Shown here: piece after piece, positions 1 through 64,000 of the stretch
How the letters are laid out: every line of letters begins with the position of its first letter
How positions within the stretch are numbered: the first letter of the stretch is position 1
Assembly (NCBI GenBank): GCA_051294375.1
Contig: CM119268.1
Location: forward strand, 21,173,020-21,237,019
Length of the DNA: 64,000 nt
From: Paraspadella gotoi
Taxonomy: Eukaryota; Animalia; Chaetognatha
Direction: 5' to 3'
Notes under the pieces: model-generated
What the model saw: only the letters and a program-made list of their open reading frames with translations
What the model was told of the DNA's origin: nothing
Database searches by the model: none
Position numbers and translations under genes: made by a program

Positions 1-400
1 TTGACGATGTTCTCTTCCGTTTATTTGTAATCTCCTTTCTCTCTCTCTCTCTCTCTCTCNNNNNNNNNNNNNNNNNNNNNNNNNAAAAAGAGAGAGATCC
101 ACGCGTTTAAAGTAGGACCGACAAAAAACGATGAATGAGATTGAGAAGTGCAAAAAAAAGGAAAAAAATAATTAAAAGAAGAAAAAATGAATCACTGTAA
201 AACTCTAAACTTACTTTCCTTCTTCTTCACCTTCGTATCATCTTCCTTACTTTTTATCTAAACTTTTCTTCATTTTTTTAGAATTCGAAAATATCGATCG
301 ATGCCAATTAAAAAGTCAACAGAAATCTCGTTGTCGCAAAAGGGATGGGATGAGAGGGGGAGAGAGATTGCCGAGAACAGATCGAAGACAAAAAACAGCG

Positions 401-474
<74 letters not shown>

Positions 475-869
475 AAAGGCGTCAAAAATAACGAAAAAAA
501 GGTTCTAAAAGCAAACAATCCAAGCATAAAAAGAAAGAAAAAATCCGCATTGGTTAGGGACGCGGAAAAGCGCTGATAAATGAAATTCGAATAACGAGTG
601 AGTGTGGCGAGTGCGAAAGACAGACAGAGACGAGAGACATACAGAAAGGAGAGATGGAATTTTTGAATGAAATAGCGCGGCGCAAAGCAGTCTCTCTATT
701 TTTTTATACTGTCTGATTTTCATTCGTTGTTGTTGAATGAGTTTTTTCAATTTTATTTCCCTCTTTCTTTTTAACATTTTTAAATTTTTAATTTTAGTTA
801 TTTTCTTAAAATCTGTTTTCTCCCTTCCTGTTTTTCACTTTTTATACCCTTTTCTTCTTCTCTCCTCTT

Positions 870-902
<33 letters not shown>

Positions 903-1541
903 GCTCTCCTCTCTCCTCTCCTCTCTCTCCTTTCTCTCTTTGTATTTGCCTATTTTCTCGCCTTTTCTCTTTTTTCATATTTTCTCTCGTTCATCTCATC
1001 TTCATTCGAACGAACGAAATCGAATTGAAATGTCACATGACTAACGCATCAGGGCATTAAATTATTTCAAAAGGGTAGTCGCGGCAAAGTATCTCTCTCT
1101 TTATCTGTGTCATTAAATCTTTCTTTTTATTCATTTTAACCATTTTCAATAATTTTTTAATTTATCATTTTAATACAATTCCTGGCATCGTTTCAAGAAT
1201 GGATGGTCTCAATGGTCTTTGTTCCATTGAAGTTTAAACAGGGGACGCAGTAATCATTCATAAACGTTCTTTATTTTGCGATCAATAAGGCAATGTTTTG
1301 TATTTAGTAAAATATTACCAATTTTTTTAACATTTAAAAAACTTTTAATGCTCTTCAATGTCTATCCATGTCACTCAAAACCGAAGTCAATAACAAGCCT
1401 ACCACTAAATTTTAAACCCTATAACCCAACTTGTAAAAACTCTTGACTTTCTAGCTCCACTAATAAAAAAACCACTGTTATTCTTATCTCATTGTGTTTT
1501 TGTGCAGAAGCAATCAAAAAGCTTTTCCATTTTTCCTTTCT

Positions 1542-1626
<85 letters not shown>

Positions 1627-3869
1627 CTTTCGCGAGCACACCCGTCATGTTTGAGAAGCATGTCGGACTCGTATTTCGTTTTATCCTCCGTCGTTCGACC
1701 GATCTGAGCGGAAAGGGCGCGGGTCCAACGTGGCCCAGGTTTTTAGCTCGTAAGATGATGGACCGCGTTGGCAGGCGTTCGAATCTGTGAAAACGTTAAA
1801 ATATTTTCATTTCGTATTGGACGATGATAATTGCAAATTCGCTCGGTTTCTTTCCATTTTCTTTGAAATATTCCTTTAATTTCTTTAAAAATGTATTGTT
1901 GTGTCAAATCTTTCTTTCCGTTTTAAATAAAATTTAAATGATAAAATCGTTTAATTATTTGCTAACTAATCTTTCCCGATATTTAAAAACCAAAACAAAT
2001 TACATGTAAAAATTCCCAATTTAGTTTTACACTTCTTCGTTAAAAATATTGAGAGACCAAAAAACAACCAGCGAGAAACGCTAAAACTCAAGGCAAAACG
2101 AAACCTGACAACGACCGACAACGACGACAACGGGACGACGACAAACGCATTGTCGAACGATAAAGAAAACAGTCTTGGTCACAGAACCAAAAATAATCCC
2201 AACCTTCTCGTTTTGCTATCTTTTATTCGCAGAAGCAATGAAAAAAAGGCAAAATAACAACAGGAAAACAGAAAAAATAAAGGAAAAAGAAAAAAAATAG
2301 AAAAAAGTTATTGAAACCCTTAAGTTATCGCTGAAGCTTCTGCCAACATCTTTCTTTTTGCCGCAAATTCTGACAGAATCAATGGCGCAATTGCAGTTCA
2401 AGTGTTAGAAATTGATTCAACGAAAAAAGTCATTTCTTATTAAATTGCAAAAAATCGTTTAGACTTGGCAAATAATATTAGCTCTTATTCTTCCCAGAAC
2501 GCCCCATTTCATCTTTAAAATAATTTATTTTTTAGTTTAAAAGATTGAGTTTGGAAGTTAGGCACGTTAGGGATTAGGTTAGTGATTATGGTTAGGGATT
2601 AGGTTAGTGATTAAGGTTAGGGAAGTATGATTTAAGGTTAGATTGTCCATGATTAAGGTTAGGGATTAGGTTAGTGATTAAGGTTAGGGTTGGTTATATT
2701 AAGGTTGAATAGTAGTAATTAAGGTTAGCGGGAATTAGGTTCAGTGATTAAGGTTTAGAGATTTGGTTAGTTGATTGTTAAAGGTTAAGGTTAAAAAGTA
2801 AAGGTTAATGCTTAAAAACTATGGTCATCAGGCGTTTTAAGTCTAGATTAGGCTTAGGAATTTAAGCTTAGCAGAATTAGGTCATAAGCTTTGATACATA
2901 TATTTTAAGGTAAAATATTTAAAGTTAAAAATTGCACATAAAAAAAAAATAAGGCACTCTGGGCAAAAAGAGCAGCCGAAATATCTAATACTGTTTCAGC
3001 TTTTGATAATCATAGCGTCACACGCTTCGCTGGGTCCTTTGCGAAAACTCGAAGCAAAAAAAGAGAACCGATTCCCATCTTGAGGTTGAGCGAAGTAAGT
3101 CAAAGCGGAAAGAGAAAAGGTAGAATAAAAACAATGGAACGAGCAGCCTAATAATGTAAAAATTGTCTAAAATAAGAAACTGCGGAAGAAAGAGGAAAAC
3201 GACAACGTACAACTATTTCTTTTTCCTCTACTTCGATTAACTTCAAAAGGAGGAAGAGAAAGAGAAAGAGAGAGAAAAAGCGATAGGAAGAAGGGGACAA
3301 TGGATAAAGCAATAAAAGAAAGTTTTCCATCATTTCTAATATTTACTAAATAAAAAAAAACTATTTTATTCTGGGATGTCTCTTTTTTAAACGTCCACGC
3401 ACTTCAATAGTGTACTTTATGTTTGTCCCCGTCTCATGTCTCTGTCTCTGCTCTCTCTCTCTCTCGTCCCTTCCCTTTCTACATCTCAATTGCCCTTGAA
3501 AACAACTTTTTCCATTTTCTTTATAAATGATAAGAATCGAATATTAATGTTGTTCTATGAGTTTTTAAAATAAAAAATAATCAATTAATAAATAATATAA
3601 TAATAAATAATAACTATAATAATAAATAATATATAATAATAATAATATAATAAAAATAATAATAATAACAACAATAATAATGTTCTTATTTAATGATTAA
3701 GCAAATCCTCCATTTTTTTTCAATTTTCTACATTTTTTTCTAAAATCTTTTACTTTTACATCTATATCATATATATCCTATACCTTAATAAAAAATTTCT
3801 CTCGCGTTCCTTGTTTAGGCTTTCCTATTTTGAATTCTTTTATTTTTAAAGTTTTTAAATGTTCTCATT

Positions 3870-4125
3870 CTTTCTTTAAATCTCGCCTCTTTCTTGTAAA
3901 TCTCCTCTTTCTTTTAAAATCTGCCTTTTTCTTTAAATCTCCTCTTCTTTAAATCTCCTCTTTCTTTAAATCTCCTCTTTCTGTTAAATCTCCTCTCTTC
4001 TTTAAATCTCCGTCTTTCTTTAACAATCCCTCTTTCTTTAATCTCCTCTTTCTTTACAATCTCCTCTTTCTTTTAAATTTCTCATCTTTCTTTAAATCTC
4101 CTCTTCTTTTAAATCTACCTCTTTC
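3870..4125. repeat. 17-bp minisatellite (CTTTAAATCTCCTCTTT)n, mirrored at 7228-7480 across a gap
   Basis: Tandem units are directly visible, and the reverse-complement units AAAGAGGAGATTTAAAG flank the gap at 7267-7443. Confidence 0.9.
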
Positions 4126-5081
4126 TTTCATTTTTTCTCATTTGTTTCACAAAAATGAAACCTTTGTTTCGGGGCTTGCAGGATAATTATAGCGTCGAAA
4201 AACACAAATAAAATTCGATTTGGAAATAAACAGAATCAGAAAAATAGAAAGCAACTTTAGAATTCAAAGTTTTTATTAAAATTTAATTATTTTCTTAGTT
4301 TTTAGGCACTAGTAAAATAGCCATCTAGAATGTTGCTCTCGAGTTTAAAAAATCGTTATTTCAGACTACAACAATAATAATTAAAACGTTTAGACGGTAT
4401 AATTATTTCAACGTACGCAGATATGTTTTACTCTTATCTTAGGAAATTAAAGAAACTACATTATATTTGCAGTAATATTTGTTTGAAAAAAGTATTTACA
4501 TACAAAGGCATCAAATAAATATTTTAACATCTCTCAAGCTTATTATATTTCACCCTAACGTGAAACAAGTAAATAGCATATACATATAAATACGTATTTA
4601 CAAATAAAAAATATTTTTTTTTTGGGGAGATAGAAAGTAGAGAAAATATTAAGAATGAAATTTAAGCTGAATTAAAAACAAGTGAAATTAATGAAGAAAA
4701 AAAACAGACAAACACATACAAAACCACAAATGAGAGAAAAAGGAGTGACATTTGGTTTTATGTCATGTCATCTCATCTCAGTGAACAATGTCAGATCACC
4801 GAAAACGACGATTCACTGAAACCTATTTCCTCCTTTATGAGGTTCTTACGCGTCACGCACTTGGACGACGACTACGACGACAACGACGACAACAACAACA
4901 ACAACGAGGTGAGGGAGAAATAAAATCCTTTTTTCCCGCATTTCTTCCCCTCTGCCTTGCAGTAATAAATCCTCTTCTTTTCCTTTTTTTTCTTTTTCTA
5001 AACTGGTTTGTTTGTTTATGTTATCTTTCTTTCTTTCTTTCTTTTCTTTTTTTCTTTTCTTTCTTTTCTTTCTTTTTTTTC

Positions 5082-5133
<52 letters not shown>

Positions 5134-5648
5134 TTTACTGGCCTTCTTTCTCTCTTTGTCCTGTCTCGTTTTCTGTCAATTTTTCTTTATTACTTAGCGA
5201 CTCGCTCTCTCTCTCTCTCCTCTTTCCCAGCAAGCAAAACAAAATTGCCACCTGTGACCCGTAGGAATGGAAAAACGAATAAAGTCCCGTCGCTTCTGTA
5301 GAAGAGAAAAAAAATGGATGATTTATTTGGAGAAAAAAATAGTACTAAGAGAAAGAGGAATCTTTTATTATTACCAAATTGTTTTAGTTACAATTCTAGT
5401 TAATAAACAATAAATTGAATAAGGATTTAGTAAAGGAACCTTTTTTTTGCCGTTAGCTGCCTGGTGAAGAGAAATAAGTAATTGTAAAATTGAAGAAATT
5501 ATGTAGATACAATATAAGGTAACATAGTAAGTACCACTAAATAATATATTTGGAAACTCAAATAGCTACTATATTTTATGAAAATAACAACTAAGTCATT
5601 GACGGATAATTAAATTCGGTGACTTGACGGAATGACAAAAGAAACGAG

Positions 5649-5731
<83 letters not shown>

Positions 5732-6275
5732 CATCTCTCTCTCTCTCTCTCTCTCCCCTCGTTTCTTTTGTCATTCCGTCAAGTCACCGAATTTAATTAT
5801 CCGTCAATGACTTAGTTGTTATTTTCATAAAATATAGTAGCTATTTGAGTTTCCAAATATATTATTTAGTGGTACTTACTATGTTACCTTATATTGTATC
5901 TACATAATTTCTTCAATTTTACAATTACTTATTTCTCTTCACCAGGCAGCTAACGGCAAAAAAAAGGTTCCTTCTACTAAATCCTTATTCAAGTTATATT
6001 GTTTATTAACTAGAATTGTAACTAAACAATTTGGTAATAAATAAAAGATTCCTCTTTCTCTTAGTACTATTTTTTCTCCAAATAAATCATCCATTTTTTT
6101 CTCTCTTCTACAGAAGCGACGGGACTTTATTCGTTTTCCATTCCTAGGGTCACAGGTGGCAATTTTGTTTTGCTTGCTGGGAAAGAGAGGGAGAGAGAGA
6201 GAGCGAGTCGCTAAGTAATAAAGAAAAATTGACAGAAAACGAGACAGGGACAAAGAGAGAAAGAAGGCCAGTAAA

Positions 6276-6355
<80 letters not shown>

Positions 6356-7672
6356 ATAACATAAACAAACAAACCAGTTTAGAAAAAGAAAAAAAAGGAA
6401 AAGAAGAGGATTTATTACTGCAAGGCAGAGGGGAAGAAATGCGGGAAAAAAGGATTTTATTTCTCCCTCACCTCGTTGTTGTTGTTGTTGTCGTCGTTGT
6501 CGTCGTAGTCGTCGTCCAAGTCGTGACGCGTAAGAACCTCATAAAGGAGGAAATAGGTTTCAGTGAATCGTCGTTTCGGTGATCTGACATTGTTCACTGA
6601 GATGAGATGACATGACATAAAACCCAAATGTCACTCCTTTTTCTCTCATTTGTGCGTTTGTATGTGTTTGTCTGTTTTTTTTTCTTCATTAATTTCACTT
6701 GTTTTTAATCAGCTTAAGATTTCATTCTTAATATTTTCTCTACTTTCTATCTCCCCAAAAAAAAAATATTTTTTATTTGTAAATACGTATTTATATGTAT
6801 ATGTATTTACTTGTTTCACCGTTAGGGTGAAATATAATAAGCTTGAGAGATGTTAAAATATTTATTTGATGCCTTTGTATGTAAATACTTTTTTAAACAA
6901 ATATTACTGCAAATATAATGTAGTTTCTTTAATTTCCTAAGAATAAGAGTAAAACATATCTGGTACTTGATAATTATACCTCTAAACGTTTAATTATTAT
7001 TGTTGTATCTGAAATAACATTTTTTAACTCGAGAGCACCATTCTAATGGCTATTTTACTAGTCTAAAAACTAAGAAAATAATTAAATTTTAATAAAAACT
7101 TTGAATTCTAAAGTTGCTTTCTATTTTCTGATTTTTTATTTCAAATCAATTTTATTTGTGTTTTCGACGTAATATTATCTGAAGCCAAAAAGGTTTCATT
7201 TTTGTGAAACAAATGAGAAAAAAATGAAAGAAAGAGGAGATTTAAAGAAAGAGGAGATTTAAAGAANNNNNNNNNNNNNNNNNNNNNNNNNNNNNNNNNN
7301 NNNNNNNNNNNNNNNNNNNNNNNNNNNNNNNNNNNNNNNNNNNNNNNNNNNNNNNNNNNNNNNNNNNNNNNNNNNNNNNNNNNNNNNNNNNNNNNNNNNN
7401 NNNNNNNNNNNNNNNNNNNNNNNNNNNNNNNNNNNNNNNNNNNNTTTAAAGAAAGAGGAGATTTAAAGAAAGATGAGATTTAAAAATTTAAAAATAAAAG
7501 AATTCAAAAATAGAAAGCCTAAAAAGGACGCGAGAAGAAATTTTATTAAGGTATAGATATATATATATAGATTTAAAAAGTAAAAGATTTTAGAAAAAAA
7601 TGTAGAAAATTAAAAAAAATGGAGGATTTCTTATCATTAATAAAACAATTATTATTGTTGTTATTATTATTA

Positions 7673-7758
<86 letters not shown>

Positions 7759-7860
7759 TTATTTTTAAAAACTCATAGACACATTAATATTATTCTTATC
7801 ATTTATAAAAAATGGAAAAAGGTTTTTCAAGGGCAATTGAGAATGTAGAAAGGGAAGGAC

Positions 7861-7892
<32 letters not shown>

Positions 7893-8310
7893 CGGGGACA
7901 AACATAAAGTACCTATTGAAGCGTGGACGTTTAAAAAAAGACACCCAGAATAAAATAGTTTTTTTTTTATTTAGTAAAATTAGAAATGAATGAAAACTTT
8001 TTTTATTCTTTATCCGATTGTCCCCTTTTCTATCCTTTTTCTCTCTCTTTCTCTTTCTCTTCCTCCTTTTGAAGTTAATCGAAGTAGAGGAAAGAAATAG
8101 TTACGTGTCGTTTTCCTCTTTTCCCAGTTTCTATTTTACAATTTTTTACATTATTAGCTCTCGTTCCATTGTTTTATTCTACCTTTTCTTTCCGACTTTG
8201 ACTTACTTCGCTCACTCAAATGGAATCGTTCTCTTTTTTTCTTCGATTTTCCAAAGACCCAGCGAAGCGGTGACCATGATTATCAAAAGCTGAAACAGTA
8301 TTAGATATTT

Positions 8311-8791
8311 CGGCTCTCTTTTCCCAGAGTGCCTTATTTTTTTTATTCAATTTTAACTTTAATATTTTACCTAAATATATTATCAAGCTTATGACCTAAT
8401 TCCTAAGCTTAATTCCTAAGCCTAATCTAACTTTAAACCCTGATCCATAATTTTTAACATTAACCTTTAACTTTTAACCTTAACCTTTAACAATCACTAA
8501 CCAAATCTCTAACCTTAATCACTAACCTAATCCCTAACCTTAATTACTAAACTAATTCCTAACCTTAATCACTAACCTAATCCCTAACCTTAATCACTAA
8601 CCTAATCCCTAACCTTAATCACTAACCTAATCCCTAACCTTAATCACTAACCTAATCCCTAACCTTAATCACTAACCTAATCCCTAACCTTAATCACTAA
8701 CCTAATCCCTAACCCTAACTTCCAACTCAATCTTTAACTAAAAAATAAATTATTTTAAAGATGAAATGGGGCGTTCTGGGAAAATAAGGCT
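8311..8791. mobile_element. MITE-like element with ~28-bp imperfect terminal inverted repeats and an internal telomere-like array
   Basis: The left end GGCTCTCTTTTCCCAGAGTGCCTTATTT resembles the reverse complement of the right end, AGCCTTATTTTCCCAGAACGCCCCATTT. A related right end with a CCCTAA-like tract recurs independently at 61730-61918. Confidence 0.5.
8496..8718. repeat. 25-bp telomere-like minisatellite (ACTAACCTAATCCCTAACCTTAATC)n, ~8 copies
   Basis: The 25-bp period is visible (8571, 8596, 8621...) and the unit contains CCCTAA. Mirror copies lie at 2560-2790 and 17005-17095. Confidence 0.9.
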
Positions 8792-9582
8792 AATATTATT
8801 TGCCAAGTCTAAACATTTTTTGCAATTTAATAAAATGACTTTTTTCGTTGATAATTTCTAACACTTGAACTGCAATTGCGCCATTGATTCGTCAGAATTT
8901 GCAAAAAGAAAGATGTTGGCAGAAGCTTCAGCGATAACTTAAGGTTTTCAAATAACTTTTTCTATTTTTTTTCTTTTTCCTTTATTTTTTCGTTTTCCTT
9001 TGTTTTTCCTTTTTTTCATTGCTTCTCAATAAAAGAACAAAAACGAGAAGTTGGGATTATTTTTGGTTCTGTGACCAAACGTGTTTTCTTTATCGTTCGA
9101 CATCGTTGTCGTCGTCGTTGTCGTCGTTGTCGTCGTTGTCGTCGTTGCCTTGAGTTTAGGTTTTCTGGTTGTTTTTGGTCTTCAATATTTTTAAACGAAG
9201 AAAGTTAAAATAAATTGGGAATTTTTAATGTAATTGTTTTGGTTTTTAAATCGGGAAAGATTATTACAAAATTAAACGATTTTATCATTTAAATTTTATT
9301 TAAACGAAAGGAAAGATTTGACACAACAATACATTTTTAAAGAAATTAAAGGAATATTTCAAAGAAAAATGAAAGAAACCGAATTTCAATTATCATCGTC
9401 AATACGAAATGAAAATATTTAACGTTTTACAGATTCGAACGCCTGCAACGGCGTCCATGATCTTACGACTAAAAACCTGGGCCACGTTGACCCGCCCTTT
9501 CCGCTCGATCGGTCGAAACGACGGAGGAAAAACGAAAATACGATCCGACATGTTCTCAAAACATGACGGGTGTGCTCGCGAA

Positions 9583-9662
<80 letters not shown>

Positions 9663-10258
9663 TGAAAAGCTTTTTTGATTGCTTCTGCACAAAAACACAA
9701 TGAGATAAGAATAACAGTGGTTTTTTTATTAGTGGACTAGAAAGTCAAGAGGTTTTTAAAGTTGGGTTATAGGTTAAAATTTAGTGTCAGGCTTTTTATT
9801 GACTTCGGGTTTTGAGTGACATGGATAGACATTGAAGAGCATTAAAGTTTTTTAAATGTTTAAAAATTGGTATATTTTACTAAATAAAAACATTGCTTAT
9901 TGACCGCAAATAAAAGAACGTTTATTGAATGATTACTGCGTCCCTTTTACTTCAATGGAACAAAACCATTGAGACCATCAATTTTGAAACGATGCCAGGA
10001 ATTGTATTAAAATGATAAAATTAAAAAATTATGAAAAATGGTTAAAATGAATAAAAAAAAGATTTAATGACACAGATAAAGAGAGAGATACTTTCCGACT
10101 GACCCTTTTGAAATAATTTATGCCCTGATCGTAGTCATTGACATTTCAATCGATTTCGTTCGTTCGAATGAAGATGAGATGAACGAGAGAAAATATGAAA
10201 AAGAGAAAAAGGGAGAAAATAGGAAATAAAGAGAGAAAGAGAGAAAGAGAGAGAGAGC

Positions 10259-10300
<42 letters not shown>

Positions 10301-10671
10301 AGGTAAATAAAAAAGTGAAAAACAGGAAGGGAGAAACAGATTTTAAGAAAAATAACTAAAAAATTAAAAATTTAAAAATGTTAAAAAGAAAGAGGGAATA
10401 AAATTGGAAAAAACTCATTCAAAACAACGAATGAAAATCAAAGTAGAAAAAAATAGAGAGACTGCTTTCGCTATTTCATTCAAAAATCCATCTCTCCTTT
10501 CTGTATGTCTCTCTCTCTGTCTGTCTTTCGCACTCGCACACACTCACTCTTATTCGAATTTCATTTATCAGCGCTTTTCCGCGTCCCTAACCAATGCGGA
10601 TTTTTTTCTTTCTTTTTTTATGCTTGGATTGTTTGCTTTTAGAACCTTTTTTTCGTATTTTTGACGCCTTT

Positions 10672-10763
<92 letters not shown>

Positions 10764-11200
10764 CGCTGTTTTTTGTCTTCGACTGTTCTCGGCAATCTCT
10801 CTCCCCCTCTCATCCATCCCTTTTGCCGACAACGAGATTTCTGTTGACTTTTTAATTGGCATCGATCGATATTTTCGAATTCTAAAAAANNNNNNNNNNN
10901 NNNNNNNNNNNNNNNNNNNNNNNNNNNNNNNNNNNNNNNNNNNNNNNNNNNNNNNNNNNNNNNNNNNNNNNNNNNNNNNNNNNNNNNNNNNNNNNNNNNN
11001 NNNNNNNNNNNNNNNNNNNNNNNNNNNNNNNNNNNNNNNNNNNNNNNNNNNNNNNNNNNNNNNNNNNNNNNNNNNNNNNNNNNNNNNNNNNNNNNNNNNN
11101 NNNNNNNNNNNNNNNNNNNNNNNNNNNNNNNNNNNNNNNNNNNNNNNNNNNNNNNNNNNNNNNNNNNNNNNNNNNNNNNNNNNNNNNNNNNNNNNNNNNN

Positions 11201-11390
11201 NAAAAAGAGAGAGATCCACGCGTTTAAAGTAGGACCGACAAAAACGATGAATGAGATTGAGAAGTGCAAAAAAAAGGAAAAAAATAATTAAAAGAAGAAA
11301 AATGAAATCACTGTTAAAAACTCTAACTTACTTTCCTTCTTCTTCACCTTCGTATCATCTTCCTTACTTTTTATCTAAACTTTTCTTCAT
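11201..11390 (+). repeat. Direct duplicate of 85-272
   Basis: AAAAAGAGAGAGATCCACGCGTTTAAAGTAGGACCGAC... is near-identical at both sites, and both follow N gaps. Confidence 0.95.
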
Positions 11391-14017
11391 TCCCTCTCAA
11401 CTATAATGAAAGGAACGAACGTTTGTTGTGACAGTATTTGTTCGTATTGTAGTTTGATCTACTTTTTACGTTATAAAATTACAATAAATAAATAATCAGT
11501 GGCTGCGCCAATACATGTAAATCACTTTCAAGGGCTTAAACTGAACTGTTACTGTGGCACTAATATCATTTTATAAATCAAAACAATATTATTTTTGTTT
11601 TGAAGTATGATATATGATTAACATGCATTTATAAAAATATAGAATAAGAAATAGAATAAAATCGAATAGAATAAGAAAAAAATACTTGTTAAAAAATATC
11701 AAAGAAATATATTTTTAATATAAGATAATAAAGATTTAAAAAAATTATTTGCTATATTTTTAAAGAGCAGGTGCAAGTAAAGATCTAGTGGATGTAGCTA
11801 AAATTTATTTTAAATGTTCCTTTGCCTTAAAAAAAGCTTCCTTCTTTGTAGAGCCCTCTAGTAAAATATAGTAAAAATATATAAAACAATTTTAATGAGA
11901 CTGTTCTTTTGCTTCAGAAAAAAATATTAAAAACTCTGGTGNNNNNNNNNNNNNNNNNNNNNNNNNNNNNNNNNNNNNNNNNNNNNNNNNNNNNNNNNNN
12001 NNNNNNNNNNNNNNNNNNNNNNNNNNNNNNNNNNNNNNNNNNNNNNNNNNNNNNNNNNNNNNNNNNNNNNNNNNNNNNNNNNNNNNNNNNNNNNNNNNNN
12101 NNNNNNNNNNNNNNNNNAATGCTCCTTTGTTTGTACAGCCATCTGGTTTATTAAGACAAAAACATATAAAAAATTGCTATTTTGTATAAAGCAATGCAAG
12201 TGAAGATCTGGTGTGGGCAGACAGAAGAGCACATTTCTATAGAAAGTAAAAGGAAAATGCTCATAGTAGAGAAAGTAAGAGACAAATCNNNNNNNNNNNN
12301 NNNNNNNNNNNNNCGCCTCCCTGCCTCTCCTTTCCTCTCCTTCCCCTCTGCTCTCTTTTCCCTCTCTCCTCCCCTCCCTCTCTTTCCTCCTTCACTTCCC
12401 CTCTTTTCTTTCTCTCTCTCTCCCTCTCTCTCTCCTCTCTCTCGTCTCTCTCTCTCTCTCTCCTCTCGCTCTCTCTCTCCTCTCTCTCTCTCTCTCTGAT
12501 CTGGCTGCCATCGAGGTTCTCTCTTGTTGAACAACGTTCAATTGATTTTTGAATTTGTCCACGTCAGCGTCTGCCTTTCGATCTCGATTTTTTCCTTCCG
12601 CTTACAATTTAAGGTCAAAAGCAATATAAAAACAAATAATTAGTGTCTATTATTATTTATTGATTGTTTCTCAAGGATATTGCGCAAATTAAGTCCCAAT
12701 AAGTGAATAATCTCCGGTGTTATTTTATGTAAGTTATTGTTGTATTTATATAGTATAAAACAGAATCGGATCGGAAGATCGGGCGGATCATCCGCAAGAA
12801 TCGGAATCGTCAAATCTTGCAATTGGTCAAGGACAAAATCTGGAATCGATCAATCAGCTTTGAAGAACCGATAGAATCCTGTAAACTAAGCTCTTTTGCC
12901 TCTTTGATCCTCCTCTCTAGATTATAATAGATTTAGCTTTTCTTAGTATTTTATGATGCGGCAGTAAATTGATGGCTGGTAGCGACGGGTTGAGCAGCAG
13001 CTGTGCATTCTAAAGAGTCCACGCCTCCAGAAGAAGACGTGGTGTTATACAATTATAAGCGTACGCTGAAGACACTATTAACGGTTAATTCTGTGATACT
13101 CAGTGACAAATTTATTTGAGAAATCACTTTAGGTGAATTTTACTTAATCCACCATCGAAATTGTTAAATTTTTTTTTCTACTTTCTTTTTATAATTATTT
13201 CCCGGTTACTTAATTTTCTTTTCTCCGTACTAGGCATTTGTCTCTTACTTTCTCTACTATGAGCATTTTCCCTTTTACTTTCTATAGAACATGTTGCTCT
13301 TCTGTCTGCCCACTACCAGATCTTCACTTGCATTGCTTTATACAAAATAGCAATTTTTTATATGTTTGTCTTAATAAACCAATGGCGTAACAAACAAAGG
13401 AGCAATTTTTAAAAATAAATAGCAATAAAATTTAGTTTAGGTATACTCCATCCAGAGTTTTTAATATTTTTTTCTGAAAGCAAAAGAACAGTCTCATAAA
13501 AGTTGTTTTTATAATATTTACTATATTTACTAAGAGGGCTCACAAAGAGGAAGCTTTTTTTAAGGCAAAGGAAATTTAAAATGAAATTTTAGCTACAATC
13601 CCATAGATCTATTACTTGGCACCTTGCCTCTTTAAAAATATAGCAAATAATTTTTTTAAATTTTCGTATTATTTAATTAAAATATATTTCTTTTGATATT
13701 TTTTAAACAAGTAAATTTTTTTTCTTATTCTATTCGATTTTATTCTATTCTTATTCTATATTTTTTATAAATGCATGTTAATCATATACATCACTTCAAA
13801 ACAAAAATAATATTGTTTTGATTTATAAATGATATCAGTGCCTACAGTAAACAGTTCAGTTTTAAGCCCCTTGAAAGTGATTTACATGTATTGGCCGCAG
13901 CCACTGATTATGTAATTTAATTGTAATTTATAACGAAAAAGTAGATCAAACTACAAACGAACAAATACTCGCTCACAGTTAACAAACCGTTCGTTTCCTT
14001 TCATTATAGTTGAGAGG
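11391..14017. repeat. Inverted repeat, arms 11391-12288 and ~13235-14017 (right arm noisy)
   Basis: CCTCTCAACTATAATGAAAGGAACGAAC at 11393 mirrors 13989-14017, and GCTCATAGTAGAGAAAGTAAGAGACAAAT at 12259 mirrors 13236-13264. Confidence 0.93.
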
Positions 14018-14043
14018 AAAACGAGGAGAGGAGAAGAGACGAA

Positions 14044-14089
<46 letters not shown>

Positions 14090-14209
14090 AGAGTAGAGAA
14101 GGAAGAGAGAGAGAGATGAGAGAGAGATTGTCGCCCTCGAATCCCGTCTGATTTTCGCCGGGAGGGAAGGATTACAAAAGGACGTGGCAACATCAAGGGA
14201 AGACGCCCG

Positions 14210-14294
<85 letters not shown>

Positions 14295-14349
14295 CTTTCT
14301 CTCCTTTCGCGCAGTCCTTTCCTCTCTTTCTCCTCTCTCTCTCTCACCG

Positions 14350-17095
14350 TAAAGTAGGGACCGACAAAAACGATGAATGAAGATTGAGAATGCCAAAAAA
14401 AAGGAAAAAGAGAGGACGCTACTTTAAAGAGAGAAATGCAAATCAGCTGTTAAAAAAACTTGCTAACGTTACTTTCCTTCTCTTGTCCACCTTCGTATCA
14501 TCTTCCCTTACTTTTTATCTAAACTTTTCTTCCATTTTTAGGAATTCGAAAATATCGATCGAATGCCAATTAAAAAGTCAAAACAGAAATCTCGTTGTGG
14601 CAAACAGGGAATGGATGAGAGCGGGGAGAGAGATTGGCCGAGAACAGTGCCGCAAGACAAAAACAAGCGGCAGAAAAGAAGAGAGAGAGAGAGAGAGGAG
14701 AGAGAGCAGGAGAGAGAGAGAGAGAGAGAGAGAGACGGCAGAGAGCGCAAGAGCCAGAGAGAGAGAAGCCGAGAGACAAAAGGAGAGCGTCAGAAGAGAT
14801 CACGAAAGAAAAGGTTCTAAAAGGCAAACAATCGCGGAAGCATAAAAAAAGACAATGAAAAAAATCCGCAGGTATCGCTGAACTGGCAGGAGGGTCTGAT
14901 AGGTAATAAGAGTATGCGAAGGAATCGTCAGGACGCACGGAAAAAGCAGCTGGTAAATGAAATTTCCGAAATAAGAGCGAGTGTGTGCGAGTGCCGAAAG
15001 ACAGACAGAGAAAGAGGACTACCAGAACAAGGAGAGAATGGATTTTTGAAATGAAATAGCGAAAGCAAGTCTCTCTATTTTTTTTTCTACTTGATTTTCA
15101 CTTCGTTTGTATTGAATGAGTTTTTCCAATTTGTTATCCCTCTTTCTTGTTAACATTTTTACATTTTTTAAGTGTTTTTTTAGTTATTTTTCTTAAAATC
15201 TGTTTCTCCCTTCCTGTTTTTCATTTTTATTTACCTTCTCTTTTTCTCTTTCTCCTCGTCTCTCTCTCCTCTCTCTCGCTCTGCTCTCTTCTCCTCCCGA
15301 GTTCTCTCCTCTCTCTCTTCTTCCTTCTTCTCTCTTTATTTCCTATTTTTTCTCCCTTTTCTCTTTTTCATATTTTCTCTCGTTCATCTCATCTCATTCG
15401 GAACGAACGAAATCGATTGAAAATGTCAATGACTACGATCAGGGCATAAATTATTTCAAAAGGGTCAGTGCGGAAAGTATCCTCTCGTCTTTATCTGTGT
15501 CATTAAAATCTTTTTTTGTTATTCATATTTTAAAAAAGACCATATTTTCATTAAATTCAGTGTTTTAATTTTATCATTTTAGAATTAATACAATTCTGGC
15601 ATCGTCAAAAATTGATGGGCCATCACTCAACTAGGTTTTTCGTTCCATTTGAAAGTAAAAGGGAACGCAGTATCATTCAAATAAACGTTCTTTTATGCGG
15701 TCAATAAGCAATGCTTTTTTATTTAGAAAATATACCCAATTTTTAAACATTTAAACTGTAAATGCTCTTCAATGTCATCCATGTCACTCCAAAACCCGAA
15801 GTCAATAAAAAGCCTGACACTAAAAATTAACCTATAACCCAACTTAAAACCTCTTGACGTTTCTAGCCACTAATAAAAAACCAACTGTTATTCTTATCTC
15901 CATTTGTTTTTTGTGCAGAAGCATCAAAAAAGCTTTTCCATTTTCCTTTTCTCTTCTCCTTCTCTCCCTTCTCTCTCTTCTCTCTTGCCTCTCTTCTCTC
16001 CTGCGTCTGGTATCTTTTCCCTCCTCTCGTCTCTCTCCTCTCCTGCTCTCTCTCCCGCCACGCTCGCCTCTCGCCCGGCCTCCTCCTCTCATCGGCCATC
16101 TTGTTCTCACCCTCTCGTCTACTCCTCTCCTTCTCTCTCTTTCGCCGGCACACCCTCATGTTTTGAGAACATGTCGGATCGTATTTTCGTTTTCCTCCGT
16201 CGTTTCGACCGATCGAGCGGAAGGGCGGGTCAACGTGGCCCAGGTTTTTAGTCGAAGATCATGGACGCCGTGCAGGCGTTCAGAATCTGTAAAACGTTAA
16301 ATATTTTCATTTTCGTATGACGAAATGATAATTGAAATTCGGTTTCTTTCATTTTTCTTTGAAATATTCCTTTAATTTCCTTTAAAAATGTATTTTGTTC
16401 AAATCTTTCCTTCGTTTAAATAAAATTTAAATGATAATCTTTAACTTTGTAATAATCTTTCCCGAATTAAGAAACCAAAACAATTTACATTGAAAATTCC
16501 CAATTTATTTTACTTTCTTCGTTTTAAAAATATTGAAGACCAAAAACAACCAGAACCTAAACTCAAGGCAACGAACGACAACGACGACAACGACGACAAC
16601 GACGCGGCAACGATGTCGAACGATAAAGAAAACACGTTTGGTCACGACCAAAAATAATCCCAACTTCTCGTTTTTGTTCTTTTATTGAGAAGTCAAATGA
16701 AAAAAGGAAAAACAAAGGAAAACGAAAAAAAACGGGAAAAGAAAAAAAATAGAAAAAGTGTATGTTGAAACCTTTAAGTTTATCGCTGAAGTTCTGCCAA
16801 CATCCTTTCTTTTGTGCAAATTCCTGACGAATCAATGGCGCAATTGCAATTCAGTGTTAGAAATTATCAACGAAAAGTCATTTATTAAATGCAAAAAATG
16901 TTTAGACTTGGCAAATAATATTAGCCTTATTTTCCCGCCCCAGAACGCCCCACTTTCATCTTAAAATAATTTATTTTTTTTACGTTAAAGATTGAGTTGG
17001 AAGTTAGGGTTAGGGATTGAGGTTAGTTGATTAAGGTTAGGATTAGGCTTGTGATTAAGGTTAGGATTTTAGGTTAGTGATTATAGGTTAGGGAG
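14350..17095 (+). repeat. Third, indel-rich direct copy of segment ~110-2600
   Basis: Collinear matches such as GACCGATCGAGCGGAAGGGCGGGTCAACGTGGCCCAGG at 16207 versus 1698, with frequent insertions. Confidence 0.95.
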
Positions 17096-17462
17096 AGGGA
17101 GAGGAACAGAGACAAAGAGAGCGAATATGTGAGCTTTACTACTACGAAACGTCATATATTTATTTAAACAAATAGTATAATTTCGGATTTTTTTGGTCAT
17201 TCTAAATAGCATAATAATTTTTATTTATACGGAGTAGTTTTCTTCAAAGAAAAAGTACTTAGTAGGCAGATGAGAATACTCAACGCGGAAACAAGATATT
17301 TAAAACATATTTATCAATTTATAAAAATGATTTTCATTGCATCAATCGTTTAATGAGAATCTTAAACGAAATCCTTTGTTCTTTTGTTTACTAATTCTCT
17401 TCGCGTTTTCAGCAATCAGACTCGATTTCGGTTTAAAAGAGAAAAGACCAAAAGGAATGATT

Positions 17463-17565
<103 letters not shown>

Positions 17566-17856
17566 GGGATGAGGCCACAACTGTGGCAGAGAAACTTAAC
17601 TGTTTCGTCCTTAACGAATCTTATAGTCGCAAACTAGAAGTGGTCATCGAATACCGAACGGACCGAATGTAGTATATTTGTATATTATGTAAATTAGTAT
17701 AAAATTTAAATGATTTTCATTTTTGAATAAAATGATATCCACAATACATAATTTATAATTACTTCATAGTCCATAAATAAATGAATAAAGTGAATAAATT
17801 ATATTACACAATGGACATTCTCCATTTCCGAGCCGCTGGCGACGAAGAGCAGTCAC

Positions 17857-17915
<59 letters not shown>

Positions 17916-18301
17916 CGAGTGAAATCTGTGAGCGTCTGTCTGCCTGTGATTGGGTCCTTCCTCCTGGCACCTTTTTTTCATTAGCGCCTTCACGACCTCA
18001 CCATCCCTGAGGGCCTTCACCGCATTCACTGCCTCCATTCTAACCCTTTTTCCCGGCCACTCTCACTCAGTGCCCTCACTTTTCCATTTGTCCTCACCTC
18101 ACCTTTGAAATGAGTTTAATCCTCATCGATCGTTTTTGACCGTGTCTGTCTGTCGGTCTGTCTGTCTCTCTGTCCGTCGGTCTGTCTGTCTCTCTGTCCG
18201 TCGTCCTGTTGTCTGTCTCTCTTGTCCTGTCTCCGTCGTCTGTCTGTAGTCGGCAATTGCCTAGGTTCACCCCGCCTGTAGGCATGACACCTTCAGTCCT
18301 G

Positions 18302-18372
18302 ACCCGGTGGCTCATTGAGTAAAGCCATCAGCTCATGACCACTAGGTACCGGGTTCAAATCCCAACCCGGTA
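18302..18372 (+). promoter_or_regulatory. tRNA-derived internal Pol III promoter (A box, B box), tRNA-Met-like loop
   Basis: A box-like TGGCTCATTGAG and B box GGTTCAAATCCC with tRNA-like spacing, plus a CTCATGA anticodon-like loop. The cloverleaf is imperfect, so this is not a functional tRNA. Confidence 0.75.
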
Positions 18373-18377
18373 CTTAC

Positions 18378-18463
18378 CCTGTGGGAAGCGTGAGGACGGC
18401 CGTAAGCCGCCTTGGGGGCGTGGCAACCCTCAAAGCTGGTTCCAAGCCAGGACCGTTCCATGG
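18378..18463 (+). ncRNA. P5-type twister ribozyme (noisy copy), predicted cleavage 18403/18404
   Basis: Element order is GAGG, 7 nt, TAA, GCC, GCC, P3 hairpin, CTGG TTCCAAGC CAG, P5. It has indels relative to the cleaner inverted copy. Confidence 0.65.
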
Positions 18464-18528
18464 CTACTAAGGGGGTTATAGAAGTTGACGGATAGTCATC
18501 TTCAGCCCACTTAGCGCCTAATCCACAC

Positions 18529-18539
18529 TGGTGAGCCCG
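18529..18539 (+). promoter_or_regulatory. Putative primer binding site (tRNA-Trp-like)
   Basis: TGGTGAGCCCG lies 1 nt after the LTR-terminal CA. It matches the usual tRNA-Trp PBS start TGGTGACCCCG at 10/11 positions (reference sequence recalled, not searched). Confidence 0.55.
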
Positions 18540-18816
18540 TGGATAAGGCGCTAAGTGGGTGGAAGATATATCCGTAACTTCTATAACCCCCTTTAGTAGC
18601 CATGGAAGCGGTCCTGGGCTTGGAACCAGGCTTGAGGGGTTGCCACGCCCCCAAGGCGGCTTACGGCCGTCCTCACGCTTCCACAGGGTAAGTACCGGGT
18701 TGGGATTGAACCCGGTACCTAGTGGTCATGAGCTGATGGCTTTACTCAATGAGCACCGGTCAGGACTGAAGGTGTCATGCTACAGGCGGGTGAACCTAGG
18801 CAATGCCGCGACTACA
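18539..18816 (-). mobile_element. Inverted copy of family A LTR (fold-back)
   Basis: Reverse complement of 18245-18526, ending at ACTACA 18811-18816. Confidence 0.85.
18600..18687 (-). ncRNA. P5-type twister ribozyme, predicted cleavage 18663/18662
   Basis: Minus strand reads CCTGTGGAA GCGT GAGG ACGGCCG TAA GCC GCC TTGGGGG cgtggcaac CCCTCAA G CCTGG TTCCAAGC CCAGG accgc TTCCATGG. P5, the catalytic GA, UAA, T2 (GCC), P3, P4 and the loop-4 motif are all present. Confidence 0.8.
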
Positions 18817-19622
18817 TGTCTTCTACGTCGTCTTATTTCCGTCGTCTGTCGTCGCGTCGGTCTGTCTCGGTCCGTCGGTCTGTTCCGTCGGTCTGTCTGT
18901 CTCGTCCGGTCCTGTCCTGTTTCATAATCTGTCCGGGTGTTCTGTCTGTCCTGTCCTGTCCTGTCGGTCTGTCTGTCTCTCTGTCTCGTGCGGTCTGTCT
19001 TGTGTCTGTTTTCTCTCTGTTCGCGTCTGTCTGTGTGTCTGTCCGTCTGTCGCTGCTCTGTTCTCTGTCTGTCCGTCGTCTGTCTTCGTCCGTCTGTCCT
19101 GTCGGTCTGTCTGTCTGTCCGTCGGTCTGTCCGTTCTGTCTGTCCGTCGGTCTGTCTGTCTCTCTGTCCTCGGTCTGTCTGTGTGTCCTGTCCGTCTGTG
19201 CCTCTGTCCGTCGTCTGTCTGTGTGTCTGTCCGCTGTCTGTCTGTCTGGTCTGTCTGTCCGTCAGTCTGTCCTGTCCGTTGGTCTTGTCCCGTCGGTCTG
19301 TCTGTCCGTCGTCGTGTTGTCTCTGTCTCGGTCTGTCTGTCTGTCCGTCGTCTGTCTGTCTCCTCTGTCCGTCGGTCTGTCTCTGTCTGTCGGTCTTGTC
19401 TGTCTCCCTGTCCGTCGGTCCTGTCTGTCTGTCTGTCCGTCGGTCTGTCTGTCTCTCTGTCCGTCGGTCTGTCTGTCTGTCTGTCCTGTCGTCTGTCTGT
19501 CTCTCTGTTCGTCGTCGTCTGTCTGTCTGTCTGTCCGTCGGTCTGTCTCTCTGTCTGTGCCGTCGATCTGTCTGTCCTGTCCCTGTCCGTGCGTCTGGTG
19601 CTGTCCTCTCTGTCCGTCGGCT
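18817..19622. repeat. Degenerate (CTGT/CCGT)n tetranucleotide array, also at 18140-18244
   Basis: Directly visible, and it explains the 230-290 aa ORFs in all frames. Confidence 0.95.
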
Positions 19623-19744
19623 CATTTGTTAAGACAGAAAAATGTAAGGAACTGCTAGCGCCGCCTTTAATTTTAAAATTATAAGGAATAAAAGACGGTT
19701 TTGATGCAGTGCATGTCATAAATACACGGGCAAAGAAAGTTTTT

Positions 19745-19825
19745 TAGACATGTCATGTCATGTCATATCATGAAAATAAAGTCACTGCGGCGCAACACAT
19801 TGGAATTACCCATCTTGTTTATTAA
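19745..19825 (+). repeat. Short dispersed repeat shared with 23066-23150
   Basis: Both copies have (CATGT)n...GTCACTGCGGCGCAACACATT..ATTACC..TCTTGTTTATTA. Confidence 0.75.
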
Positions 19826-20121
19826 CAGCAACACTTTGGCTCACAGACATTCCCCCTTGACTAGACGCGTTCGTTTTTCTAATTGTATTCATTCTCTTCT
19901 ATACATTTACTTTTTTTATTCTCCATATTTTCGTTTTTTATTTATACTATTAGTTTTCCTTAGCTAGAACATCTGATTGTGATGTGTAAAAATTAATAAA
20001 TTCGGCTGTGAGAGACTCTCGAGTGAAAACTTACAAGGACCAGTTACGTTTTTATTATATATTATTATTATTTATAACCATTATAAAAAATTATCCTTTT
20101 TTTCACTGACCAACATTCTAG

Positions 20122-20324
20122 CAGACGATCTGCAATTCGATCCTCCTCTTTCTCCCCCTCTAATCCACAGTTCAATGATCCTCCCCCTCGCAAGCAGCAG
20201 GGATGTAAACCACAAGCCCCACTCACCTCCGTCCCGAGGCTGCGGCCGCCCCCGGGCTCATTTTGCCCCCTGGAGGCCAGACATTCCGCTCGAAGCCTCT
20301 CTCCTCTCCAAGGAGCCGAAAAAG
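20122..20324 (+). CDS. Probable internal coding exon, unknown product (DDLQFDPPLSPP...HFAPWRPDIPLEASLLSKEPKK)
   Basis: GC-rich open frame bounded by a pyrimidine tract with CTAG/CAG acceptor and a consensus AAG|GTGAGT donor at 20325. Confidence 0.45.
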
Positions 20325-21619
20325 GTGAGTTCTTTGCCCGCGAAAATCCGAATCTCACCTTCGAAGTCGTTTTGGCCGAAGATAGGAAAGTATCTTTCGT
20401 CGTCGCGAAACGAAATTCTTCCTCTTCGATCCTTACCTCTCCTTACCTCATCCTTACCTCACCTTTCTNNNNNNNNNNNNNNNNNNNNNNNNNNNNNNNN
20501 NNNNNNNNNNNNNNNNNNNNNNNNNNNNNNNNNNNNNNNNNNNNNNNNNNNNNNNNNNNNNNNNNNNNNNNNNNNNNNNNNNNNNNNNNNNNNNNNNNNN
20601 NNNNNNNNNNNNNNNNNNNNNNNNNNNNNNNNNNNNNNNNNNNNNNNNNNNNNNNNNNNNNNNNNNNNNNNNNNNNNNNNNNNNNNNNNNNNNNNNNNNN
20701 NNNNNNNNNNNNNNNNNNNNNNNNNNNNNNNNNNNNNNNNNNNNNNNNNNNTCGCATTTTTTCCCCTTAAGGATCTTCCGCGTCGCATATGACAGACTGG
20801 GGTATGGTATTCCCACCTGCTCTCTCTCTCTCTTTTTCTTTCTCTCTCTCNNNNNNNNNNNNNNNNNNNNNNNNNNNNNNNNNNNNNNNNNNNNNNNNNN
20901 NNNNNNNNNNNNNNNNNNNNNNNNNNNNNNNNNNNNNNNNNNNNNNNNNNNNNNNNNNNNNNNNNNNNNNNNNNNNNNNNNNNNNNNNNNNNNNNNNNNN
21001 NNNNNNNNNNNNNNNNNNNNNNNNNNNNNNNNNNNNNNNNNNNNNNNNNNNNNNNNNNNNNNNNNNNNNNNNNNNNNNTCGCTCCCTCTCTCTTTCTCCG
21101 CAACTGGATTTAACGGTTTCCCCATCAGCAACGGACCTACGAAAACCGCGCGCGTCTGAAATACTGAGGACCTTTTATTTTTCCACAACTCAAAAAAAAA
21201 TGTTAGAAGGAAAAAGCAACGAGTCGTCAAATTTTCGACCTTAAACGATTATCACCCCTTTAAGCCCAACCCAAACCCCAATCCAAGGCCCAGATTTGGG
21301 TATATGGGTGTAGTTATAATGTTACTAACTTACTAGTCTTTATTCAGCTAGGACTTGCAATACTAAATTATTGTTTTAAAATGAATTATTTTTTATTGTT
21401 AGACTATTATTCAAGCCTTTCTTATTTTTTTAACGCATGAAAACAGACAAAACAGAAAAAAATTATTACTGATATGTTTTGCCCAAACAATTTTTGGCCC
21501 AACCTTAGAGTCAATGCTGGCTCGGCTTTTAGAATTCGGTCCACCCTACCTCGTGCCTTAGTGTTCCGCCTCTACACATCCCTGCGTGTACCCATCTACA
21601 CACCCCTGCGTTCACCCCC

Positions 21620-21798
21620 TTCCACATCCCTTTTCCAAAACTTCTTCGCTTTCCTCCACTTTTTCCTTCTTTCTTACTTCCTTCCTATTTTCTATTTTTT
21701 GCACATCCATTTCCACATCCCTTTTTCCACATCCCTTTTCCAAAACTTCTTCGCTTTCCTCCACTTTTTCCTTCTTTCTTACTTCCTTTCTATTTTCC
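21620..21798. repeat. Tandem duplication, 105-bp period
   Basis: TCCACATCCCTTTTCCAAAACTTCTTCGCTTTCCTCCAC... occurs at 21621 and 21726. Confidence 0.9.
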
Positions 21799-23579
21799 AT
21801 TTTTTACTCTTTTTATGCTTTTTTTCGCTTTTTTTTCGACGACTTTTTGCTTTAATTTAATACTTTCTTCCATTTTTTTGCGGGGCTCTTTATATATTTT
21901 TATCTATTTTTCTCCTTTGACTTTTTCACGCTGAGATACTTGGTTCTTTAATCCCTTTTTTTCCTTTTTATTTTATAATTTTGTTATATTTGATTTTTTT
22001 TAAATACTTTCATCTCATCTTTCCTCTTTCAGTTTTCTCATTTTCTTTTTTTTTCTCTTTCCTTTTTTTTCCATTGTTCATTCTTATTTAACTAGTCAGC
22101 GTTTATTTAATTAATTTCTTTGATTTTCTCTTTTTTTCCAATATCTCTCATCTTATTTCTCTCTCCTTTTTTTCTTTTTTGTCTTTTATTACCTCTTGAG
22201 CATTACTCCCATTTTCCACAAAATTTCTCCCATTTTCCCTCCTTTATTTTTTTCTCCTCTCTATTTTCCTATCTTTTCCCCTTCACTCTCCTGCGCCTTG
22301 CAAACGACCAGAACTTTGTTGGCACGCCAATAAGAAGCCGCACTGAGCTCTTCGTTTTCCGCCAAACTCCGCTCTCTGCTTCGGTCTCTCATTCTCTCTC
22401 TCTCTCTGCTCTCTTTTGGGTCATCAAGGCTACGATCAACGATTCATTAGGCTTCTCTCTCCACGCTTTCTCAAATTTTTTAAAGAGAAGTGAAAAAGAG
22501 AAGAGAAAAAAAAGAAAAAAAGAAAAGAAAAAAAGAGAAGAGAAAAAAGGGAATGAATAAGAAAAGAAAAAAGAAAAGTAAATAAAAAGAAAAGAAAAAA
22601 AAAGTAAATAAAAAGAAGAGAAAAAAAGAAATAACAAAAAAAAATAAAAAAGAGGGAAGAAAAAGAGACAAGAAAAAGAGAGAAGAAAGAGAGATGAGAA
22701 AAAGAGAAGAGAAAAAAGAGAATTGAAAAAGAGAAGAGAAAAAAAAGAGAAAAAGAGAGAAAAAAAGGAGAAGTAAAAAAAAGAAGAGAAAAAAAATCAT
22801 ACAATATAACCTTAATCCCCCCAAAAATTATCCATTCCCCACTTTTTTTCGGCCTTGTAGATATTATGAGTTTCTCATTAATATGTTATGTCATGTCAAG
22901 ATAGAGGGGCGTTTACCGCCACAGCTCTTTCCCATCTCCCTCTTATATTGTACATAACCGTCTTTACTAAACTTTAGACTTATTAGACTCCATATCTTTA
23001 CTTACCTCTTTTACCTGATGAGAGACTAGTTAGTACCTACCTTTAGCTAGATACCCATCTTCCCAGCATGTCATGTCATGTCACGAGAAATACACGTGAT
23101 AAGGCGGTCACTGCGGCGCAACACATTTGCATTACCGTTCTTGTTTATTACTTTTCTTGAAATTCTTGATAGAAAACTTTCAAAGTTTTTATTTTGTAAT
23201 ATAGTGATGAAGGCCTTAAACCGCCCGAGCCTGTCCAAATTTTTTTATTAAATATCTAATTCATTTAGTGGCATAAATACCGAATCTAGAAATCTTTTCC
23301 ACCAAATTCAAACCTCAGGTGGTCATGAAATAAAATTAATTGCTGCTGTTGTTGTTGTTGTTGTTGCTGTTGTTGTTGTTGTTGTTGTTGTTTGTGTGAA
23401 ATGATCTCCTCGCCTGGAAGACTCGACGCAATAACAAAGATTGATCAGGCATTCAGGATGCACCTAGCCAGTCTTCGCCTGACTGATGAATCATCAAAAC
23501 AGAAACATGGACTCTTTTTTTTTAAAGTCGTTTCTCTTCATCAACTTTCACCGCAACGCGACTCTGCAGTTCATAGTCT

Positions 23580-23613
<34 letters not shown>

Positions 23614-23958
23614 TGTCTCTTGATAATGACTTTTTCAAAAAAATGTTGGTGACACAAAAGGGAGGAAGAGAACGACGACGACGACAGCGACGAAAATGAG
23701 GTTCGAGAACGAAGCACTATGATTACGTGAATGACAACGACGACGACGACGACGATGACGACGACAAAAAAAACGAGGGAACAAAGAATGAAAAGCAAAA
23801 ACTAATAAGAGAACAAACAAACGCGGAATCATCAAAGGCACAATGACGAAGGCAACCAATTTTGCAGAAGGCGACTTCGATGTCGACTTTATATTGCGTT
23901 GCTCTTGGAATTTAGTGAATTGAAATTGAATTGGAATTGAGTGAATGGCATCACGGTA

Positions 23959-24409
23959 TTGCAACGCGGTATTGCCAACCGGGCACTGCATCGCGGCATT
24001 GCAATACGGTTTTGCAAACCGGGCATTGCATTGCGGCATTGCAATACGGTTTTTCAAACCGGGCACTGCATCGCGGCATTGCAATACGGTTTTGCAAACC
24101 GGGCATTGCATCGCGGCATTGCAATACGGTTTTGCAAACCGGGCATTGCATCGCGGCATTGCAATACGGTTTTGCAAACCGGGCACTGCATCGCGGCTTT
24201 GCAATACAGTTTTGCAAACCGGGCACTGCATCGCGGCATTGCAATACAGTTTTGCAAACCGGGCATTGCATCGCGGCATTGCAATACGGTTTTTCAAACC
24301 GGGCACTGCATCGCGGCATTGCAATATGGTTTTGCAAACCGGGCACTGCATCGCGGCATTGCAATACGGTTTTGCAAACCGGGCACTGCATCACGACATT
24401 GCAATACGG
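23959..24409. repeat. 40-bp GC-rich minisatellite (GCAATACGGTTTTGCAAACCGGGCACTGCATCGCGGCATT)n, ~11 copies
   Basis: Exact 40-bp period from 24001 to 24361 with few substitutions and no spacers. Confidence 0.97.
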
Positions 24410-24677
24410 AACAAAACTTCATCGACGGAATAAAAATCATTCGACGATCAGTTTTTCTGCGACGCAGAAGACGACGACAATTACGACGATGACAAGACGA
24501 TGACGACGACGATAATGAAGACGACGACAATGACGACAATTACGACGATGACAAGACGACGACGACGACGATAATGAAGACGACAGCGATGCACAATGAC
24601 GGTTTCCATGACATTTTGACAATGATAAATAATGATGATAATTAAATCATTAAAAAAAAATATCGATGATAGTTATA

Positions 24678-24852
24678 TCATTAAATGATAAATAAAGATG
24701 ATATTTAAATCATTAAATGATAAATAAAGATGATATTTAAATCAATAAATGATAAATAACGATGATATTTAAATGATTAAATGATAAATAAAAATGATAT
24801 TCAAATCATTAAATGATAAATAAAGATGATATTTAAATCATTAAATGATAAA
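24678..24852. repeat. 32-bp AT-rich minisatellite, ~5.5 copies
   Basis: Unit TTAAATGATAAATAAAGATGATATTTAAATCA. Confidence 0.9.
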
Positions 24853-25129
24853 TTGAAATAAAAGTAGTATTATTACTCTGAAGGCCACACAACGCATAGG
24901 AAAAAATTGATATAGAAACGACGTTAATGACGACAACAACAACAACAACGACAACAACAACGACAACCTGGACGACGTCCCCAACGAATTTACGAGCGAC
25001 GACAACAACGACGACAACAACGACGACAGCAACGACGACGACAACAACGACGACGACGCTGCTTTTGAAATTCTGAAGGTGAATCTTATGAATGAATATT
25101 GGCAGAGGAATGAGGAATGGGAACGAAAC

Positions 25130-25185
<56 letters not shown>

Positions 25186-25877
25186 CTGCGTGTTATACAA
25201 GGACAGAATGTGGAAGAGAAAAGTCTCTCGACGACCGGGGATGACGAAGAGAGAAATGATAGGATAAAGTATACCATTGTAGATTCTAAATATCCTATTT
25301 TTTCCCTTTCCTTTTCTCTTTATTCTGTTTTGTATTCCATTATTTTGTTCCACCGCTCGATGATAGGATGATATCTATCGTATATTGCGTTCTTTGGTGT
25401 GTTTTTGTTCGCTTATTTCCATGATTAATCATGCGAAAGGAGAAATAACACAACATTCGTGATTTTTTGTCAAAGCGCAAGTGTATTCACAAACTTGAGG
25501 ATGATGATGTATAGTTTGATGATGTATCGATTGGATATAGATAGATGAATATTATGTAGAAGATTTGATGATGATGGTGATGATGATGAAATTTGGTGTG
25601 TAGGTAATATAATTGTAATTTAAGTCAGAATTGGAATTTATAACAAGTTAATCTCCGCTATAAACATATCTAAAGTGAATGTATTAATCTGCAAATTTCT
25701 TAATAAGATTTTTATTAATTAGTTAGTCAATATCGACAAGAAAGAGAAGATATAAAAATAAAAAAACAAATCATGATTACATATTTAAAAATGACGTTCT
25801 CTTATTTTGAGTAAATTAAGGCCTAACAGAACATTTAATCTATTATTTTCCAAATAAGGTAATGAAACTTCTCTTTC

Positions 25878-26008
<131 letters not shown>

Positions 26009-29000
26009 CTTTTTTTCTTTCTTTATCTTTTTTTTTTTTATTTTTACAGAAACGCGGCAACCACTAAGAGTAGTAAAAAGTGGAAGTGTTCACATTTTAT
26101 AATAAAATATGTTGACGTTTAATAGAATATTGCTCTTAGTCGATTGTTGTTTGCTGTGAAAAAATACCATTTCATGAAAATTTTCTGTAAACTGGTACGT
26201 AGTATCAAAGTAGAAAAATTCTTTGTCAAAAAAACAAGACTTCTTCTAAAATTTTGAAGAACAGCGGAAAAAAGAATGTAGTTTTAAAAAAAAATTAAAA
26301 AATTTATTTTAATTTTAGCTACTTATTCGCCCGTTTTTCTGAATTTATTGACTACTATTTTCCAGGTCGGGACATCAAACTGCCAAAGTCAAGTTGACAA
26401 TTTGATTTTGATTGTTTTTATTCCTGTTGACCCTTTTCAGACATCCCGACTCTAAAATCTCCAGCGCGTTTGCCCGTGCCGTCCTCGTTGTCTAGAATAT
26501 TCAACAACGACACTACCATTTTCCCGGCCTGTAGAAGGACGAAGTCCACCGCCAGGAATCGGTAATCATTTGTGTTAGGGTTTTGGTTGATAAATGATTG
26601 GTAAAAATCATATTCCCTTATTTATTTACTGGTCTGTCCCTTTTGTTGTTTTTTTTTGACGCCGTCATGACGGCAGAGAGGACGCGCCGCCGCAAACTGA
26701 CCGCAAATTCGGGTAAGTTAGATAGATCGCGAAGTTTTTGAAAAACGAGGCAATGCCCTTTTTCTCCCTTTCGCTTATAAAAATTACTTTTGAAAAATCT
26801 CAACACGATTACACACAATTATTATTAAATAATCATCGAGCAAAACGGCCCTCATGGAATTAATTTTTTTCAAACTGGGAGTGACTGTAATCAATATCCG
26901 GAATAAAAGCAGCCGTTAATGATTAAGGAGCAGTCCATTATTTTATCCTTGATTACTGTATAGAATTGCTCATTAAATCTATTTAAAATTTTCCTTGTTT
27001 GAGTTTTGTGAAGTTTTTAATTATTTCACTTTTTTGTCGGTCCGTGCAGTCCACGCCTAAGGGTCTTATCGGTAAGCAACTTAAATCAATGTCAGAACAT
27101 CGAATTATGATATATTATGCAACCAAAAAAAAACTATTGTCCGTTCCCGTTTTGTCCGTCCTTTCCGTCCGTTAGCATTGGATTGGATGGAATTGGATTT
27201 TTGAATGAAAATTTTGGGTGGGTGTGGTGAAGGGGTGATTGAGCTAAATTTTATAGAAGTGTTTTCGATGGAAATCGAGCAATGGAAATAAGTAATATAT
27301 ATAAGTCATATTCTAGCTCTTTCTTATTTTTATTCAATGGATTTATTAATAAATGGGAATTGTCCAATGTGAAAATGAGTTTTTAAAAAAATGGGAAAAA
27401 AACCTGTTATTAATTGATCAAAGTGGGCTTTTTTTAATTAAATATCTTTTTAATTAAATAATTTTATTATCTGATTAAGGTGTTCTTACGCGCTAAAAAT
27501 GATATGATAGTGAACAGTTTCACACGTCATTTGATTATTGCTTTTCTTTTCTTTTTATATGAAAATAAAATGGAGTTGTATTATTATTTATAATAAAAAA
27601 TGAGGTACCCGTCTTTTTGTGAGCTTTTTTGTACCGCGTTCGAATTTCATGAAATTTGTCATTTAGAGAGTTTAGATGACAATATAAATTGGAAACTATC
27701 GAGGCGAAATTTTTGATTTTCAACCCCTGACAGACAAGAAAAATTTTTTTAGTAGTCCTCAGGTTGCATTGAAGTTTTAATTTAAACATAAAAAATATTT
27801 TAGAACAAAAATTGATAAATTTTTCAATAATTAAGCATGGTTTTAAGTTCAATCGTTTTACTTCCAATTTTTTGCTCAAATTATTCCAAATCATAGAGTG
27901 AACCGCTTGATGTTCATGAAGCTGAAAATTAAGAATAAGCTAATATTTTTGAGGGTAAAATAAATCGTTAAATAAACGTCTATGCACTTGATCAAAACAA
28001 ATAACTGGAAATTTTTTTTTGAAAAAAGTGAAAGGCATCCGGGACCCCCAAATATGCGGCCTGCAGGGGTGCAAATTATAAATTTTGGTCCAGTAGTTTT
28101 TTTCGGAACGTGTTTTGCTGGTCACAAGAAAGGGGTACCCCGTCATTTTATAATATGAAGACTTCTGTAATCAATCTAAACCAATTCTCAATCAAAATTA
28201 AATAATAAATTATTCCAATTTAAATAATTAATTTAATTAATTTAATTCATTTAATTAAACTTATCAGTCGATATAAATCAATGCAACAAAAATTATTCAT
28301 CAAACAATTAATCAATGTTAACATTCGTCGTCGTCGCCATCTCGTCGACGTTTGCTGCTTTTCTTTGTGGTTAATAAACCTGACAAAAAAGAACCTAAAA
28401 AACAAGATTTGAAGCAAACAACTGATAGAATAATTATTTTTAATATTAAATAAATTGATTAATTAATTACTGTATATGACGTGGGCAGATCCGGCATGTT
28501 TGCGCTTCACTTTTTTTTTTTTTTTTTAGCGCCTAGAACGCTTTTTTTCCATTCCCTGGAACGTTCGCTTTCTGCCTAATTTTTATTCTATTCAAACATT
28601 AGTATGCAAAGATTTCATTATAACTTTTTTCGGTCCTTTATCTGTTTTGTGCCCACAGCCTTACCTCCTTCTAATATTTTCTATGATTGTCTATCTCCGA
28701 TCAAGGAGGTATTAATAAATCCGCATGAAAACTTGAATCCCCTTCGGGTCTTCTCTGCCCGCGTAGTCCTCAAGCGTGTGGCCACTAGTGCCACAAACTT
28801 TTTTGAAAAACAACTGGGCGTCGATTCGTGGCCTCTTCCTTTTTTCCAGATCTTCATATATTAATATTGTTGTTTTCTTCGTTTCGTTGGTGCTTACTGT
28901 TTTTTGCAACGACGTTCGCGTCGTAAAGTGACTTGCGCTCATGTCGATTTTATCGTAGTTTTTTTTTCTTGATTTTTTAATTTATACTATTTTTTTGTTT

Positions 29001-29769
29001 GTTGCAAATCAATTGATATCTAATGATTAATCATTTAATGAGAGAGATAATCGTTTGCAATATCGTTATTATGGTATATAATGGCGTTACCATTTACCCG
29101 GCCACCGCCAGTTATCTATGGCGTGTGTCGAAATTTTTTTAGACAAAAACTTTCTTACCGCCACTAAGAAAGAAATCTTTTAAAATAGGCTTTGTAGATT
29201 ACTTTGATATGCCGCATTTGGCTATTTCTTAACCCTGGGTTGATTATCATTATTTTAAGGCTTCTCTCTTCAAACGTATTATATAGCGCAAGTAAAGTCA
29301 GAATTTTCTTTAGGATTTTAAAATAAAAAAAATTTCTTTTAAAATTGGGGTTTTGAAATAATTTTTTTACGTGTTTCGAAGTAAAAACCACACAATTTCG
29401 ATTTAAATATCGAAAAAACAAGTTAAATAGCTGCAATTTTTAATTTTTTTTTAAGCGCGATACAATCTTTTTTTTAATAATTTTTAGAAAGAAAATTGTA
29501 GCAATAGCATTATGTTGCATGAAAATACTATCCCTTTTTAGATCTTAAAAGTTTTTGCCTTTGCCTTCTGTATCTGATGTTGCACAATTCTAATTGGGTG
29601 ATTAAGATTGTTATTATTTTTTAGAAAATAAAGTGTTGTTTTTAATTTAAATCAATGTTTTATTCCATACTATGAAAGCATAGATTTAAAAACAGTAAGC
29701 TTGTTGCGATAGAACAAAAACAACGTTTGTAAGCAATTCTTTATTATTCAAGGCATAAAAATTTAAATG

Positions 29770-32060
29770 TAACAAATGGTTGAGGGCGGTAGTCCAAGCC
29801 TAAGCAGTTAATCGAAAACGAGCCCACGTCTTAAAATGACATCACCGTTCTTCTCATTCTCCTGCATAAGAACGAACCAGGAAGTTTGAGTGCTTCCAAT
29901 AGGCGGTCATTGCGCATCCAAGGGGTTCGAGGTCGAGACACCGTCGGAGTGCAGATCTAACATCGTTCGCTTTGCCCCTTTCTTAACAGCTTTCTAATGA
30001 TCTGGTCCGCCGCGGCGGTCCGCCGCACTTGCCTTCCTTGTTGTTGGGCTCTTCGCTGTTAATCCCGAGTTCTGCCGCCGAGTTCGCCGCCAGCGGCAAC
30101 GGATGTCGTTTTGTCGCATCGGCAACGGCGCGCAATGAGCAGAGAGCGACAAGTGTCACGAGTTTTGCTTCGAGTCTTTGTCGTGTTTCGCTTCTACAGA
30201 TGACATCTCCGGCATCGGCAAACCCAATGTGCAAATAGAGAGGCGAGTTTTTTTTTTGCGCATGAAATTTTTCTCCTTTTTTTCGAAAATCCTAAAGCAT
30301 CGTAGTTAGGGCAGGCAGGGGCACGCGCAGCTCCATATCTCAGCGCCCATTGGAATTCGTACTCCGGTGACGCGCCGTAAGCAGTGGTTTGGCACCAGGT
30401 TAATAGCTCGGCCAGCTAGGCACCGAAGGACCAGATTGTCGATTGGGGTGTGGGCCAGTGTTTCTAATTCAGAATAAACTTCAGGAGGCTCGGGTAGAAA
30501 CCGGGAAAACTGGATGTGAAGTTATAGGTGGCTGGTGGTAGTGGAGGTTTGAGGCTCCAAAGTCATGACTTTTCAAGTCCACGGCCATTCGGACTTTTGT
30601 AAGATAAAGAATCACACTCTCTGTTTTTCTTTCTTTTTCATGCAGTTAGAAGTGACGCTCCCCTTCTTGTCTAATAAACAGATTCCAGAGGTAAGCGAAT
30701 AGAGAGAATTTATCGTTTTAATTAGGTTTAATAATGTCGGGTCAACGAAATTCTAACTTATCGTATATTAAAACTCCTGAAAACTTACTTTAGGAGACGT
30801 TTTTCCCGAGCTTGAGGTCTATTTCCAGTGGACGACCTCAGATTGGAGTGTAAAAATCGTAGACTTCCAAAAAATCCTGTAAGCCATTTGGCGAACGAAT
30901 GGGATTGGGAAGTCCTCGAAAAAATCGCTGCGCTTGGGAGTGGTGAGCAGCTTGTAGAGGTTGAAAGGAGAGAAGTTCGAAAAACGATGAACCGCGTGGC
31001 CTTCGGAAGTAAGCCATCCCCGTGCATTTTTTACCGGGACGATGTCGCTCGTCATGAGGAATCCATTATTTCGCACAACCTTTTTTAAGTGGGATGTGGA
31101 TTTCCACGCTTTACTTCTGATTTTTTCATCTTCTTTGGTTTTGGGCGCAAAAATCTTGAGGGCGACGGCGAACGGCACTCTTTTGGTCGTAGGCATTCGA
31201 GAATGACTGAAGCTGCCTTTTCCCTAAATACAAGGCCACATACTTGAAATCACAATGGAAAAGTAAAAGTGGTAATCGACAATTACTTTTAACTTGGTAT
31301 TAGAAAGTATAAATCTAAGATTTTAAAGTAAAAAATGATTTATTTATTACAAGAGTTTGAAGTGCATTTAAAAGTAATAGGACCCTGTTATTTTCGCAGG
31401 GCGTAACATTTCTAAAAATTTCAACCCTCATTTCGATACCCAAACTTTTACCCACGCTTCCATAGCCTTCGTATCTGTAAAGAATATTGGTCCGCCGCGA
31501 ATCAGATACTTGTAGAAACTCCGGGGTAATCGCAAACTGGGTGGTTAGGCATTCCTTGGCCAAAAAGTGGGTGTACTAAACTTTCTTGAGTCGTGGAGCT
31601 CCCGAGAAAGTAGATTTTGGCATGGAGAAATCCTCGATCTCCTCGATCTCGTAAGGGTCAGGTTGGTAGGAAAAGAATCGGTACGCTAAAGGAAAGCCCC
31701 GCTGGCAGAAGTTCGAGAACGAACCGCGGTCGGAAGTCGCCCGGGAGATGGCAGTGGGAAGAAGTCCCGATGATGTGGCAGCTGGGACGATTGTTCGCTC
31801 CGCAATTATTTTCTGGCGAAATTTCGGGCGAAGAAGAAAAGAGCCGCCTCGCAGTTGCTTGACGGGGTTGGACGATCGATTTCTTCCAGTCGCCCTCCGA
31901 GGACGTATCCTTATCCGTTGGTTCGGGGCTTTGGGGTTGCTCATATCATTGTTCTTCGACTGCGATATGTGGCGAAGGAGTTATTTTTGGAAGTTTTGTT
32001 TTAGATTGAGAAGGAATTGTATCGAAACAAATACGCTAAAAAAAAATTCCGTGGTTGATT
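29770..32060 (-). pseudogene. Microsatellite-free, higher-GC island with interrupted coding-like frames, family unidentified
   Basis: Complex sequence with short minus-strand frames (e.g. SPEYEFQWALRYGAARAPACPNYDALGFSKKG, PYEIEEIEDFSMPKSTF) broken by stops. No motif recognised. Confidence 0.25.
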
Positions 32061-34490
32061 AATATAACGTTTTTGATTTGAAAAAAGAAACTGTCTGGAC
32101 AATTACTTTTTTTTGTGTCCGAAGAAATTTGGACGATGTTGAAACATTAGAAAATGGAAAAAACGATTTAAACGGAGAAAAGCAGACCGTCTTTATATGG
32201 GTTTTTGGTTCGTCTTGTCGCCATTTTTAGAAAACTGGCTTTCGTTTCGTTTTCCATCAATATCGTCTGCAAAACTTCATTATCATCTTCCGCTTCAGTT
32301 TATTGTCCTTTTCTTTTTGCCTTAATGCAATTATACAATGTTGCTAATGCCTTTTTTCATTCAGTCAGGCTTCGGTTTTTTCTTCTTGATATTGACCGTC
32401 TATATTTAATGTAGCGGCCCCGAAATGAAGTGTCAGTGTCCCCAGTATTATGGATAGTAATTATGGAGAGAAAGGAATAAACAAAACAGAATGTAGATAG
32501 ATGTCTAACAAATAAAGTAACGTAACTAATACAAACGTCCCGCGCACGCTTATGGTTTCACCATTGAAAGAATTTAGTGAGTAATTGTATTGAAGTATTA
32601 ATAAAGTATATAAGATGAGAGGATTCCATTAAGCTTTTTTCATCAAAGTTGTATCTATTCTTACAATATCTTTTCTTTTTGTTCTCGCGTCTCTCGTTTT
32701 CCTTACCTGTTTGCTTTCCTGGGCTTCTCTTCTCGAAGTAGATATTTCAAAATCAATTTCTTGTTCCGGCATGACTCATGAGTTCTTTCGAAAAGGTCGA
32801 CCAGACAGCGAAAGCCCAAAGGGTATTGTTTCCCCACTTTCTCAAATCATTAAAGCAAGACTTTCACATTAATTATCAATTACGAAAGTCTTCTTTTCTT
32901 CCTTTATTTTGTCTGTCTTTCTTCGAGGTCGGAGACAAAAGAAAACACATCAAAAGAATCGCCCACTTTAACAACTATTTTCAAAATTTAAGAAATACAC
33001 TGTTATGAACGAGTAGAAAATCCTTGGAATTCTATTATTTCAAAAATAATTTTATTAACAAAGATAAAAAAACAAATAAACAGCAGTATGTCGCACAATC
33101 AATACCTATAATTTTATATAAAGTACAACAAAAGTTCCAAGAAAAATGTATCAACAATTGGGGCGGAAAAAGAAAAAAAAAGAAACGAGGGGNNNNNNNN
33201 NNNNNNNNNNNNNNNNNAAAAATGGAGGAAAGGGGAAGATGATAAAAAAAAGGTAGGAAAAGATAATTTTTAAAATCGTTTAGTAATGAAGAGACGATTT
33301 ACTGAAATCACCAGCTGACGTCGATTTCACGAATATTTATATTAATAATATATTACTATACTATACTATACTATAATACTATACTATACTATACTATGCT
33401 ATATATTACTTTTCCCAAAAAAAGTATGCCTAATAGTGATGAAGAACGAATTTAAACGATGGAACAAAAATGATACACGTGAAAAAAAAACAAAAAAAAA
33501 ACAGGTTTTATAATAGATACCAAAATTATAATGATTAAAAATGTTTTTCCATTAAGTTGTAAAAGTAACATTTAAATGTAACTAGAACAACATCGACAAC
33601 GAAAATGACAACGACGGATTTTAAGGCGAAGGAAAAATTGGGGTAACACATCTCCGCTGAATANNNNNNNNNNNNNNNNNNNNNNNNNNNNNNNNNNNNN
33701 NNNNNNNNNNNNNNNNNNNNNNNNNNNNNNNNNNNNNNNNNNNNNNNNNNNNNNNNNNNNNNNNNNNNNNNNNNNNNNNNNNNNNNNNNNNNNNNNNNNN
33801 NNNNNNNNNNNNNNNNNNNNNNNNNNNNNNNNNNNNNNNNNNNNNNNNNNNNNNNNNNNNNNNNNNNNNNNNNNNNNNNNNNNNNNNNNNNNNNNNNNNN
33901 NNNNNNNNTCACTATATTTTTGCAGAATAAAAAACAGAATAAACAAATCCAAAAATGGCTGCGCGAAAGTAGGAGTGAGAGAGGGAAAGCGAGAGAAAAC
34001 TATATAGAGAGAAAGCGAGAGAAAACTATATAGAGAGAGAGCGAGAGAGAGAAAGTTAGCTGCAGAGAGAGTCAGAGAGAGATGTCCAGGTGTCGTCGCT
34101 ACGAGGCGTTCCTGTCTTCCCGCACGGAAGACACACAAACCAAAGTCCTCTCTCTCTCNNNNNNNNNNNNNNNNNNNNNNNNNNNNNNNNNNNNNNNNNN
34201 NNNNNNNNNNNNNNNNNNNNNNNNNNNNNNNNNNNNNNNNNNNNNNNNNNNNNNNNNNNNNNNNNNNNNNNNNNNNNNNNNNNNNNNNNNNNNNNNNNNN
34301 NNNNNNNNNNNNNNNNNNNNNNNNNNNNNNNNNNNNNNNTCTCTCTCTCCCTAACTTTTCTATTTTCGTCTGCAAAAAAGGTCGATTGTCCGACAAAAAG
34401 CTCTTTTTTTAACTTCTTTATCTCTTCACTTGTTTTCATTCTTTTTTCTTTCTTTCATTACTTCATTTTTTCTTCCTTCCTTTCTTTTTT

Positions 34491-34554
<64 letters not shown>

Positions 34555-36599
34555 TTTTTCTATTTTTCTTTTTTTCTTTCTTTCTTTTTTTCTTTCTTTC
34601 TTTCTTTCTTTTTCCCCCAATTTTTATTCTTCTCTTTCTTTATTTTCTTTTTTCTTTTTTCCTTTCTCTCTTCCTTTCTTTTCCCCCTCTTTTTATTCTT
34701 CTCTTTCTTTTTTTTTCTTTTTTTTCCTTTCTCTCTTTCTTTCTTTTCCCCTGTTACCCCAATTAGCATCAATGTTAACGAGCGTGTTGTTGGCGACAGC
34801 CCGCGCCCTAAAAAAAAGAGAAAAAAGAAGAACAAAAAAACCAATTATCTTTTAGGTCGGGATTTTTTTTTTCATTTTTAAATGAAATTCTGAAAAAGTT
34901 GTATACTTATTGTCTTTAAATTAATTCGCTGTTTAACCTCATTTGAAAAATATNNNNNNNNNNNNNNNNNNNNNNNNNNNNNNNNNNNNNNNNNNNNNNN
35001 NNNNNNNNNNNNNNNNNNNNNNNNNNNNNNNNNNNNNNNNNNNNNNNNNNNNNNNNNNNNNNNNNNNNNNNNNNNNNNNNNNNNNNNNNNNNNNNNNNNN
35101 NNNNNNNNNNNNNNNNNNNNNNNNNNNNNNNNNNNNNNNNNNNNNNNNNNNNNNNNNNNNNNNNNNNNNNNNNNNNNNNNNNNNNNNNNNNNNNNNNNNN
35201 NNNNNNNNNNNNNNNNNNNNNNNNNNNNNNNNNNNNNNNNNNNNNNNNNNNNNNAAAATCCAATATCGACTCTGCAGACGCTTACCTTTTTTTTTCTTTG
35301 GGGTGGGGTTTGCCATACCTTTTTTCTTTAAGGTGGGATAAGTCTTACATATCCTTCTACGTTAACTTTAGTCACCTCCGAAAAATAATCTCTTTCTCCT
35401 CTTTCTCTCTCTCTCTTCTCTCCTTTCCCTCACCCTCCCACCACCCGCCGACTCAATCGCGCGCAGCCGTCGCAAGGCCTCCGTCGATGAGAAAAAAACC
35501 AAAATTTGTTCATTGAGTCCTGCTACAGCGGTATTTTTACGATTTCCTGCCCACCTCAGCGAATCTCGTTTAACGGTCGTCCCTTATCCGCTCTCCCCCT
35601 TTCGTTCGTCGTTTGTCTAGGCTGTCGTCGTCTCGTATTCGCTTACTTTCGTGTTCGTCGTCTCGCTCGTTCGCTCGTCGTCGCTCGTCGTCGTCGTTCG
35701 TTCTTCGTCGTCGTCGTTCAGCATGCTCCAAATAGCTAACCTCCGTAATTTCATGCGGAGAAAAAAAACTCGCTCAATGAACCAGCAAAAGCAAACATGC
35801 CACGTCGTTCAAGATGACTCTCTTCTTAAATGTTGAGGGGCGTAATGAATCTGTGCTCTATCCTAGGTACATTAGTACATTGCCTCTATATTTATACGGG
35901 TACTATATAGTATTGCCCGCATCTAATACTTAATTAATTTTTCCTTTTATATAATTGAAACATTCTTTGCAACGTTATACCACTTCATTGATGTGAGGAA
36001 GCCAGGTTACTCTGGAAGTGAATGAGCGGAGACTGCGAAATACCAGTTTTGATTCTGAAAGCTTGGAGGTCCTGCCATGTCATTATTCTTGTAAGTGGTG
36101 AATGAAGGCTTAAACAAAGCTTAAGCATGTTCAAGTCAAGGGGCAGGGTTTTTAAATTTAATTACATGATAGATAATTTTTATATGCAGTTTTACCAATT
36201 TCATTTTAAATTTTAAAGTTTCCATTACTTTTGATAATAATCAATAGTGCGGCGACGGAGTGCCTAAAACCCCCATCATCTTTTGCGGCAGAAGCCGCAG
36301 CACGCCACAGCCTTCAGAACATCAAAGCTGCAGTAACGGAACCCGTCAAGTCCGCAGGAACCGCAGCCGTCGAAGGCAGCGGACGCCGCTTCGCCATTTG
36401 CGTTTATTCCGATGAGGACCGAAAAAAAAAATCCCCTTTTTTTTTCGTCGGATTCATGAGCATAAAAAGGTGAAATAGGAGAGCAAAAAAAGGAGAGAAA
36501 AAGAGAAAAAAGGAGGAAAAAAAAAGGTGGGAAAAAGGGAAAAAAAAAGGATGAAATTGAGAAAAAAGGGAAATTTGGTTTTTGAGGATGGAAAAAAAG

Positions 36600-39500
36600 G
36601 AAAGAAGAGTTGAGAGGAAGGAAGAGGATGGAAGGAAGGAAGAGTTAGAGAGAAGGAGGGAAGCGATGAAGGACAAGGGGAATGAAGTGGATGAGGACGA
36701 AAGGATAGGAAGGAAGGAAGGAAGGGAATAAAAAGAAAAAAATACAAAAGGAAGAGAAGTTTGAAGAGGGAAGGAAGGAAGGATTGGAATTGGAAGTAAG
36801 GAAGGGATGGCATGGAAGGAGATGAAGGAAGGAAAAGGAAGCGGGAAGGAGGGAAAAGGGAGGAAGAGGAAGGGAGAGAAGGAAAGAAAGGTTGAAGGAA
36901 AGGAAGGAAGGAAGGAAGGAAGGAAGGAAAAAAGGAAGGAAGGTTGCAGAGGAAGAAGGGAAGATGGAAGGAAGGAAGGAAGGAAGGAAGGAAGGAAGAG
37001 TGAGAGGAAAGGAAGGAGGATGGAAGGGGAAGGAGAGTTGAGAGGAAGGAAGGAAGAAGGAAGGAAGGAAGGAAAGAAGGAAGGCAAGAGTTTGAGAGGA
37101 AGAAGGAAGGATGGAAGGAAGGAAGGAAGGTGGATTGGAAGAAAGCGATGGAAGGAAGGAAGGAAGGAAGAAGGAAGGAAGGAAGGAAGGAGGAAGGAAG
37201 AGTTGAGAGGAAGGAAGGAAGGAAAGGGGAAGAAGGAAAAGAAGGAAGGAAGAGTTGCAGAGGAAGGAAGAAGGATGGAAGGAAGGAAGGAAGGAAGGAA
37301 GGAAGAGTCGAGAGGATGGAATGGAAGGTTAGGAAGGAAGGAAGGAAGAAGGAAGGAAGAGTTGAGAGGATGGAAGGAAGCGAGGGAAGCGAAGAGAAGG
37401 AAGGAAGGAAGGAAGGAAGAAGGAAGGGAAGGAAGGAAGAGTTAGGGATGGAAGCGAAGGATGGAAGGATGCGAAGGATGGAGGAAGGAAGAGTTGAGAG
37501 GAAGGAAGGAAGGAAGGAAGGAAGGGAGGAATGAAGGAAGCGAAAGAAAGGAAGAAGGAAGAGTTGAGAGGGAAGAAGAAGGATGGAAGGAAGGAAGAAG
37601 GAAGGAAAGGAAGAGTTGCAGAGGAAGAAGGAAGGAAGGAAGGCAAGGAAGGAAGGAAGAAGGAAGGAAGAGTTGAGAAGGAAGGAAGGAAGAAGGAAGG
37701 AAGGGAGGAAGGAGAGAAGGAAGAGTTGAGGGAGGAAGGAAGGAAAGGGATGGAAGGAAGGAAGGAAGGAAAGGAAGGAAGAGTGGAGGAAGGTAAGGAA
37801 GGAAGGAAGGAAGGAAGAGGAAGGAAGAAGACAGTTTGAGAGGGAAGGAAGGTAAGGATGGAAGGATGAAGGGATGGAAGGAAGGAAAGGAAGGTAAGAG
37901 TTGAGAGGAAGGAAGGAAGGATGGAAGGAAGGAAAGGAAAGGAAGGAAGAGTTGAGAGGATGGAAAGGAAGGAAGGAAGGAAGGAAGGAAGGAAGAGTTG
38001 AGAGGATGGAAGGGAAGGATGGAAGGATGGAAGGATGGAAGGAAGGAAGGAAGAAGAGTTGAGAGGAAGGAAGGAGATGGAAGGAAGGAAGGCAAGGAAG
38101 GAAGAGTTAGAGGATGGAAGGAAGAAGGAAGGAAGGAAGGAGGAAGGAAAGTGAGAGGATGGAAGAAGGAAGGAAGGAAGGAAGGAAGGAAGGAAGGAAA
38201 GAGTGAGTAGGAAGGAAGGAAGGATGGAAGGAAGGAGAAAGGGATGGATTGAAGGGAAGGAAGGAAGGATAGGAAGAGTTGAGAGGGAAGAAGGAAGGAA
38301 GGAAGGAGGAAGGAAGAAGGAAGGAAGAGTTGAGAGGAAGAAGGAAGATGGAGGAAGAAGAGTTTGAGAGAAGAAGCGAAGGAAGGAAGCGAAGGAAGGA
38401 AAGAAGGAAGGAAGAGTTGAGAGGAAGGAGAAGGATGGAAGGAAGGAAAGGAGGGATGGATGGAAGCGAAGGATGGAAGGAAGGAAGAAGAAGGAAAAGG
38501 AAGAAGAGTTTGAGAGGAAGGAAGAAGGATGGAAGAAGGAAGGAAGGGAAGGAAGAAGGAAGAGTTGAGAGAAAGGAAGAGAAGGAAGGAAGGAAGGAAG
38601 GAAGGAAGGAAGTAAGGAAGGTTGAGAGGAAGGAAGGAAGGAGAGGAAGAAGCGAAGGAAGGAAGAGTGAGAGGATGGAAGAAGGGATGGAAGGATGGAA
38701 AAGGATGGAAGGAAGGAAGGAAGGAGAGTTGAGAGGATAGAAGGGAAGGATGGAAGGAGAGGAAGGAAGGAAGGAATGAGTTGAGAGGAAGTGAAGGAAG
38801 GAAGGAAGGACAGGAAGGAAGGAAGGAAGCGAAGGAGAGAGATTGGAGGAGGAAGGAAGGATGGAAGAAGGAAGGATGGAAGGAGGAAGGAAGGGAAGAA
38901 GAAGAGTTGAGGGAAGGAAGAAGGAAGGAAAGGAAGGAAGGAAGGGAAGCAGTTGATGAGGATGGAAGGAAAGGATGGAAAGGATGGAAGGATGGAAGAA
39001 AGGAAGGAAGGAAGAGTTGATAGGAAGAAGGAAGGATTGGAAGAAGGAAGGAAGGAAGGAAGAGTTGAGAGGGCAAGGAAGAAGAAGGAAGGAAGGAGGA
39101 AGGAAGAAGGGAAGGAAGAAGAGTTGAGAGGAAGGAAGGAAGGATGGAAGGGAAGGACAGGAAGGAAGGAAGGAAGAGTTGAGAGGAAGGAAGGAGGAGG
39201 AAGAAGGAAGGAAGGAAGGAAGAGTTGAGAGGAAGGAAGGAAGGATGGAAGGATGGAAGGATGGAAAGGAAGGAAGAGGAGAGTTGAGAGGAAGGAAGCG
39301 AAGGATGGAAGGAAGGAAGGAAGGAAGGAAGAGTTGAGAGGGATGGAAGGAAGATGGAAGGATGGAAGGATGGAAGAAGGAAGGAAGGAAGAGTTGGAGG
39401 AAGAAGGAAGGATGGAAGGAAGGAACGGAAGGAAGGAAGAGTTGAGAGGTATGGAAGGAAGGATGGAAGGATGGAAGGATGGGAAGGAAGGGAAAGGAAG

Positions 39501-40500
39501 AAGAGTTGAGAGGAAGGAAGGAAGGAATGGAAGGAAGGGAAGGAAGGAATGAAGAGTTGAGAGGATGGAAGGAAGGAAGGAAGGAAGGAAGGAAGGGGAA
39601 GGAAGAGTTGAGAGGATGGAAGGAAGGAAGGAAGGAAGGAAGGAAGAAGGAAGGAAGAGTTGAGAGGAAGGAAGGAAGGATGGAAGGAAGAAGGAAGGAA
39701 GTAAGGAAAGAGTTGAGAGAAGGAAGGAAGGGAAGGAAGGAAGGAAGGAAGGAAGGAAGGAAGGAAGGAAGGAAGAGTTTGAGAGGAAGGAAGGAAGGAT
39801 GGAAGGATGGAAAGGATGGAAGGAAGGAAGGAAGGAAGAGTTGAGAGGAAGAGGAAGGAAGGAAAGGAAGGAAGAAGGAAGGAAGAAGAGTTGAGAGGAA
39901 GAAGGAAGGAAAGGAAAGGAAGGAAGGAAGGAAGGAAGGAAGAGGAAGGAAGAAGGAGTGAGGAGAAGAAGGAGAGGAAGGGGATGAGAAGGAAGGAAGG
40001 AAGGAGGAAGGAAGGGAAGACTTGAGAGGAAGGAAGGAAGATGGAAGGAAGGAGGAAGGAAGGAAGGAAGCGAAGGAGAAGGAAGAAGTTGAGAGGAAGG
40101 TTAAGGAGTGAAGGGAAGGAGGGAAGAAGAAGGCAGGAAGGAAGGAAGAGTTGAGAGGAAGGAGGAAGAAGGAGGAAGAAGGAAGGAAAGGGCGAAGGAA
40201 GTAAGCGAAGAAAGTTGAGAGGAAGGAAGGAAGGAAGGAAGGAAGGACACAGGAAGAAACAAGGATAGGAAGAGTTGAGAGGAAAGAAGGAAGGATGGAA
40301 GGAAGGAAGGGAAGGAAGAAGGAAGGAGAGTTGAGAGGAAGGAAGAAGAAGGAGGAAGGAAGAGTGAGAGGAAGGATGGAAGGATGGAAGTAAGGAAGGA
40401 TGAAGAAAGGAGGAAGAAGGAAGGAAGAAGTTGAAGAGGTAAGGATGAAGAAGGGAAGCGAGAGTGAAGGAAGGAAGGAAAGGAGGAAGAGTTTGAGAGG
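36600..40500. repeat. ~3.9-kb polypurine (GGAA)n array punctuated by GAGTTGAGAG
   Basis: Directly visible. The 1030-aa minus ORF is its by-product. Confidence 0.97.
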
Positions 40501-40635
40501 ATGGCAGAAAGAGTAAAATATGAGGATTGGCCAATTTATGTCAAATGGGTGAGGTCCGAAATTTATTTAGGAACCTTCCCAAACAAACTTCAGACATTTT
40601 TGAGAAAACTTTCAATGGACCAAAATTGTCAGACT

Positions 40636-40740
40636 TAGTACTCGCGGCGCAACTGCAAACAAGAATCCAAATGTATTGGACTGACTGACCGACCGAAAAT
40701 TGACTTATTGAGTTGCTCCGCGAGCAGCTATAATAAAAAA
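40636..40740 (-). mobile_element. Terminus of a Helentron/DINE-like non-autonomous element (T tract, hairpin, GTCN microsatellite)
   Basis: Minus strand reads TTTTTTATTAT AGCTGCTC GCG GAGCAACT CAATAAGTCA..GGTCGGTCAGTCAGTC. There is a 14-bp inverted repeat with CTCGCGGCGCAACT at 40641 and a related terminus at 61031-61061. Confidence 0.4.
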
Positions 40741-41023
40741 GTGAAGAAGGAAAGAAAGAAAGAAAGAAAAAAAAATATACAAAAGGGAAAATGAAATAAA
40801 ATAAGAACAAGACGGGATATGTGTTGTTAAAAGGATGGAAAAGTGTTAGCAAAGAGAGTATGTAAATGTTGTTTAGAAGGCCGATGGATGTTGCTTAAAG
40901 GCCGGTTCCGTGTTTCTAAAATAATGGGTGGCTTTTGCTCAAAAGGTGAGTGGGTGGTGAGTAATTTTTCATCAAAATTGGGAAAATGTCTGATTTTTGT
41001 CGACGCGTCGTCGAAATCGATGA

Positions 41024-41110
41024 AAAAAAGGTGGATATATTGGGTGGTCAAAAAAGAGGTGGATATATTGGGTGGTCAAAAAAGAGGTGGATATATTGGG
41101 TGGTCAAAAA
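41024..41110. repeat. 28-bp tandem repeat x3
   Basis: Unit AGGTGGATATATTGGGTGGTCAAAAAAG. Confidence 0.92.
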
Positions 41111-41169
41111 TAAATTAGACCCATTGATACGCCGGGGTCAAAAAGTAATAGTTTTCAGAGTAGTATAAG

Positions 41170-41236
<67 letters not shown>

Positions 41237-41431
41237 GAAATGTAATATTAATATTAATTTTCTTGTCTTGATTTTCTATTCGAAACTAAATTAACTTTTT
41301 TTTCACTAAAAATCGCCAATGATTCCGTTTTGCTCTAAATCTCTTCAAATCTCCATCGATGACTGACCTGTTTCATCATTCAAGAATCAAGATGCTTTCA
41401 TTTTCGGCTTATAACCCTTTTAACATATAAC

Positions 41432-41663
41432 CCTTTAACCTTTTAACTCTTTAACCTTTTAACTCTTTAACCTTTTAACTCTTTAACCTTTTAACTCTTT
41501 AACCTTATAACTCTTTAACCTTTTAACTCTTTAACCTTTTAACTCTTTAACCTTTTAACTCTTTAACCTTTTAACTCTTTAACCTTATAACTCTTTAACC
41601 TTTTAACTCTTTAACCTTTTAACTCTTTAACCTTATAACTCTTTAACCTTTTAACTCTTTTAA
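41432..41663. repeat. 16-bp minisatellite (TTTTAACTCTTTAACC)n, ~14 copies
   Basis: Directly visible period. Confidence 0.93.
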
Positions 41664-42544
41664 CGACAAAAACCGAAATCCGTTTTAATTCGAATGAAAA
41701 ACATCGCCGTCTTGTTCCCCCCCCCCAAAACGTTCTTTTTTTCATGATTTCAGCTCCTACGCTTTTTACTCTGCTTTCCCATGCCTCTCCCTCCTCTCCA
41801 CCATGTCTTCCCCCTTACCACGCCCTTCTGCTCGTGATGGCTAACGACCTAATAGAAGAGAGAATCTTATGTAGAACAAGAATTTTATTTTATCTTTTTT
41901 TTTTCTCATCCGTTTTATTTCCTTTTTTTGAAAATAGAATCGGTTGTATTTACTTTTTTTATATAATGTTAATAAAGAATACGATCACCATAGTTCCATC
42001 ACTAAGAAAAAACTTCTGCGGGCGCAATTTTCCGTCAGCGGAATCCAATGTGAGCAAAATGCTTCAGTAACGGAATATCATGGGTGAGTAGAAACCATAA
42101 TGACGTAATCTTAAGGGCGAAATCTTAATTGGACTCAAACCTTCGACCTCCGTTCACAATTTATTTTACATCAAATATAAAATGTAATTCATTTATTTTC
42201 GATAAATTTTTAATGAGTGATGTTCAAACGGTGACGTTAGCTTTCCTCAACNNNNNNNNNNNNNNNNNNNNNNNNNNNNNNNNNNNNNNNNNNNNNNNNN
42301 NNNNNNNNNNNNNNNNNNNNNNNNNNNNNNNNNNNNNNNNNNNNNNNNNNNNNNNNNNNNNNNNNNNNNNNNNNNNNNNNNNNNNNNNNNNNNNNNNNNN
42401 NNNNNNNNNNNNNNNNNNNNNNNNNNNNNNNNNNNNNNNNNNNCCGCCCCTCCTCTTCCTTTTTTTTCTCTCTTTCTCAACAATTTCCACTAAATCCTCA
42501 TCTTAGACCGAATTCCGTTTCTAGTTTCTCCTTTTCTTTTGTTT

Positions 42545-43035
42545 ACTACAACACGAGACGCCGATTCGAAACGAGGCTCCATTTCCGGGAAAAGCGGTCG
42601 ACGCCGTCGTCCAATGGGGAGGGGAGATGCAGTAGACCCAATCTTGGTCACTGCCAGTTAATACCATCGCCCAATCGGAGGGGAGATGCAGTAGAAAACC
42701 CGGTCAATGCTGTTGTCAGAATGCCAGTGGATGTCGTCGCCAAATGGGGGGTGGGATATGCCATATCTGCAATCCCGGACAATGCTGATGTCAAAATTCC
42801 GGACGATGCGGTTGCCCTATGGGTGGGAGATGCAATAGACCCTTTTCCGGTCAATGCTTTTGCCAAAATTCCGGACGATGCCGTCGTCCAATGGGAGGGC
42901 AGATGCAGTAGACCATATCCTGGTCAATGCGGTTGCCAAATTTCTGGGCGGTCGCAAGAAGCCGGGCCATTGCCGTCGCGCAATTGTTTGGCGATGCTGA
43001 CAATCGAATGTCTTCGCCCGATCGACAATTATTAG
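42545..43035 (+). CDS. Cysteine-rich repeat protein or pseudogene (24-aa unit ~ GRCxRPxPGQCxCQNSGRCRRPMG)
   Basis: The frame from 42681 gives GRCSRKPGQCCCQNASGCRRQMGGGICHICNPGQC*CQNSGRCGCPMGGRCNRPFSGQCFCQNSGRCRRPMGG. Differences between units in the GQCxCQ motif are synonymous in this frame (GGT/GGA, TGT/TGC, CAG/CAA). It has one TGA and some frameshifts. Confidence 0.55.
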
Positions 43036-43121
43036 CAGACAACCAATTGTACTGTCTCTAATCACATACCCTTTTTAGGAATGCGAGGTTATTCATATTT
43101 ATAAATTGTTAATCCAATATA

Positions 43122-43155
<34 letters not shown>

Positions 43156-43469
43156 TTTTTTCTTTTTCTCTCTTTCTGTCTTTCTCTCCATCTTTCTATG
43201 TTTAGTTCTTTTTATTTATTTCTTTCTTTCTCCTTTTCTCTTTCCTTCTTTCTTTCTCATTCTCCTTTGGCTTCGCTTTCCTCATTCTCAACATCGTTAA
43301 ACATTTCTTAAACATTTTTAAGTAAAAATTCTTTATTTTTCTTCTTGAGTGAAAATCTCTCTTTTCTTTTCTCTCTTCACCTCAAAAAACCGTTCGTCAT
43401 TTTCCCCACTGAATATAACGTCCTTGAATCTTTGAAAAGCATATCTCGTTTCTTCTCTCTCTCTCTCTC

Positions 43470-43519
<50 letters not shown>

Positions 43520-44039
43520 CCTCTCTCTTCTCTCTCTCTCTCTTCTTTTTTTCAAAGAGGAGAACGACGACCGCGGACACCGACGACCACACCGACGACC
43601 GGTTAATATATTGACGGCTCCCCACGGCCAATAACCTTTCATTACTTTGCATGATTTGTTGAGACAATGATGAAATGACCGGCACGACGACAATACTGAC
43701 CGACCAACTGATGACGACGACAGAGAGACCATAAAACTGAGAAAGTACATTAGGTCGTGGCAATTGAAAAACATTAATGACAATGTTGATTATGATGTTT
43801 TCGATAATGTGTTTTGATGCTTCATAACAATGATGATTAATGATTGATTGATATTTTTTTAACCATGATGCTATGTATGATGGTGATGATTATGATAACA
43901 ATGATGAAATATTAATGATGATATTTATGACCATGGTTTGATGATGATATGAAGATCGGATGATGCTCGATGATGTTCTTTGATGATTGATGAAGGAGAT
44001 AATGAATGATTGACCTGGAGATTCTCCCGACTGGTAGAT

Positions 44040-49342
<5,303 letters not shown>

Positions 49343-49849
49343 TCTCCTTCTTACCAAAGAAATGGGAGGAAGGGTGGAAAAGGAGAGGAAGGAAATGGGA
49401 AAGGAGGAAAGGGAGGAAGGAAGGAGAAAAAAGGAAGGGAAAAAATAGAGAAGGTAAAAAAAGAGAGGGAGGGAAGAGAGCAAAGAAAAGAAACAGAGAT
49501 GAAAAGGGAAGGAAAAAGAGAAGAAGGATAAGGAAAGGGAGGTAAAGGGAGGAGAGAAAGGATAGGGAAAAGGGAGGAAAAAGGAAAGAAAATAGGAGAA
49601 AGAATCGTGGAGAGAAAGAAGAAAAAAATAATTTTAAGGAAAGGACTAAGATTAATTTTAAGAAAAGAAAGAAAAATTTACAACTAAAAAAGGCGAAGTA
49701 GACAGAGAAAGGAGAAAAAAAAAAGAAAAGCAAAGTTGGAGGAAAGAAGCAGAAAAAAGAAAGTAGAAAGAAAAAAAGAAAATGGCTGCCACCGAAAACA
49801 CAAATCCCGATGGAGAGGAGGTGAAAAGGCGAAAAGGGCGGGAATGATG

Positions 49850-50185
49850 TGGAGGCTTTGATGGAGGAAAATGATGGAGTGATGATGGGAGAGTTAATAG
49901 AGTTGATGGAGGAAATTGATGGAGTAATGATAGAAGAGTGAAAAGAGCTGATGGAGGAAATTGATGGAGTGATGATCCGTGGGTAATTATAGTTTATGGA
50001 GGAATACATGAAGCGATAATTTTCGAGTTGATGGGGGAAATGATGGAGCGATAATGGGAGATTTGATATAGTAGATGGGAAAATTGATGGGAGAGTATAT
50101 GGGAAAAATAATATAGTGATGATGGGAGAGCTAACAGAGTTAATGGGGAAATCTATGAAGTGATGAAAGATTGAGTGATGGAACA
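49850..50185. repeat. Degenerate ~45-bp purine-rich tandem repeat
   Basis: Recurrent GATGGAGGAAATTGATGGAGTGATGATGGGAGAG. Confidence 0.7.
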
Positions 50186-50789
50186 ATATTTTTTGCTGAC
50201 TTTGTATATGTAATAAAAAATAATTAAGCCCTTTTTCAAAATTTGCATAACAGCATCATTAATTGAATTTTTTTATAGTAATATCCTTTTAAAATCATAA
50301 AATTTTAAAATAATATTTTTTTTTATTCAAGAACAGTTTCGGATTCGCCGGAAAAAACTGAAAAACTTTTGTAAAATATGTTTCATTATATTTTTAGGTT
50401 AAAGCTGAGAAAAATGACCAAAACTTTTCATCACTCATCATAGTTTCTATTACAGAGCGTAAAAAAGTGGAGAATTTTGACTTTTTGTTCCATTTTTGAC
50501 GCTGAAGACATTGAAATTTTTAATAACATATTTTATATTTTTGATCTAACTTTTTATAAAAAAATCATAAGCTTTCATAAAAATTTTGTCCTCCTTAATC
50601 ATACTATCTCAGGTCTAAATATCCTTGTTTGTTCACTCAAATAGAATTTATGTTCCCCAGTCCTTCACTCTAGTGCGCATGGATTGAGGGGACATCGCAA
50701 GGGGATCTTGGTGGCTCGACCTAAAGTGCGGCAACGTGAGCGACAGGCGGAGCGTGAATGCAGAACCAGAAATAAATTCGAGACTCCAA

Positions 50790-50824
<35 letters not shown>

Positions 50825-51409
50825 AGAAAAACAAGAAGAAGACGACGATAATGATGACGACGACGACGATGACGACGATAAAGTCGACGACGACGACGAC
50901 AATGTTTAAAAGAAAATGACAAAATGAAACGAGACAGAAGAAAACAATAAATGAAAAAAAAAATTCCAGTTTTTAAGTCGAAAAAGATAGAAAATGATAA
51001 CCATAAACCTATCGATTGACTGGTATTAGAACTTCATTTTAATATTACGCCATCAATGCTTAATAGAAGGGTACAGTAGTAAAATGATAGAAGTTTGCAT
51101 TACTTAAAACTCAATTAATATCGATTTAAGAAAAAAACGGTCAACCAAGTTAACCAGGTTAAACAGTTAAACGTTTTATTAAACAGTCAAATACAATTTC
51201 TAAGAAAATAGTAAAATCAATCAGAATATATCTCCAGCTTCGAGCCCAACTTCCTGCAACATTGGGCTTTGATAATTCAGTTTTACCCCAATTTCGCTTT
51301 CAACGTCGAACAAAAGACTAATTTCAGTATTTGCTCTTTTTTTTAGCAAACATCAAAAGAAAATCATTTTTTTCATGATTATTTTTTCCTTTCCAAAAAA
51401 AAAAAAGAT

Positions 51410-51622
51410 TGTCGGCTTCTTTGTTTCATTCATTTCTCTATTTTCTCCGCCGCCGCCGCAGCCGACGGGGCTGTCGACGCTGCAGCCGCTGCATACAACG
51501 CCGCCTCCACTCCTGCCTCCACTTTCGCTGCAACCTCTTATCCTACCACTGACGCCTTCAATGACGAATCCAACATTGACGCTTTCTTTGCCAGTGACAC
51601 CTCGGCCTCTCAAATAGATGGC
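51410..51622 (+). CDS. Probable coding exon (hydrophobic, then Ala/Ser/Thr/Asp-rich), truncated by a gap
   Basis: A frame not listed in the ORF track reads CRLLCFIHFSIFSAAAAADGAVDAAAAAYNAASTPASTFAATSYPTTDAFNDESNIDAFFASDTSASQIDG. The stretch is GC-rich. Confidence 0.35.
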
Positions 51623-54600
51623 NNNNNNNNNNNNNNNNNNNNNNNNNNNNNNNNNNNNNNNNNNNNNNNNNNNNNNNNNNNNNNNNNNNNNNNNNNNNNN
51701 NNNNNNNNNNNNNNNNNNNNNNNNNNNNNNNNNNNNNNNNNNNNNNNNNNNNNNNNNNNNNNNNNNNNNNNNNNNNNNNNNNNNNNNNNNNNNNNNNNNN
51801 NNNNNNNNNNNNNNNNNNNNNNNNNNNNNNNNNNNNNNNNTCCCGCCGCTCTCTAATCCGATTAAAAACGTCTCAAAACCTTCCCAAGATTTTCTCACCA
51901 TATTTTCATCTCGTTATTTTTCACAGGGCGTCCGGTTCATTTGATTGGTACCGTCTTGGAACCGTATGTTTTGGGAGGAAAAGGTCCGGAGAACGCAACC
52001 GGCTTTTGATTCTTTTTTAAATCTAATTTTAACATCCAGACAGCCTGCTTATGAATATTGTGGGAGGTGAATTCCATTTATTAGGTGTCGCTAGTTAAAT
52101 TGAAGNNNNNNNNNNNNNNNNNNNNNNNNNNNNNNNNNNNNNNNNNNNNNNNNNNNNNNNNNNNNNNNNNNNNNNNNNNNNNNNNNNNNNNNNNNNNNNN
52201 NNNNNNNNNNNNNNNNNNNNNNNNNNNNNNNNNNNNNNNNGGTGTCGCTAGTTAAATCGAAGTATAAACGAATAAACTAAATATATTAAAACCTAGAAAG
52301 TCCTTTCAAGTGAGAAAGAAAACTCTAATAAGAATAACAAATATGTCTCCACTCTGTTCACATCTCTCTCTCNNNNNNNNNNNNNNNNNNNNNNNNNNNN
52401 NNNNNNNNNNNNNNNNNNNNNNNNNNNNNNNNNNNNNNTCTCTCTCTTCTCTTCAATTAAAAAAAAAAGGAATCAAAAATGAATTTTTTGAAGAAAAAAA
52501 AAAGAAGAAGAAAATTTGCAAAACAAACGACGGCGGCGACGACAGCGCCGTCGACATTGAAGCGGGAAAAGCAATTAGACGAAGAGAAACAAAACAGCAA
52601 CTAATTAGGAACCGCGAAAAAAAAGAAGGGGGGAGAGAAATTGAAAGAGAAGAATGATATGAAGAGAATTTTTTTTTAAAAATGAAAGAGCCTACCTTTT
52701 TTTCAATTTCATTTTTTTTCTTAATAACTTGAGTCAAAGTTAGTCCAATCTCGAGAAAAAAAATTTATGATCACCCATTAAAGGGAATCGGAAATAACGA
52801 TAACTCGATAAAACGATACTCGGATATAACGAGAAATTGAGGCTGAGAAGGCGAAATTTTTAATATGAGACGTCGACATATNNNNNNNNNNNNNNNNNNN
52901 NNNNNNNNNNNNNNNNNNNNNNNNNNNNNNNNNNNNNNNNNNNNNNNNNNNNNNNNNNNNNNNNNNNNNNNNNNNNNNNNNNNNNNNNNNNNNNNNNNNN
53001 NNNNNNNNNNNNNNNNNNNNNNNNNNNNNNNNNNNNNNNNNNNNNNNNNNNNNNNNNNNNNNNNNNNNNNNNNNNNNNNNNNNNNNNNNCCACCGCCAGG
53101 ATCGCGTTATCACCAAACGTCTCGCGTTATCATGAAGGATCGTGAAAGATGAAATATCTTTGTGTCAAATTGTGGTTTTTGCGGGTTGATATATGGGCAG
53201 TGTTTTCCTAAAGCACCCCATTCCTGTTTTTTTTTATTTCTTTTAAGGTAATTTTTATTAAAATATTAAACCCGATTTTTAAATTTAAACCTTGAACCAT
53301 AAACGTAATCTCGAATCCACATGAAAAAATTTTGACGAGGATTTCAATCTTTTATAAAAATTTAGGAAAAACCAAATATTATAAATCAAATTTTTTTATC
53401 CATATCATCATTCTTTTAAATAAGCGAAGTCTCTACCTATAAACGCGCAGTTATCTTATTTTTATGAAATATCATTTCGTTAAAAGTTTTTAAATACATG
53501 AGAATATCCAAATATGCATGATTCGTATTGCACTTTTTTCTTGTGTACGTCAAACTAAGATATTGTAGGCAAATCGCGCGTGTGATTCTCTCTCGTCGCT
53601 GCAGACAACGATCTTGAAGTTTGCGTTCGCCTCTGAGGACGTCNNNNNNNNNNNNNNNNNNNNNNNNNNNNNNNNNNNNNNNNNNNNNNNNNNNNNNNNN
53701 NNNNNNNNNNNNNNNNNNNNNNNNNNNNNNNNNNNNNNNNNNNNNNNNNNNNNNNNNNNNNNNNNNNNNNNNNNNNNNNNNNNNNNNNNNNNNNNNNNNN
53801 NNNNNNNNNNNNNNNNNNNNNNNNNNNNNNATCGAAGATGTCGACATTAAAGGGAATAAAAGGTCTTCAAGTGTCTCCTTGCGTCAGAAAGGGTGATGGA
53901 TGAGATGTTTTAGGGAGGAAGAGATAGAGAGAGAGAGAGAGAGAGAGAGTTTGGAGTAAGAGAGAGAGAGGGAGAGCGAGAGTTAGGAGTGAGAGAAAGA
54001 AGGAGAGAGAGAGGCAGGAAGTAACGGACGGATGCAAAGAGAGAGATTAGGGAGTAAGAGAGAGAGGAAGTAACAGAGAAAGAGAGAGAGAGTGTTTGGA
54101 ATGAAATAGAAGAAAAGATAGAGTTTGAAAGAAAAAGAGTGAGCGAGAGAGAAAGAGAGAAAGTGTGAGAGAATATATATTTAAAGAAAGAGAGAGATAG
54201 AAATGTTAAAAAAAGAAGAAATTTAGATAATTAAAATAAGATTAGCTTCAGCTCATTTTAATTCAAAAAGCAATTCATCTCATTGTTAGAAACTAGAAAA
54301 TATAGATTGACTTTTTGCCCTGAGTAAAGTGTTTCACAACTTCCTAACGTTATGACAGAAAGATAGTGAAAAAAAAACTGGGATATTCCCCGAACGGACA
54401 TCAACTTTGAGAGTAAAATATGAGAGGCATTGACCGGAGGCGAGAGAGAATCTTAAAAGGCCCCCTGAGAAACGCGTGTATACATGCCTGGGAGTTGGTT
54501 GTAAAGAAGGAGACGACGAGGAGAGACGAAGGACGAGCAGACCGACGACCGAGACGAGGAGAGAGAGAGCCAGAGAGAAGACGAGACGAAGGCCAGAAAA

Positions 54601-54906
54601 TAAAGCACGAGACCGCAGACGGACACGAAAAAAATAAGAGAACCGGGCAGCCTGGTCGGGAGGCATCGGGGCTTGCGTCTGACAACCGTACCGACGCCGC
54701 CGGACGACCCCTCTCCTTCCGCTCCTCCTCTCTCTACCGCCCGGTCTGAAAGGTCGGAGGTCATCCGCGTCGGTGACTCTCGAAAAATGAGCGGATCCNN
54801 NNNNNNNNNNNNNNNNNNNNNNNTGTTGTTGTTAATAGAGTGAAGAGGAGATGAGAGAGAAGAGACGAGCAGAGGATGAGAGAGAGAAGAGAGAGAGAGA
54901 GAGAGA

Positions 54907-54964
<58 letters not shown>

Positions 54965-55249
54965 CATGGGTTTGGTCGACAATCGACCGAGCCGCGATGA
55001 CGACCAAAAAGGCTTCCCTCTTCCTCCGTCCTTCTCTCTTTACGCGCCCAGTCACAATCTTTCATTGATTTGCCATATTTAACTATTTATAAGATATTTT
55101 CTGATACCCAAGCGCGTAGGTCATCAATAATTCTCGCAGATCTCTCTCTTGTTAAAAAGAGCGATAGAAAACTCTCGATGGAAAATGTATAAATCACTAA
55201 TGACACTTACCATACTCATAATTATTCATCTACTACTTGTGACGATTTA

Positions 55250-58200
55250 GCGATTGTACAGCAGACCTGGTGTTCTTATATCGGTGCAATTGTCCAGCAC
55301 ATTACCTGAGAGCAATTTTCTGTACCTTTCCTTTCTTTCTCTTCTCTACTTTCTTCATTGTGTGTTTAATTTTGACAACTACTTTTCCTGCTTTCTTTCT
55401 CAACCTCTCTCTTATTTCTTACGATCTACTCTCAATAATAGGTGCGTCTTCTTGCTCTCCAGAATCTAATGATTGAAGCCGTCAGCGAGGCAATGACTGG
55501 GGCCTTCACATACGGCACCATAATGTAGGCCAGCCCAACAAGAAGGGGTCGGGTGGTCGATAAATAAACATAATAGAACTATCAGTATTGAATATGTATG
55601 AGTATATGAGTTATGTTTTGTTGTTGTTGCCTATTAATACTGAGTTTAGTATCGCGCCAGGGTACTTTATATTGTGATAATCTTCCCTGCGCTAAATCAT
55701 GAATAAATAGCAGCTATTATATGACTATATACTATAATGCCGAAGCAGTGGAAGTTTAGTTGCATAAAAAAGATTTTAATTTACATGTAGAAGCGCTCTG
55801 AGCCAATGAGTTATCTCTCAAAGTTATTTGATTATAAAATAATAGAATACTCCTTGAAAAAGTGTTTTCCACTCAGGAATTATCTATAAAATAATTCGTG
55901 AAGTGTGGCGAGAGGAGAGAAAAATTAGCTAGGAGAGTAACTAAAACGAAGGAGAAAAGACAAATTAGAAAGATCGAGCCGAGAAGAGATTCTGAATTCT
56001 ACAATAAATTATTCATTACTCGCTTCTACGTAACGTGAGCAGAGAAAAGTAAAGATAATTATCATAGGTGAGTGCTCTATTATAAATGATCTGGATAAAG
56101 ATGCCGGTAGGCGGCATCAGTGGAGAATTAACCCTCAAAGATTATTTTAAACTGTTTATAATTAAAAGCTTAATTTGAAAATATAAAAATAATCCTTGGA
56201 AATAGGAACTGAAATGCGCCCTATATGGGTTTGCGCTATGGCAGACATCAAGTTTCATTTTATAGTCAATAACATTCGTAAACATAATGACGAAATGAAG
56301 GTAGGCAGAGTATGGAGAGTATGAGCAGTGAATCAGTTGTATGATTCATATCTAAGAACACTTTACAAAGAAGATATGTATACGCACAGAGAGATATTCT
56401 CTGTGAGATTCGTAGAGACTTAATTTTGGAGGCATAAAGACTGAAACAGAGACCACGAACTCTACTAACTCGTTTGGTATCTCACATACATCGTCGTCTT
56501 ATGCTGTGAAATCATTAAATCAAAACATTAGGATAAGTTACGGTATAATATTAAAATATGTCTCTCGATGTTTGTATACATACCAGGTAAGAACAATATG
56601 ATGTAGAGTACTGGAGTCATTGTATGCGCACGTGCAAACGTAATGGAACCGCGGGAAATAACACGATCTTGCGTCAGGATTTTATGTTGCACATGACGCC
56701 CGATTCGTGAGCTTACGGAATTTGAAATCACAATCAATCTACACTCTGGTGTGACACTAAAAATATAATATCATCGTAGCTACAAAGAGAAAAAGAGAAT
56801 ACGTATTTAGAAATGCGTATAGCTGAGCTGAAGGAGGGAGAGATGAGATGAGAGAACACATATTCTCCAAGAAGTATAGCAATATGAGAGAGAGAGAGTA
56901 TTTTTCTCGCAGAGAGCATGAAAAAGAAATTTATCCAGTCAGATTACGAGACACCAATCTGTGACGAATGGGTTTGAATTCGGTTCACCCCGGGCAAACG
57001 GTTTGATTACTGATAACTTGTAGAATCCAGCGGTTCAATCCTTGTGTGGCTATCAGACGACCGTCAATTAATAATTTGGGTAAAAATAGACGAGAATTAT
57101 GAAGCCTATTTCAATTTTTTTTCTGAACTCGTGTTCAGTATCTTAATTACTCGTACTCATTGCATAAATATTTATTGTGTGCTAACACAAAGAAGCCAGC
57201 AGAGAGATACTCATCTCTCTCTCTTTTTTCTTCCTTTCTCTACCGACGGGCGATCGTCGCGGGTCTATCGTGCGACTTACCTGCGTTTCTTACCTTTCCT
57301 TTCTTTCTCTCTCTCTTTCTCCTTGTTTCTCCGTTTCTCTCTCTGTTTCTCTCGCTGTCTCTCTTGCTCTCCAGAAATCTAATGATTGAAGGGTCAGCGA
57401 GGATGACTGGGGCTTAATGAGGGCACATAATTTAGGCTGCACAAAGGGTCCGGTGGTCAAATATATTGACCTTGTTGTTGTTGTTGTTGTTAATGTTGTT
57501 GTCCTTTCTGTTGCCGCTCAGGCTTTTTTGGTCTTCTGGTTAATTGAAAACAATAACAATATTATGGAATTAGTGATAGAAAAAGTAATCTGTAAAGCAA
57601 ATGATCCAAAGTTAGTGATTTTCTCAAAATAATCGATGTTCTACTAAATTCTAAAATTCTAAGAGGGAGAGGGAGAGAAAAATAGAGAGAGAGACAAAGA
57701 GAGAGAGAGAAAGAGAGCGAGAGAGAGAGATTCTAAAGTCTCTAAATTTTTCAACTCGCATCCTGGACGGAAAAGAATTTTCATGTGGGCGTTTTTTAAT
57801 TGATACTGATAAAAAGGTAGCGCTCATCAGTGGAGAATTAACCCTCAAAAGATATATTTTAACTGTTATAATTAAAAGCATAATTTGAAAAATAAAAAAT
57901 ATGCTTGAAATAGGAACTGAAATGGGCCCTAATGGTTTGGCTATTGCGAGCAAGTTTGATTTTGATCCAAGAAACATGGAAACAAATGGCAATGAAGTAG
58001 GAGTTGGGAGTTGAGTGAATCGTTGTATGGTTCATAATAAAACACTTCAAAATTATCTCGATAAATTCTCTGGTGTTCGTCTTTTTGGAGGAAAAGACAT
58101 TGAAGACCCAACAAAATTTGTATCCCAAATCGATTATGAAAACATGCTTTCAAACATGAAATCTGTAAATAATTTAAATTCCGAGTTTCTTCTCAGTCTG

Positions 58201-58575
58201 ACCAATTTTACAGATTTGTGCCATACTATGGGAAATAACGATGTCGTCAGGAATTTAGTGCCCTCTATCACGAATTTGGAAATCACAATCAATCTGCTCT
58301 CGGTTTTTTGCAAATAGCGACGACAAGAGAAAGAAATATTGTAGTTTCTATAGCTTCTGGTGAATATGGAAGCATTCTCCAAAATCATGTTTTTCTCCAA
58401 GAGCTAAAAAAAATTTATCCAGTCATTCACCAATCTTACATGGGTTTGAAATCGGTCACCGCCGGCAAGCGGTTTGATTTATAACTTGTAAATCCAGGGT
58501 TCAATCCTGGTTGCATCAGCGATTAATAATTTGTAAAAAGATTATTTATAACTTTTCAATTTTTTTTTGACACGA
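55250..58575 (+). repeat. Tandem duplicate: insertion-corrupted copy (~55250-57130) followed by a cleaner copy (~57240-58575)
   Basis: Shared anchors include CATCAGTGGAGAATTAACCCTCAAA at 56115 and 57825, and AAATTTATCCAGTCA at 56927 and 58411. Confidence 0.9.
58015..58526 (+). CDS. Protein-like frame with stops (gene fragment, unknown product)
   Basis: A 100-aa ORF of normal composition (KTLQNYLDKFSGVRLFGGKDIEDPTKF...) continues past a stop as RRQERNIVVSIASGEYGSILQNHVFLQELKKIYP. Confidence 0.35.
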
Positions 58576-58885
58576 GAGAGTCCGTCAGTTCTAACTTATC
58601 GATAAAATGCACATCAAGAACCATACTGGATGTTCTAGAGGTTATAACTCAGCCCTTTACCCAGACCTGGAAAAAATTAACACACAAGTCTGTAAACAAC
58701 AAAACAGTCAACTAAAAAAAATTAAATACAATGGATTGTTACTCAAAAGTCAAAACCAAAAACAGCATGGAAAGTAATCACCACGTATATGTGTCTGAAA
58801 AATAACTTGCGTAGTTATTATGAATCTAAGAAAGTGAAGAGACAGTAATTATTGATAAGTGTTAATGACAGAACCGTTCAATATA

Positions 58886-58961
58886 AGCAGTCCCTGAGCT
58901 TCGGATCAAGCTGTAACACCATGTTACAGGCGGGTTAAGCGCCCCGTCCCTCTTAACTGCT
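58886..58961 (-). ncRNA. P5-type twister ribozyme in the 3' LTR, predicted cleavage 58937/58936
   Basis: Minus strand reads AGCAGT taa GAGG GACG GGGCGCT TAA CCC GCC TGTAACA tgg TGTTACA G CTTGA TCCGAAGC TCAGG g ACTGCT. It has P5 6 bp, P3 7 bp, P4 5 bp, a loop-4 YCCGAAGC, T1 CG:CG and T2 GCC. Confidence 0.85.
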
Positions 58962-58963
58962 AG

Positions 58964-59035
58964 GCGGCCACCGGGCTAGAACCCCGGACCTTTGGGTTGG
59001 GAGGCAAATGACTTGCCTCCGGCACCAATGGCTAC
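58964..59035 (-). promoter_or_regulatory. 72-nt tRNA-Gly(CCC)-like head with Pol III A/B boxes inside the LTR
   Basis: Acceptor stem GTAGCCA/TGGCCGC, anticodon arm TTTG.CTCCCAA..CAAA, T arm CCGGG GTTCTAG CCCGG. The D arm is degenerate. Confidence 0.75.
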
Positions 59036-59070
59036 TGATGAACGGTTGGTGGATTTTAGTCCACCATACA

Positions 59071-59081
59071 TCCCCCCTCCC
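59071..59081 (-). promoter_or_regulatory. Polypurine tract (PPT)
   Basis: GGGAGGGGGGA lies immediately 5' of the LTR-initial TG on the minus strand. Confidence 0.85.
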
Positions 59082-59320
59082 GTAGGAGGAAGTCTAATCT
59101 CTTCAGTGAATTGTTGTTGGTGGAAAGTGGCGTTCACCAAGTTGAGGCATGTCGCCTGATGTTGTTGTTGGCGGAAAGTGCATCGTCAGTGTTGAGGCAG
59201 TGTCGCGGCTGAACAGGTGTTTGTTGGTCGTGCTGTGTGTGTTCGGAAGTGCCGAATCGAGCATGAAGAGATAGTGAATTTATTGAAAAGCTGTATAGAT
59301 GACAGTAACTCGTTCAAATA

Positions 59321-59407
59321 AGCAGCATCCCTGAGCCTTTGGATCAGGCTGTAACACCAATGTTACAGGGCGGGTGTTAAAGCCCGCCCGTCGCCTCTTG
59401 AACTGCT
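59321..59407 (-). ncRNA. Twister ribozyme in the 5' LTR (indel-rich copy)
   Basis: AGCAGT..GAGG.GACG..TAA..CCCGCC.TGTAACA..TGTTACA G CCTGA TCCAAAGGC TCAGG, collinear with the 3' LTR copy. Confidence 0.6.
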
Positions 59408-59805
59408 AGGCGGCCACTTGGGCTAGTAGGAGCCCTGGAGCGCTTTGGGGGAGGCGAAATGATGGCCACTGGCACAATGGGCTGCTGGATGAACGCGTTG
59501 GTGGATTTTAGTCTAGCCATAAGAAATCAATTATTATTTTCCTTTAAATGATTTTCAATCATTAATCTTGTAAAATACGTAGGATAAAATTTGTAAATAA
59601 GTATTTTATTCATCTTACTATGAAATTAGAACTTGTAATATGTGAACTTTCTAATATTTGTCGCAGATATTCAAACCTAAAATTTTTGGCCCAGTCAAGC
59701 CAAGTTTTACAAAATTAATAGAGAAAATAGTTAGTCTCCAACGTAACAAAAAGAAAAAAGTAATAACTAAACGAAAAGCATAAAGAGAGAGCTCGGAGGA
59801 AATTG

Positions 59806-60500
59806 ATGAGAGAAAAGAGAAAATCGGCAAAATATATGCGAAAGTCTCCCGTCTCAAACCGCGGAAAAGGAGCGAAGGCGGTGAATGAGGAGGAGGAGTC
59901 ATTTTCGTCGCAGGAAGACCCGCGGAAAGAGAGCGAACTTACTTGATTCAATGGAAAATGTGGCTGGGCTGAACAAACATTAAGGCAAAAACTGCTTAGC
60001 TATAAGTTAACTACTCGAATGCTCGGAGGTCAGTCAGAAATAAAACAACTAAGTAGCTGGAGAAAAGAAGGTGTTAAGAATTGCTGTAGGAGAAATTTAA
60101 TAAGAAGACTATACAGAATGACTGCTAAGCAAAAAGTCGTCAAGGACAACAAATGATTAAAAAAGCGCAAACAAAACATAAGTCGACAGGACAAATAAGG
60201 CAAGAGTATACCTATTCGCGAAAACCGCTACCAGGAACTGATATGAAGAATGCAACAACAGAGAAACAGCTTCAATATGTAATGTCAAGATTATGGAGTG
60301 CTTGAGTGCGGCAAGAAGCTATAATTTCCTGACAATAAATCAAATGCTGTGAAGAATGCAACAAGGAAAGATGATGAAGAACATAGCTGTAATTATTGTA
60401 TTAATGGGAATGATTTGAGAACGTGTTGATGTCCGAAGTCTGAATAAAGGATACCTTTTTCTGATATATACGTTGAGAGATAACATGTGAGAAAAACTAA
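59806..60500 (+). pseudogene. HP1-like chromodomain gene, intronless and frameshifted (read errors or retropseudogene)
   Basis: An ATG-led basic N-terminus, then EEEE-x-F, then after a frameshift YLIQWK (59940-59957), resembling chromodomain YLLKWKG. A Lys-rich hinge-like stretch follows, and there is an AATAAA at ~60728. Confidence 0.4.
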
Positions 60501-60834
60501 GGCATATTCATGATTCGGATAGAGAGAGTGTGGAACGTTAAAAAAGGAACGGGATCTATGTGTAAATACTGAATTTAAAACTATCGTATAATAATTTAGT
60601 CACTTTGTATTTTTTTTGTTTGTTAAATTTATTTACATTTTCTTTAAAAATGTGTACATACATGTAATGTTACGGCTCATTAACTGTTACATTGTTACTG
60701 TGTTTAAACATTTCAACAATTTGAGCATAATAAATCAAATCAAATCAAAATCGTCACCGAGTTGTCCTCACGGGGTCACCGCGGCTGGCCTATTCATGGT
60801 CGAGACAGTGGCGGTAAAGTCAACCATATGCCTC

Positions 60835-60869
<35 letters not shown>

Positions 60870-61133
60870 AAACAAGGAACGGTTATTCTTTTTACTTATC
60901 ATGTCATTTATTCTTATAGTTTAAAATATTTCTTTAAAAGGCGGCGCCAGTAGTCGCTTAGATTTGATTTTTAACAAATGAGCAACAAACTATAGGCAAG
61001 TTATAAGCGTTTTTAACGTATCTTAGGTGTCTTATTGAGTACTCGCGGCGCAACTAAAAAAGAGAGAGAGAGAGAGGCAGATAGAATTATTTTTATTAAA
61101 ATATTTAATATGGGCGCTGCTACAGGAACGTAT

Positions 61134-61209
61134 TGAAGAGACAGTAATTATTGATATGTGTTAATGACTGAACCGTTCAATGTAAGCAGTCCCTGAGCTT
61201 CGGATCAGG
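61134..61209 (-). mobile_element. Third family B LTR, cut by an N gap
   Basis: TGAAGAGACAGTAATTATTGAT...AACCGTTCAATGTAAGCAGTCCCTGAGCTTCGGATCAGG is near-identical to 58835-58910. It retains a perfect P4 CCTGA/TCAGG and the loop TCCGAAGC. Confidence 0.9.
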
Positions 61210-64000
61210 NNNNNNNNNNNNNNNNNNNNNNNNNNNNNNNNNNNNNNNNNNNNNNNNNNNNNNNNNNNNNNNNNNNNNNNNNNNNNNNNNNNNNNNNNNN
61301 NNNNNNNNNNNNNNNNNNNNNNNNNNNNNNNNNNNNNNNNNNNNNNNNNNNNNNNNNNNNNNNNNNNNNNNNNNNNNNNNNNNNNNNNNNNNNNNNNNNN
61401 NNNNNNNNNNNNNNNNNNNNNNNNCAAAACACGACTTGCATATTTTTCAGGATGAATTTTTTTTAGGAGAAGTTGCAATGAAGCTATTAGAAATCTATAT
61501 TTTTAACCTTGCTAATTATTTGTTATTTATATATTTTTTTATTTATTCATATATTTATATATTCATATATTCATATATTTATTCATATAATCATTTGTCT
61601 TTACCTTTTATTTTTTTATCATTTTTTCTTTTTATTTTTCCTCTCAATGGGGAGATAATTTTTTTTTACCATTGGAGTTTTTTCATTTCTTTTCGTTTTT
61701 CCTAGAATCTGAATCTTAACTTTAAACCCTTTTCCTTAATTTCTAACCCTAACCTTAAACCCTAATCGCAAACCCAAATCCCCAACCCAAATCACAAACG
61801 AAGTCCCTCATCATAATCACTTTACCCTAACGCTAACTTCTGACAAAATCTTTAACTAAAAAAAATAACCTAATTTAGAATTTAAGTGTAAATGGGACGT
61901 TCTTGGAAAATAAGGCCTGAAAATCTACGAAAGGCAATTTTAGTTTCGTTTTCATCCAATTGTTCCTTTGTTCGTTGTTCTTTTTTCGACAATGATCGAC
62001 TCCGACGCGTTCGCCCTCTGTCGTCAGTTTTAATAATCGTCTTCTCTTATTGAGAGAAAAAATCCACAAGACGGAGACAACAAAGGAAAGTCATTGTTGA
62101 ATGAGNNNNNNNNNNNNNNNNNNNNNNNNNNNNNNNNNNNNNNNNNNNNNNNNNNNNNNNNNNNNNNNNNNNNNNNNNNNNNNNNNNNNNNNNNNNNNNN
62201 NNNNNNNNNNNNNNNNNNNNNNNNNNNNNNNNNNNNNNNNNNNNNNNNNNNNNNNNNNNNNNNNNNNNNNNNNNNNNNNNNNNNNNNNNNNNNNNNNNNN
62301 NNNNNNNNNNNNNNNNNNNNNNNNNNNNNNNNNNNNNNNNNNNNNNNNNNNNNNNNNNNNNNNNNNNNNNNNNNNNNNNNNNNNNNNNNNNNNNNNNNNN
62401 NNNNNNNNNNNNNNNNNNNNNNNNNNNNNNNNNNNNNNNNNNNNNNNNNNNNNNNNNNNNNNNNNNNNNNNNNNNNNNNNNNNNNNNNNNNNNNNNNNNN
62501 NNNNNNNNNNNNNNNNNNNNNNNNNNNNNNNNNNNNNNNNNNNNNNNNNNNNNNNNNNNNNNNNNNNNNNNNNNNNNTTGATTAGTTGTTAAGTTGAGTT
62601 TTAAATTTCTTTCGCTTACTTTATTTTTTTATCATTTTTTTTCTGTAACTTTTTTCGTCTTCAGTTATTTCTCTCTCTCTCTCTCTCTCTCTCNNNNNNN
62701 NNNNNNNNNNNNNNNNNNNNNNNNNNNNNNNNNNNNNNNNNNNNNNNNNNNNNNNNNNNNNNNNNNNNNNNNNNNNNNNNNNNNNNNNNNNNNNNNNNNN
62801 NNNNNNNNNNNNNNNNNNNNNNNNNNNNNNNNNNNNNNNNNNNNNNNNNNNNNNNNNNNNNCTCGTTCTGACTTTTTTGAATCCCCACCGCTAAAACAAA
62901 CTAATAAGAAAAACTCAAAATAATAGAAACCAACAATTTAAAAAAAAATTCCTAATTTTTTTGGAAAACCGGATTCACGCCACTAATAAGTTTAAAACTA
63001 TATTTTTTTCTTTTAAAAGGAGCAATTAGATAATATTTTCACTTTATAAACAGCAATCTGAAATTATTTAAAGAGAAAAATTTACTTTTTTACGATATAA
63101 CCTTGTAAAATGTAAGTAACATTCAACAATGTGATTTTTAGTTTAATTTCTTTTAATCCAGAAAGTCATCAACCGATTTTTTAATAATAAAATAATTTTC
63201 TCATCATTACTTTTTTTTGCATTTTACTCCCTTCGTTAATTTTTTTTCTAATTTGTCATCACTCTCATCACTCTCCTGTCATCATTTTCACGCTCTCCCT
63301 AGAAAAGACTTTTTCTTTGATTTTGTGACTCAGTGACTCTGTGATCTTTTTGCCCTGATCTTCTTTCTTCTTTCTTCTTTCTTCTTTCATCTTTCTTCTT
63401 TCTTCTTTCTTCTTTCTCACTCTCATTGCTTCTTTGTTTAGGTGTTTTCCTTTTTTGGCCGCAAAATCGGAAAGAATCCAGAAAAAAAGGCTGATTAAAA
63501 GAAATCGTACAAACACGAGAGATTNNNNNNNNNNNNNNNNNNNNNNNNNNNNNNNNNNNNNNNNNNNNNNNNNNNNNNNNNNNNNNNNNNNNNNNNNNNN
63601 NNNNNNNNNNNNNNNNNNNNNNNNNNNNNNNNNNNNNNNNNNNNNNNNNNNNNNNNNNNNNNNNNNNNNNNNNNNNNNNNNNNNNNNNNNNNNNNNNNNN
63701 NNNNNNNNNNNNNTGGATTTCTGAAAACGTAGCGACTTAACTGAGAGAATTCTTTCGTTAATTGTCATAAATTTAGAACAAAAATAATATTTCAAAATTG
63801 TTACAATAAAAAGTAAATAGTGCGTTAGGGCCTTGATCTCTAGCCTTTGTATATATACGAATTTTTAGAATTATTTATAATTAACTTAATTGAATTTTAA
63901 TTGAACTACGTAATGTATTGAATATATTTGAATAAAAAGTTTTTGGTTTCTTTTTTTTTTCGTTTTTAAGCCGATTATTTGGAAAAATATTTAACCGGAA

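What the first reader, a model, noticed from the sequence alone, without database searches (positions are those of the whole stretch)
18245..18816. Second, sequence-unrelated LTR family with the same tRNA-head plus twister layout, followed by a PBS
Seen: a TGTAGT...ATCCACA unit, then C, then TGGTGAGCCCG (Trp-type PBS-like). Inside are A/B boxes with a Met-like loop and then a P5-type twister with P4 CCTGG/CCAGG, loop UUCCAAGC, a 7-bp P3 and an 8-11-bp P5. Its primary sequence differs from family B but the module order is identical. Inference: this is a diversified group of elements rather than a one-off.
Basis: partly seen in the sequence, partly recalled or inferred. Interest (0 to 1): 0.88.

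Follow-up and report, generated by a model that had tools for sequence, protein, structure and literature searches.

The report
Twister ribozyme inside tRNA-bearing LTR retroelement
This is the end-repeat (LTR) of a very abundant, likely gene-less miniature retrotransposon in which a worn tRNA copy is directly followed by a predicted self-cutting twister RNA, a layout that would join two known element types (Helenus and the plant retrozymes); cutting and transcription are untested.

Summary
Public runs show the unit is a very high-copy family with sharp ends. Most copies stop at CCACA in unrelated flanks, with no poly-A tail. About 4-8% by depth continue into the PBS and a shared downstream sequence. 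So it is an LTR, not a SINE. It holds a decayed tRNA (11 of 12 invariant positions) followed at once by a P5-type twister-like fold. Family B, a two-LTR element with a purine tract at 58835-59522, has the same layout, with two compensatory changes in the T1 pseudoknot. The fold is non-canonical: P1 is a self-complementary 6-mer, P2 is short, and Rfam gives 16.8 bits against a 37.6 cut-off. The closest known kind is Helenus (TRIMp3), whose paper reports no ribozyme. By eye, two published Helenus LTRs carry a hammerhead in the same slot. Best reading: a Pol III-driven, ribozyme-processed TRIM that works like a retrozyme. No contig crosses the palindrome junction, which may be an amplification chimera.

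The parts
18245..18527 (+). Family A LTR, plus copy (TGT...ACA, 283 nt)
   Evidence: Ends confirmed by loose ends of contigs before 18245 (48 contigs in X4, agreement 0.4) and behind 18527.
18301..18373 (+). Decayed tRNA-like unit; A-box half TGGCT at 18308, B box at 18352-18362, CAT at anticodon positions; likely Pol III promoter
   Evidence: 11 of 12 invariant positions, broken stems; no ARAGORN call.
18377..18463 (+). Twister-like fold, plus copy (P4 one base short here); predicted cut between 18403 and 18404
   Evidence: Loose ends in 4 of 4 runs show the P4/L4 form of the minus copy as the common one.
18528..18538 (+). Spacer C plus PBS-like TGGTGAGCCC; centre of the palindrome
   Evidence: Present behind the LTR in other copies: depth at 18536-38 is about 4-8% of that at 18512-14 in 4 runs. 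9 of 10 match to a Trp PBS.
18539..18816 (-). Family A LTR, inverted second copy (lacks the last base of the 3' end)
   Evidence: 92.3% identical to the plus copy, with many indels. Shares three minority alleles with it (18278, 18374, 18382).
18600..18687 (-). Best-preserved P5-type twister-like fold: P5, GA + T1 (18674-18670), self-complementary 6-mer (18669-18664), UAA with predicted cut between 18663 and 18662, 3-nt P2, GC, P3, P4 (18630-18626 / 18617-18613), L4 (18625-18618)
   Evidence: (Twister-P5, 16.8 bits).
18691..18763 (-). tRNA-like unit of the minus copy
   Evidence: 10 of 12 invariant positions.
18241..18244 (+). Left TGTC flank (possible 4-bp target duplication) inside a CTGT-type minisatellite
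   Evidence: TGTC makes up 14 of about 102 four-mers in the left tract, so the match is weak.
18817..18820 (+). Right TGTC flank; the tract continues in the same orientation as on the left
   Evidence: 95 CTGT and 0 ACAG in 18817-19620.
59264..59522 (-). Family B 5' LTR (noisy copy)
   Evidence: 79.8% identical to the 3' LTR.
59071..59263 (-). Family B internal region, 193 nt, ending in an 11-nt purine tract (59081-59071); its start is not a clear PBS in this copy
58835..59070 (-). Family B 3' LTR with tRNA-like unit (59034-58962) and twister-like fold (GA at 58948; predicted cut between 58937 and 58936)
   Evidence: 11 of 12 invariants; descriptor hit; flanks of the whole element read ATTTC and CTTTC.
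61134..61209 (-). 3' end of a third family B LTR (the rest reads N)
   Evidence: 95.9% identical to the 3' LTR.

Best explanation
The unit is the LTR of a high-copy, likely non-autonomous miniature LTR retrotransposon of the Helenus (TRIMp3) type, and it carries a predicted twister ribozyme right behind its tRNA-derived, presumed Pol III promoter, so that its RNA would be cut by itself instead of ending at a T-run. Shown: sharp TG...CA ends, a PBS-like site with shared downstream DNA in a minority of copies, the decayed tRNA, the twister-like motif, no run of four T in the LTR, and a two-LTR element with a purine tract for family B. Inferred steps: (1) Pol III starts near tRNA position 1 in the 5' LTR and reads through the element. 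(2) The twister in the 3' LTR cuts at U^A and sets the 3' end. (3) A cut in the 5' LTR as well removes the roughly 100-nt tRNA head and leaves a unit-length RNA with 5'-OH and cyclic-phosphate ends and no terminal repeat. A host RtcB-type ligase would close this into a circle, as shown for retrozymes. (4) A Gypsy-type helper would reverse-transcribe it from the PBS and integrate full-length or solo-LTR copies. (5) P1 is a self-complementary 6-mer too short for a hairpin, so it may pair between the two LTR copies of one transcript and restrict cutting to full-length RNA. My odds: Helenus-type LTR 0.9, active ribozyme in some copies 0.6, circular intermediate 0.4, two-copy P1 0.35. The inverted arrangement at this locus is a one-off and not the family structure.
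For: LTR nature: (ends, no tail, PBS copies). Family B organisation. tRNA origin. Twister register is identical in A and B (GA, 3-nt T1, 6 nt, UAA, 3 nt, GC, C, P3, G, 5-bp P4, 8-nt loop ending AAGC). T1 changes from GGA/UCC to CGG/CCG, two double changes, while P3, P4 and P5 differ in sequence but pair. The segment order matches Table 1 of PMC8501958. The commonest listed variant in the core, 18406 G>A (6-13% in 4 of 4 runs), keeps the first P2 pair, and the predicted bulge 18389 varies to T and A. 0 of 9 metagenome hits of the same pattern have both a 3-pair T1 and a P4. No T4 run in either A arm, the B 3' LTR or the B internal part, whereas most published Helenus LTRs that I read have a T-rich run shortly after the B box (by eye). 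Two published Helenus LTRs, Helenus-2_SyJa and Helenus-2_SyUm, show by eye a type III hammerhead in this slot, no T4 run after the B box, and a Trp PBS. Both 6-mers self-pair (-10.7 and -8.3 kcal/mol); only 16 of 273 and 8 of 230 six-mers in the units do so. Dimer-dependent hammerheads with a one-pair stem and palindromic loop, and RtcB circularisation, are shown in PMC7229834. The circle model is from PMC4918200.
Against: Rfam Twister-P5 scores 16.8 bits against a cut-off of 37.6 (E 0.67) for A and gives no hit for B. P2 is 3 nt with two stacked pairs and a third across a bulge, where canonical P2 has four pairs. P1 cannot form as a normal hairpin. The minimum-energy fold in both families is a competing hairpin that pairs the T1 and P1 strands with P2 and T2; it is 7.6 and 9 kcal/mol better than the open-core fold, pseudoknots not counted. 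That hairpin also aligns A and B well, in another register. Folding z-scores of the motif are modest (-1.74, -0.23, -0.06). The core was not shown to be more conserved than the rest of the LTR (6 variant rows hidden). No full-length family A copy, PPT or helper element was seen. The family B copy has no clear PBS, and its noisy 5' LTR has one T4 run. The covariation rests on two families.
Confidence: 0.6

Rival explanations
1. It is an ordinary Helenus-type TRIM whose LTR holds an inactive structured RNA: a decayed captured twister, or a four-way junction used for packaging, stability or termination, with the competing hairpin as the real fold.
For: Rfam cut-off not reached; short P2 and no P1 hairpin; the competing hairpin is the minimum-energy fold and covaries once between A and B.
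Against: All nucleotides of the twister layout sit in one register in both families, with a covarying T1. A hammerhead appears to fill the same slot in two published Helenus families (by eye).
Confidence: 0.3
2. It is a tRNA-derived SINE with a ribozyme (like Schistosoma SM-alpha) or a Penelope pseudo-LTR fragment, mobilised by target-primed reverse transcription; the PBS-like text is incidental.
For: Mostly single dispersed copies. SINE-like elements with a Pol III promoter plus hammerhead exist (PMC6765202). Unchecked notes from this scan describe similar P5-type twisters in Naiad Penelope-like elements.
Against: 56 nt lie upstream of the tRNA unit, both ends are sharp TG...CA, there is no tail or 5' truncation peak in the listed loose ends, the PBS-like site follows after one base, and family B has two LTRs with a purine tract.
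Confidence: 0.07
3. On the palindrome alone: the inverted second copy is an amplification or assembly fold-back, not genomic DNA (0.55). The alternative (0.45) is a real insertion of an aberrant cDNA with two 5' LTR ends, such as two strong-stop products joined end to end, one keeping 10 bases of PBS.
For: For artefact: 16.7 kb of the window lies in long inverted duplicates whose differences are 66-88% indels; both arms share three minority alleles; depth is 0 from 18542 on in 4 of 4 runs.
Against: For real: the inverted arm stops exactly at the LTR 5' end, the flanks run in the same orientation (a simple fold-back would invert them), and both read TGTC. The tool warns that a hole proves nothing, and hairpins drop out of short-read libraries.
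Confidence: 0.55

Closest known systems
Helenus (TRIMp3), Kojima 2024, PMC10886601
   Same: Short non-coding LTR element with a non-functional tRNA-derived sequence inside the LTR, PBS just behind the 5' LTR, PPT, many solo LTRs, several families per genome, size within 311-1263 bp (family B about 690 bp).
   Different: The paper reports no ribozyme ('twister' 0, 'ribozyme' once in a reference title). Most LTRs I read in its supplement have a T-rich run soon after the B box; here about 165 nt with a twister-like fold and no T4 run follow. Two of its families appear to hold an unremarked hammerhead in that slot.
Plant LTR retrozymes, Cervera et al. 2016, PMC4918200
   Same: Ribozyme in each LTR, PBS and PPT, non-coding centre; the same logic of double cleavage, circularisation and helper-driven integration would apply.
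   Different: They use type III hammerheads and are described mainly from plants; no tRNA-derived promoter appeared in the passages I read. Circles are shown for them and untested here.
Type-P5 twister ribozyme (Rfam RF02684); T-variant twisters of Schistosoma Perere-3, PMC8501958
   Same: UAA cleavage loop, GA + T1, GC T2, P3 insert, P4 with an 8-nt loop ending AAGC; association with a retroelement.
   Different: Below the Rfam cut-off; 3-nt P2; palindromic 6-mer in place of a P1 hairpin; sits in the middle of an LTR behind a tRNA unit, not at the 5' end of a non-LTR element.
Schistosoma SM-alpha SINE-like repeats and amphibian dimer-dependent hammerheads (PMC6765202, PMC7229834)
   Same: Pol III promoter followed by a ribozyme; a minimal stem with a palindromic loop that needs two copies.
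   Different: Non-LTR tandem repeats with hammerheads, no PBS or PPT.

Membership tests
Helenus / TRIMp3 | tRNA-derived sequence inside the LTR with box A (TRGCY, YGG) and box B (GGTTC) | tested here: met
   TRGCY and GGTTC present, YGG half reads TGA; 11 of 12 invariants in A and in B.
Helenus / TRIMp3 | LTR with fixed TG...CA ends and solo LTRs | tested here: met
   Loose ends at 18245 and 18527 with unrelated flanks.
Helenus / TRIMp3 | Two LTRs around a short non-coding part with PBS and PPT | tested here: inconclusive
   Family A: PBS-like site and shared downstream DNA seen, PPT and second LTR not seen. Family B: two LTRs, 193-nt centre and purine tract seen, PBS unclear.
Helenus / TRIMp3 | 4-bp (animal) or 5-bp (fungal, plant) target duplication | tested here: inconclusive
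   TGTC on both sides of A but in a TGTC-rich tract; ATTTC/CTTTC around B in noisy sequence.
Helenus / TRIMp3 | PBS complementary to a host tRNA 3' end | not testable with these tools
   No host genome held; 9 of 10 match to the honeybee Trp PBS.
Helenus / TRIMp3 | Pol III transcription | not testable with these tools
   Only contigs available; none on record as RNA.
Twister ribozyme, type P5 | Core layout: UAA, GC, P4 with 8-nt loop, GA, pseudoknots T1 and T2 | tested here: met
   T1 covaries between A and B.
Twister ribozyme, type P5 | P1 stem of at least two pairs next to the cut site | tested here: not met
   At most one pair with a 4-nt loop within one molecule; six pairs if two copies pair. 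PMC8501958 notes inefficient cleavage without P1.
Twister ribozyme, type P5 | Four-pair P2 | tested here: not met
   3-nt strand, two stacked pairs plus one across a bulge.
Twister ribozyme, type P5 | Rfam RF02684 gathering score | tested here: not met
   16.8 of 37.6 bits for A (the model has no P3); no hit for B.
Twister ribozyme, type P5 | Self-cleavage at U^A | not testable with these tools
   Needs an assay.
LTR retrozyme | Type III hammerhead in each LTR | tested here: not met
   A hammerhead-core scan of the window gave 9 loose matches, none in family A or B.
LTR retrozyme | Circular unit-length RNA | not testable with these tools
   No raw RNA reads.
tRNA-derived SINE | tRNA head at the 5' end and poly-A or simple-repeat tail | tested here: not met
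   56 nt upstream of tRNA position 1; heterogeneous flanks after CCACA.

The most novel reading that the evidence does not exclude
A class of Pol III-driven LTR retrozymes exists outside plants: miniature LTR elements whose LTR has a ribozyme slot right behind a tRNA promoter, filled by a twister here and by a hammerhead in gall-wasp Helenus-2. The twister completes its P1 only when the two LTRs of one transcript pair through a palindrome, so that only full-length RNA is cut and circularised.
Probability: 0.3. Interest if true: 0.88.

Novelty: new variant of a known kind. Interest (0 to 1): 0.7.

Why it matters
Pol III-driven LTR elements must make an RNA with defined ends from two identical LTRs, and how they do so is open for Helenus. 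A ribozyme behind the promoter offers a direct, testable answer. It would link Helenus to retrozymes and give the twister a role in LTR elements; eight paper searches showed twisters only with non-LTR elements. It would extend LTR retrozymes beyond plants if the host proves to be an animal (host not established here). A twister that needs two copies would also be a natural two-input RNA switch.

Tried and rejected
No whole genome is held, so full-length family A copies could not be collected. Rfam at gathering level: 0 hits in the window. ARAGORN: 0. A B-box-plus-twister pattern gave 9 metagenome loci; 3 of 9 had three T1 pairs and 1 of 9 had a 4-pair P4, none both, so all 9 were rejected as chance. 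Viral contigs: 0. No RNA holder was listed (X9 is only a guess), which says nothing on expression. Five motif searches in the Helenus supplement gave 0, 1, 4, 0 and 0 places, none in a twister context by eye; line breaks can hide motifs, and supplement parts 2-6 and 11 of 11 were not read. Host identification failed: Pfam on 7 ORFs gave nothing above a cut-off, and one protein search among longer proteins only found nothing. Earlier-findings look-ups by place, by sequence and by six words were empty. Rejected: a MITE or DIRS-like element with native inverted LTRs, because other copies continue from the PBS into different DNA; two independent insertions, because both arms share minority alleles; a functional tRNA-Met gene, because the stems are broken. 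The hammerhead in the two published LTRs was read by eye and not folded or scored.

Full report
Observation. The interval holds two inverted copies of one unit: 18245-18527 on the plus strand and 18816-18539 on the minus strand, 92.3% identical with many indels. Between them lie C and TGGTGAGCCC. Both flanks are the same CTGT-type minisatellite in the same orientation and read TGTC next to the element.

It is an LTR. No genome is held, so I used public runs. Nine runs of one organism from three studies hold words of the region; I laid 5 of the 9, all contigs. On 18225-18575, 4312, 4188, 1802 and 378 contigs were laid for X1, X3, X4 and X9, with summed depth up to about 1.4 million in X1 against about 100 for single long contigs. 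That suggests thousands of copies, although the tool warns that summed depth is no copy number. Contigs leave the unit at exactly 18245 and 18527 into unrelated AT-rich DNA (agreement 0.39-0.44). There is no poly-A or simple-repeat tail among the listed loose ends (823 and 63 rows not shown). A minority go on through the PBS-like site: depth at 18536-38 against 18512-14 is 50.9k/1001k (X3), 40.7k/759k (X1), 5.9k/165k (X6) and 573/7611 (X9). In these, 9 contigs in X3 and 16 in X1 continue into a shared sequence (agreement 0.67, 0.76) that is not the inverted LTR. This is the pattern of many solo or 3' LTRs plus some 5' LTRs with an internal region. Family B shows the whole organisation in the window: 5' LTR 59522-59264, 193-nt centre ending in a purine tract, 3' LTR 59070-58835, flanks ATTTC and CTTTC. 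Its PBS is not recognisable in this noisy copy.

The tRNA unit. An ungapped template of 12 invariant tRNA positions (template recalled from general tRNA knowledge) scores 11 at only two offsets on both strands of the window: 18301 (A) and 59034 (B). The minus copy of A scores 10, as do 3 unrelated offsets. The stems of A are broken, so it is a promoter relic and not a tRNA gene. In both families the first strand of the ribozyme-like fold begins within a few bases of tRNA position 73, and no run of four T follows in either A arm, the B 3' LTR or the B centre.

The twister-like fold. In A (minus copy) and B (3' LTR) the register is the same: GA, 3-nt T1, 6 nt, UAA, 3 nt, GC, C, P3, G, 5-bp P4, 8-nt loop ending AAGC, then P5 closing the molecule. 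T1 is GGA/UCC in A and CGG/CCG in B. This matches the segment order in Table 1 of PMC8501958, circularly permuted at P5. The descriptor hits 2 places in the window and 0 of 3000 shuffles of each unit; it was written after seeing the motifs. A related pattern gave 9 metagenome hits, none with both T1 and P4. Across family A, 18406 G>A (6-13%) keeps the first P2 pair and the predicted bulge 18389 varies. Against: Rfam scores A at 16.8 bits (cut-off 37.6) and misses B; P2 is short; P1 cannot be a hairpin; and a competing hairpin over the core is the minimum-energy fold in both families. The 6-mers are self-complementary in both (CGGCCG, GGCGCU), which 6% and 3.5% of 6-mers in the units are. This suggests pairing between two copies, as for axolotl hammerheads (PMC7229834). 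Unchecked notes of this scan report a similar palindrome-armed P5 twister in Naiad elements of other genomes. I reached the idea before seeing them, and they are not independent evidence.

Mechanism. Shown: LTR ends, PBS-like site, tRNA relic, motif, absence of T runs. Inferred: Pol III transcription from the 5' LTR; cleavage in the 3' LTR as the 3' end; cleavage in both LTRs giving a unit-length RNA without terminal repeat that is circularised and reverse-transcribed by a Gypsy-type helper, as modelled for retrozymes (PMC4918200). If the 5' site often escapes cutting, the roughly 100-nt tRNA head would serve as an ordinary R region.

Comparison with known elements. Helenus (PMC10886601) is the closest family. 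I read main-text parts 1-4 of 6, passages, supplement parts 1, 7, 8, 9 and 10 of 11 and ran two motif searches. It mentions no ribozyme. Most LTRs I read have a T-rich run soon after the B box. Helenus-2_SyJa and Helenus-2_SyUm instead show, by eye, GUC, a stem, CUGAUGA, a second stem and GAAAC with complementary loops, that is a type III hammerhead, and use a Trp PBS. This was not scored with a tool. Other papers were seen as passages only: PMC8501958 (and section 17), PMC6765202, PMC7229834, PMC4918200, 10.64898/2026.07.22.740005, PMC7761336 and PMC13570524. The original twister paper was not read. Eight searches listed no twister in an LTR element and no ribozyme-bearing TRIMp3; subscription journals and Repbase were not searchable, and preprint supplements are closed. 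The element works like a retrozyme but is not a member by the hammerhead criterion. It meets the tested Helenus criteria except those left inconclusive, and it has a twister core but fails two canonical helix criteria and the Rfam cut-off.

The palindrome. Both arms carry the family's minority letter at 18278, 18374 and 18382 (8%, 2% and 16% in X1), so they derive from one copy or one rare subfamily. No contig crosses the junction, and 16.7 kb of the window lies in fold-back duplicates. Yet the flanks are not inverted and the second arm ends exactly at the LTR end. I put artefact at 0.55 and a real aberrant insertion at 0.45. Neither changes the family reading.

Verdict. Real, a new variant of a known kind, interest 0.7. 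The host is a eukaryote by its repeats; I could not place it further.

Noticed in passing
PMC10886601 supplement DataS1, Helenus-2_SyJa-LTR and Helenus-2_SyUm-LTR: Both published LTRs show, by eye, a type III hammerhead with complementary loops just behind the B box, which the paper does not mention; both use a Trp PBS.
   Followed up: partly
window 58835-59522 (-) and 61134-61209 (-): Family B is a two-LTR miniature element with a purine tract, plus a third LTR end; it has the same tRNA-plus-twister layout.
   Followed up: yes
window 274-17094 and 44047-49336: Large inverted and direct duplicates with indel-dominated differences, typical of amplification chimeras in a noisy long-read assembly; findings in this window need checking against reads.
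   Followed up: partly
window 18343-18376: A long hairpin encloses the B box of family A; the family's majority letter at 18374 lengthens it, so the tRNA T-arm has been rebuilt into a new structure.
   Followed up: no
window 20140-20360: GC-rich single-copy island that starts with the same 10 bases as the 3' end of the family A LTR; no other similarity found in the window.
   Followed up: partly
window 23868-24489: Array of a 40-bp unit, over 90% identical between the central copies.
   Followed up: no
window 55400-58550: Two noisy direct copies of a region of about 1.5-2 kb (78-83% in pieces), probably an assembly duplication.
   Followed up: no

What the first reader, a model, noticed from the sequence alone, without database searches (positions are those of the whole stretch)
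18600..58961. Pseudoknot covariation and a shared non-canonical P1/P2 between the two twisters
Family A (18600-18687) has loop-4 UU-CC-AAGC with GA-GG. Family B (58886-58961) has loop-4 UC-CG-AAGC with GA-CG. This is a compensatory swap at the T1 pair of the twister fold. Both have a 7-nt linker instead of a full P1 stem, and a 3-nt P2 5' strand facing G-N-G-K (3 bp with a bulge at the same position), whereas canonical P2 has 4 bp. P1 is known to be dispensable in minimal twisters. Inference: a structural variant that standard models may miss.
Basis: partly seen in the sequence, partly recalled or inferred. Interest (0 to 1): 0.82.

Follow-up and report, generated by a model that had tools for sequence, protein, structure and literature searches.

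The report
Paired twister ribozymes in miniature retrotransposons
Two unrelated high-copy repeats of this animal genome each carry a twister-type self-cutting RNA motif whose first stem has lost its loop and become self-complementary, so the RNA is predicted to cut best in pairs, likely using the two end-repeats of a miniature retrotransposon.

Summary
Both motifs are minus-strand, P5-order twisters with the T1 swap, a 7-nt P1 linker and a 3-nt P2 strand. Rfam misses both (A 16.8 bits against a cut-off of 37.6; B no hit). The unusual part is P1. All 57 reference linkers are at least 15 nt; here linker plus U is an 8-nt self-complementary stretch in both families, with different sequences. That mirrors hammerheads that cleave as dimers. 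Both twisters lie behind a tRNA-like promoter in sharp-ended 234-283-bp repeats with several LTR marks (purine tract, primer-site-like motif, TGT...ACA ends), like Helenus TRIMs. Best reading: Pol III mini-LTR elements whose two LTR twisters pair through P1 and cut out a unit-length RNA. Dimer dependence rests on two families only, with weak shuffle controls and no assay; twisters tolerate P1/P2 defects, so monomer cleavage is a close rival. The scan noted a twister-headed retroposon in another genome, but not this layout.

The parts
18600..18687 (-). Family A twister, P5 order; predicted cut between 18663 and 18662
   Evidence: Rfam Twister-P5 16.8 bits, aligned with 3 P1 pairs and a 0-nt loop
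18663..18670 (-). Family A P1 linker plus U(-1): perfect 8-nt palindrome
   Evidence: Sequence; self-duplex -14.1 kcal/mol, hairpin form +2.4
18692..18761 (-). Family A tRNA-like head with B box (18712-18702); A box intact in the + copy
   Evidence: Box patterns; ARAGORN makes no call even with a relaxed threshold
18539..18816 (-). Family A repeat unit, minus copy; starts TGT, ends one base short of the + copy's end
   Evidence: 3,577 contigs laid in run X1
18245..18527 (+). Family A repeat unit, plus copy, with TGT...ACA ends; its twister at about 18378-18463
   Evidence: 92% identical inverted copy; ends read directly
18529..18539 (+). Primer-binding-site-like 11-mer starting TGG, 1 nt after the + copy, at the fold-back centre
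   Evidence: 10 of 11 letters match the tRNA-Trp PBS listed for Gypsy-32_NVi and Helenus-2_SyJa in Fig. S2 of PMC10886601 (compared by eye)
18241..18244 (+). Possible 4-bp target-site duplication (TGTC) of the inverted A pair; second copy at 18817-18820
   Evidence: the site lies in a TGTC microsatellite, so chance is a real alternative
58886..58961 (-). Family B twister, P5 order; predicted cut between 58937 and 58936
   Evidence: no Rfam twister hit at E up to 10
58937..58944 (-). Family B P1 linker plus U(-1): 8-nt self-complementary stretch with two G.U pairs at each end
   Evidence: Self-duplex -9.7 kcal/mol, hairpin form +5.1
58963..59035 (-). Family B tRNA-like head with a 7-bp acceptor-like stem and a B box
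   Evidence: ARAGORN calls it only at the 80% threshold (Gly-CCC with majority letters), where 30 of 200 shuffles also give a call
58835..59068 (-). Family B repeat unit (234 bp), putative 3' LTR, sharp ends TA...CA
   Evidence: 15,931 contigs laid in X1; loose ends pile at 58835 (158) and 59068 (145)
59071..59081 (-). 11-nt purine tract 2 nt before the second B unit only (PPT-like)
   Evidence: 37 contigs of X1 cover the place beside it
59069..59263 (-). 195-bp non-coding spacer between the two B units (putative internal region); no clear PBS as read
59264..59521 (-). Noisy second B unit, putative 5' LTR, with its own twister
   Evidence: 80% identity with many insertions
61134..61209 (-). 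Third, partial B unit cut by an assembly gap; keeps loop 4 UCCGAAGC

Best explanation
Families A and B are likely the LTRs of non-coding miniature LTR retrotransposons with a tRNA-type promoter, and each carries a twister ribozyme that is predicted to cleave best as a strand-swapped pair through its self-complementary, loop-less P1. Shown: the twister core, T1 swap, 7-nt linker, 8-nt self-complementarity, high copy number and sharp ends. Inferred: (1) Pol III starts in the 5' LTR and reads through to the 3' LTR, since no T4 run lies in either unit. (2) A lone twister tends to misfold, with the linker pairing to the weak P2 5' strand. (3) Two twisters on one RNA swap strands so that the two linkers form one 8-bp P1 shared by two active cores. 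(4) Double cleavage frees a unit of about 450 nt. As in plant LTR retrozymes it would be circularised and reverse-transcribed from a tRNA primer by a Gypsy-type helper, giving full elements and solo units. I put the LTR/TRIM part at about 0.7 and dimer-favoured cleavage at about 0.45-0.5.
For: P1 linkers of 57 strictly filtered phage P5 twisters are 15-32 nt (median 21); none is 14 or shorter. A full viral scan for 5-12-nt linkers gave 18 loci, none passing. Both linkers are fully self-complementary with different sequences, including a G-C versus C-G swap at the central, adjacent positions, which cannot pair within one strand. Rfam aligns A with three P1 pairs and no loop. The twister-compatible monomer fold costs 7.8-9.5 kcal/mol over the best fold (9.1 for B as read, 16.4-19.3 for the A copies as read), more than 56 of the 57 references (medians 0.6 and 1.5). 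The swapped dimer costs 0-2.1 per core against two free monomers, and for A the unconstrained two-strand optimum contains the 8-bp linker duplex. Precedent: hammerheads with a 1-2-bp stem III and a palindromic loop cleave as dimers (PMC6765202, PMC7229834, passages). LTR marks: TGT...ACA ends, a TGG-start PBS-like motif and a 4-bp flank repeat for A; two direct units with a purine tract before the second only, sharp ends with no tail, and majority flanks ATAT on both sides in 3 of 4 runs for B. No listed loose-end pile or depth step at B's cut site.
Against: Only two families, and no cleavage data. Composition-preserving controls are weak: 6 of 20 (A) and 12 of 60 (B) linker permutations gain as much from dimerising, and the monomer penalty does not depend on linker order. 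In a tandem model the active dimer still lies 5.2 (A) and 6.0 (B) kcal/mol per core above the best fold. Pseudoknots are not in these energies. A G/C-only loop is palindromic by chance 48 of 192 times, and a loop deletion makes a palindrome by itself. About 94% of tested natural twisters cleave, regardless of P1/P2 imperfections (PMC11662667). For the LTR reading: B has no clear PBS and its pair's flanks do not match as read (TTCT versus CTTT; noisy copy); B begins TA in most contigs; only about 2-5% of B depth continues into the purine-tract side; A's flank repeat lies in a microsatellite; no helper element was identified.
Confidence: 0.42

Rival explanations
1. Same elements, but each twister cleaves as an ordinary monomer with a 2-bp P1 capped by four bases; the palindrome is a relic of a deleted P1 loop.
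For: P1 is dispensable (PMC5408937, passages). P1/P2 length, bulges and mismatches did not lower cleavage in a test of about 2,600 natural twisters (PMC11662667, abstract and passages). A 2-bp hairpin is geometrically possible. Shuffle controls do not single out the natural linker order. One bacterial candidate has a 7-nt non-palindromic linker (L626; unverified).
Against: The hairpin form is unstable (+2.4 and +5.1 kcal/mol). The monomer penalty exceeds 56 of 57 references. Complementarity is kept at positions that cannot pair within one strand, in two different sequences.
Confidence: 0.36
2. The units are not LTRs but SINE-like or Penelope-dependent retrozyme monomers (tRNA head, ribozyme, tail), as in schistosome Sm-alpha repeats, whatever the cleavage mode.
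For: tRNA-like head followed by a ribozyme; most copies stand alone; the inverted A pair recalls Penelope insertions (recalled); animal retrozymes are linked to Penelope-like elements (bioRxiv 10.64898/2026.07.22.740005, abstract and part 1).
Against: 33-55 nt of leader upstream of the tRNA-like part is kept; no tail repeat or poly(A); no head-to-tail junction among the 15 of 76 joints shown; PBS-like, PPT-like and TG...CA marks.
Confidence: 0.14
3. The twister is a dead or barely active passenger of the repeats and plays no part in their spread.
For: Rfam scores are low or absent; a competing hairpin is the predicted best fold; copies are not seen to start at the cut site.
Against: All core nucleotides, T1, T2, P2, P3, P4 and P5 are intact in both families, with pair-preserving differences between them (T1; 9-44 G.U versus C-G) and within A.
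Confidence: 0.08

Closest known systems
Type-P5 twister ribozyme (Rfam RF02684)
   Same: Order of parts, GA-T1, UAA cut site, GC T2, loop 4 UNCNAAGC, P4; a 3-bp P2 is within the family.
   Different: No P1 loop (7-nt linker against 15 nt or more), a probable 1-nt bulge in P2, a long P3; below threshold or undetected.
Dimer-cleaving minimal type I hammerheads of Penelope-like elements and amphibian retrozymes (PMC6765202, PMC7229834)
   Same: A 1-2-bp stem capped by a palindromic four-base loop next to the cut site; two ribozymes could share one helix.
   Different: A different ribozyme class; dimer cleavage is shown there and only predicted here.
Helenus TRIMs (Kojima 2024, PMC10886601)
   Same: Non-coding, under 1.3 kb (B pair 687 bp), tRNA-like sequence inside the LTR behind a leader, TGT...ACA ends (A), PBS and PPT layout, 4-bp duplications in animals.
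   Different: The paper never mentions twisters, and 12 loop-4 motif searches of its consensus file gave 5 hits, none in a twister context. Here a ribozyme follows the tRNA-like part, and B's PBS and target duplication are unconfirmed.
Plant LTR retrozymes (PMC4918200)
   Same: A ribozyme in each LTR, a short non-coding internal region, PBS/PPT, 4-bp duplications, many solo LTRs, a circle model.
   Different: Those carry type III hammerheads in plants; no PBS or PPT was found in metazoan hammerhead repeats (passage read). Here a twister, a tRNA-type promoter and an animal host.
Schistosoma Perere-3 T-variant twisters (PMC8501958)
   Same: Twister in a retroelement with a reduced P1.
   Different: Those sit at the 5' end of an RTE non-LTR element and copies begin at the cut site; here the ribozyme is internal and P1 is closed by a tether.

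Membership tests
Twister ribozyme class | Conserved core: GA before T1, UAA cut site, GC of T2, loop 4 UNNNAAGC | tested here: met
   kept in short-read contigs
Twister ribozyme class | Pseudoknots T1 and T2 can pair | tested here: met
   GG/CC in A, CG/CG in B; GC/GC in both
Twister ribozyme class | Stems P2 and P4 present | tested here: met
   P4 5 bp; P2 2 bp plus a probable third pair across a bulge
Twister ribozyme class | Site-specific self-cleavage at U/A | not testable with these tools
   No raw RNA reads were offered; needs an assay
Rfam Twister-P5 (RF02684) | Score at or above 37.6 bits | tested here: not met
   A 16.8 bits; B no hit at E up to 10
Rfam Twister-P5 (RF02684) | P1 closed as a hairpin with a loop | tested here: not met
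   7-nt linker; references 15-32 nt
Helenus / TRIM | Two direct LTRs around a short non-coding region | tested here: inconclusive
   One noisy B pair in the window; about 2-5% of depth continues past the unit; no such pair seen for A
Helenus / TRIM | TG...CA ends | tested here: inconclusive
   Met for the A + copy; B reads TA...CA; a TA start also occurs in one listed Helenus consensus
Helenus / TRIM | PBS after the 5' LTR | tested here: inconclusive
   A: 10 of 11 match to a listed tRNA-Trp PBS; B: not recognisable in the noisy copy
Helenus / TRIM | PPT before the 3' LTR | tested here: met
   B only: 11-nt purine run at 59081-59071; none upstream of either A copy
Helenus / TRIM | 4-bp target-site duplication | tested here: inconclusive
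   A pair TGTC/TGTC in a microsatellite; B majority flanks ATAT/ATAT in 3 of 4 runs at low agreement; B pair mismatched as read
Helenus / TRIM | tRNA-derived A and B boxes inside the LTR | tested here: inconclusive
   B box in all four versions tested; A box matched only in the A + copy; no ARAGORN call at the default threshold
LTR retrozyme | Unit-length linear and circular RNA made by ribozyme cleavage | not testable with these tools
   Only contigs were available
Dimer-cleaving ribozymes | Weak as monomer, active as dimer through a palindromic helix | tested here: inconclusive
   Palindrome and energies fit; shuffle control weak; no assay

The most novel reading that the evidence does not exclude
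The first twister ribozyme that works as a strand-swapped dimer, counting the two LTRs of its own transcript, inside an animal LTR retrozyme driven by a tRNA-type Pol III promoter: solo units stay mostly uncut, while full elements excise and circularise their RNA.
Probability: 0.3. Interest if true: 0.86.

Novelty: new variant of a known kind. Interest (0 to 1): 0.66.

Why it matters
Dimer-dependent cleavage is known for hammerheads in retroelements; finding the same design in a twister would show that mobile elements reached it twice, with unrelated catalysts. It would also give a concrete job to a eukaryotic twister, a class with little confirmed biology, extend LTR retrozymes from plants to animals, and suggest how a Pol III-driven TRIM can copy itself through an RNA circle. 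Both motifs occur in very many copies yet fall below Rfam thresholds, so similar families may be hidden in other invertebrate genomes. The constructs are under 100 nt and directly testable.

Tried and rejected
No whole genome is held, so genomic copies could not be aligned and no covariation statistic across copies was run. No RNA holder was listed; this says nothing about expression. Searches for further natural examples found none convincing. Metagenomes: 0 of 119 loci (40 of 64 parts scanned) passed T1 + 9-44 pair + P4 of 3 or more. Viral contigs: none of 13 loci looked real; 5 of the loci passed a loose filter and none was convincing; 0 of 18 passed for short linkers. Prokaryote genomes: 3 of 120 loci (49 of 64 parts) passed, none palindromic, not followed up. 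None of these collections targets animal genomes. Rejected: sequencing artefact; 3-bp P2 as a novelty; T1 swap as a novelty; a true tRNA gene; a hammerhead on the opposite strand (a CUGAAGA motif without a following GAAA, read by eye). A Helitron-like reading of B (end hairpin plus an inner inverted repeat) was considered and left untested. The linker-permutation control did not support the dimer model. Paper searches found no dimer-cleaving twister and no twister in an LTR element; the library lacks most subscription papers, and the supplement of PMC11662667, which lists about 2,600 tested twisters, could not be read and may hold short-linker P5 cases.
Full report
1. Observation. The window is an AT-rich, microsatellite-rich, gapped assembly with noisy stretches, most likely of an animal (inference). 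A pattern search of the window finds them plus a second A copy on the plus strand; BLAST adds a noisy second B unit and a partial third one. The T1 swap is as described: GG with CC in A, CG with CG in B. Both have 7 nt between T1 and UAA and 3 nt between UAA and the T2 GC.

2. Is it an error? I laid contigs of 4 of the 9 listed runs on each family. B drew 15,931 contigs and A 3,577 in run X1, so both are abundant repeats; the tool's depth is not a copy number. In B no indel at 5% or more is listed inside the ribozyme. The one near-fixed difference there (58909, 99%) turns a wobble in P4 into a Watson-Crick pair, and most of the rest look like CpG decay. In A two adjacent positions (18608, 18609; 96-99%) differ, and with the majority letters P5 no longer competes with P2. 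No indel appears among the rows shown for 18600-18679, but 24 indel rows and 23 substitution rows were not shown.

3. What is ordinary. Pattern scans of viral contigs (two of them stopped at 13 and 18 of 64 parts) were parsed and filtered for T1 pairing, fully paired P2 and P4 of 4 or more, leaving 57 distinct P5-order twisters. T1's free pair was GG 47, TG 6, CG 3, AG 1 times, so T1 covariation is routine. P2 had 3 pairs in 35 and 4 pairs in 22. I gave Rfam 20 of these loci (18 with a 3-nt strand, 2 controls) and all 20 passed the Twister-P5 cut-off. A review says P2 has four pairs and may not tolerate changes (PMC5408937, passages), but a later high-throughput test found cleavage largely independent of P1 and P2 length and imperfections (PMC11662667: abstract, passages, section 35; supplement unreadable). 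The bulge remains plausible: the last P2 pair is C-G in 33 of the 35 three-pair references, and only the bulged register gives that pair here; in A the bulge base varies 18% against 2% for its neighbour in X1. It shows no covariation and B adds nothing.

4. What is unusual. Reference P1 linkers are 15-32 nt. Scans aimed at 5-12-nt linkers gave 0 of 18 passing loci in viral contigs (complete scan) and 3 of 120 in prokaryote genomes, none palindromic. Rfam gives A 16.8 bits, drawing three P1 pairs with a zero-length loop, and gives B nothing; the whole-window scan listed no twister. Linker plus U(-1) is self-complementary over all 8 nt in both families, with self-duplex energies of -14.1 and -9.7 kcal/mol against +2.4 and +5.1 for the hairpin form. 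The two families differ at 5 of 7 linker positions and still pair, including a swap of the two central bases, which can only pair between strands. Chance estimates span a wide range: 192 of 3,072 hairpin-compatible linkers have a palindromic loop, but 48 of 192 G/C-only loops do. For two families that is 1 in 256 to 1 in 16.

5. Folding. In both families the best monomer fold pairs the linker region with the P2 5' strand. Forcing the twister layout costs 9.5 (A) and 7.8 (B) kcal/mol with majority letters, more than 56 of 57 references treated the same way. A strand-swapped dimer, which is fully nested, costs 0-2.1 per core against two free monomers, and A's unconstrained two-strand optimum contains the linker duplex; B's pairs through P3 instead. 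Against this, permuting the linker gives equal or larger dimer gains in 6 of 20 and 12 of 60 cases, and in a tandem model the active dimer is still 5.2 and 6.0 kcal/mol per core above the best fold. Pseudoknots are not modelled. The energies are compatible with the dimer idea and do not prove it. The precedent is the hammerhead with a very short stem III and palindromic loop that cleaves as a dimer (PMC6765202, passages and section 11 part 1; PMC7229834, passages). The hatchet ribozyme dimerises through a palindrome without needing it for catalysis (PMC7357161, passages), which is a caution.

6. The host elements. B is a 234-bp unit with sharp ends at 59068 and 58835, random AT-rich flanks, no tail, and no listed end pile or depth step at the cut site. 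In the window two B units stand in direct order around 195 bp, with an 11-nt purine run just before the second only. About 2-5% of depth continues onto that side. The A plus copy runs TGT...ACA (18245-18527) and is followed after one base by a TGG-start 11-mer matching 10 of 11 letters of a tRNA-Trp primer site listed for Gypsy and Helenus elements. An inverted A copy follows, and the pair is flanked by TGTC on both sides, inside a microsatellite. I read this pair as a fold-back product inserted as one unit (inference). Both units have a tRNA-like segment with a B box between a leader and the twister, not called as tRNA at the default threshold, and neither has a T4 run; the noisy B copy has one. 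This is the layout of Helenus TRIMs (PMC10886601: main text parts 1-4 of 6, supplement parts 1, 6 and 10 of 11, 12 motif searches), with an added ribozyme that the paper does not describe. Weak points: B starts with TA, has no clear PBS, and its pair's flanks do not match as read; no direct A pair and no helper element were seen.

7. Mechanism. Most likely, Pol III transcribes from the 5' LTR through the 3' LTR, the two twisters pair through their linkers and both cut, and the unit of about 450 nt is circularised and copied from a tRNA primer by a Gypsy-type enzyme. Plant LTR retrozymes are proposed to work this way and to yield solo LTRs directly (PMC4918200, passages). Every step after the sequence anatomy is inferred. 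The closest rival is the same element with an ordinary monomeric twister.

8. Novelty. Ten paper searches listed no dimer-cleaving twister and no twister in an LTR element; for most listed papers I saw only titles and abstract starts. I also read passages of PMC10085705, PMC6154101, PMC8501958 and PMC13725137, and part 1 of 5 plus passages of bioRxiv 10.64898/2026.07.22.740005. The original twister, mini-twister and dimer-hammerhead papers were not read and are known to me through these citations and recall; the O. sativa numbering used for positions is recalled. Earlier scan notes hold no look-alike sequence. Verdict: a real new variant of the twister class in a retroelement setting not found in the papers I could search, interest 0.66; the dimer mechanism is a testable prediction at somewhat under even odds.

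Noticed in passing
L324, L377, L388-L393, L399, L415, L416 and others (viral contigs): P5-order twisters with a 3-bp P2 are the majority of my strict phage set (35 of 57), nearly always ending in a C-G pair, although a review describes P2 as needing four pairs. Several contigs carry two or three twisters about 600 bp apart.
   Followed up: partly
L626 (Nitrospirales MAG), match at 151-213: Twister-like motif with a 7-nt, non-palindromic linker, T1 TG/CA and a contiguous 3-bp P2; could be chance among 120 loci, but would favour monomer activity if real.
   Followed up: no
L217:301-350: Metagenome hit with the same P4 as family A and a bulged-P2 layout, but a mismatched T1 and a non-pairing linker; decayed copy or chance.
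   Followed up: partly
window 18776-18794 and 58920-58938: The leader of family A shares 17 of 19 bases with the P2-T2-P3 junction of B's twister (E 0.19); perhaps a remnant, perhaps chance.
   Followed up: no
window 59069-59263: B's spacer holds two degenerate repeats of about 50 nt and a short inverted copy of the unit's 3' end near 59100-59110.
   Followed up: no
window 58872-58881 and 59039-59047; 59047-59066: An inverted repeat encloses B's tRNA-like part and twister in one long-range stem, next to a small terminal hairpin.
   Followed up: partly
window 5630-5776 and 14044-14303: (GA)n...(TC)n fold-backs give many sub-threshold microRNA hits in Rfam; these are low-complexity artefacts.
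   Followed up: no
window 23948-24409: 40-bp minisatellite, 11.6 copies, 93% matches.
   Followed up: no
window 58835-59068: Many minor variants in B are C>T or G>A at CpG sites, suggesting DNA methylation of these repeats in the host.
   Followed up: no

What the first reader, a model, noticed from the sequence alone, without database searches (positions are those of the whole stretch)
58835..59523. Mini LTR retroelement whose LTRs contain a tRNA-derived Pol III head fused to a P5-type twister ribozyme (candidate twister LTR-retrozyme)
Seen: two ~240-bp direct repeats with TG..CA ends, a PPT, a probable TSD and no ORF. Each LTR holds a 72-nt tRNA-Gly-like fold followed within 3 nt by a twister fold (P5, GA-CG, UAA, GCC, P3, P4, loop UCCGAAGC). 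Known: plant LTR retrozymes use hammerheads, Cassandra TRIMs carry 5S Pol III promoters in their LTRs, and twisters occur in RTE non-LTR elements. I recall that tRNA-in-LTR non-autonomous elements have also been reported. Inference: Pol III head plus twister inside an animal TRIM LTR is a combination I do not know to be described.
Basis: partly seen in the sequence, partly recalled or inferred. Interest (0 to 1): 0.95.

Follow-up and report, generated by a model that had tools for sequence, protein, structure and literature searches.

The report
Twister-ribozyme LTR retroelement with tRNA promoter
A small, abundant, non-coding retroelement family carries in each terminal repeat a tRNA-derived, promoter-like head followed by a conserved twister-type RNA fold that likely cuts the element's own RNA into a unit predicted to circularise, which would extend ribozyme-driven LTR retroelements beyond the plant hammerhead type.

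Summary
The element is real. It is a 687-bp non-coding LTR element on the minus strand. Short-read contigs show a high-copy family with sharp LTR ends (58835, 59068), a tRNA-Trp-like PBS, a PPT and an empty site. The 5' LTR is an unpolished copy.

Rfam does not call the twister: P2 lacks one base and P1 is reduced to a 6-nt linker.

The strongest support came from elsewhere in the window. A second multicopy LTR family (18245-18816) has the same PBS, another tRNA head and the same twister variant. Between the two families, all catalytic-core bases are kept and 6 of 18 modelled pairs change on both sides while staying paired.

Best reading: a Helenus-like TRIM that works as a twister LTR-retrozyme (Pol III transcript, self-cleavage, circular intermediate, Gypsy-type helper). 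Cleavage, transcription, circles and an animal host are untested. Ten literature searches found no such combination.

The parts
59264..59521 (-). Family 1 (E1) 5' LTR, error-rich unpolished copy
   Evidence: 79.8% identity to the other LTR; almost no short-read contigs laid on it, probably because they fit the other LTR better; twister region 59321-59406 scores 24.1 bits, E 2e-06, with a model not built from it
59249..59263 (-). PBS position (garbled in the window); in reads TGGTGAGCCCGAC, tRNA-Trp-like
   Evidence: One X9 contig joins the internal part to the LTR end through this motif (table 5c); 12 of 13 bases complement the A. mellifera tRNA-Trp 3' end printed in Fig. S2 of PMC10886601
59069..59263 (-). 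195-bp non-coding internal part with about 50-bp tandem units of variable number
   Evidence: joints that go back and a shorter form in X9
59071..59081 (-). Polypurine tract, followed by TG and then the LTR
   Evidence: Sequence; a contig runs from the LTR into it (record 32)
58835..59068 (-). E1 3' LTR, 234 bp, TA..CA
   Evidence: Loose ends in X1: 158 before 58835 and 145 behind 59068, median about 250 nt of unrelated AT-rich flank; the same two ends in X2, X5, X9
58964..59035 (-). tRNA-derived head (acceptor stem, A-box-like 59027-59016, B box 58983-58974, T arm, CCC at the anticodon position); predicted Pol III internal promoter
   Evidence: not called by ARAGORN or Rfam
58886..58961 (-). 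P5-permuted twister-like fold: P5 58961-55/58886-92; P2' 58952-49; G58948-A58947; T1 58946-44/58902-04; 6-nt linker 58943-38; U58937-A-A; P2 58934-32; T2 58931-30/58898-99; P3 58929-22/58911-18; P4 58910-06/58893-97; predicted cut between 58937 and 58936
61134..61209 (-). Third E1 LTR copy, 3' part only, cut by an N gap
   Evidence: 96% identity over 74 bp
18245..18527 (+). Family 2 (E2) LTR, TG..CA, with tRNA-derived head (B box at 18352, CAT at the anticodon position) and twister-like fold 18378-18460
   Evidence: 4135/4276/1456/377 contig pieces in X1/X2/X5/X9; 61/74/19 loose ends behind 18527 in X1/X2/X9
18529..18539 (+). E2 PBS TGGTGAGCCCG, the same motif as in E1 reads
18540..18816 (-). 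Inverted second E2 LTR, twister-like fold 18687-18604; the whole insert 18245-18816 is flanked by TGTC on both sides
   Evidence: Rfam Twister-P5 16.8 bits, E 0.61, gathering 37.6; flanks

Best explanation
This is a high-copy, non-coding miniature LTR retroelement whose LTR holds a tRNA-derived head and a conserved variant twister fold, and it likely works as a twister LTR-retrozyme. Shown: the two-LTR/PBS/PPT anatomy, a large family with sharp ends, and a second family with the same layout and compensatory changes. Inferred steps: (1) Pol III starts at the head in the 5' LTR and, meeting no T4 run in the clean unit, reads through the 3' LTR. (2) The twister in each LTR cuts at LTR position 132/133 and releases a unit of about 430 nt. 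(3) That unit has no terminal redundancy, so it is circularised, probably by a host ligase. (4) A Gypsy-type helper primes at the tRNA-Trp-like PBS, copies round the circle to rebuild two LTRs, primes the plus strand at the PPT and integrates. (5) LTR-LTR recombination leaves mostly solo LTRs.
For: Anatomy and family.
Chance control: 0 of 165,337 shuffles met the descriptor with P3+P5.
Second family: the same scan found E2, whose only local similarity to the E1 LTR is one 19-nt stretch outside its ribozyme. The 36-nt cores align without a gap. Between E1 and the E2 minus arm all 18 modelled pairs are standard and 6 change on both sides (two in T1, one each in P2, P3, the P4 closing pair and the linker), while G-A, U-A-A, the T2 GC and U...AAGC are unchanged. 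On the three-row alignment 96.2% of cells pair, against 17-51% when partners are slid.
Rfam and literature: Rfam's Twister-P5 model aligns E2 in this register. E2's loop GUUCCAAGC equals that of published twister Sma-1-119.
Within-family variation in E2 reads: the G.U pair of P2 becomes A-U at about 13% of X1 depth at a non-CpG site, and the bulged base varies.
Negative control: 0 of 37 prokaryotic or viral loci that share the same 19 fixed letters keep T1, P2 and P4 together.
Termination: no T4 on the sense strand of the E1 unit or of either E2 arm, whereas most animal Helenus LTRs I read have a T-run right after the tRNA part (by eye).
Mechanistic precedent: plant retrozymes (PMC7761336).
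Against: No cleavage, transcript or circle was observed. Both families score below Rfam gathering and E1 gets no Rfam hit. P2 is one base short on its 5' strand, and a review states that changing the number of P2 pairs might disrupt the active site. E1 has A-U where that review calls the P4 closing G-C essentially invariant. In nested-only folding from the head to the LTR end, P2 has probability 0 in both families, P4 and P5 are weak in E1 (0.04, 0.13), and in E2 a competing helix that takes up P2' has 0.99 (pseudoknots are not modelled). The covariation rests on two families, that is single events, and the structure was derived from E1. Lack of T4 is weak evidence: 45% of shuffles also lack it. 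The TSD at E1 is unresolved.
Confidence: 0.6

Rival explanations
1. The twister is active but slow, and mainly forms the 3' end. Molecules cut only in the 3' LTR keep an R region of about 99 nt (head to cut site) and retrotranspose by ordinary linear strand transfer; circles are absent or incidental.
For: The shortened P2 and minimal P1 suggest weak activity. No T4 terminator in the unit. Standard TRIM anatomy suffices (PMC10886601).
Against: Both LTRs carry the same ribozyme and both are transcribed from the 5' head, so nothing seen here favours cutting only the 3' copy. Plant LTR ribozymes yield circles.
Confidence: 0.2
2. An ordinary Helenus-type TRIM that captured a twister long ago. The fold is now catalytically dead and is kept as a structural signal (packaging, dimerisation, RNA stability).
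For: Sub-threshold Rfam scores; P2 deletion; competing folds.
Against: The bases equivalent to the catalytic G and A and both pseudoknots are kept, with compensatory changes, across two families whose heads, P3, P5 and flanking LTR parts have diverged.
Confidence: 0.14
3. The 234-bp unit spreads mainly by itself as a SINE-like element (Pol III head plus ribozyme, as in Schistosoma alpha elements), and two-LTR forms are secondary.
For: LTR bins have roughly 10-25 times the summed contig depth of the covered internal bins (not a copy number). The architecture has a precedent.
Against: Copies start at a fixed base 33 nt upstream of the head, which a Pol III transcript from the head would not contain; they end in a fixed CA; PBS and PPT junctions exist; E2 shows a 4-bp duplication.
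Confidence: 0.04
4. The paired LTRs or the fold are artefacts of a noisy assembly or of chance.
For: The window has 4459 N, many large inverted duplications and an unpolished 5' LTR.
Against: Empty-site, PBS and PPT junctions in independent short-read contigs; shuffle control; second family.
Confidence: 0.02

Closest known systems
Helenus / TRIMp3 (Kojima 2024, PMC10886601)
   Same: TRIM under 1 kb, tRNA-derived A/B boxes in the LTR, PBS and PPT, no protein, head unlikely to be a working tRNA; a tRNA-Trp PBS occurs in Helenus-2_SyJa and Gypsy-32_NVi; animal families make 4-bp TSDs; some LTRs begin with TA.
   Different: The paper never mentions a twister. The three loop motifs searched gave 0, 0 and 1 hits, the one hit in an internal part. 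In the animal families read by eye the tRNA part usually lies near the LTR 3' end with a T-run behind it; here it lies near the 5' end and is followed by a twister fold with no T4.
Plant LTR retrozymes (Cervera et al. 2016, PMC4918200, seen as listing; described in PMC7761336 and PMC6765202 passages)
   Same: Non-coding element with a self-cleaving motif in each LTR, PBS, PPT, 4-bp TSD (seen for E2), Gypsy-type helper.
   Different: They use type III hammerheads and a tRNA-Met PBS, are 1-1.5 kb, and occur in plants; metazoan retrozymes are described as lacking LTR, PBS and PPT. Here: twister-type fold, tRNA-derived promoter-like head, Trp-like PBS, 0.7 kb.
Twister ribozyme type P5 (Rfam RF02684) and Schistosoma T-variants (PMC8501958)
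   Same: G-A / T1 / U-A-A / GC / U-NNN-AAGC order and both pseudoknot pairings; P1 is known to be dispensable; twisters are known in RTE non-LTR elements.
   Different: P2 has 3 pairs with a bulge instead of 4 pairs; P1 is replaced by a 6-nt self-complementary linker; it sits inside an LTR; scores are below gathering.
Schistosoma SINE-like alpha elements and Penelope dimeric hammerheads (PMC6765202 passages)
   Same: Pol III promoter followed by a self-cleaving motif; minimal ribozyme with a short palindromic loop that works as a dimer.
   Different: Those are hammerheads in non-LTR elements; this is a twister fold in an LTR element with PBS and PPT.
Cassandra and Ajax TRIMs (PMC10886601)
   Same: Pol III promoter inside the LTR of a TRIM.
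   Different: 5S-derived, with no ribozyme reported in that paper.

Membership tests
Helenus / TRIMp3 | Two LTRs, under about 1 kb, no coding capacity | tested here: met
   687 bp; longest ATG ORF 53 aa
Helenus / TRIMp3 | tRNA-derived A and B boxes in the LTR | tested here: met
   B box GGTTC at 58983 and 18352/18712; E1's A box has one non-consensus base that is consensus at about 10% of X1 depth
Helenus / TRIMp3 | PBS and PPT | tested here: met
   PPT in the window; PBS in one X9 contig and in E2, 12 of 13 complementary to a printed tRNA-Trp end
Helenus / TRIMp3 | 4-bp (animal) or 5-bp TSD | tested here: inconclusive
   E1 ends are noisy; the empty site fits a 4-bp TSD only if two A's were lost and one base differs. 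E2 has TGTC on both sides but lies in a GTCT satellite
Helenus / TRIMp3 | Transcription by Pol III from the head | not testable with these tools
   No RNA run on record; also not shown for Helenus itself
LTR retrozymes (plant type) | Hammerhead ribozyme in each LTR | tested here: not met
   No hammerhead family hit; the motif is twister-like. It may work like a retrozyme but is not filed as a member
LTR retrozymes (plant type) | LTR-PBS-internal-PPT-LTR without ORF | tested here: met
LTR retrozymes (plant type) | Self-cleaved monomer accumulates as circular RNA | not testable with these tools
   Only contigs were available
Twister ribozyme (P5 type, RF02684) | Conserved L1 (U-A-A; G-A) and L4 (U-NNN-AAGC) bases | tested here: met
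   Unchanged in E1 and E2; match to the Rfam consensus line and to published twisters
Twister ribozyme (P5 type, RF02684) | Pseudoknots T1 (3 bp) and T2 (2 bp) | tested here: met
   5 of 5 pairs in both families, 2 of the T1 pairs compensatory; by complementarity, not by probing
Twister ribozyme (P5 type, RF02684) | P2 of four base pairs | tested here: not met
   3-nt 5' strand in both families; no insertion there among the listed indels (4 and 18 rows not shown). Filed as a variant, not as a canonical member
Twister ribozyme (P5 type, RF02684) | P4 with closing G-C; P1 | tested here: inconclusive
   P4 has 5 bp in both; the closing pair is G-C in E2 and A-U in E1; P1 is at most 1 bp in cis
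Twister ribozyme (P5 type, RF02684) | Rfam gathering score 37.6 | tested here: not met
   E2 16.8 bits; E1 no hit at E<=10
Twister ribozyme (P5 type, RF02684) | Site-specific self-cleavage | not testable with these tools
   Needs an in vitro assay
Functional tRNA gene | Cloverleaf recognised by tRNA finders | tested here: not met
   ARAGORN 0 genes; no Rfam tRNA hit on either head; alternative 9-bp hairpin in E1

The most novel reading that the evidence does not exclude
A new class of LTR retrozyme in a probably animal genome: a self-contained Pol III promoter plus twister cassette that makes circular RNA. The twister is a natural short-P2 variant that cuts as a dimer, because the self-complementary 6-nt linkers of the 5' and 3' LTR copies form P1 in trans, so only two-LTR transcripts are processed. 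The linker is fully self-complementary in both families and even its innermost pair swaps (CG versus GC), which can matter only between two copies. However, 40% of permutations of either linker's letters are also self-complementary.
Probability: 0.25. Interest if true: 0.93.

Novelty: new variant of a known kind. Interest (0 to 1): 0.8.

Why it matters
LTR retrozymes have been described as plant elements with hammerheads, and metazoan retrozymes as lacking LTR, PBS and PPT (PMC7761336). An LTR element with a twister would show that the circular-intermediate route arose again with another ribozyme class, this time with its own Pol III-type promoter. It would give twisters, whose roles are largely unknown outside RTE elements, a second retroelement function. 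It would also show a natural short-P2, P1-less twister that Rfam misses, so such elements are likely undercounted. A Pol III promoter with flanking twisters is the design of the engineered Tornado circular-RNA system (recalled; only a search listing was seen). Every step can be tested with a short in vitro transcript and RT-PCR.

Tried and rejected
- No whole genome is held for this window, so copy number, TSD statistics and the helper element could not be obtained.
- Rfam on E1: nothing relevant. ARAGORN: none.
- Pattern scans for relatives: metagenome contigs 1 locus, viral contigs 27 and 2 loci, prokaryotic genomes 35 loci. The first 28 lacked flanking P4/P5 by eye, 20 of them gave no Rfam hit, and 0 of the last 37 kept T1, P2 and P4 together. 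Model hits in these loci (8 of 65) reflect the letters used to select them. All are rejected as chance.
- The model found no third family in the window; the hit at 23193-23237 lacks P3/P4.
- No RNA holder was listed. X9 is only guessed to be RNA and is not used as expression evidence.
Rare E1 variants below 5% were not seen.
- Host: Pfam scans of 16 window ORF fragments gave no family above a curated cut-off, so 'animal' stays unproven.
- TG..CA ends for E1: rejected from read ends. A 5-bp AGAAA TSD is not supported, because the left flank has an extra G before the LTR.
- Earlier scan findings: none by sequence, words or place.

Full report
1. Observation. The element (E1) lies on the minus strand at 59521-58835. 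It has two direct repeats, 59264-59521 and 58835-59068, 79.8% identical with many indels, and a third LTR fragment at 61134-61209 cut by an N gap. The 195-bp internal part ends in a purine tract at 59081-59071; the longest ATG ORF in the element is 53 aa. No genome is held, so I used public runs. Ten of 12 listed runs hold part of the stretch. In the four laid, 16157, 12419, 2194 and 983 contig pieces fit it. In X1, 158 pieces run off into unrelated AT-rich flank before 58835 and 145 behind 59068 (28 and 41 one base further out, about what chance flank matches give), and the other three runs show the same ends. One X1 contig joins 58833 to 59537, an empty site for the whole element. One X9 contig joins the internal part to the LTR end through TGGTGAGCCCGAC, which complements 12 of 13 bases of the tRNA-Trp end printed in Fig. 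S2 of PMC10886601. The 5' LTR attracts almost no contigs and is an unpolished copy. Summed depth is about 10-25 times higher on the LTR than on covered internal bins, which suggests mostly solo LTRs; the tool warns that this is no copy number. The TSD is unresolved: it would be 4 bp if two A's were lost from a run (X2 shows two T's missing 15 bases further on) and the empty allele differs at one base.

2. The head. 59035-58964 has a 7-bp acceptor-like stem (6 pairs in this copy; the majority letters in reads pair at all 7), an A-box-like stretch, a B box, a 5-bp T arm and CCC at the anticodon position. ARAGORN and Rfam do not call it, and a 9-bp hairpin replaces the D and anticodon arms. It is best read as a tRNA-derived promoter, as in Helenus.

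3. The twister fold. Two bases after the head comes P5 - AA - P2' - G-A - T1 - 6 nt - U-A-A - P2 - GC - P3 - P4 with loop UCCGAAGC. All pairs I listed are standard. A relaxed descriptor written with this copy in view was met by 2 of 165,337 shuffles, and by none with P3 and P5. Departures from the known class are real. Rfam gives no twister hit. The 5' strand of P2 has three bases where published twisters have four, and no insertion is listed there in reads (4 rows not shown). The P4 closing pair is A-U. P1 is at most one pair. PMC5408937 says P1 is dispensable but that changing the P2 pair number might disrupt the active site. Nested-only folding in LTR context does not favour P2, P4 or P5 in this copy, although the isolated 76 nt form P5, P4 and most of P3 (z -1.8).

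4. A second family decides the question of chance. The descriptor scan of the whole window gave exactly two hits: E1 and 18674-18625. The second lies in a 572-bp insert (E2, 18245-18816): an LTR with TG..CA ends, the same PBS motif, then an inverted LTR, with TGTC on both sides inside a GTCT satellite. E2 is also multicopy: 4135, 4276, 1456 and 377 pieces, with the LTR end fixed at 18527. It has a different tRNA head with a clean B box, then the same fold. Rfam's Twister-P5 model aligns it weakly (16.8 bits, E 0.61, gathering 37.6), with the same one-base gap in P2 and a P1 without loop. E1 and E2 share only one 19-nt local match, which lies outside E2's ribozyme, yet their 36-nt cores align without gaps with 18 identical positions. 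Between E1 and the E2 minus arm all 18 modelled pairs are standard; 6 change on both sides and 1 on one side, and the catalytic-core bases do not change. On the three-row alignment 96.2% of 53 cells pair; 3 of 500 shuffles reach this and slid controls give 17-51%. These are single events between two families and the structure came from E1, so the numbers are not probabilities. Within E2 reads the first P2 pair shifts from G.U to A-U at about 13% of X1 depth and the bulged base varies. Within E1 the listed core variants at 5% or more are mostly CpG-type transitions or fall in the P3 loop, its closing pair or the end of P5, and the window's G.U in P4 is G-C in 99% of X1 depth. As a control, 0 of 37 prokaryotic and viral loci with the same 19 fixed letters keep T1, P2 and P4 together. 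Against activity in E2, a competing helix that takes up P2' dominates nested folding.

5. Mechanism. Shown: the anatomy, the family, the conserved fold, and no T4 on the sense strand of the clean E1 unit or of either E2 arm (weak, since 45% of shuffles also lack T4, and the noisy LTR has one). Inferred: Pol III starts at the head, reads both LTRs, and each twister cuts at LTR position 132/133, releasing about 430 nt without terminal redundancy. Such a molecule cannot do ordinary strand transfer unless it is circularised, which is the plant retrozyme route (PMC7761336). A Gypsy-type helper is suggested by the tRNA 3'-end PBS and the 4-bp duplication at E2. I give this 0.6. A slow ribozyme serving only as 3'-end former gets 0.2, a dead structural relic 0.14, SINE-like spread 0.04 and artefact 0.02. 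The 6-nt linker is self-complementary in both families and its inner pair swaps, recalling the palindromic minimal hammerheads of Penelope elements that cut as dimers (PMC6765202). But 40% of letter permutations are also self-complementary, and one pair plus a tetraloop would also fit six bases, so the dimer is the bold reading, not the main one.

6. Known relatives and novelty. A tRNA in a TRIM LTR is known (Helenus, PMC10886601: main text parts 1-4 of 6; supplement parts 1, 5-8 and 10 of 11 read; the whole supplement searched for three loop motifs, where line breaks could hide a match). That paper has no mention of twister. Ribozymes in LTRs are known for plant hammerhead retrozymes. Twisters are known in RTE elements (PMC8501958: passages and section 17). 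Pol III plus hammerhead is known in Schistosoma SINE-like elements (PMC6765202: passages). Ten searches of the held library found no twister inside an LTR and no twister with a tRNA-derived head. I read passages of PMC7761336, PMC9695139, PMC11721086, PMC11722881, 10.1101/2022.07.19.500677 and PMC5408937 (plus its section 11), and saw only listings of the rest, including PMC4918200. Subscription papers, bioRxiv supplements, Repbase and Dfam were not visible, and any of them could hold a prior description. The element meets the tested Helenus features except the TSD, fails plant-retrozyme membership on ribozyme class, and fails canonical twister membership on P2 and on score. The host is a repeat-rich eukaryote; animal is plausible from the PBS and TSD type but was not shown.

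7. Verdict. A real feature and a new variant of a known kind: a Helenus-like TRIM lineage, with at least two families in one genome, carrying a conserved non-canonical twister. Interest 0.8; a cleavage assay is decisive.

Noticed in passing
window 18245-18816: The second family occurs here as LTR-PBS-inverted LTR with TG..CA outer ends and a 4-bp flank repeat. The satellite flanks keep one orientation, so it is not a simple fold-back read. It may be an aberrant reverse-transcription product or an amplification chimera; the junction was not tested.
   Followed up: partly
window 18776-18794 vs 58920-58938: The U3 part of E2 matches the cut-site/P2/P3 stretch of the E1 ribozyme at 17 of 19 bases (BLAST E 0.44); a relic of an older ribozyme, or chance.
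   Followed up: no
reads laid on 58837-59068: A full-length LTR copy with 42 substitutions and no gaps appears in all four runs (table 8): an old copy or a subfamily that would help a covariation test; its letters were not shown.
   Followed up: no
window 59069-59263: The internal part is built of about 50-bp tandem units whose number varies among copies (joints; shorter form in X9).
   Followed up: partly
window 85-17094, 44047-49336: Large imperfect inverted duplications (for example 274-3900 with 10889-7445) and 4459 N in the window; these suggest amplification chimeras or an unpolished assembly.
   Followed up: no
window 30200-31250, minus strand: Frameshifted fragments that look like a protein kinase (motifs recalled); Pfam did not confirm them.
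   Followed up: partly
window 23945-24409; 42604-42950; 36400-40560: Tandem arrays: units of about 80 bp, units of about 60 bp, and a 4-kb purine-skewed satellite.
   Followed up: no
window 56115-56363 / 57825-58047 and 56901-57045 / 58390-58511: Local direct duplications near E1; the empty-site contig has a higher depth than the other long X1 contigs listed and may come from a duplicated flank.
   Followed up: no
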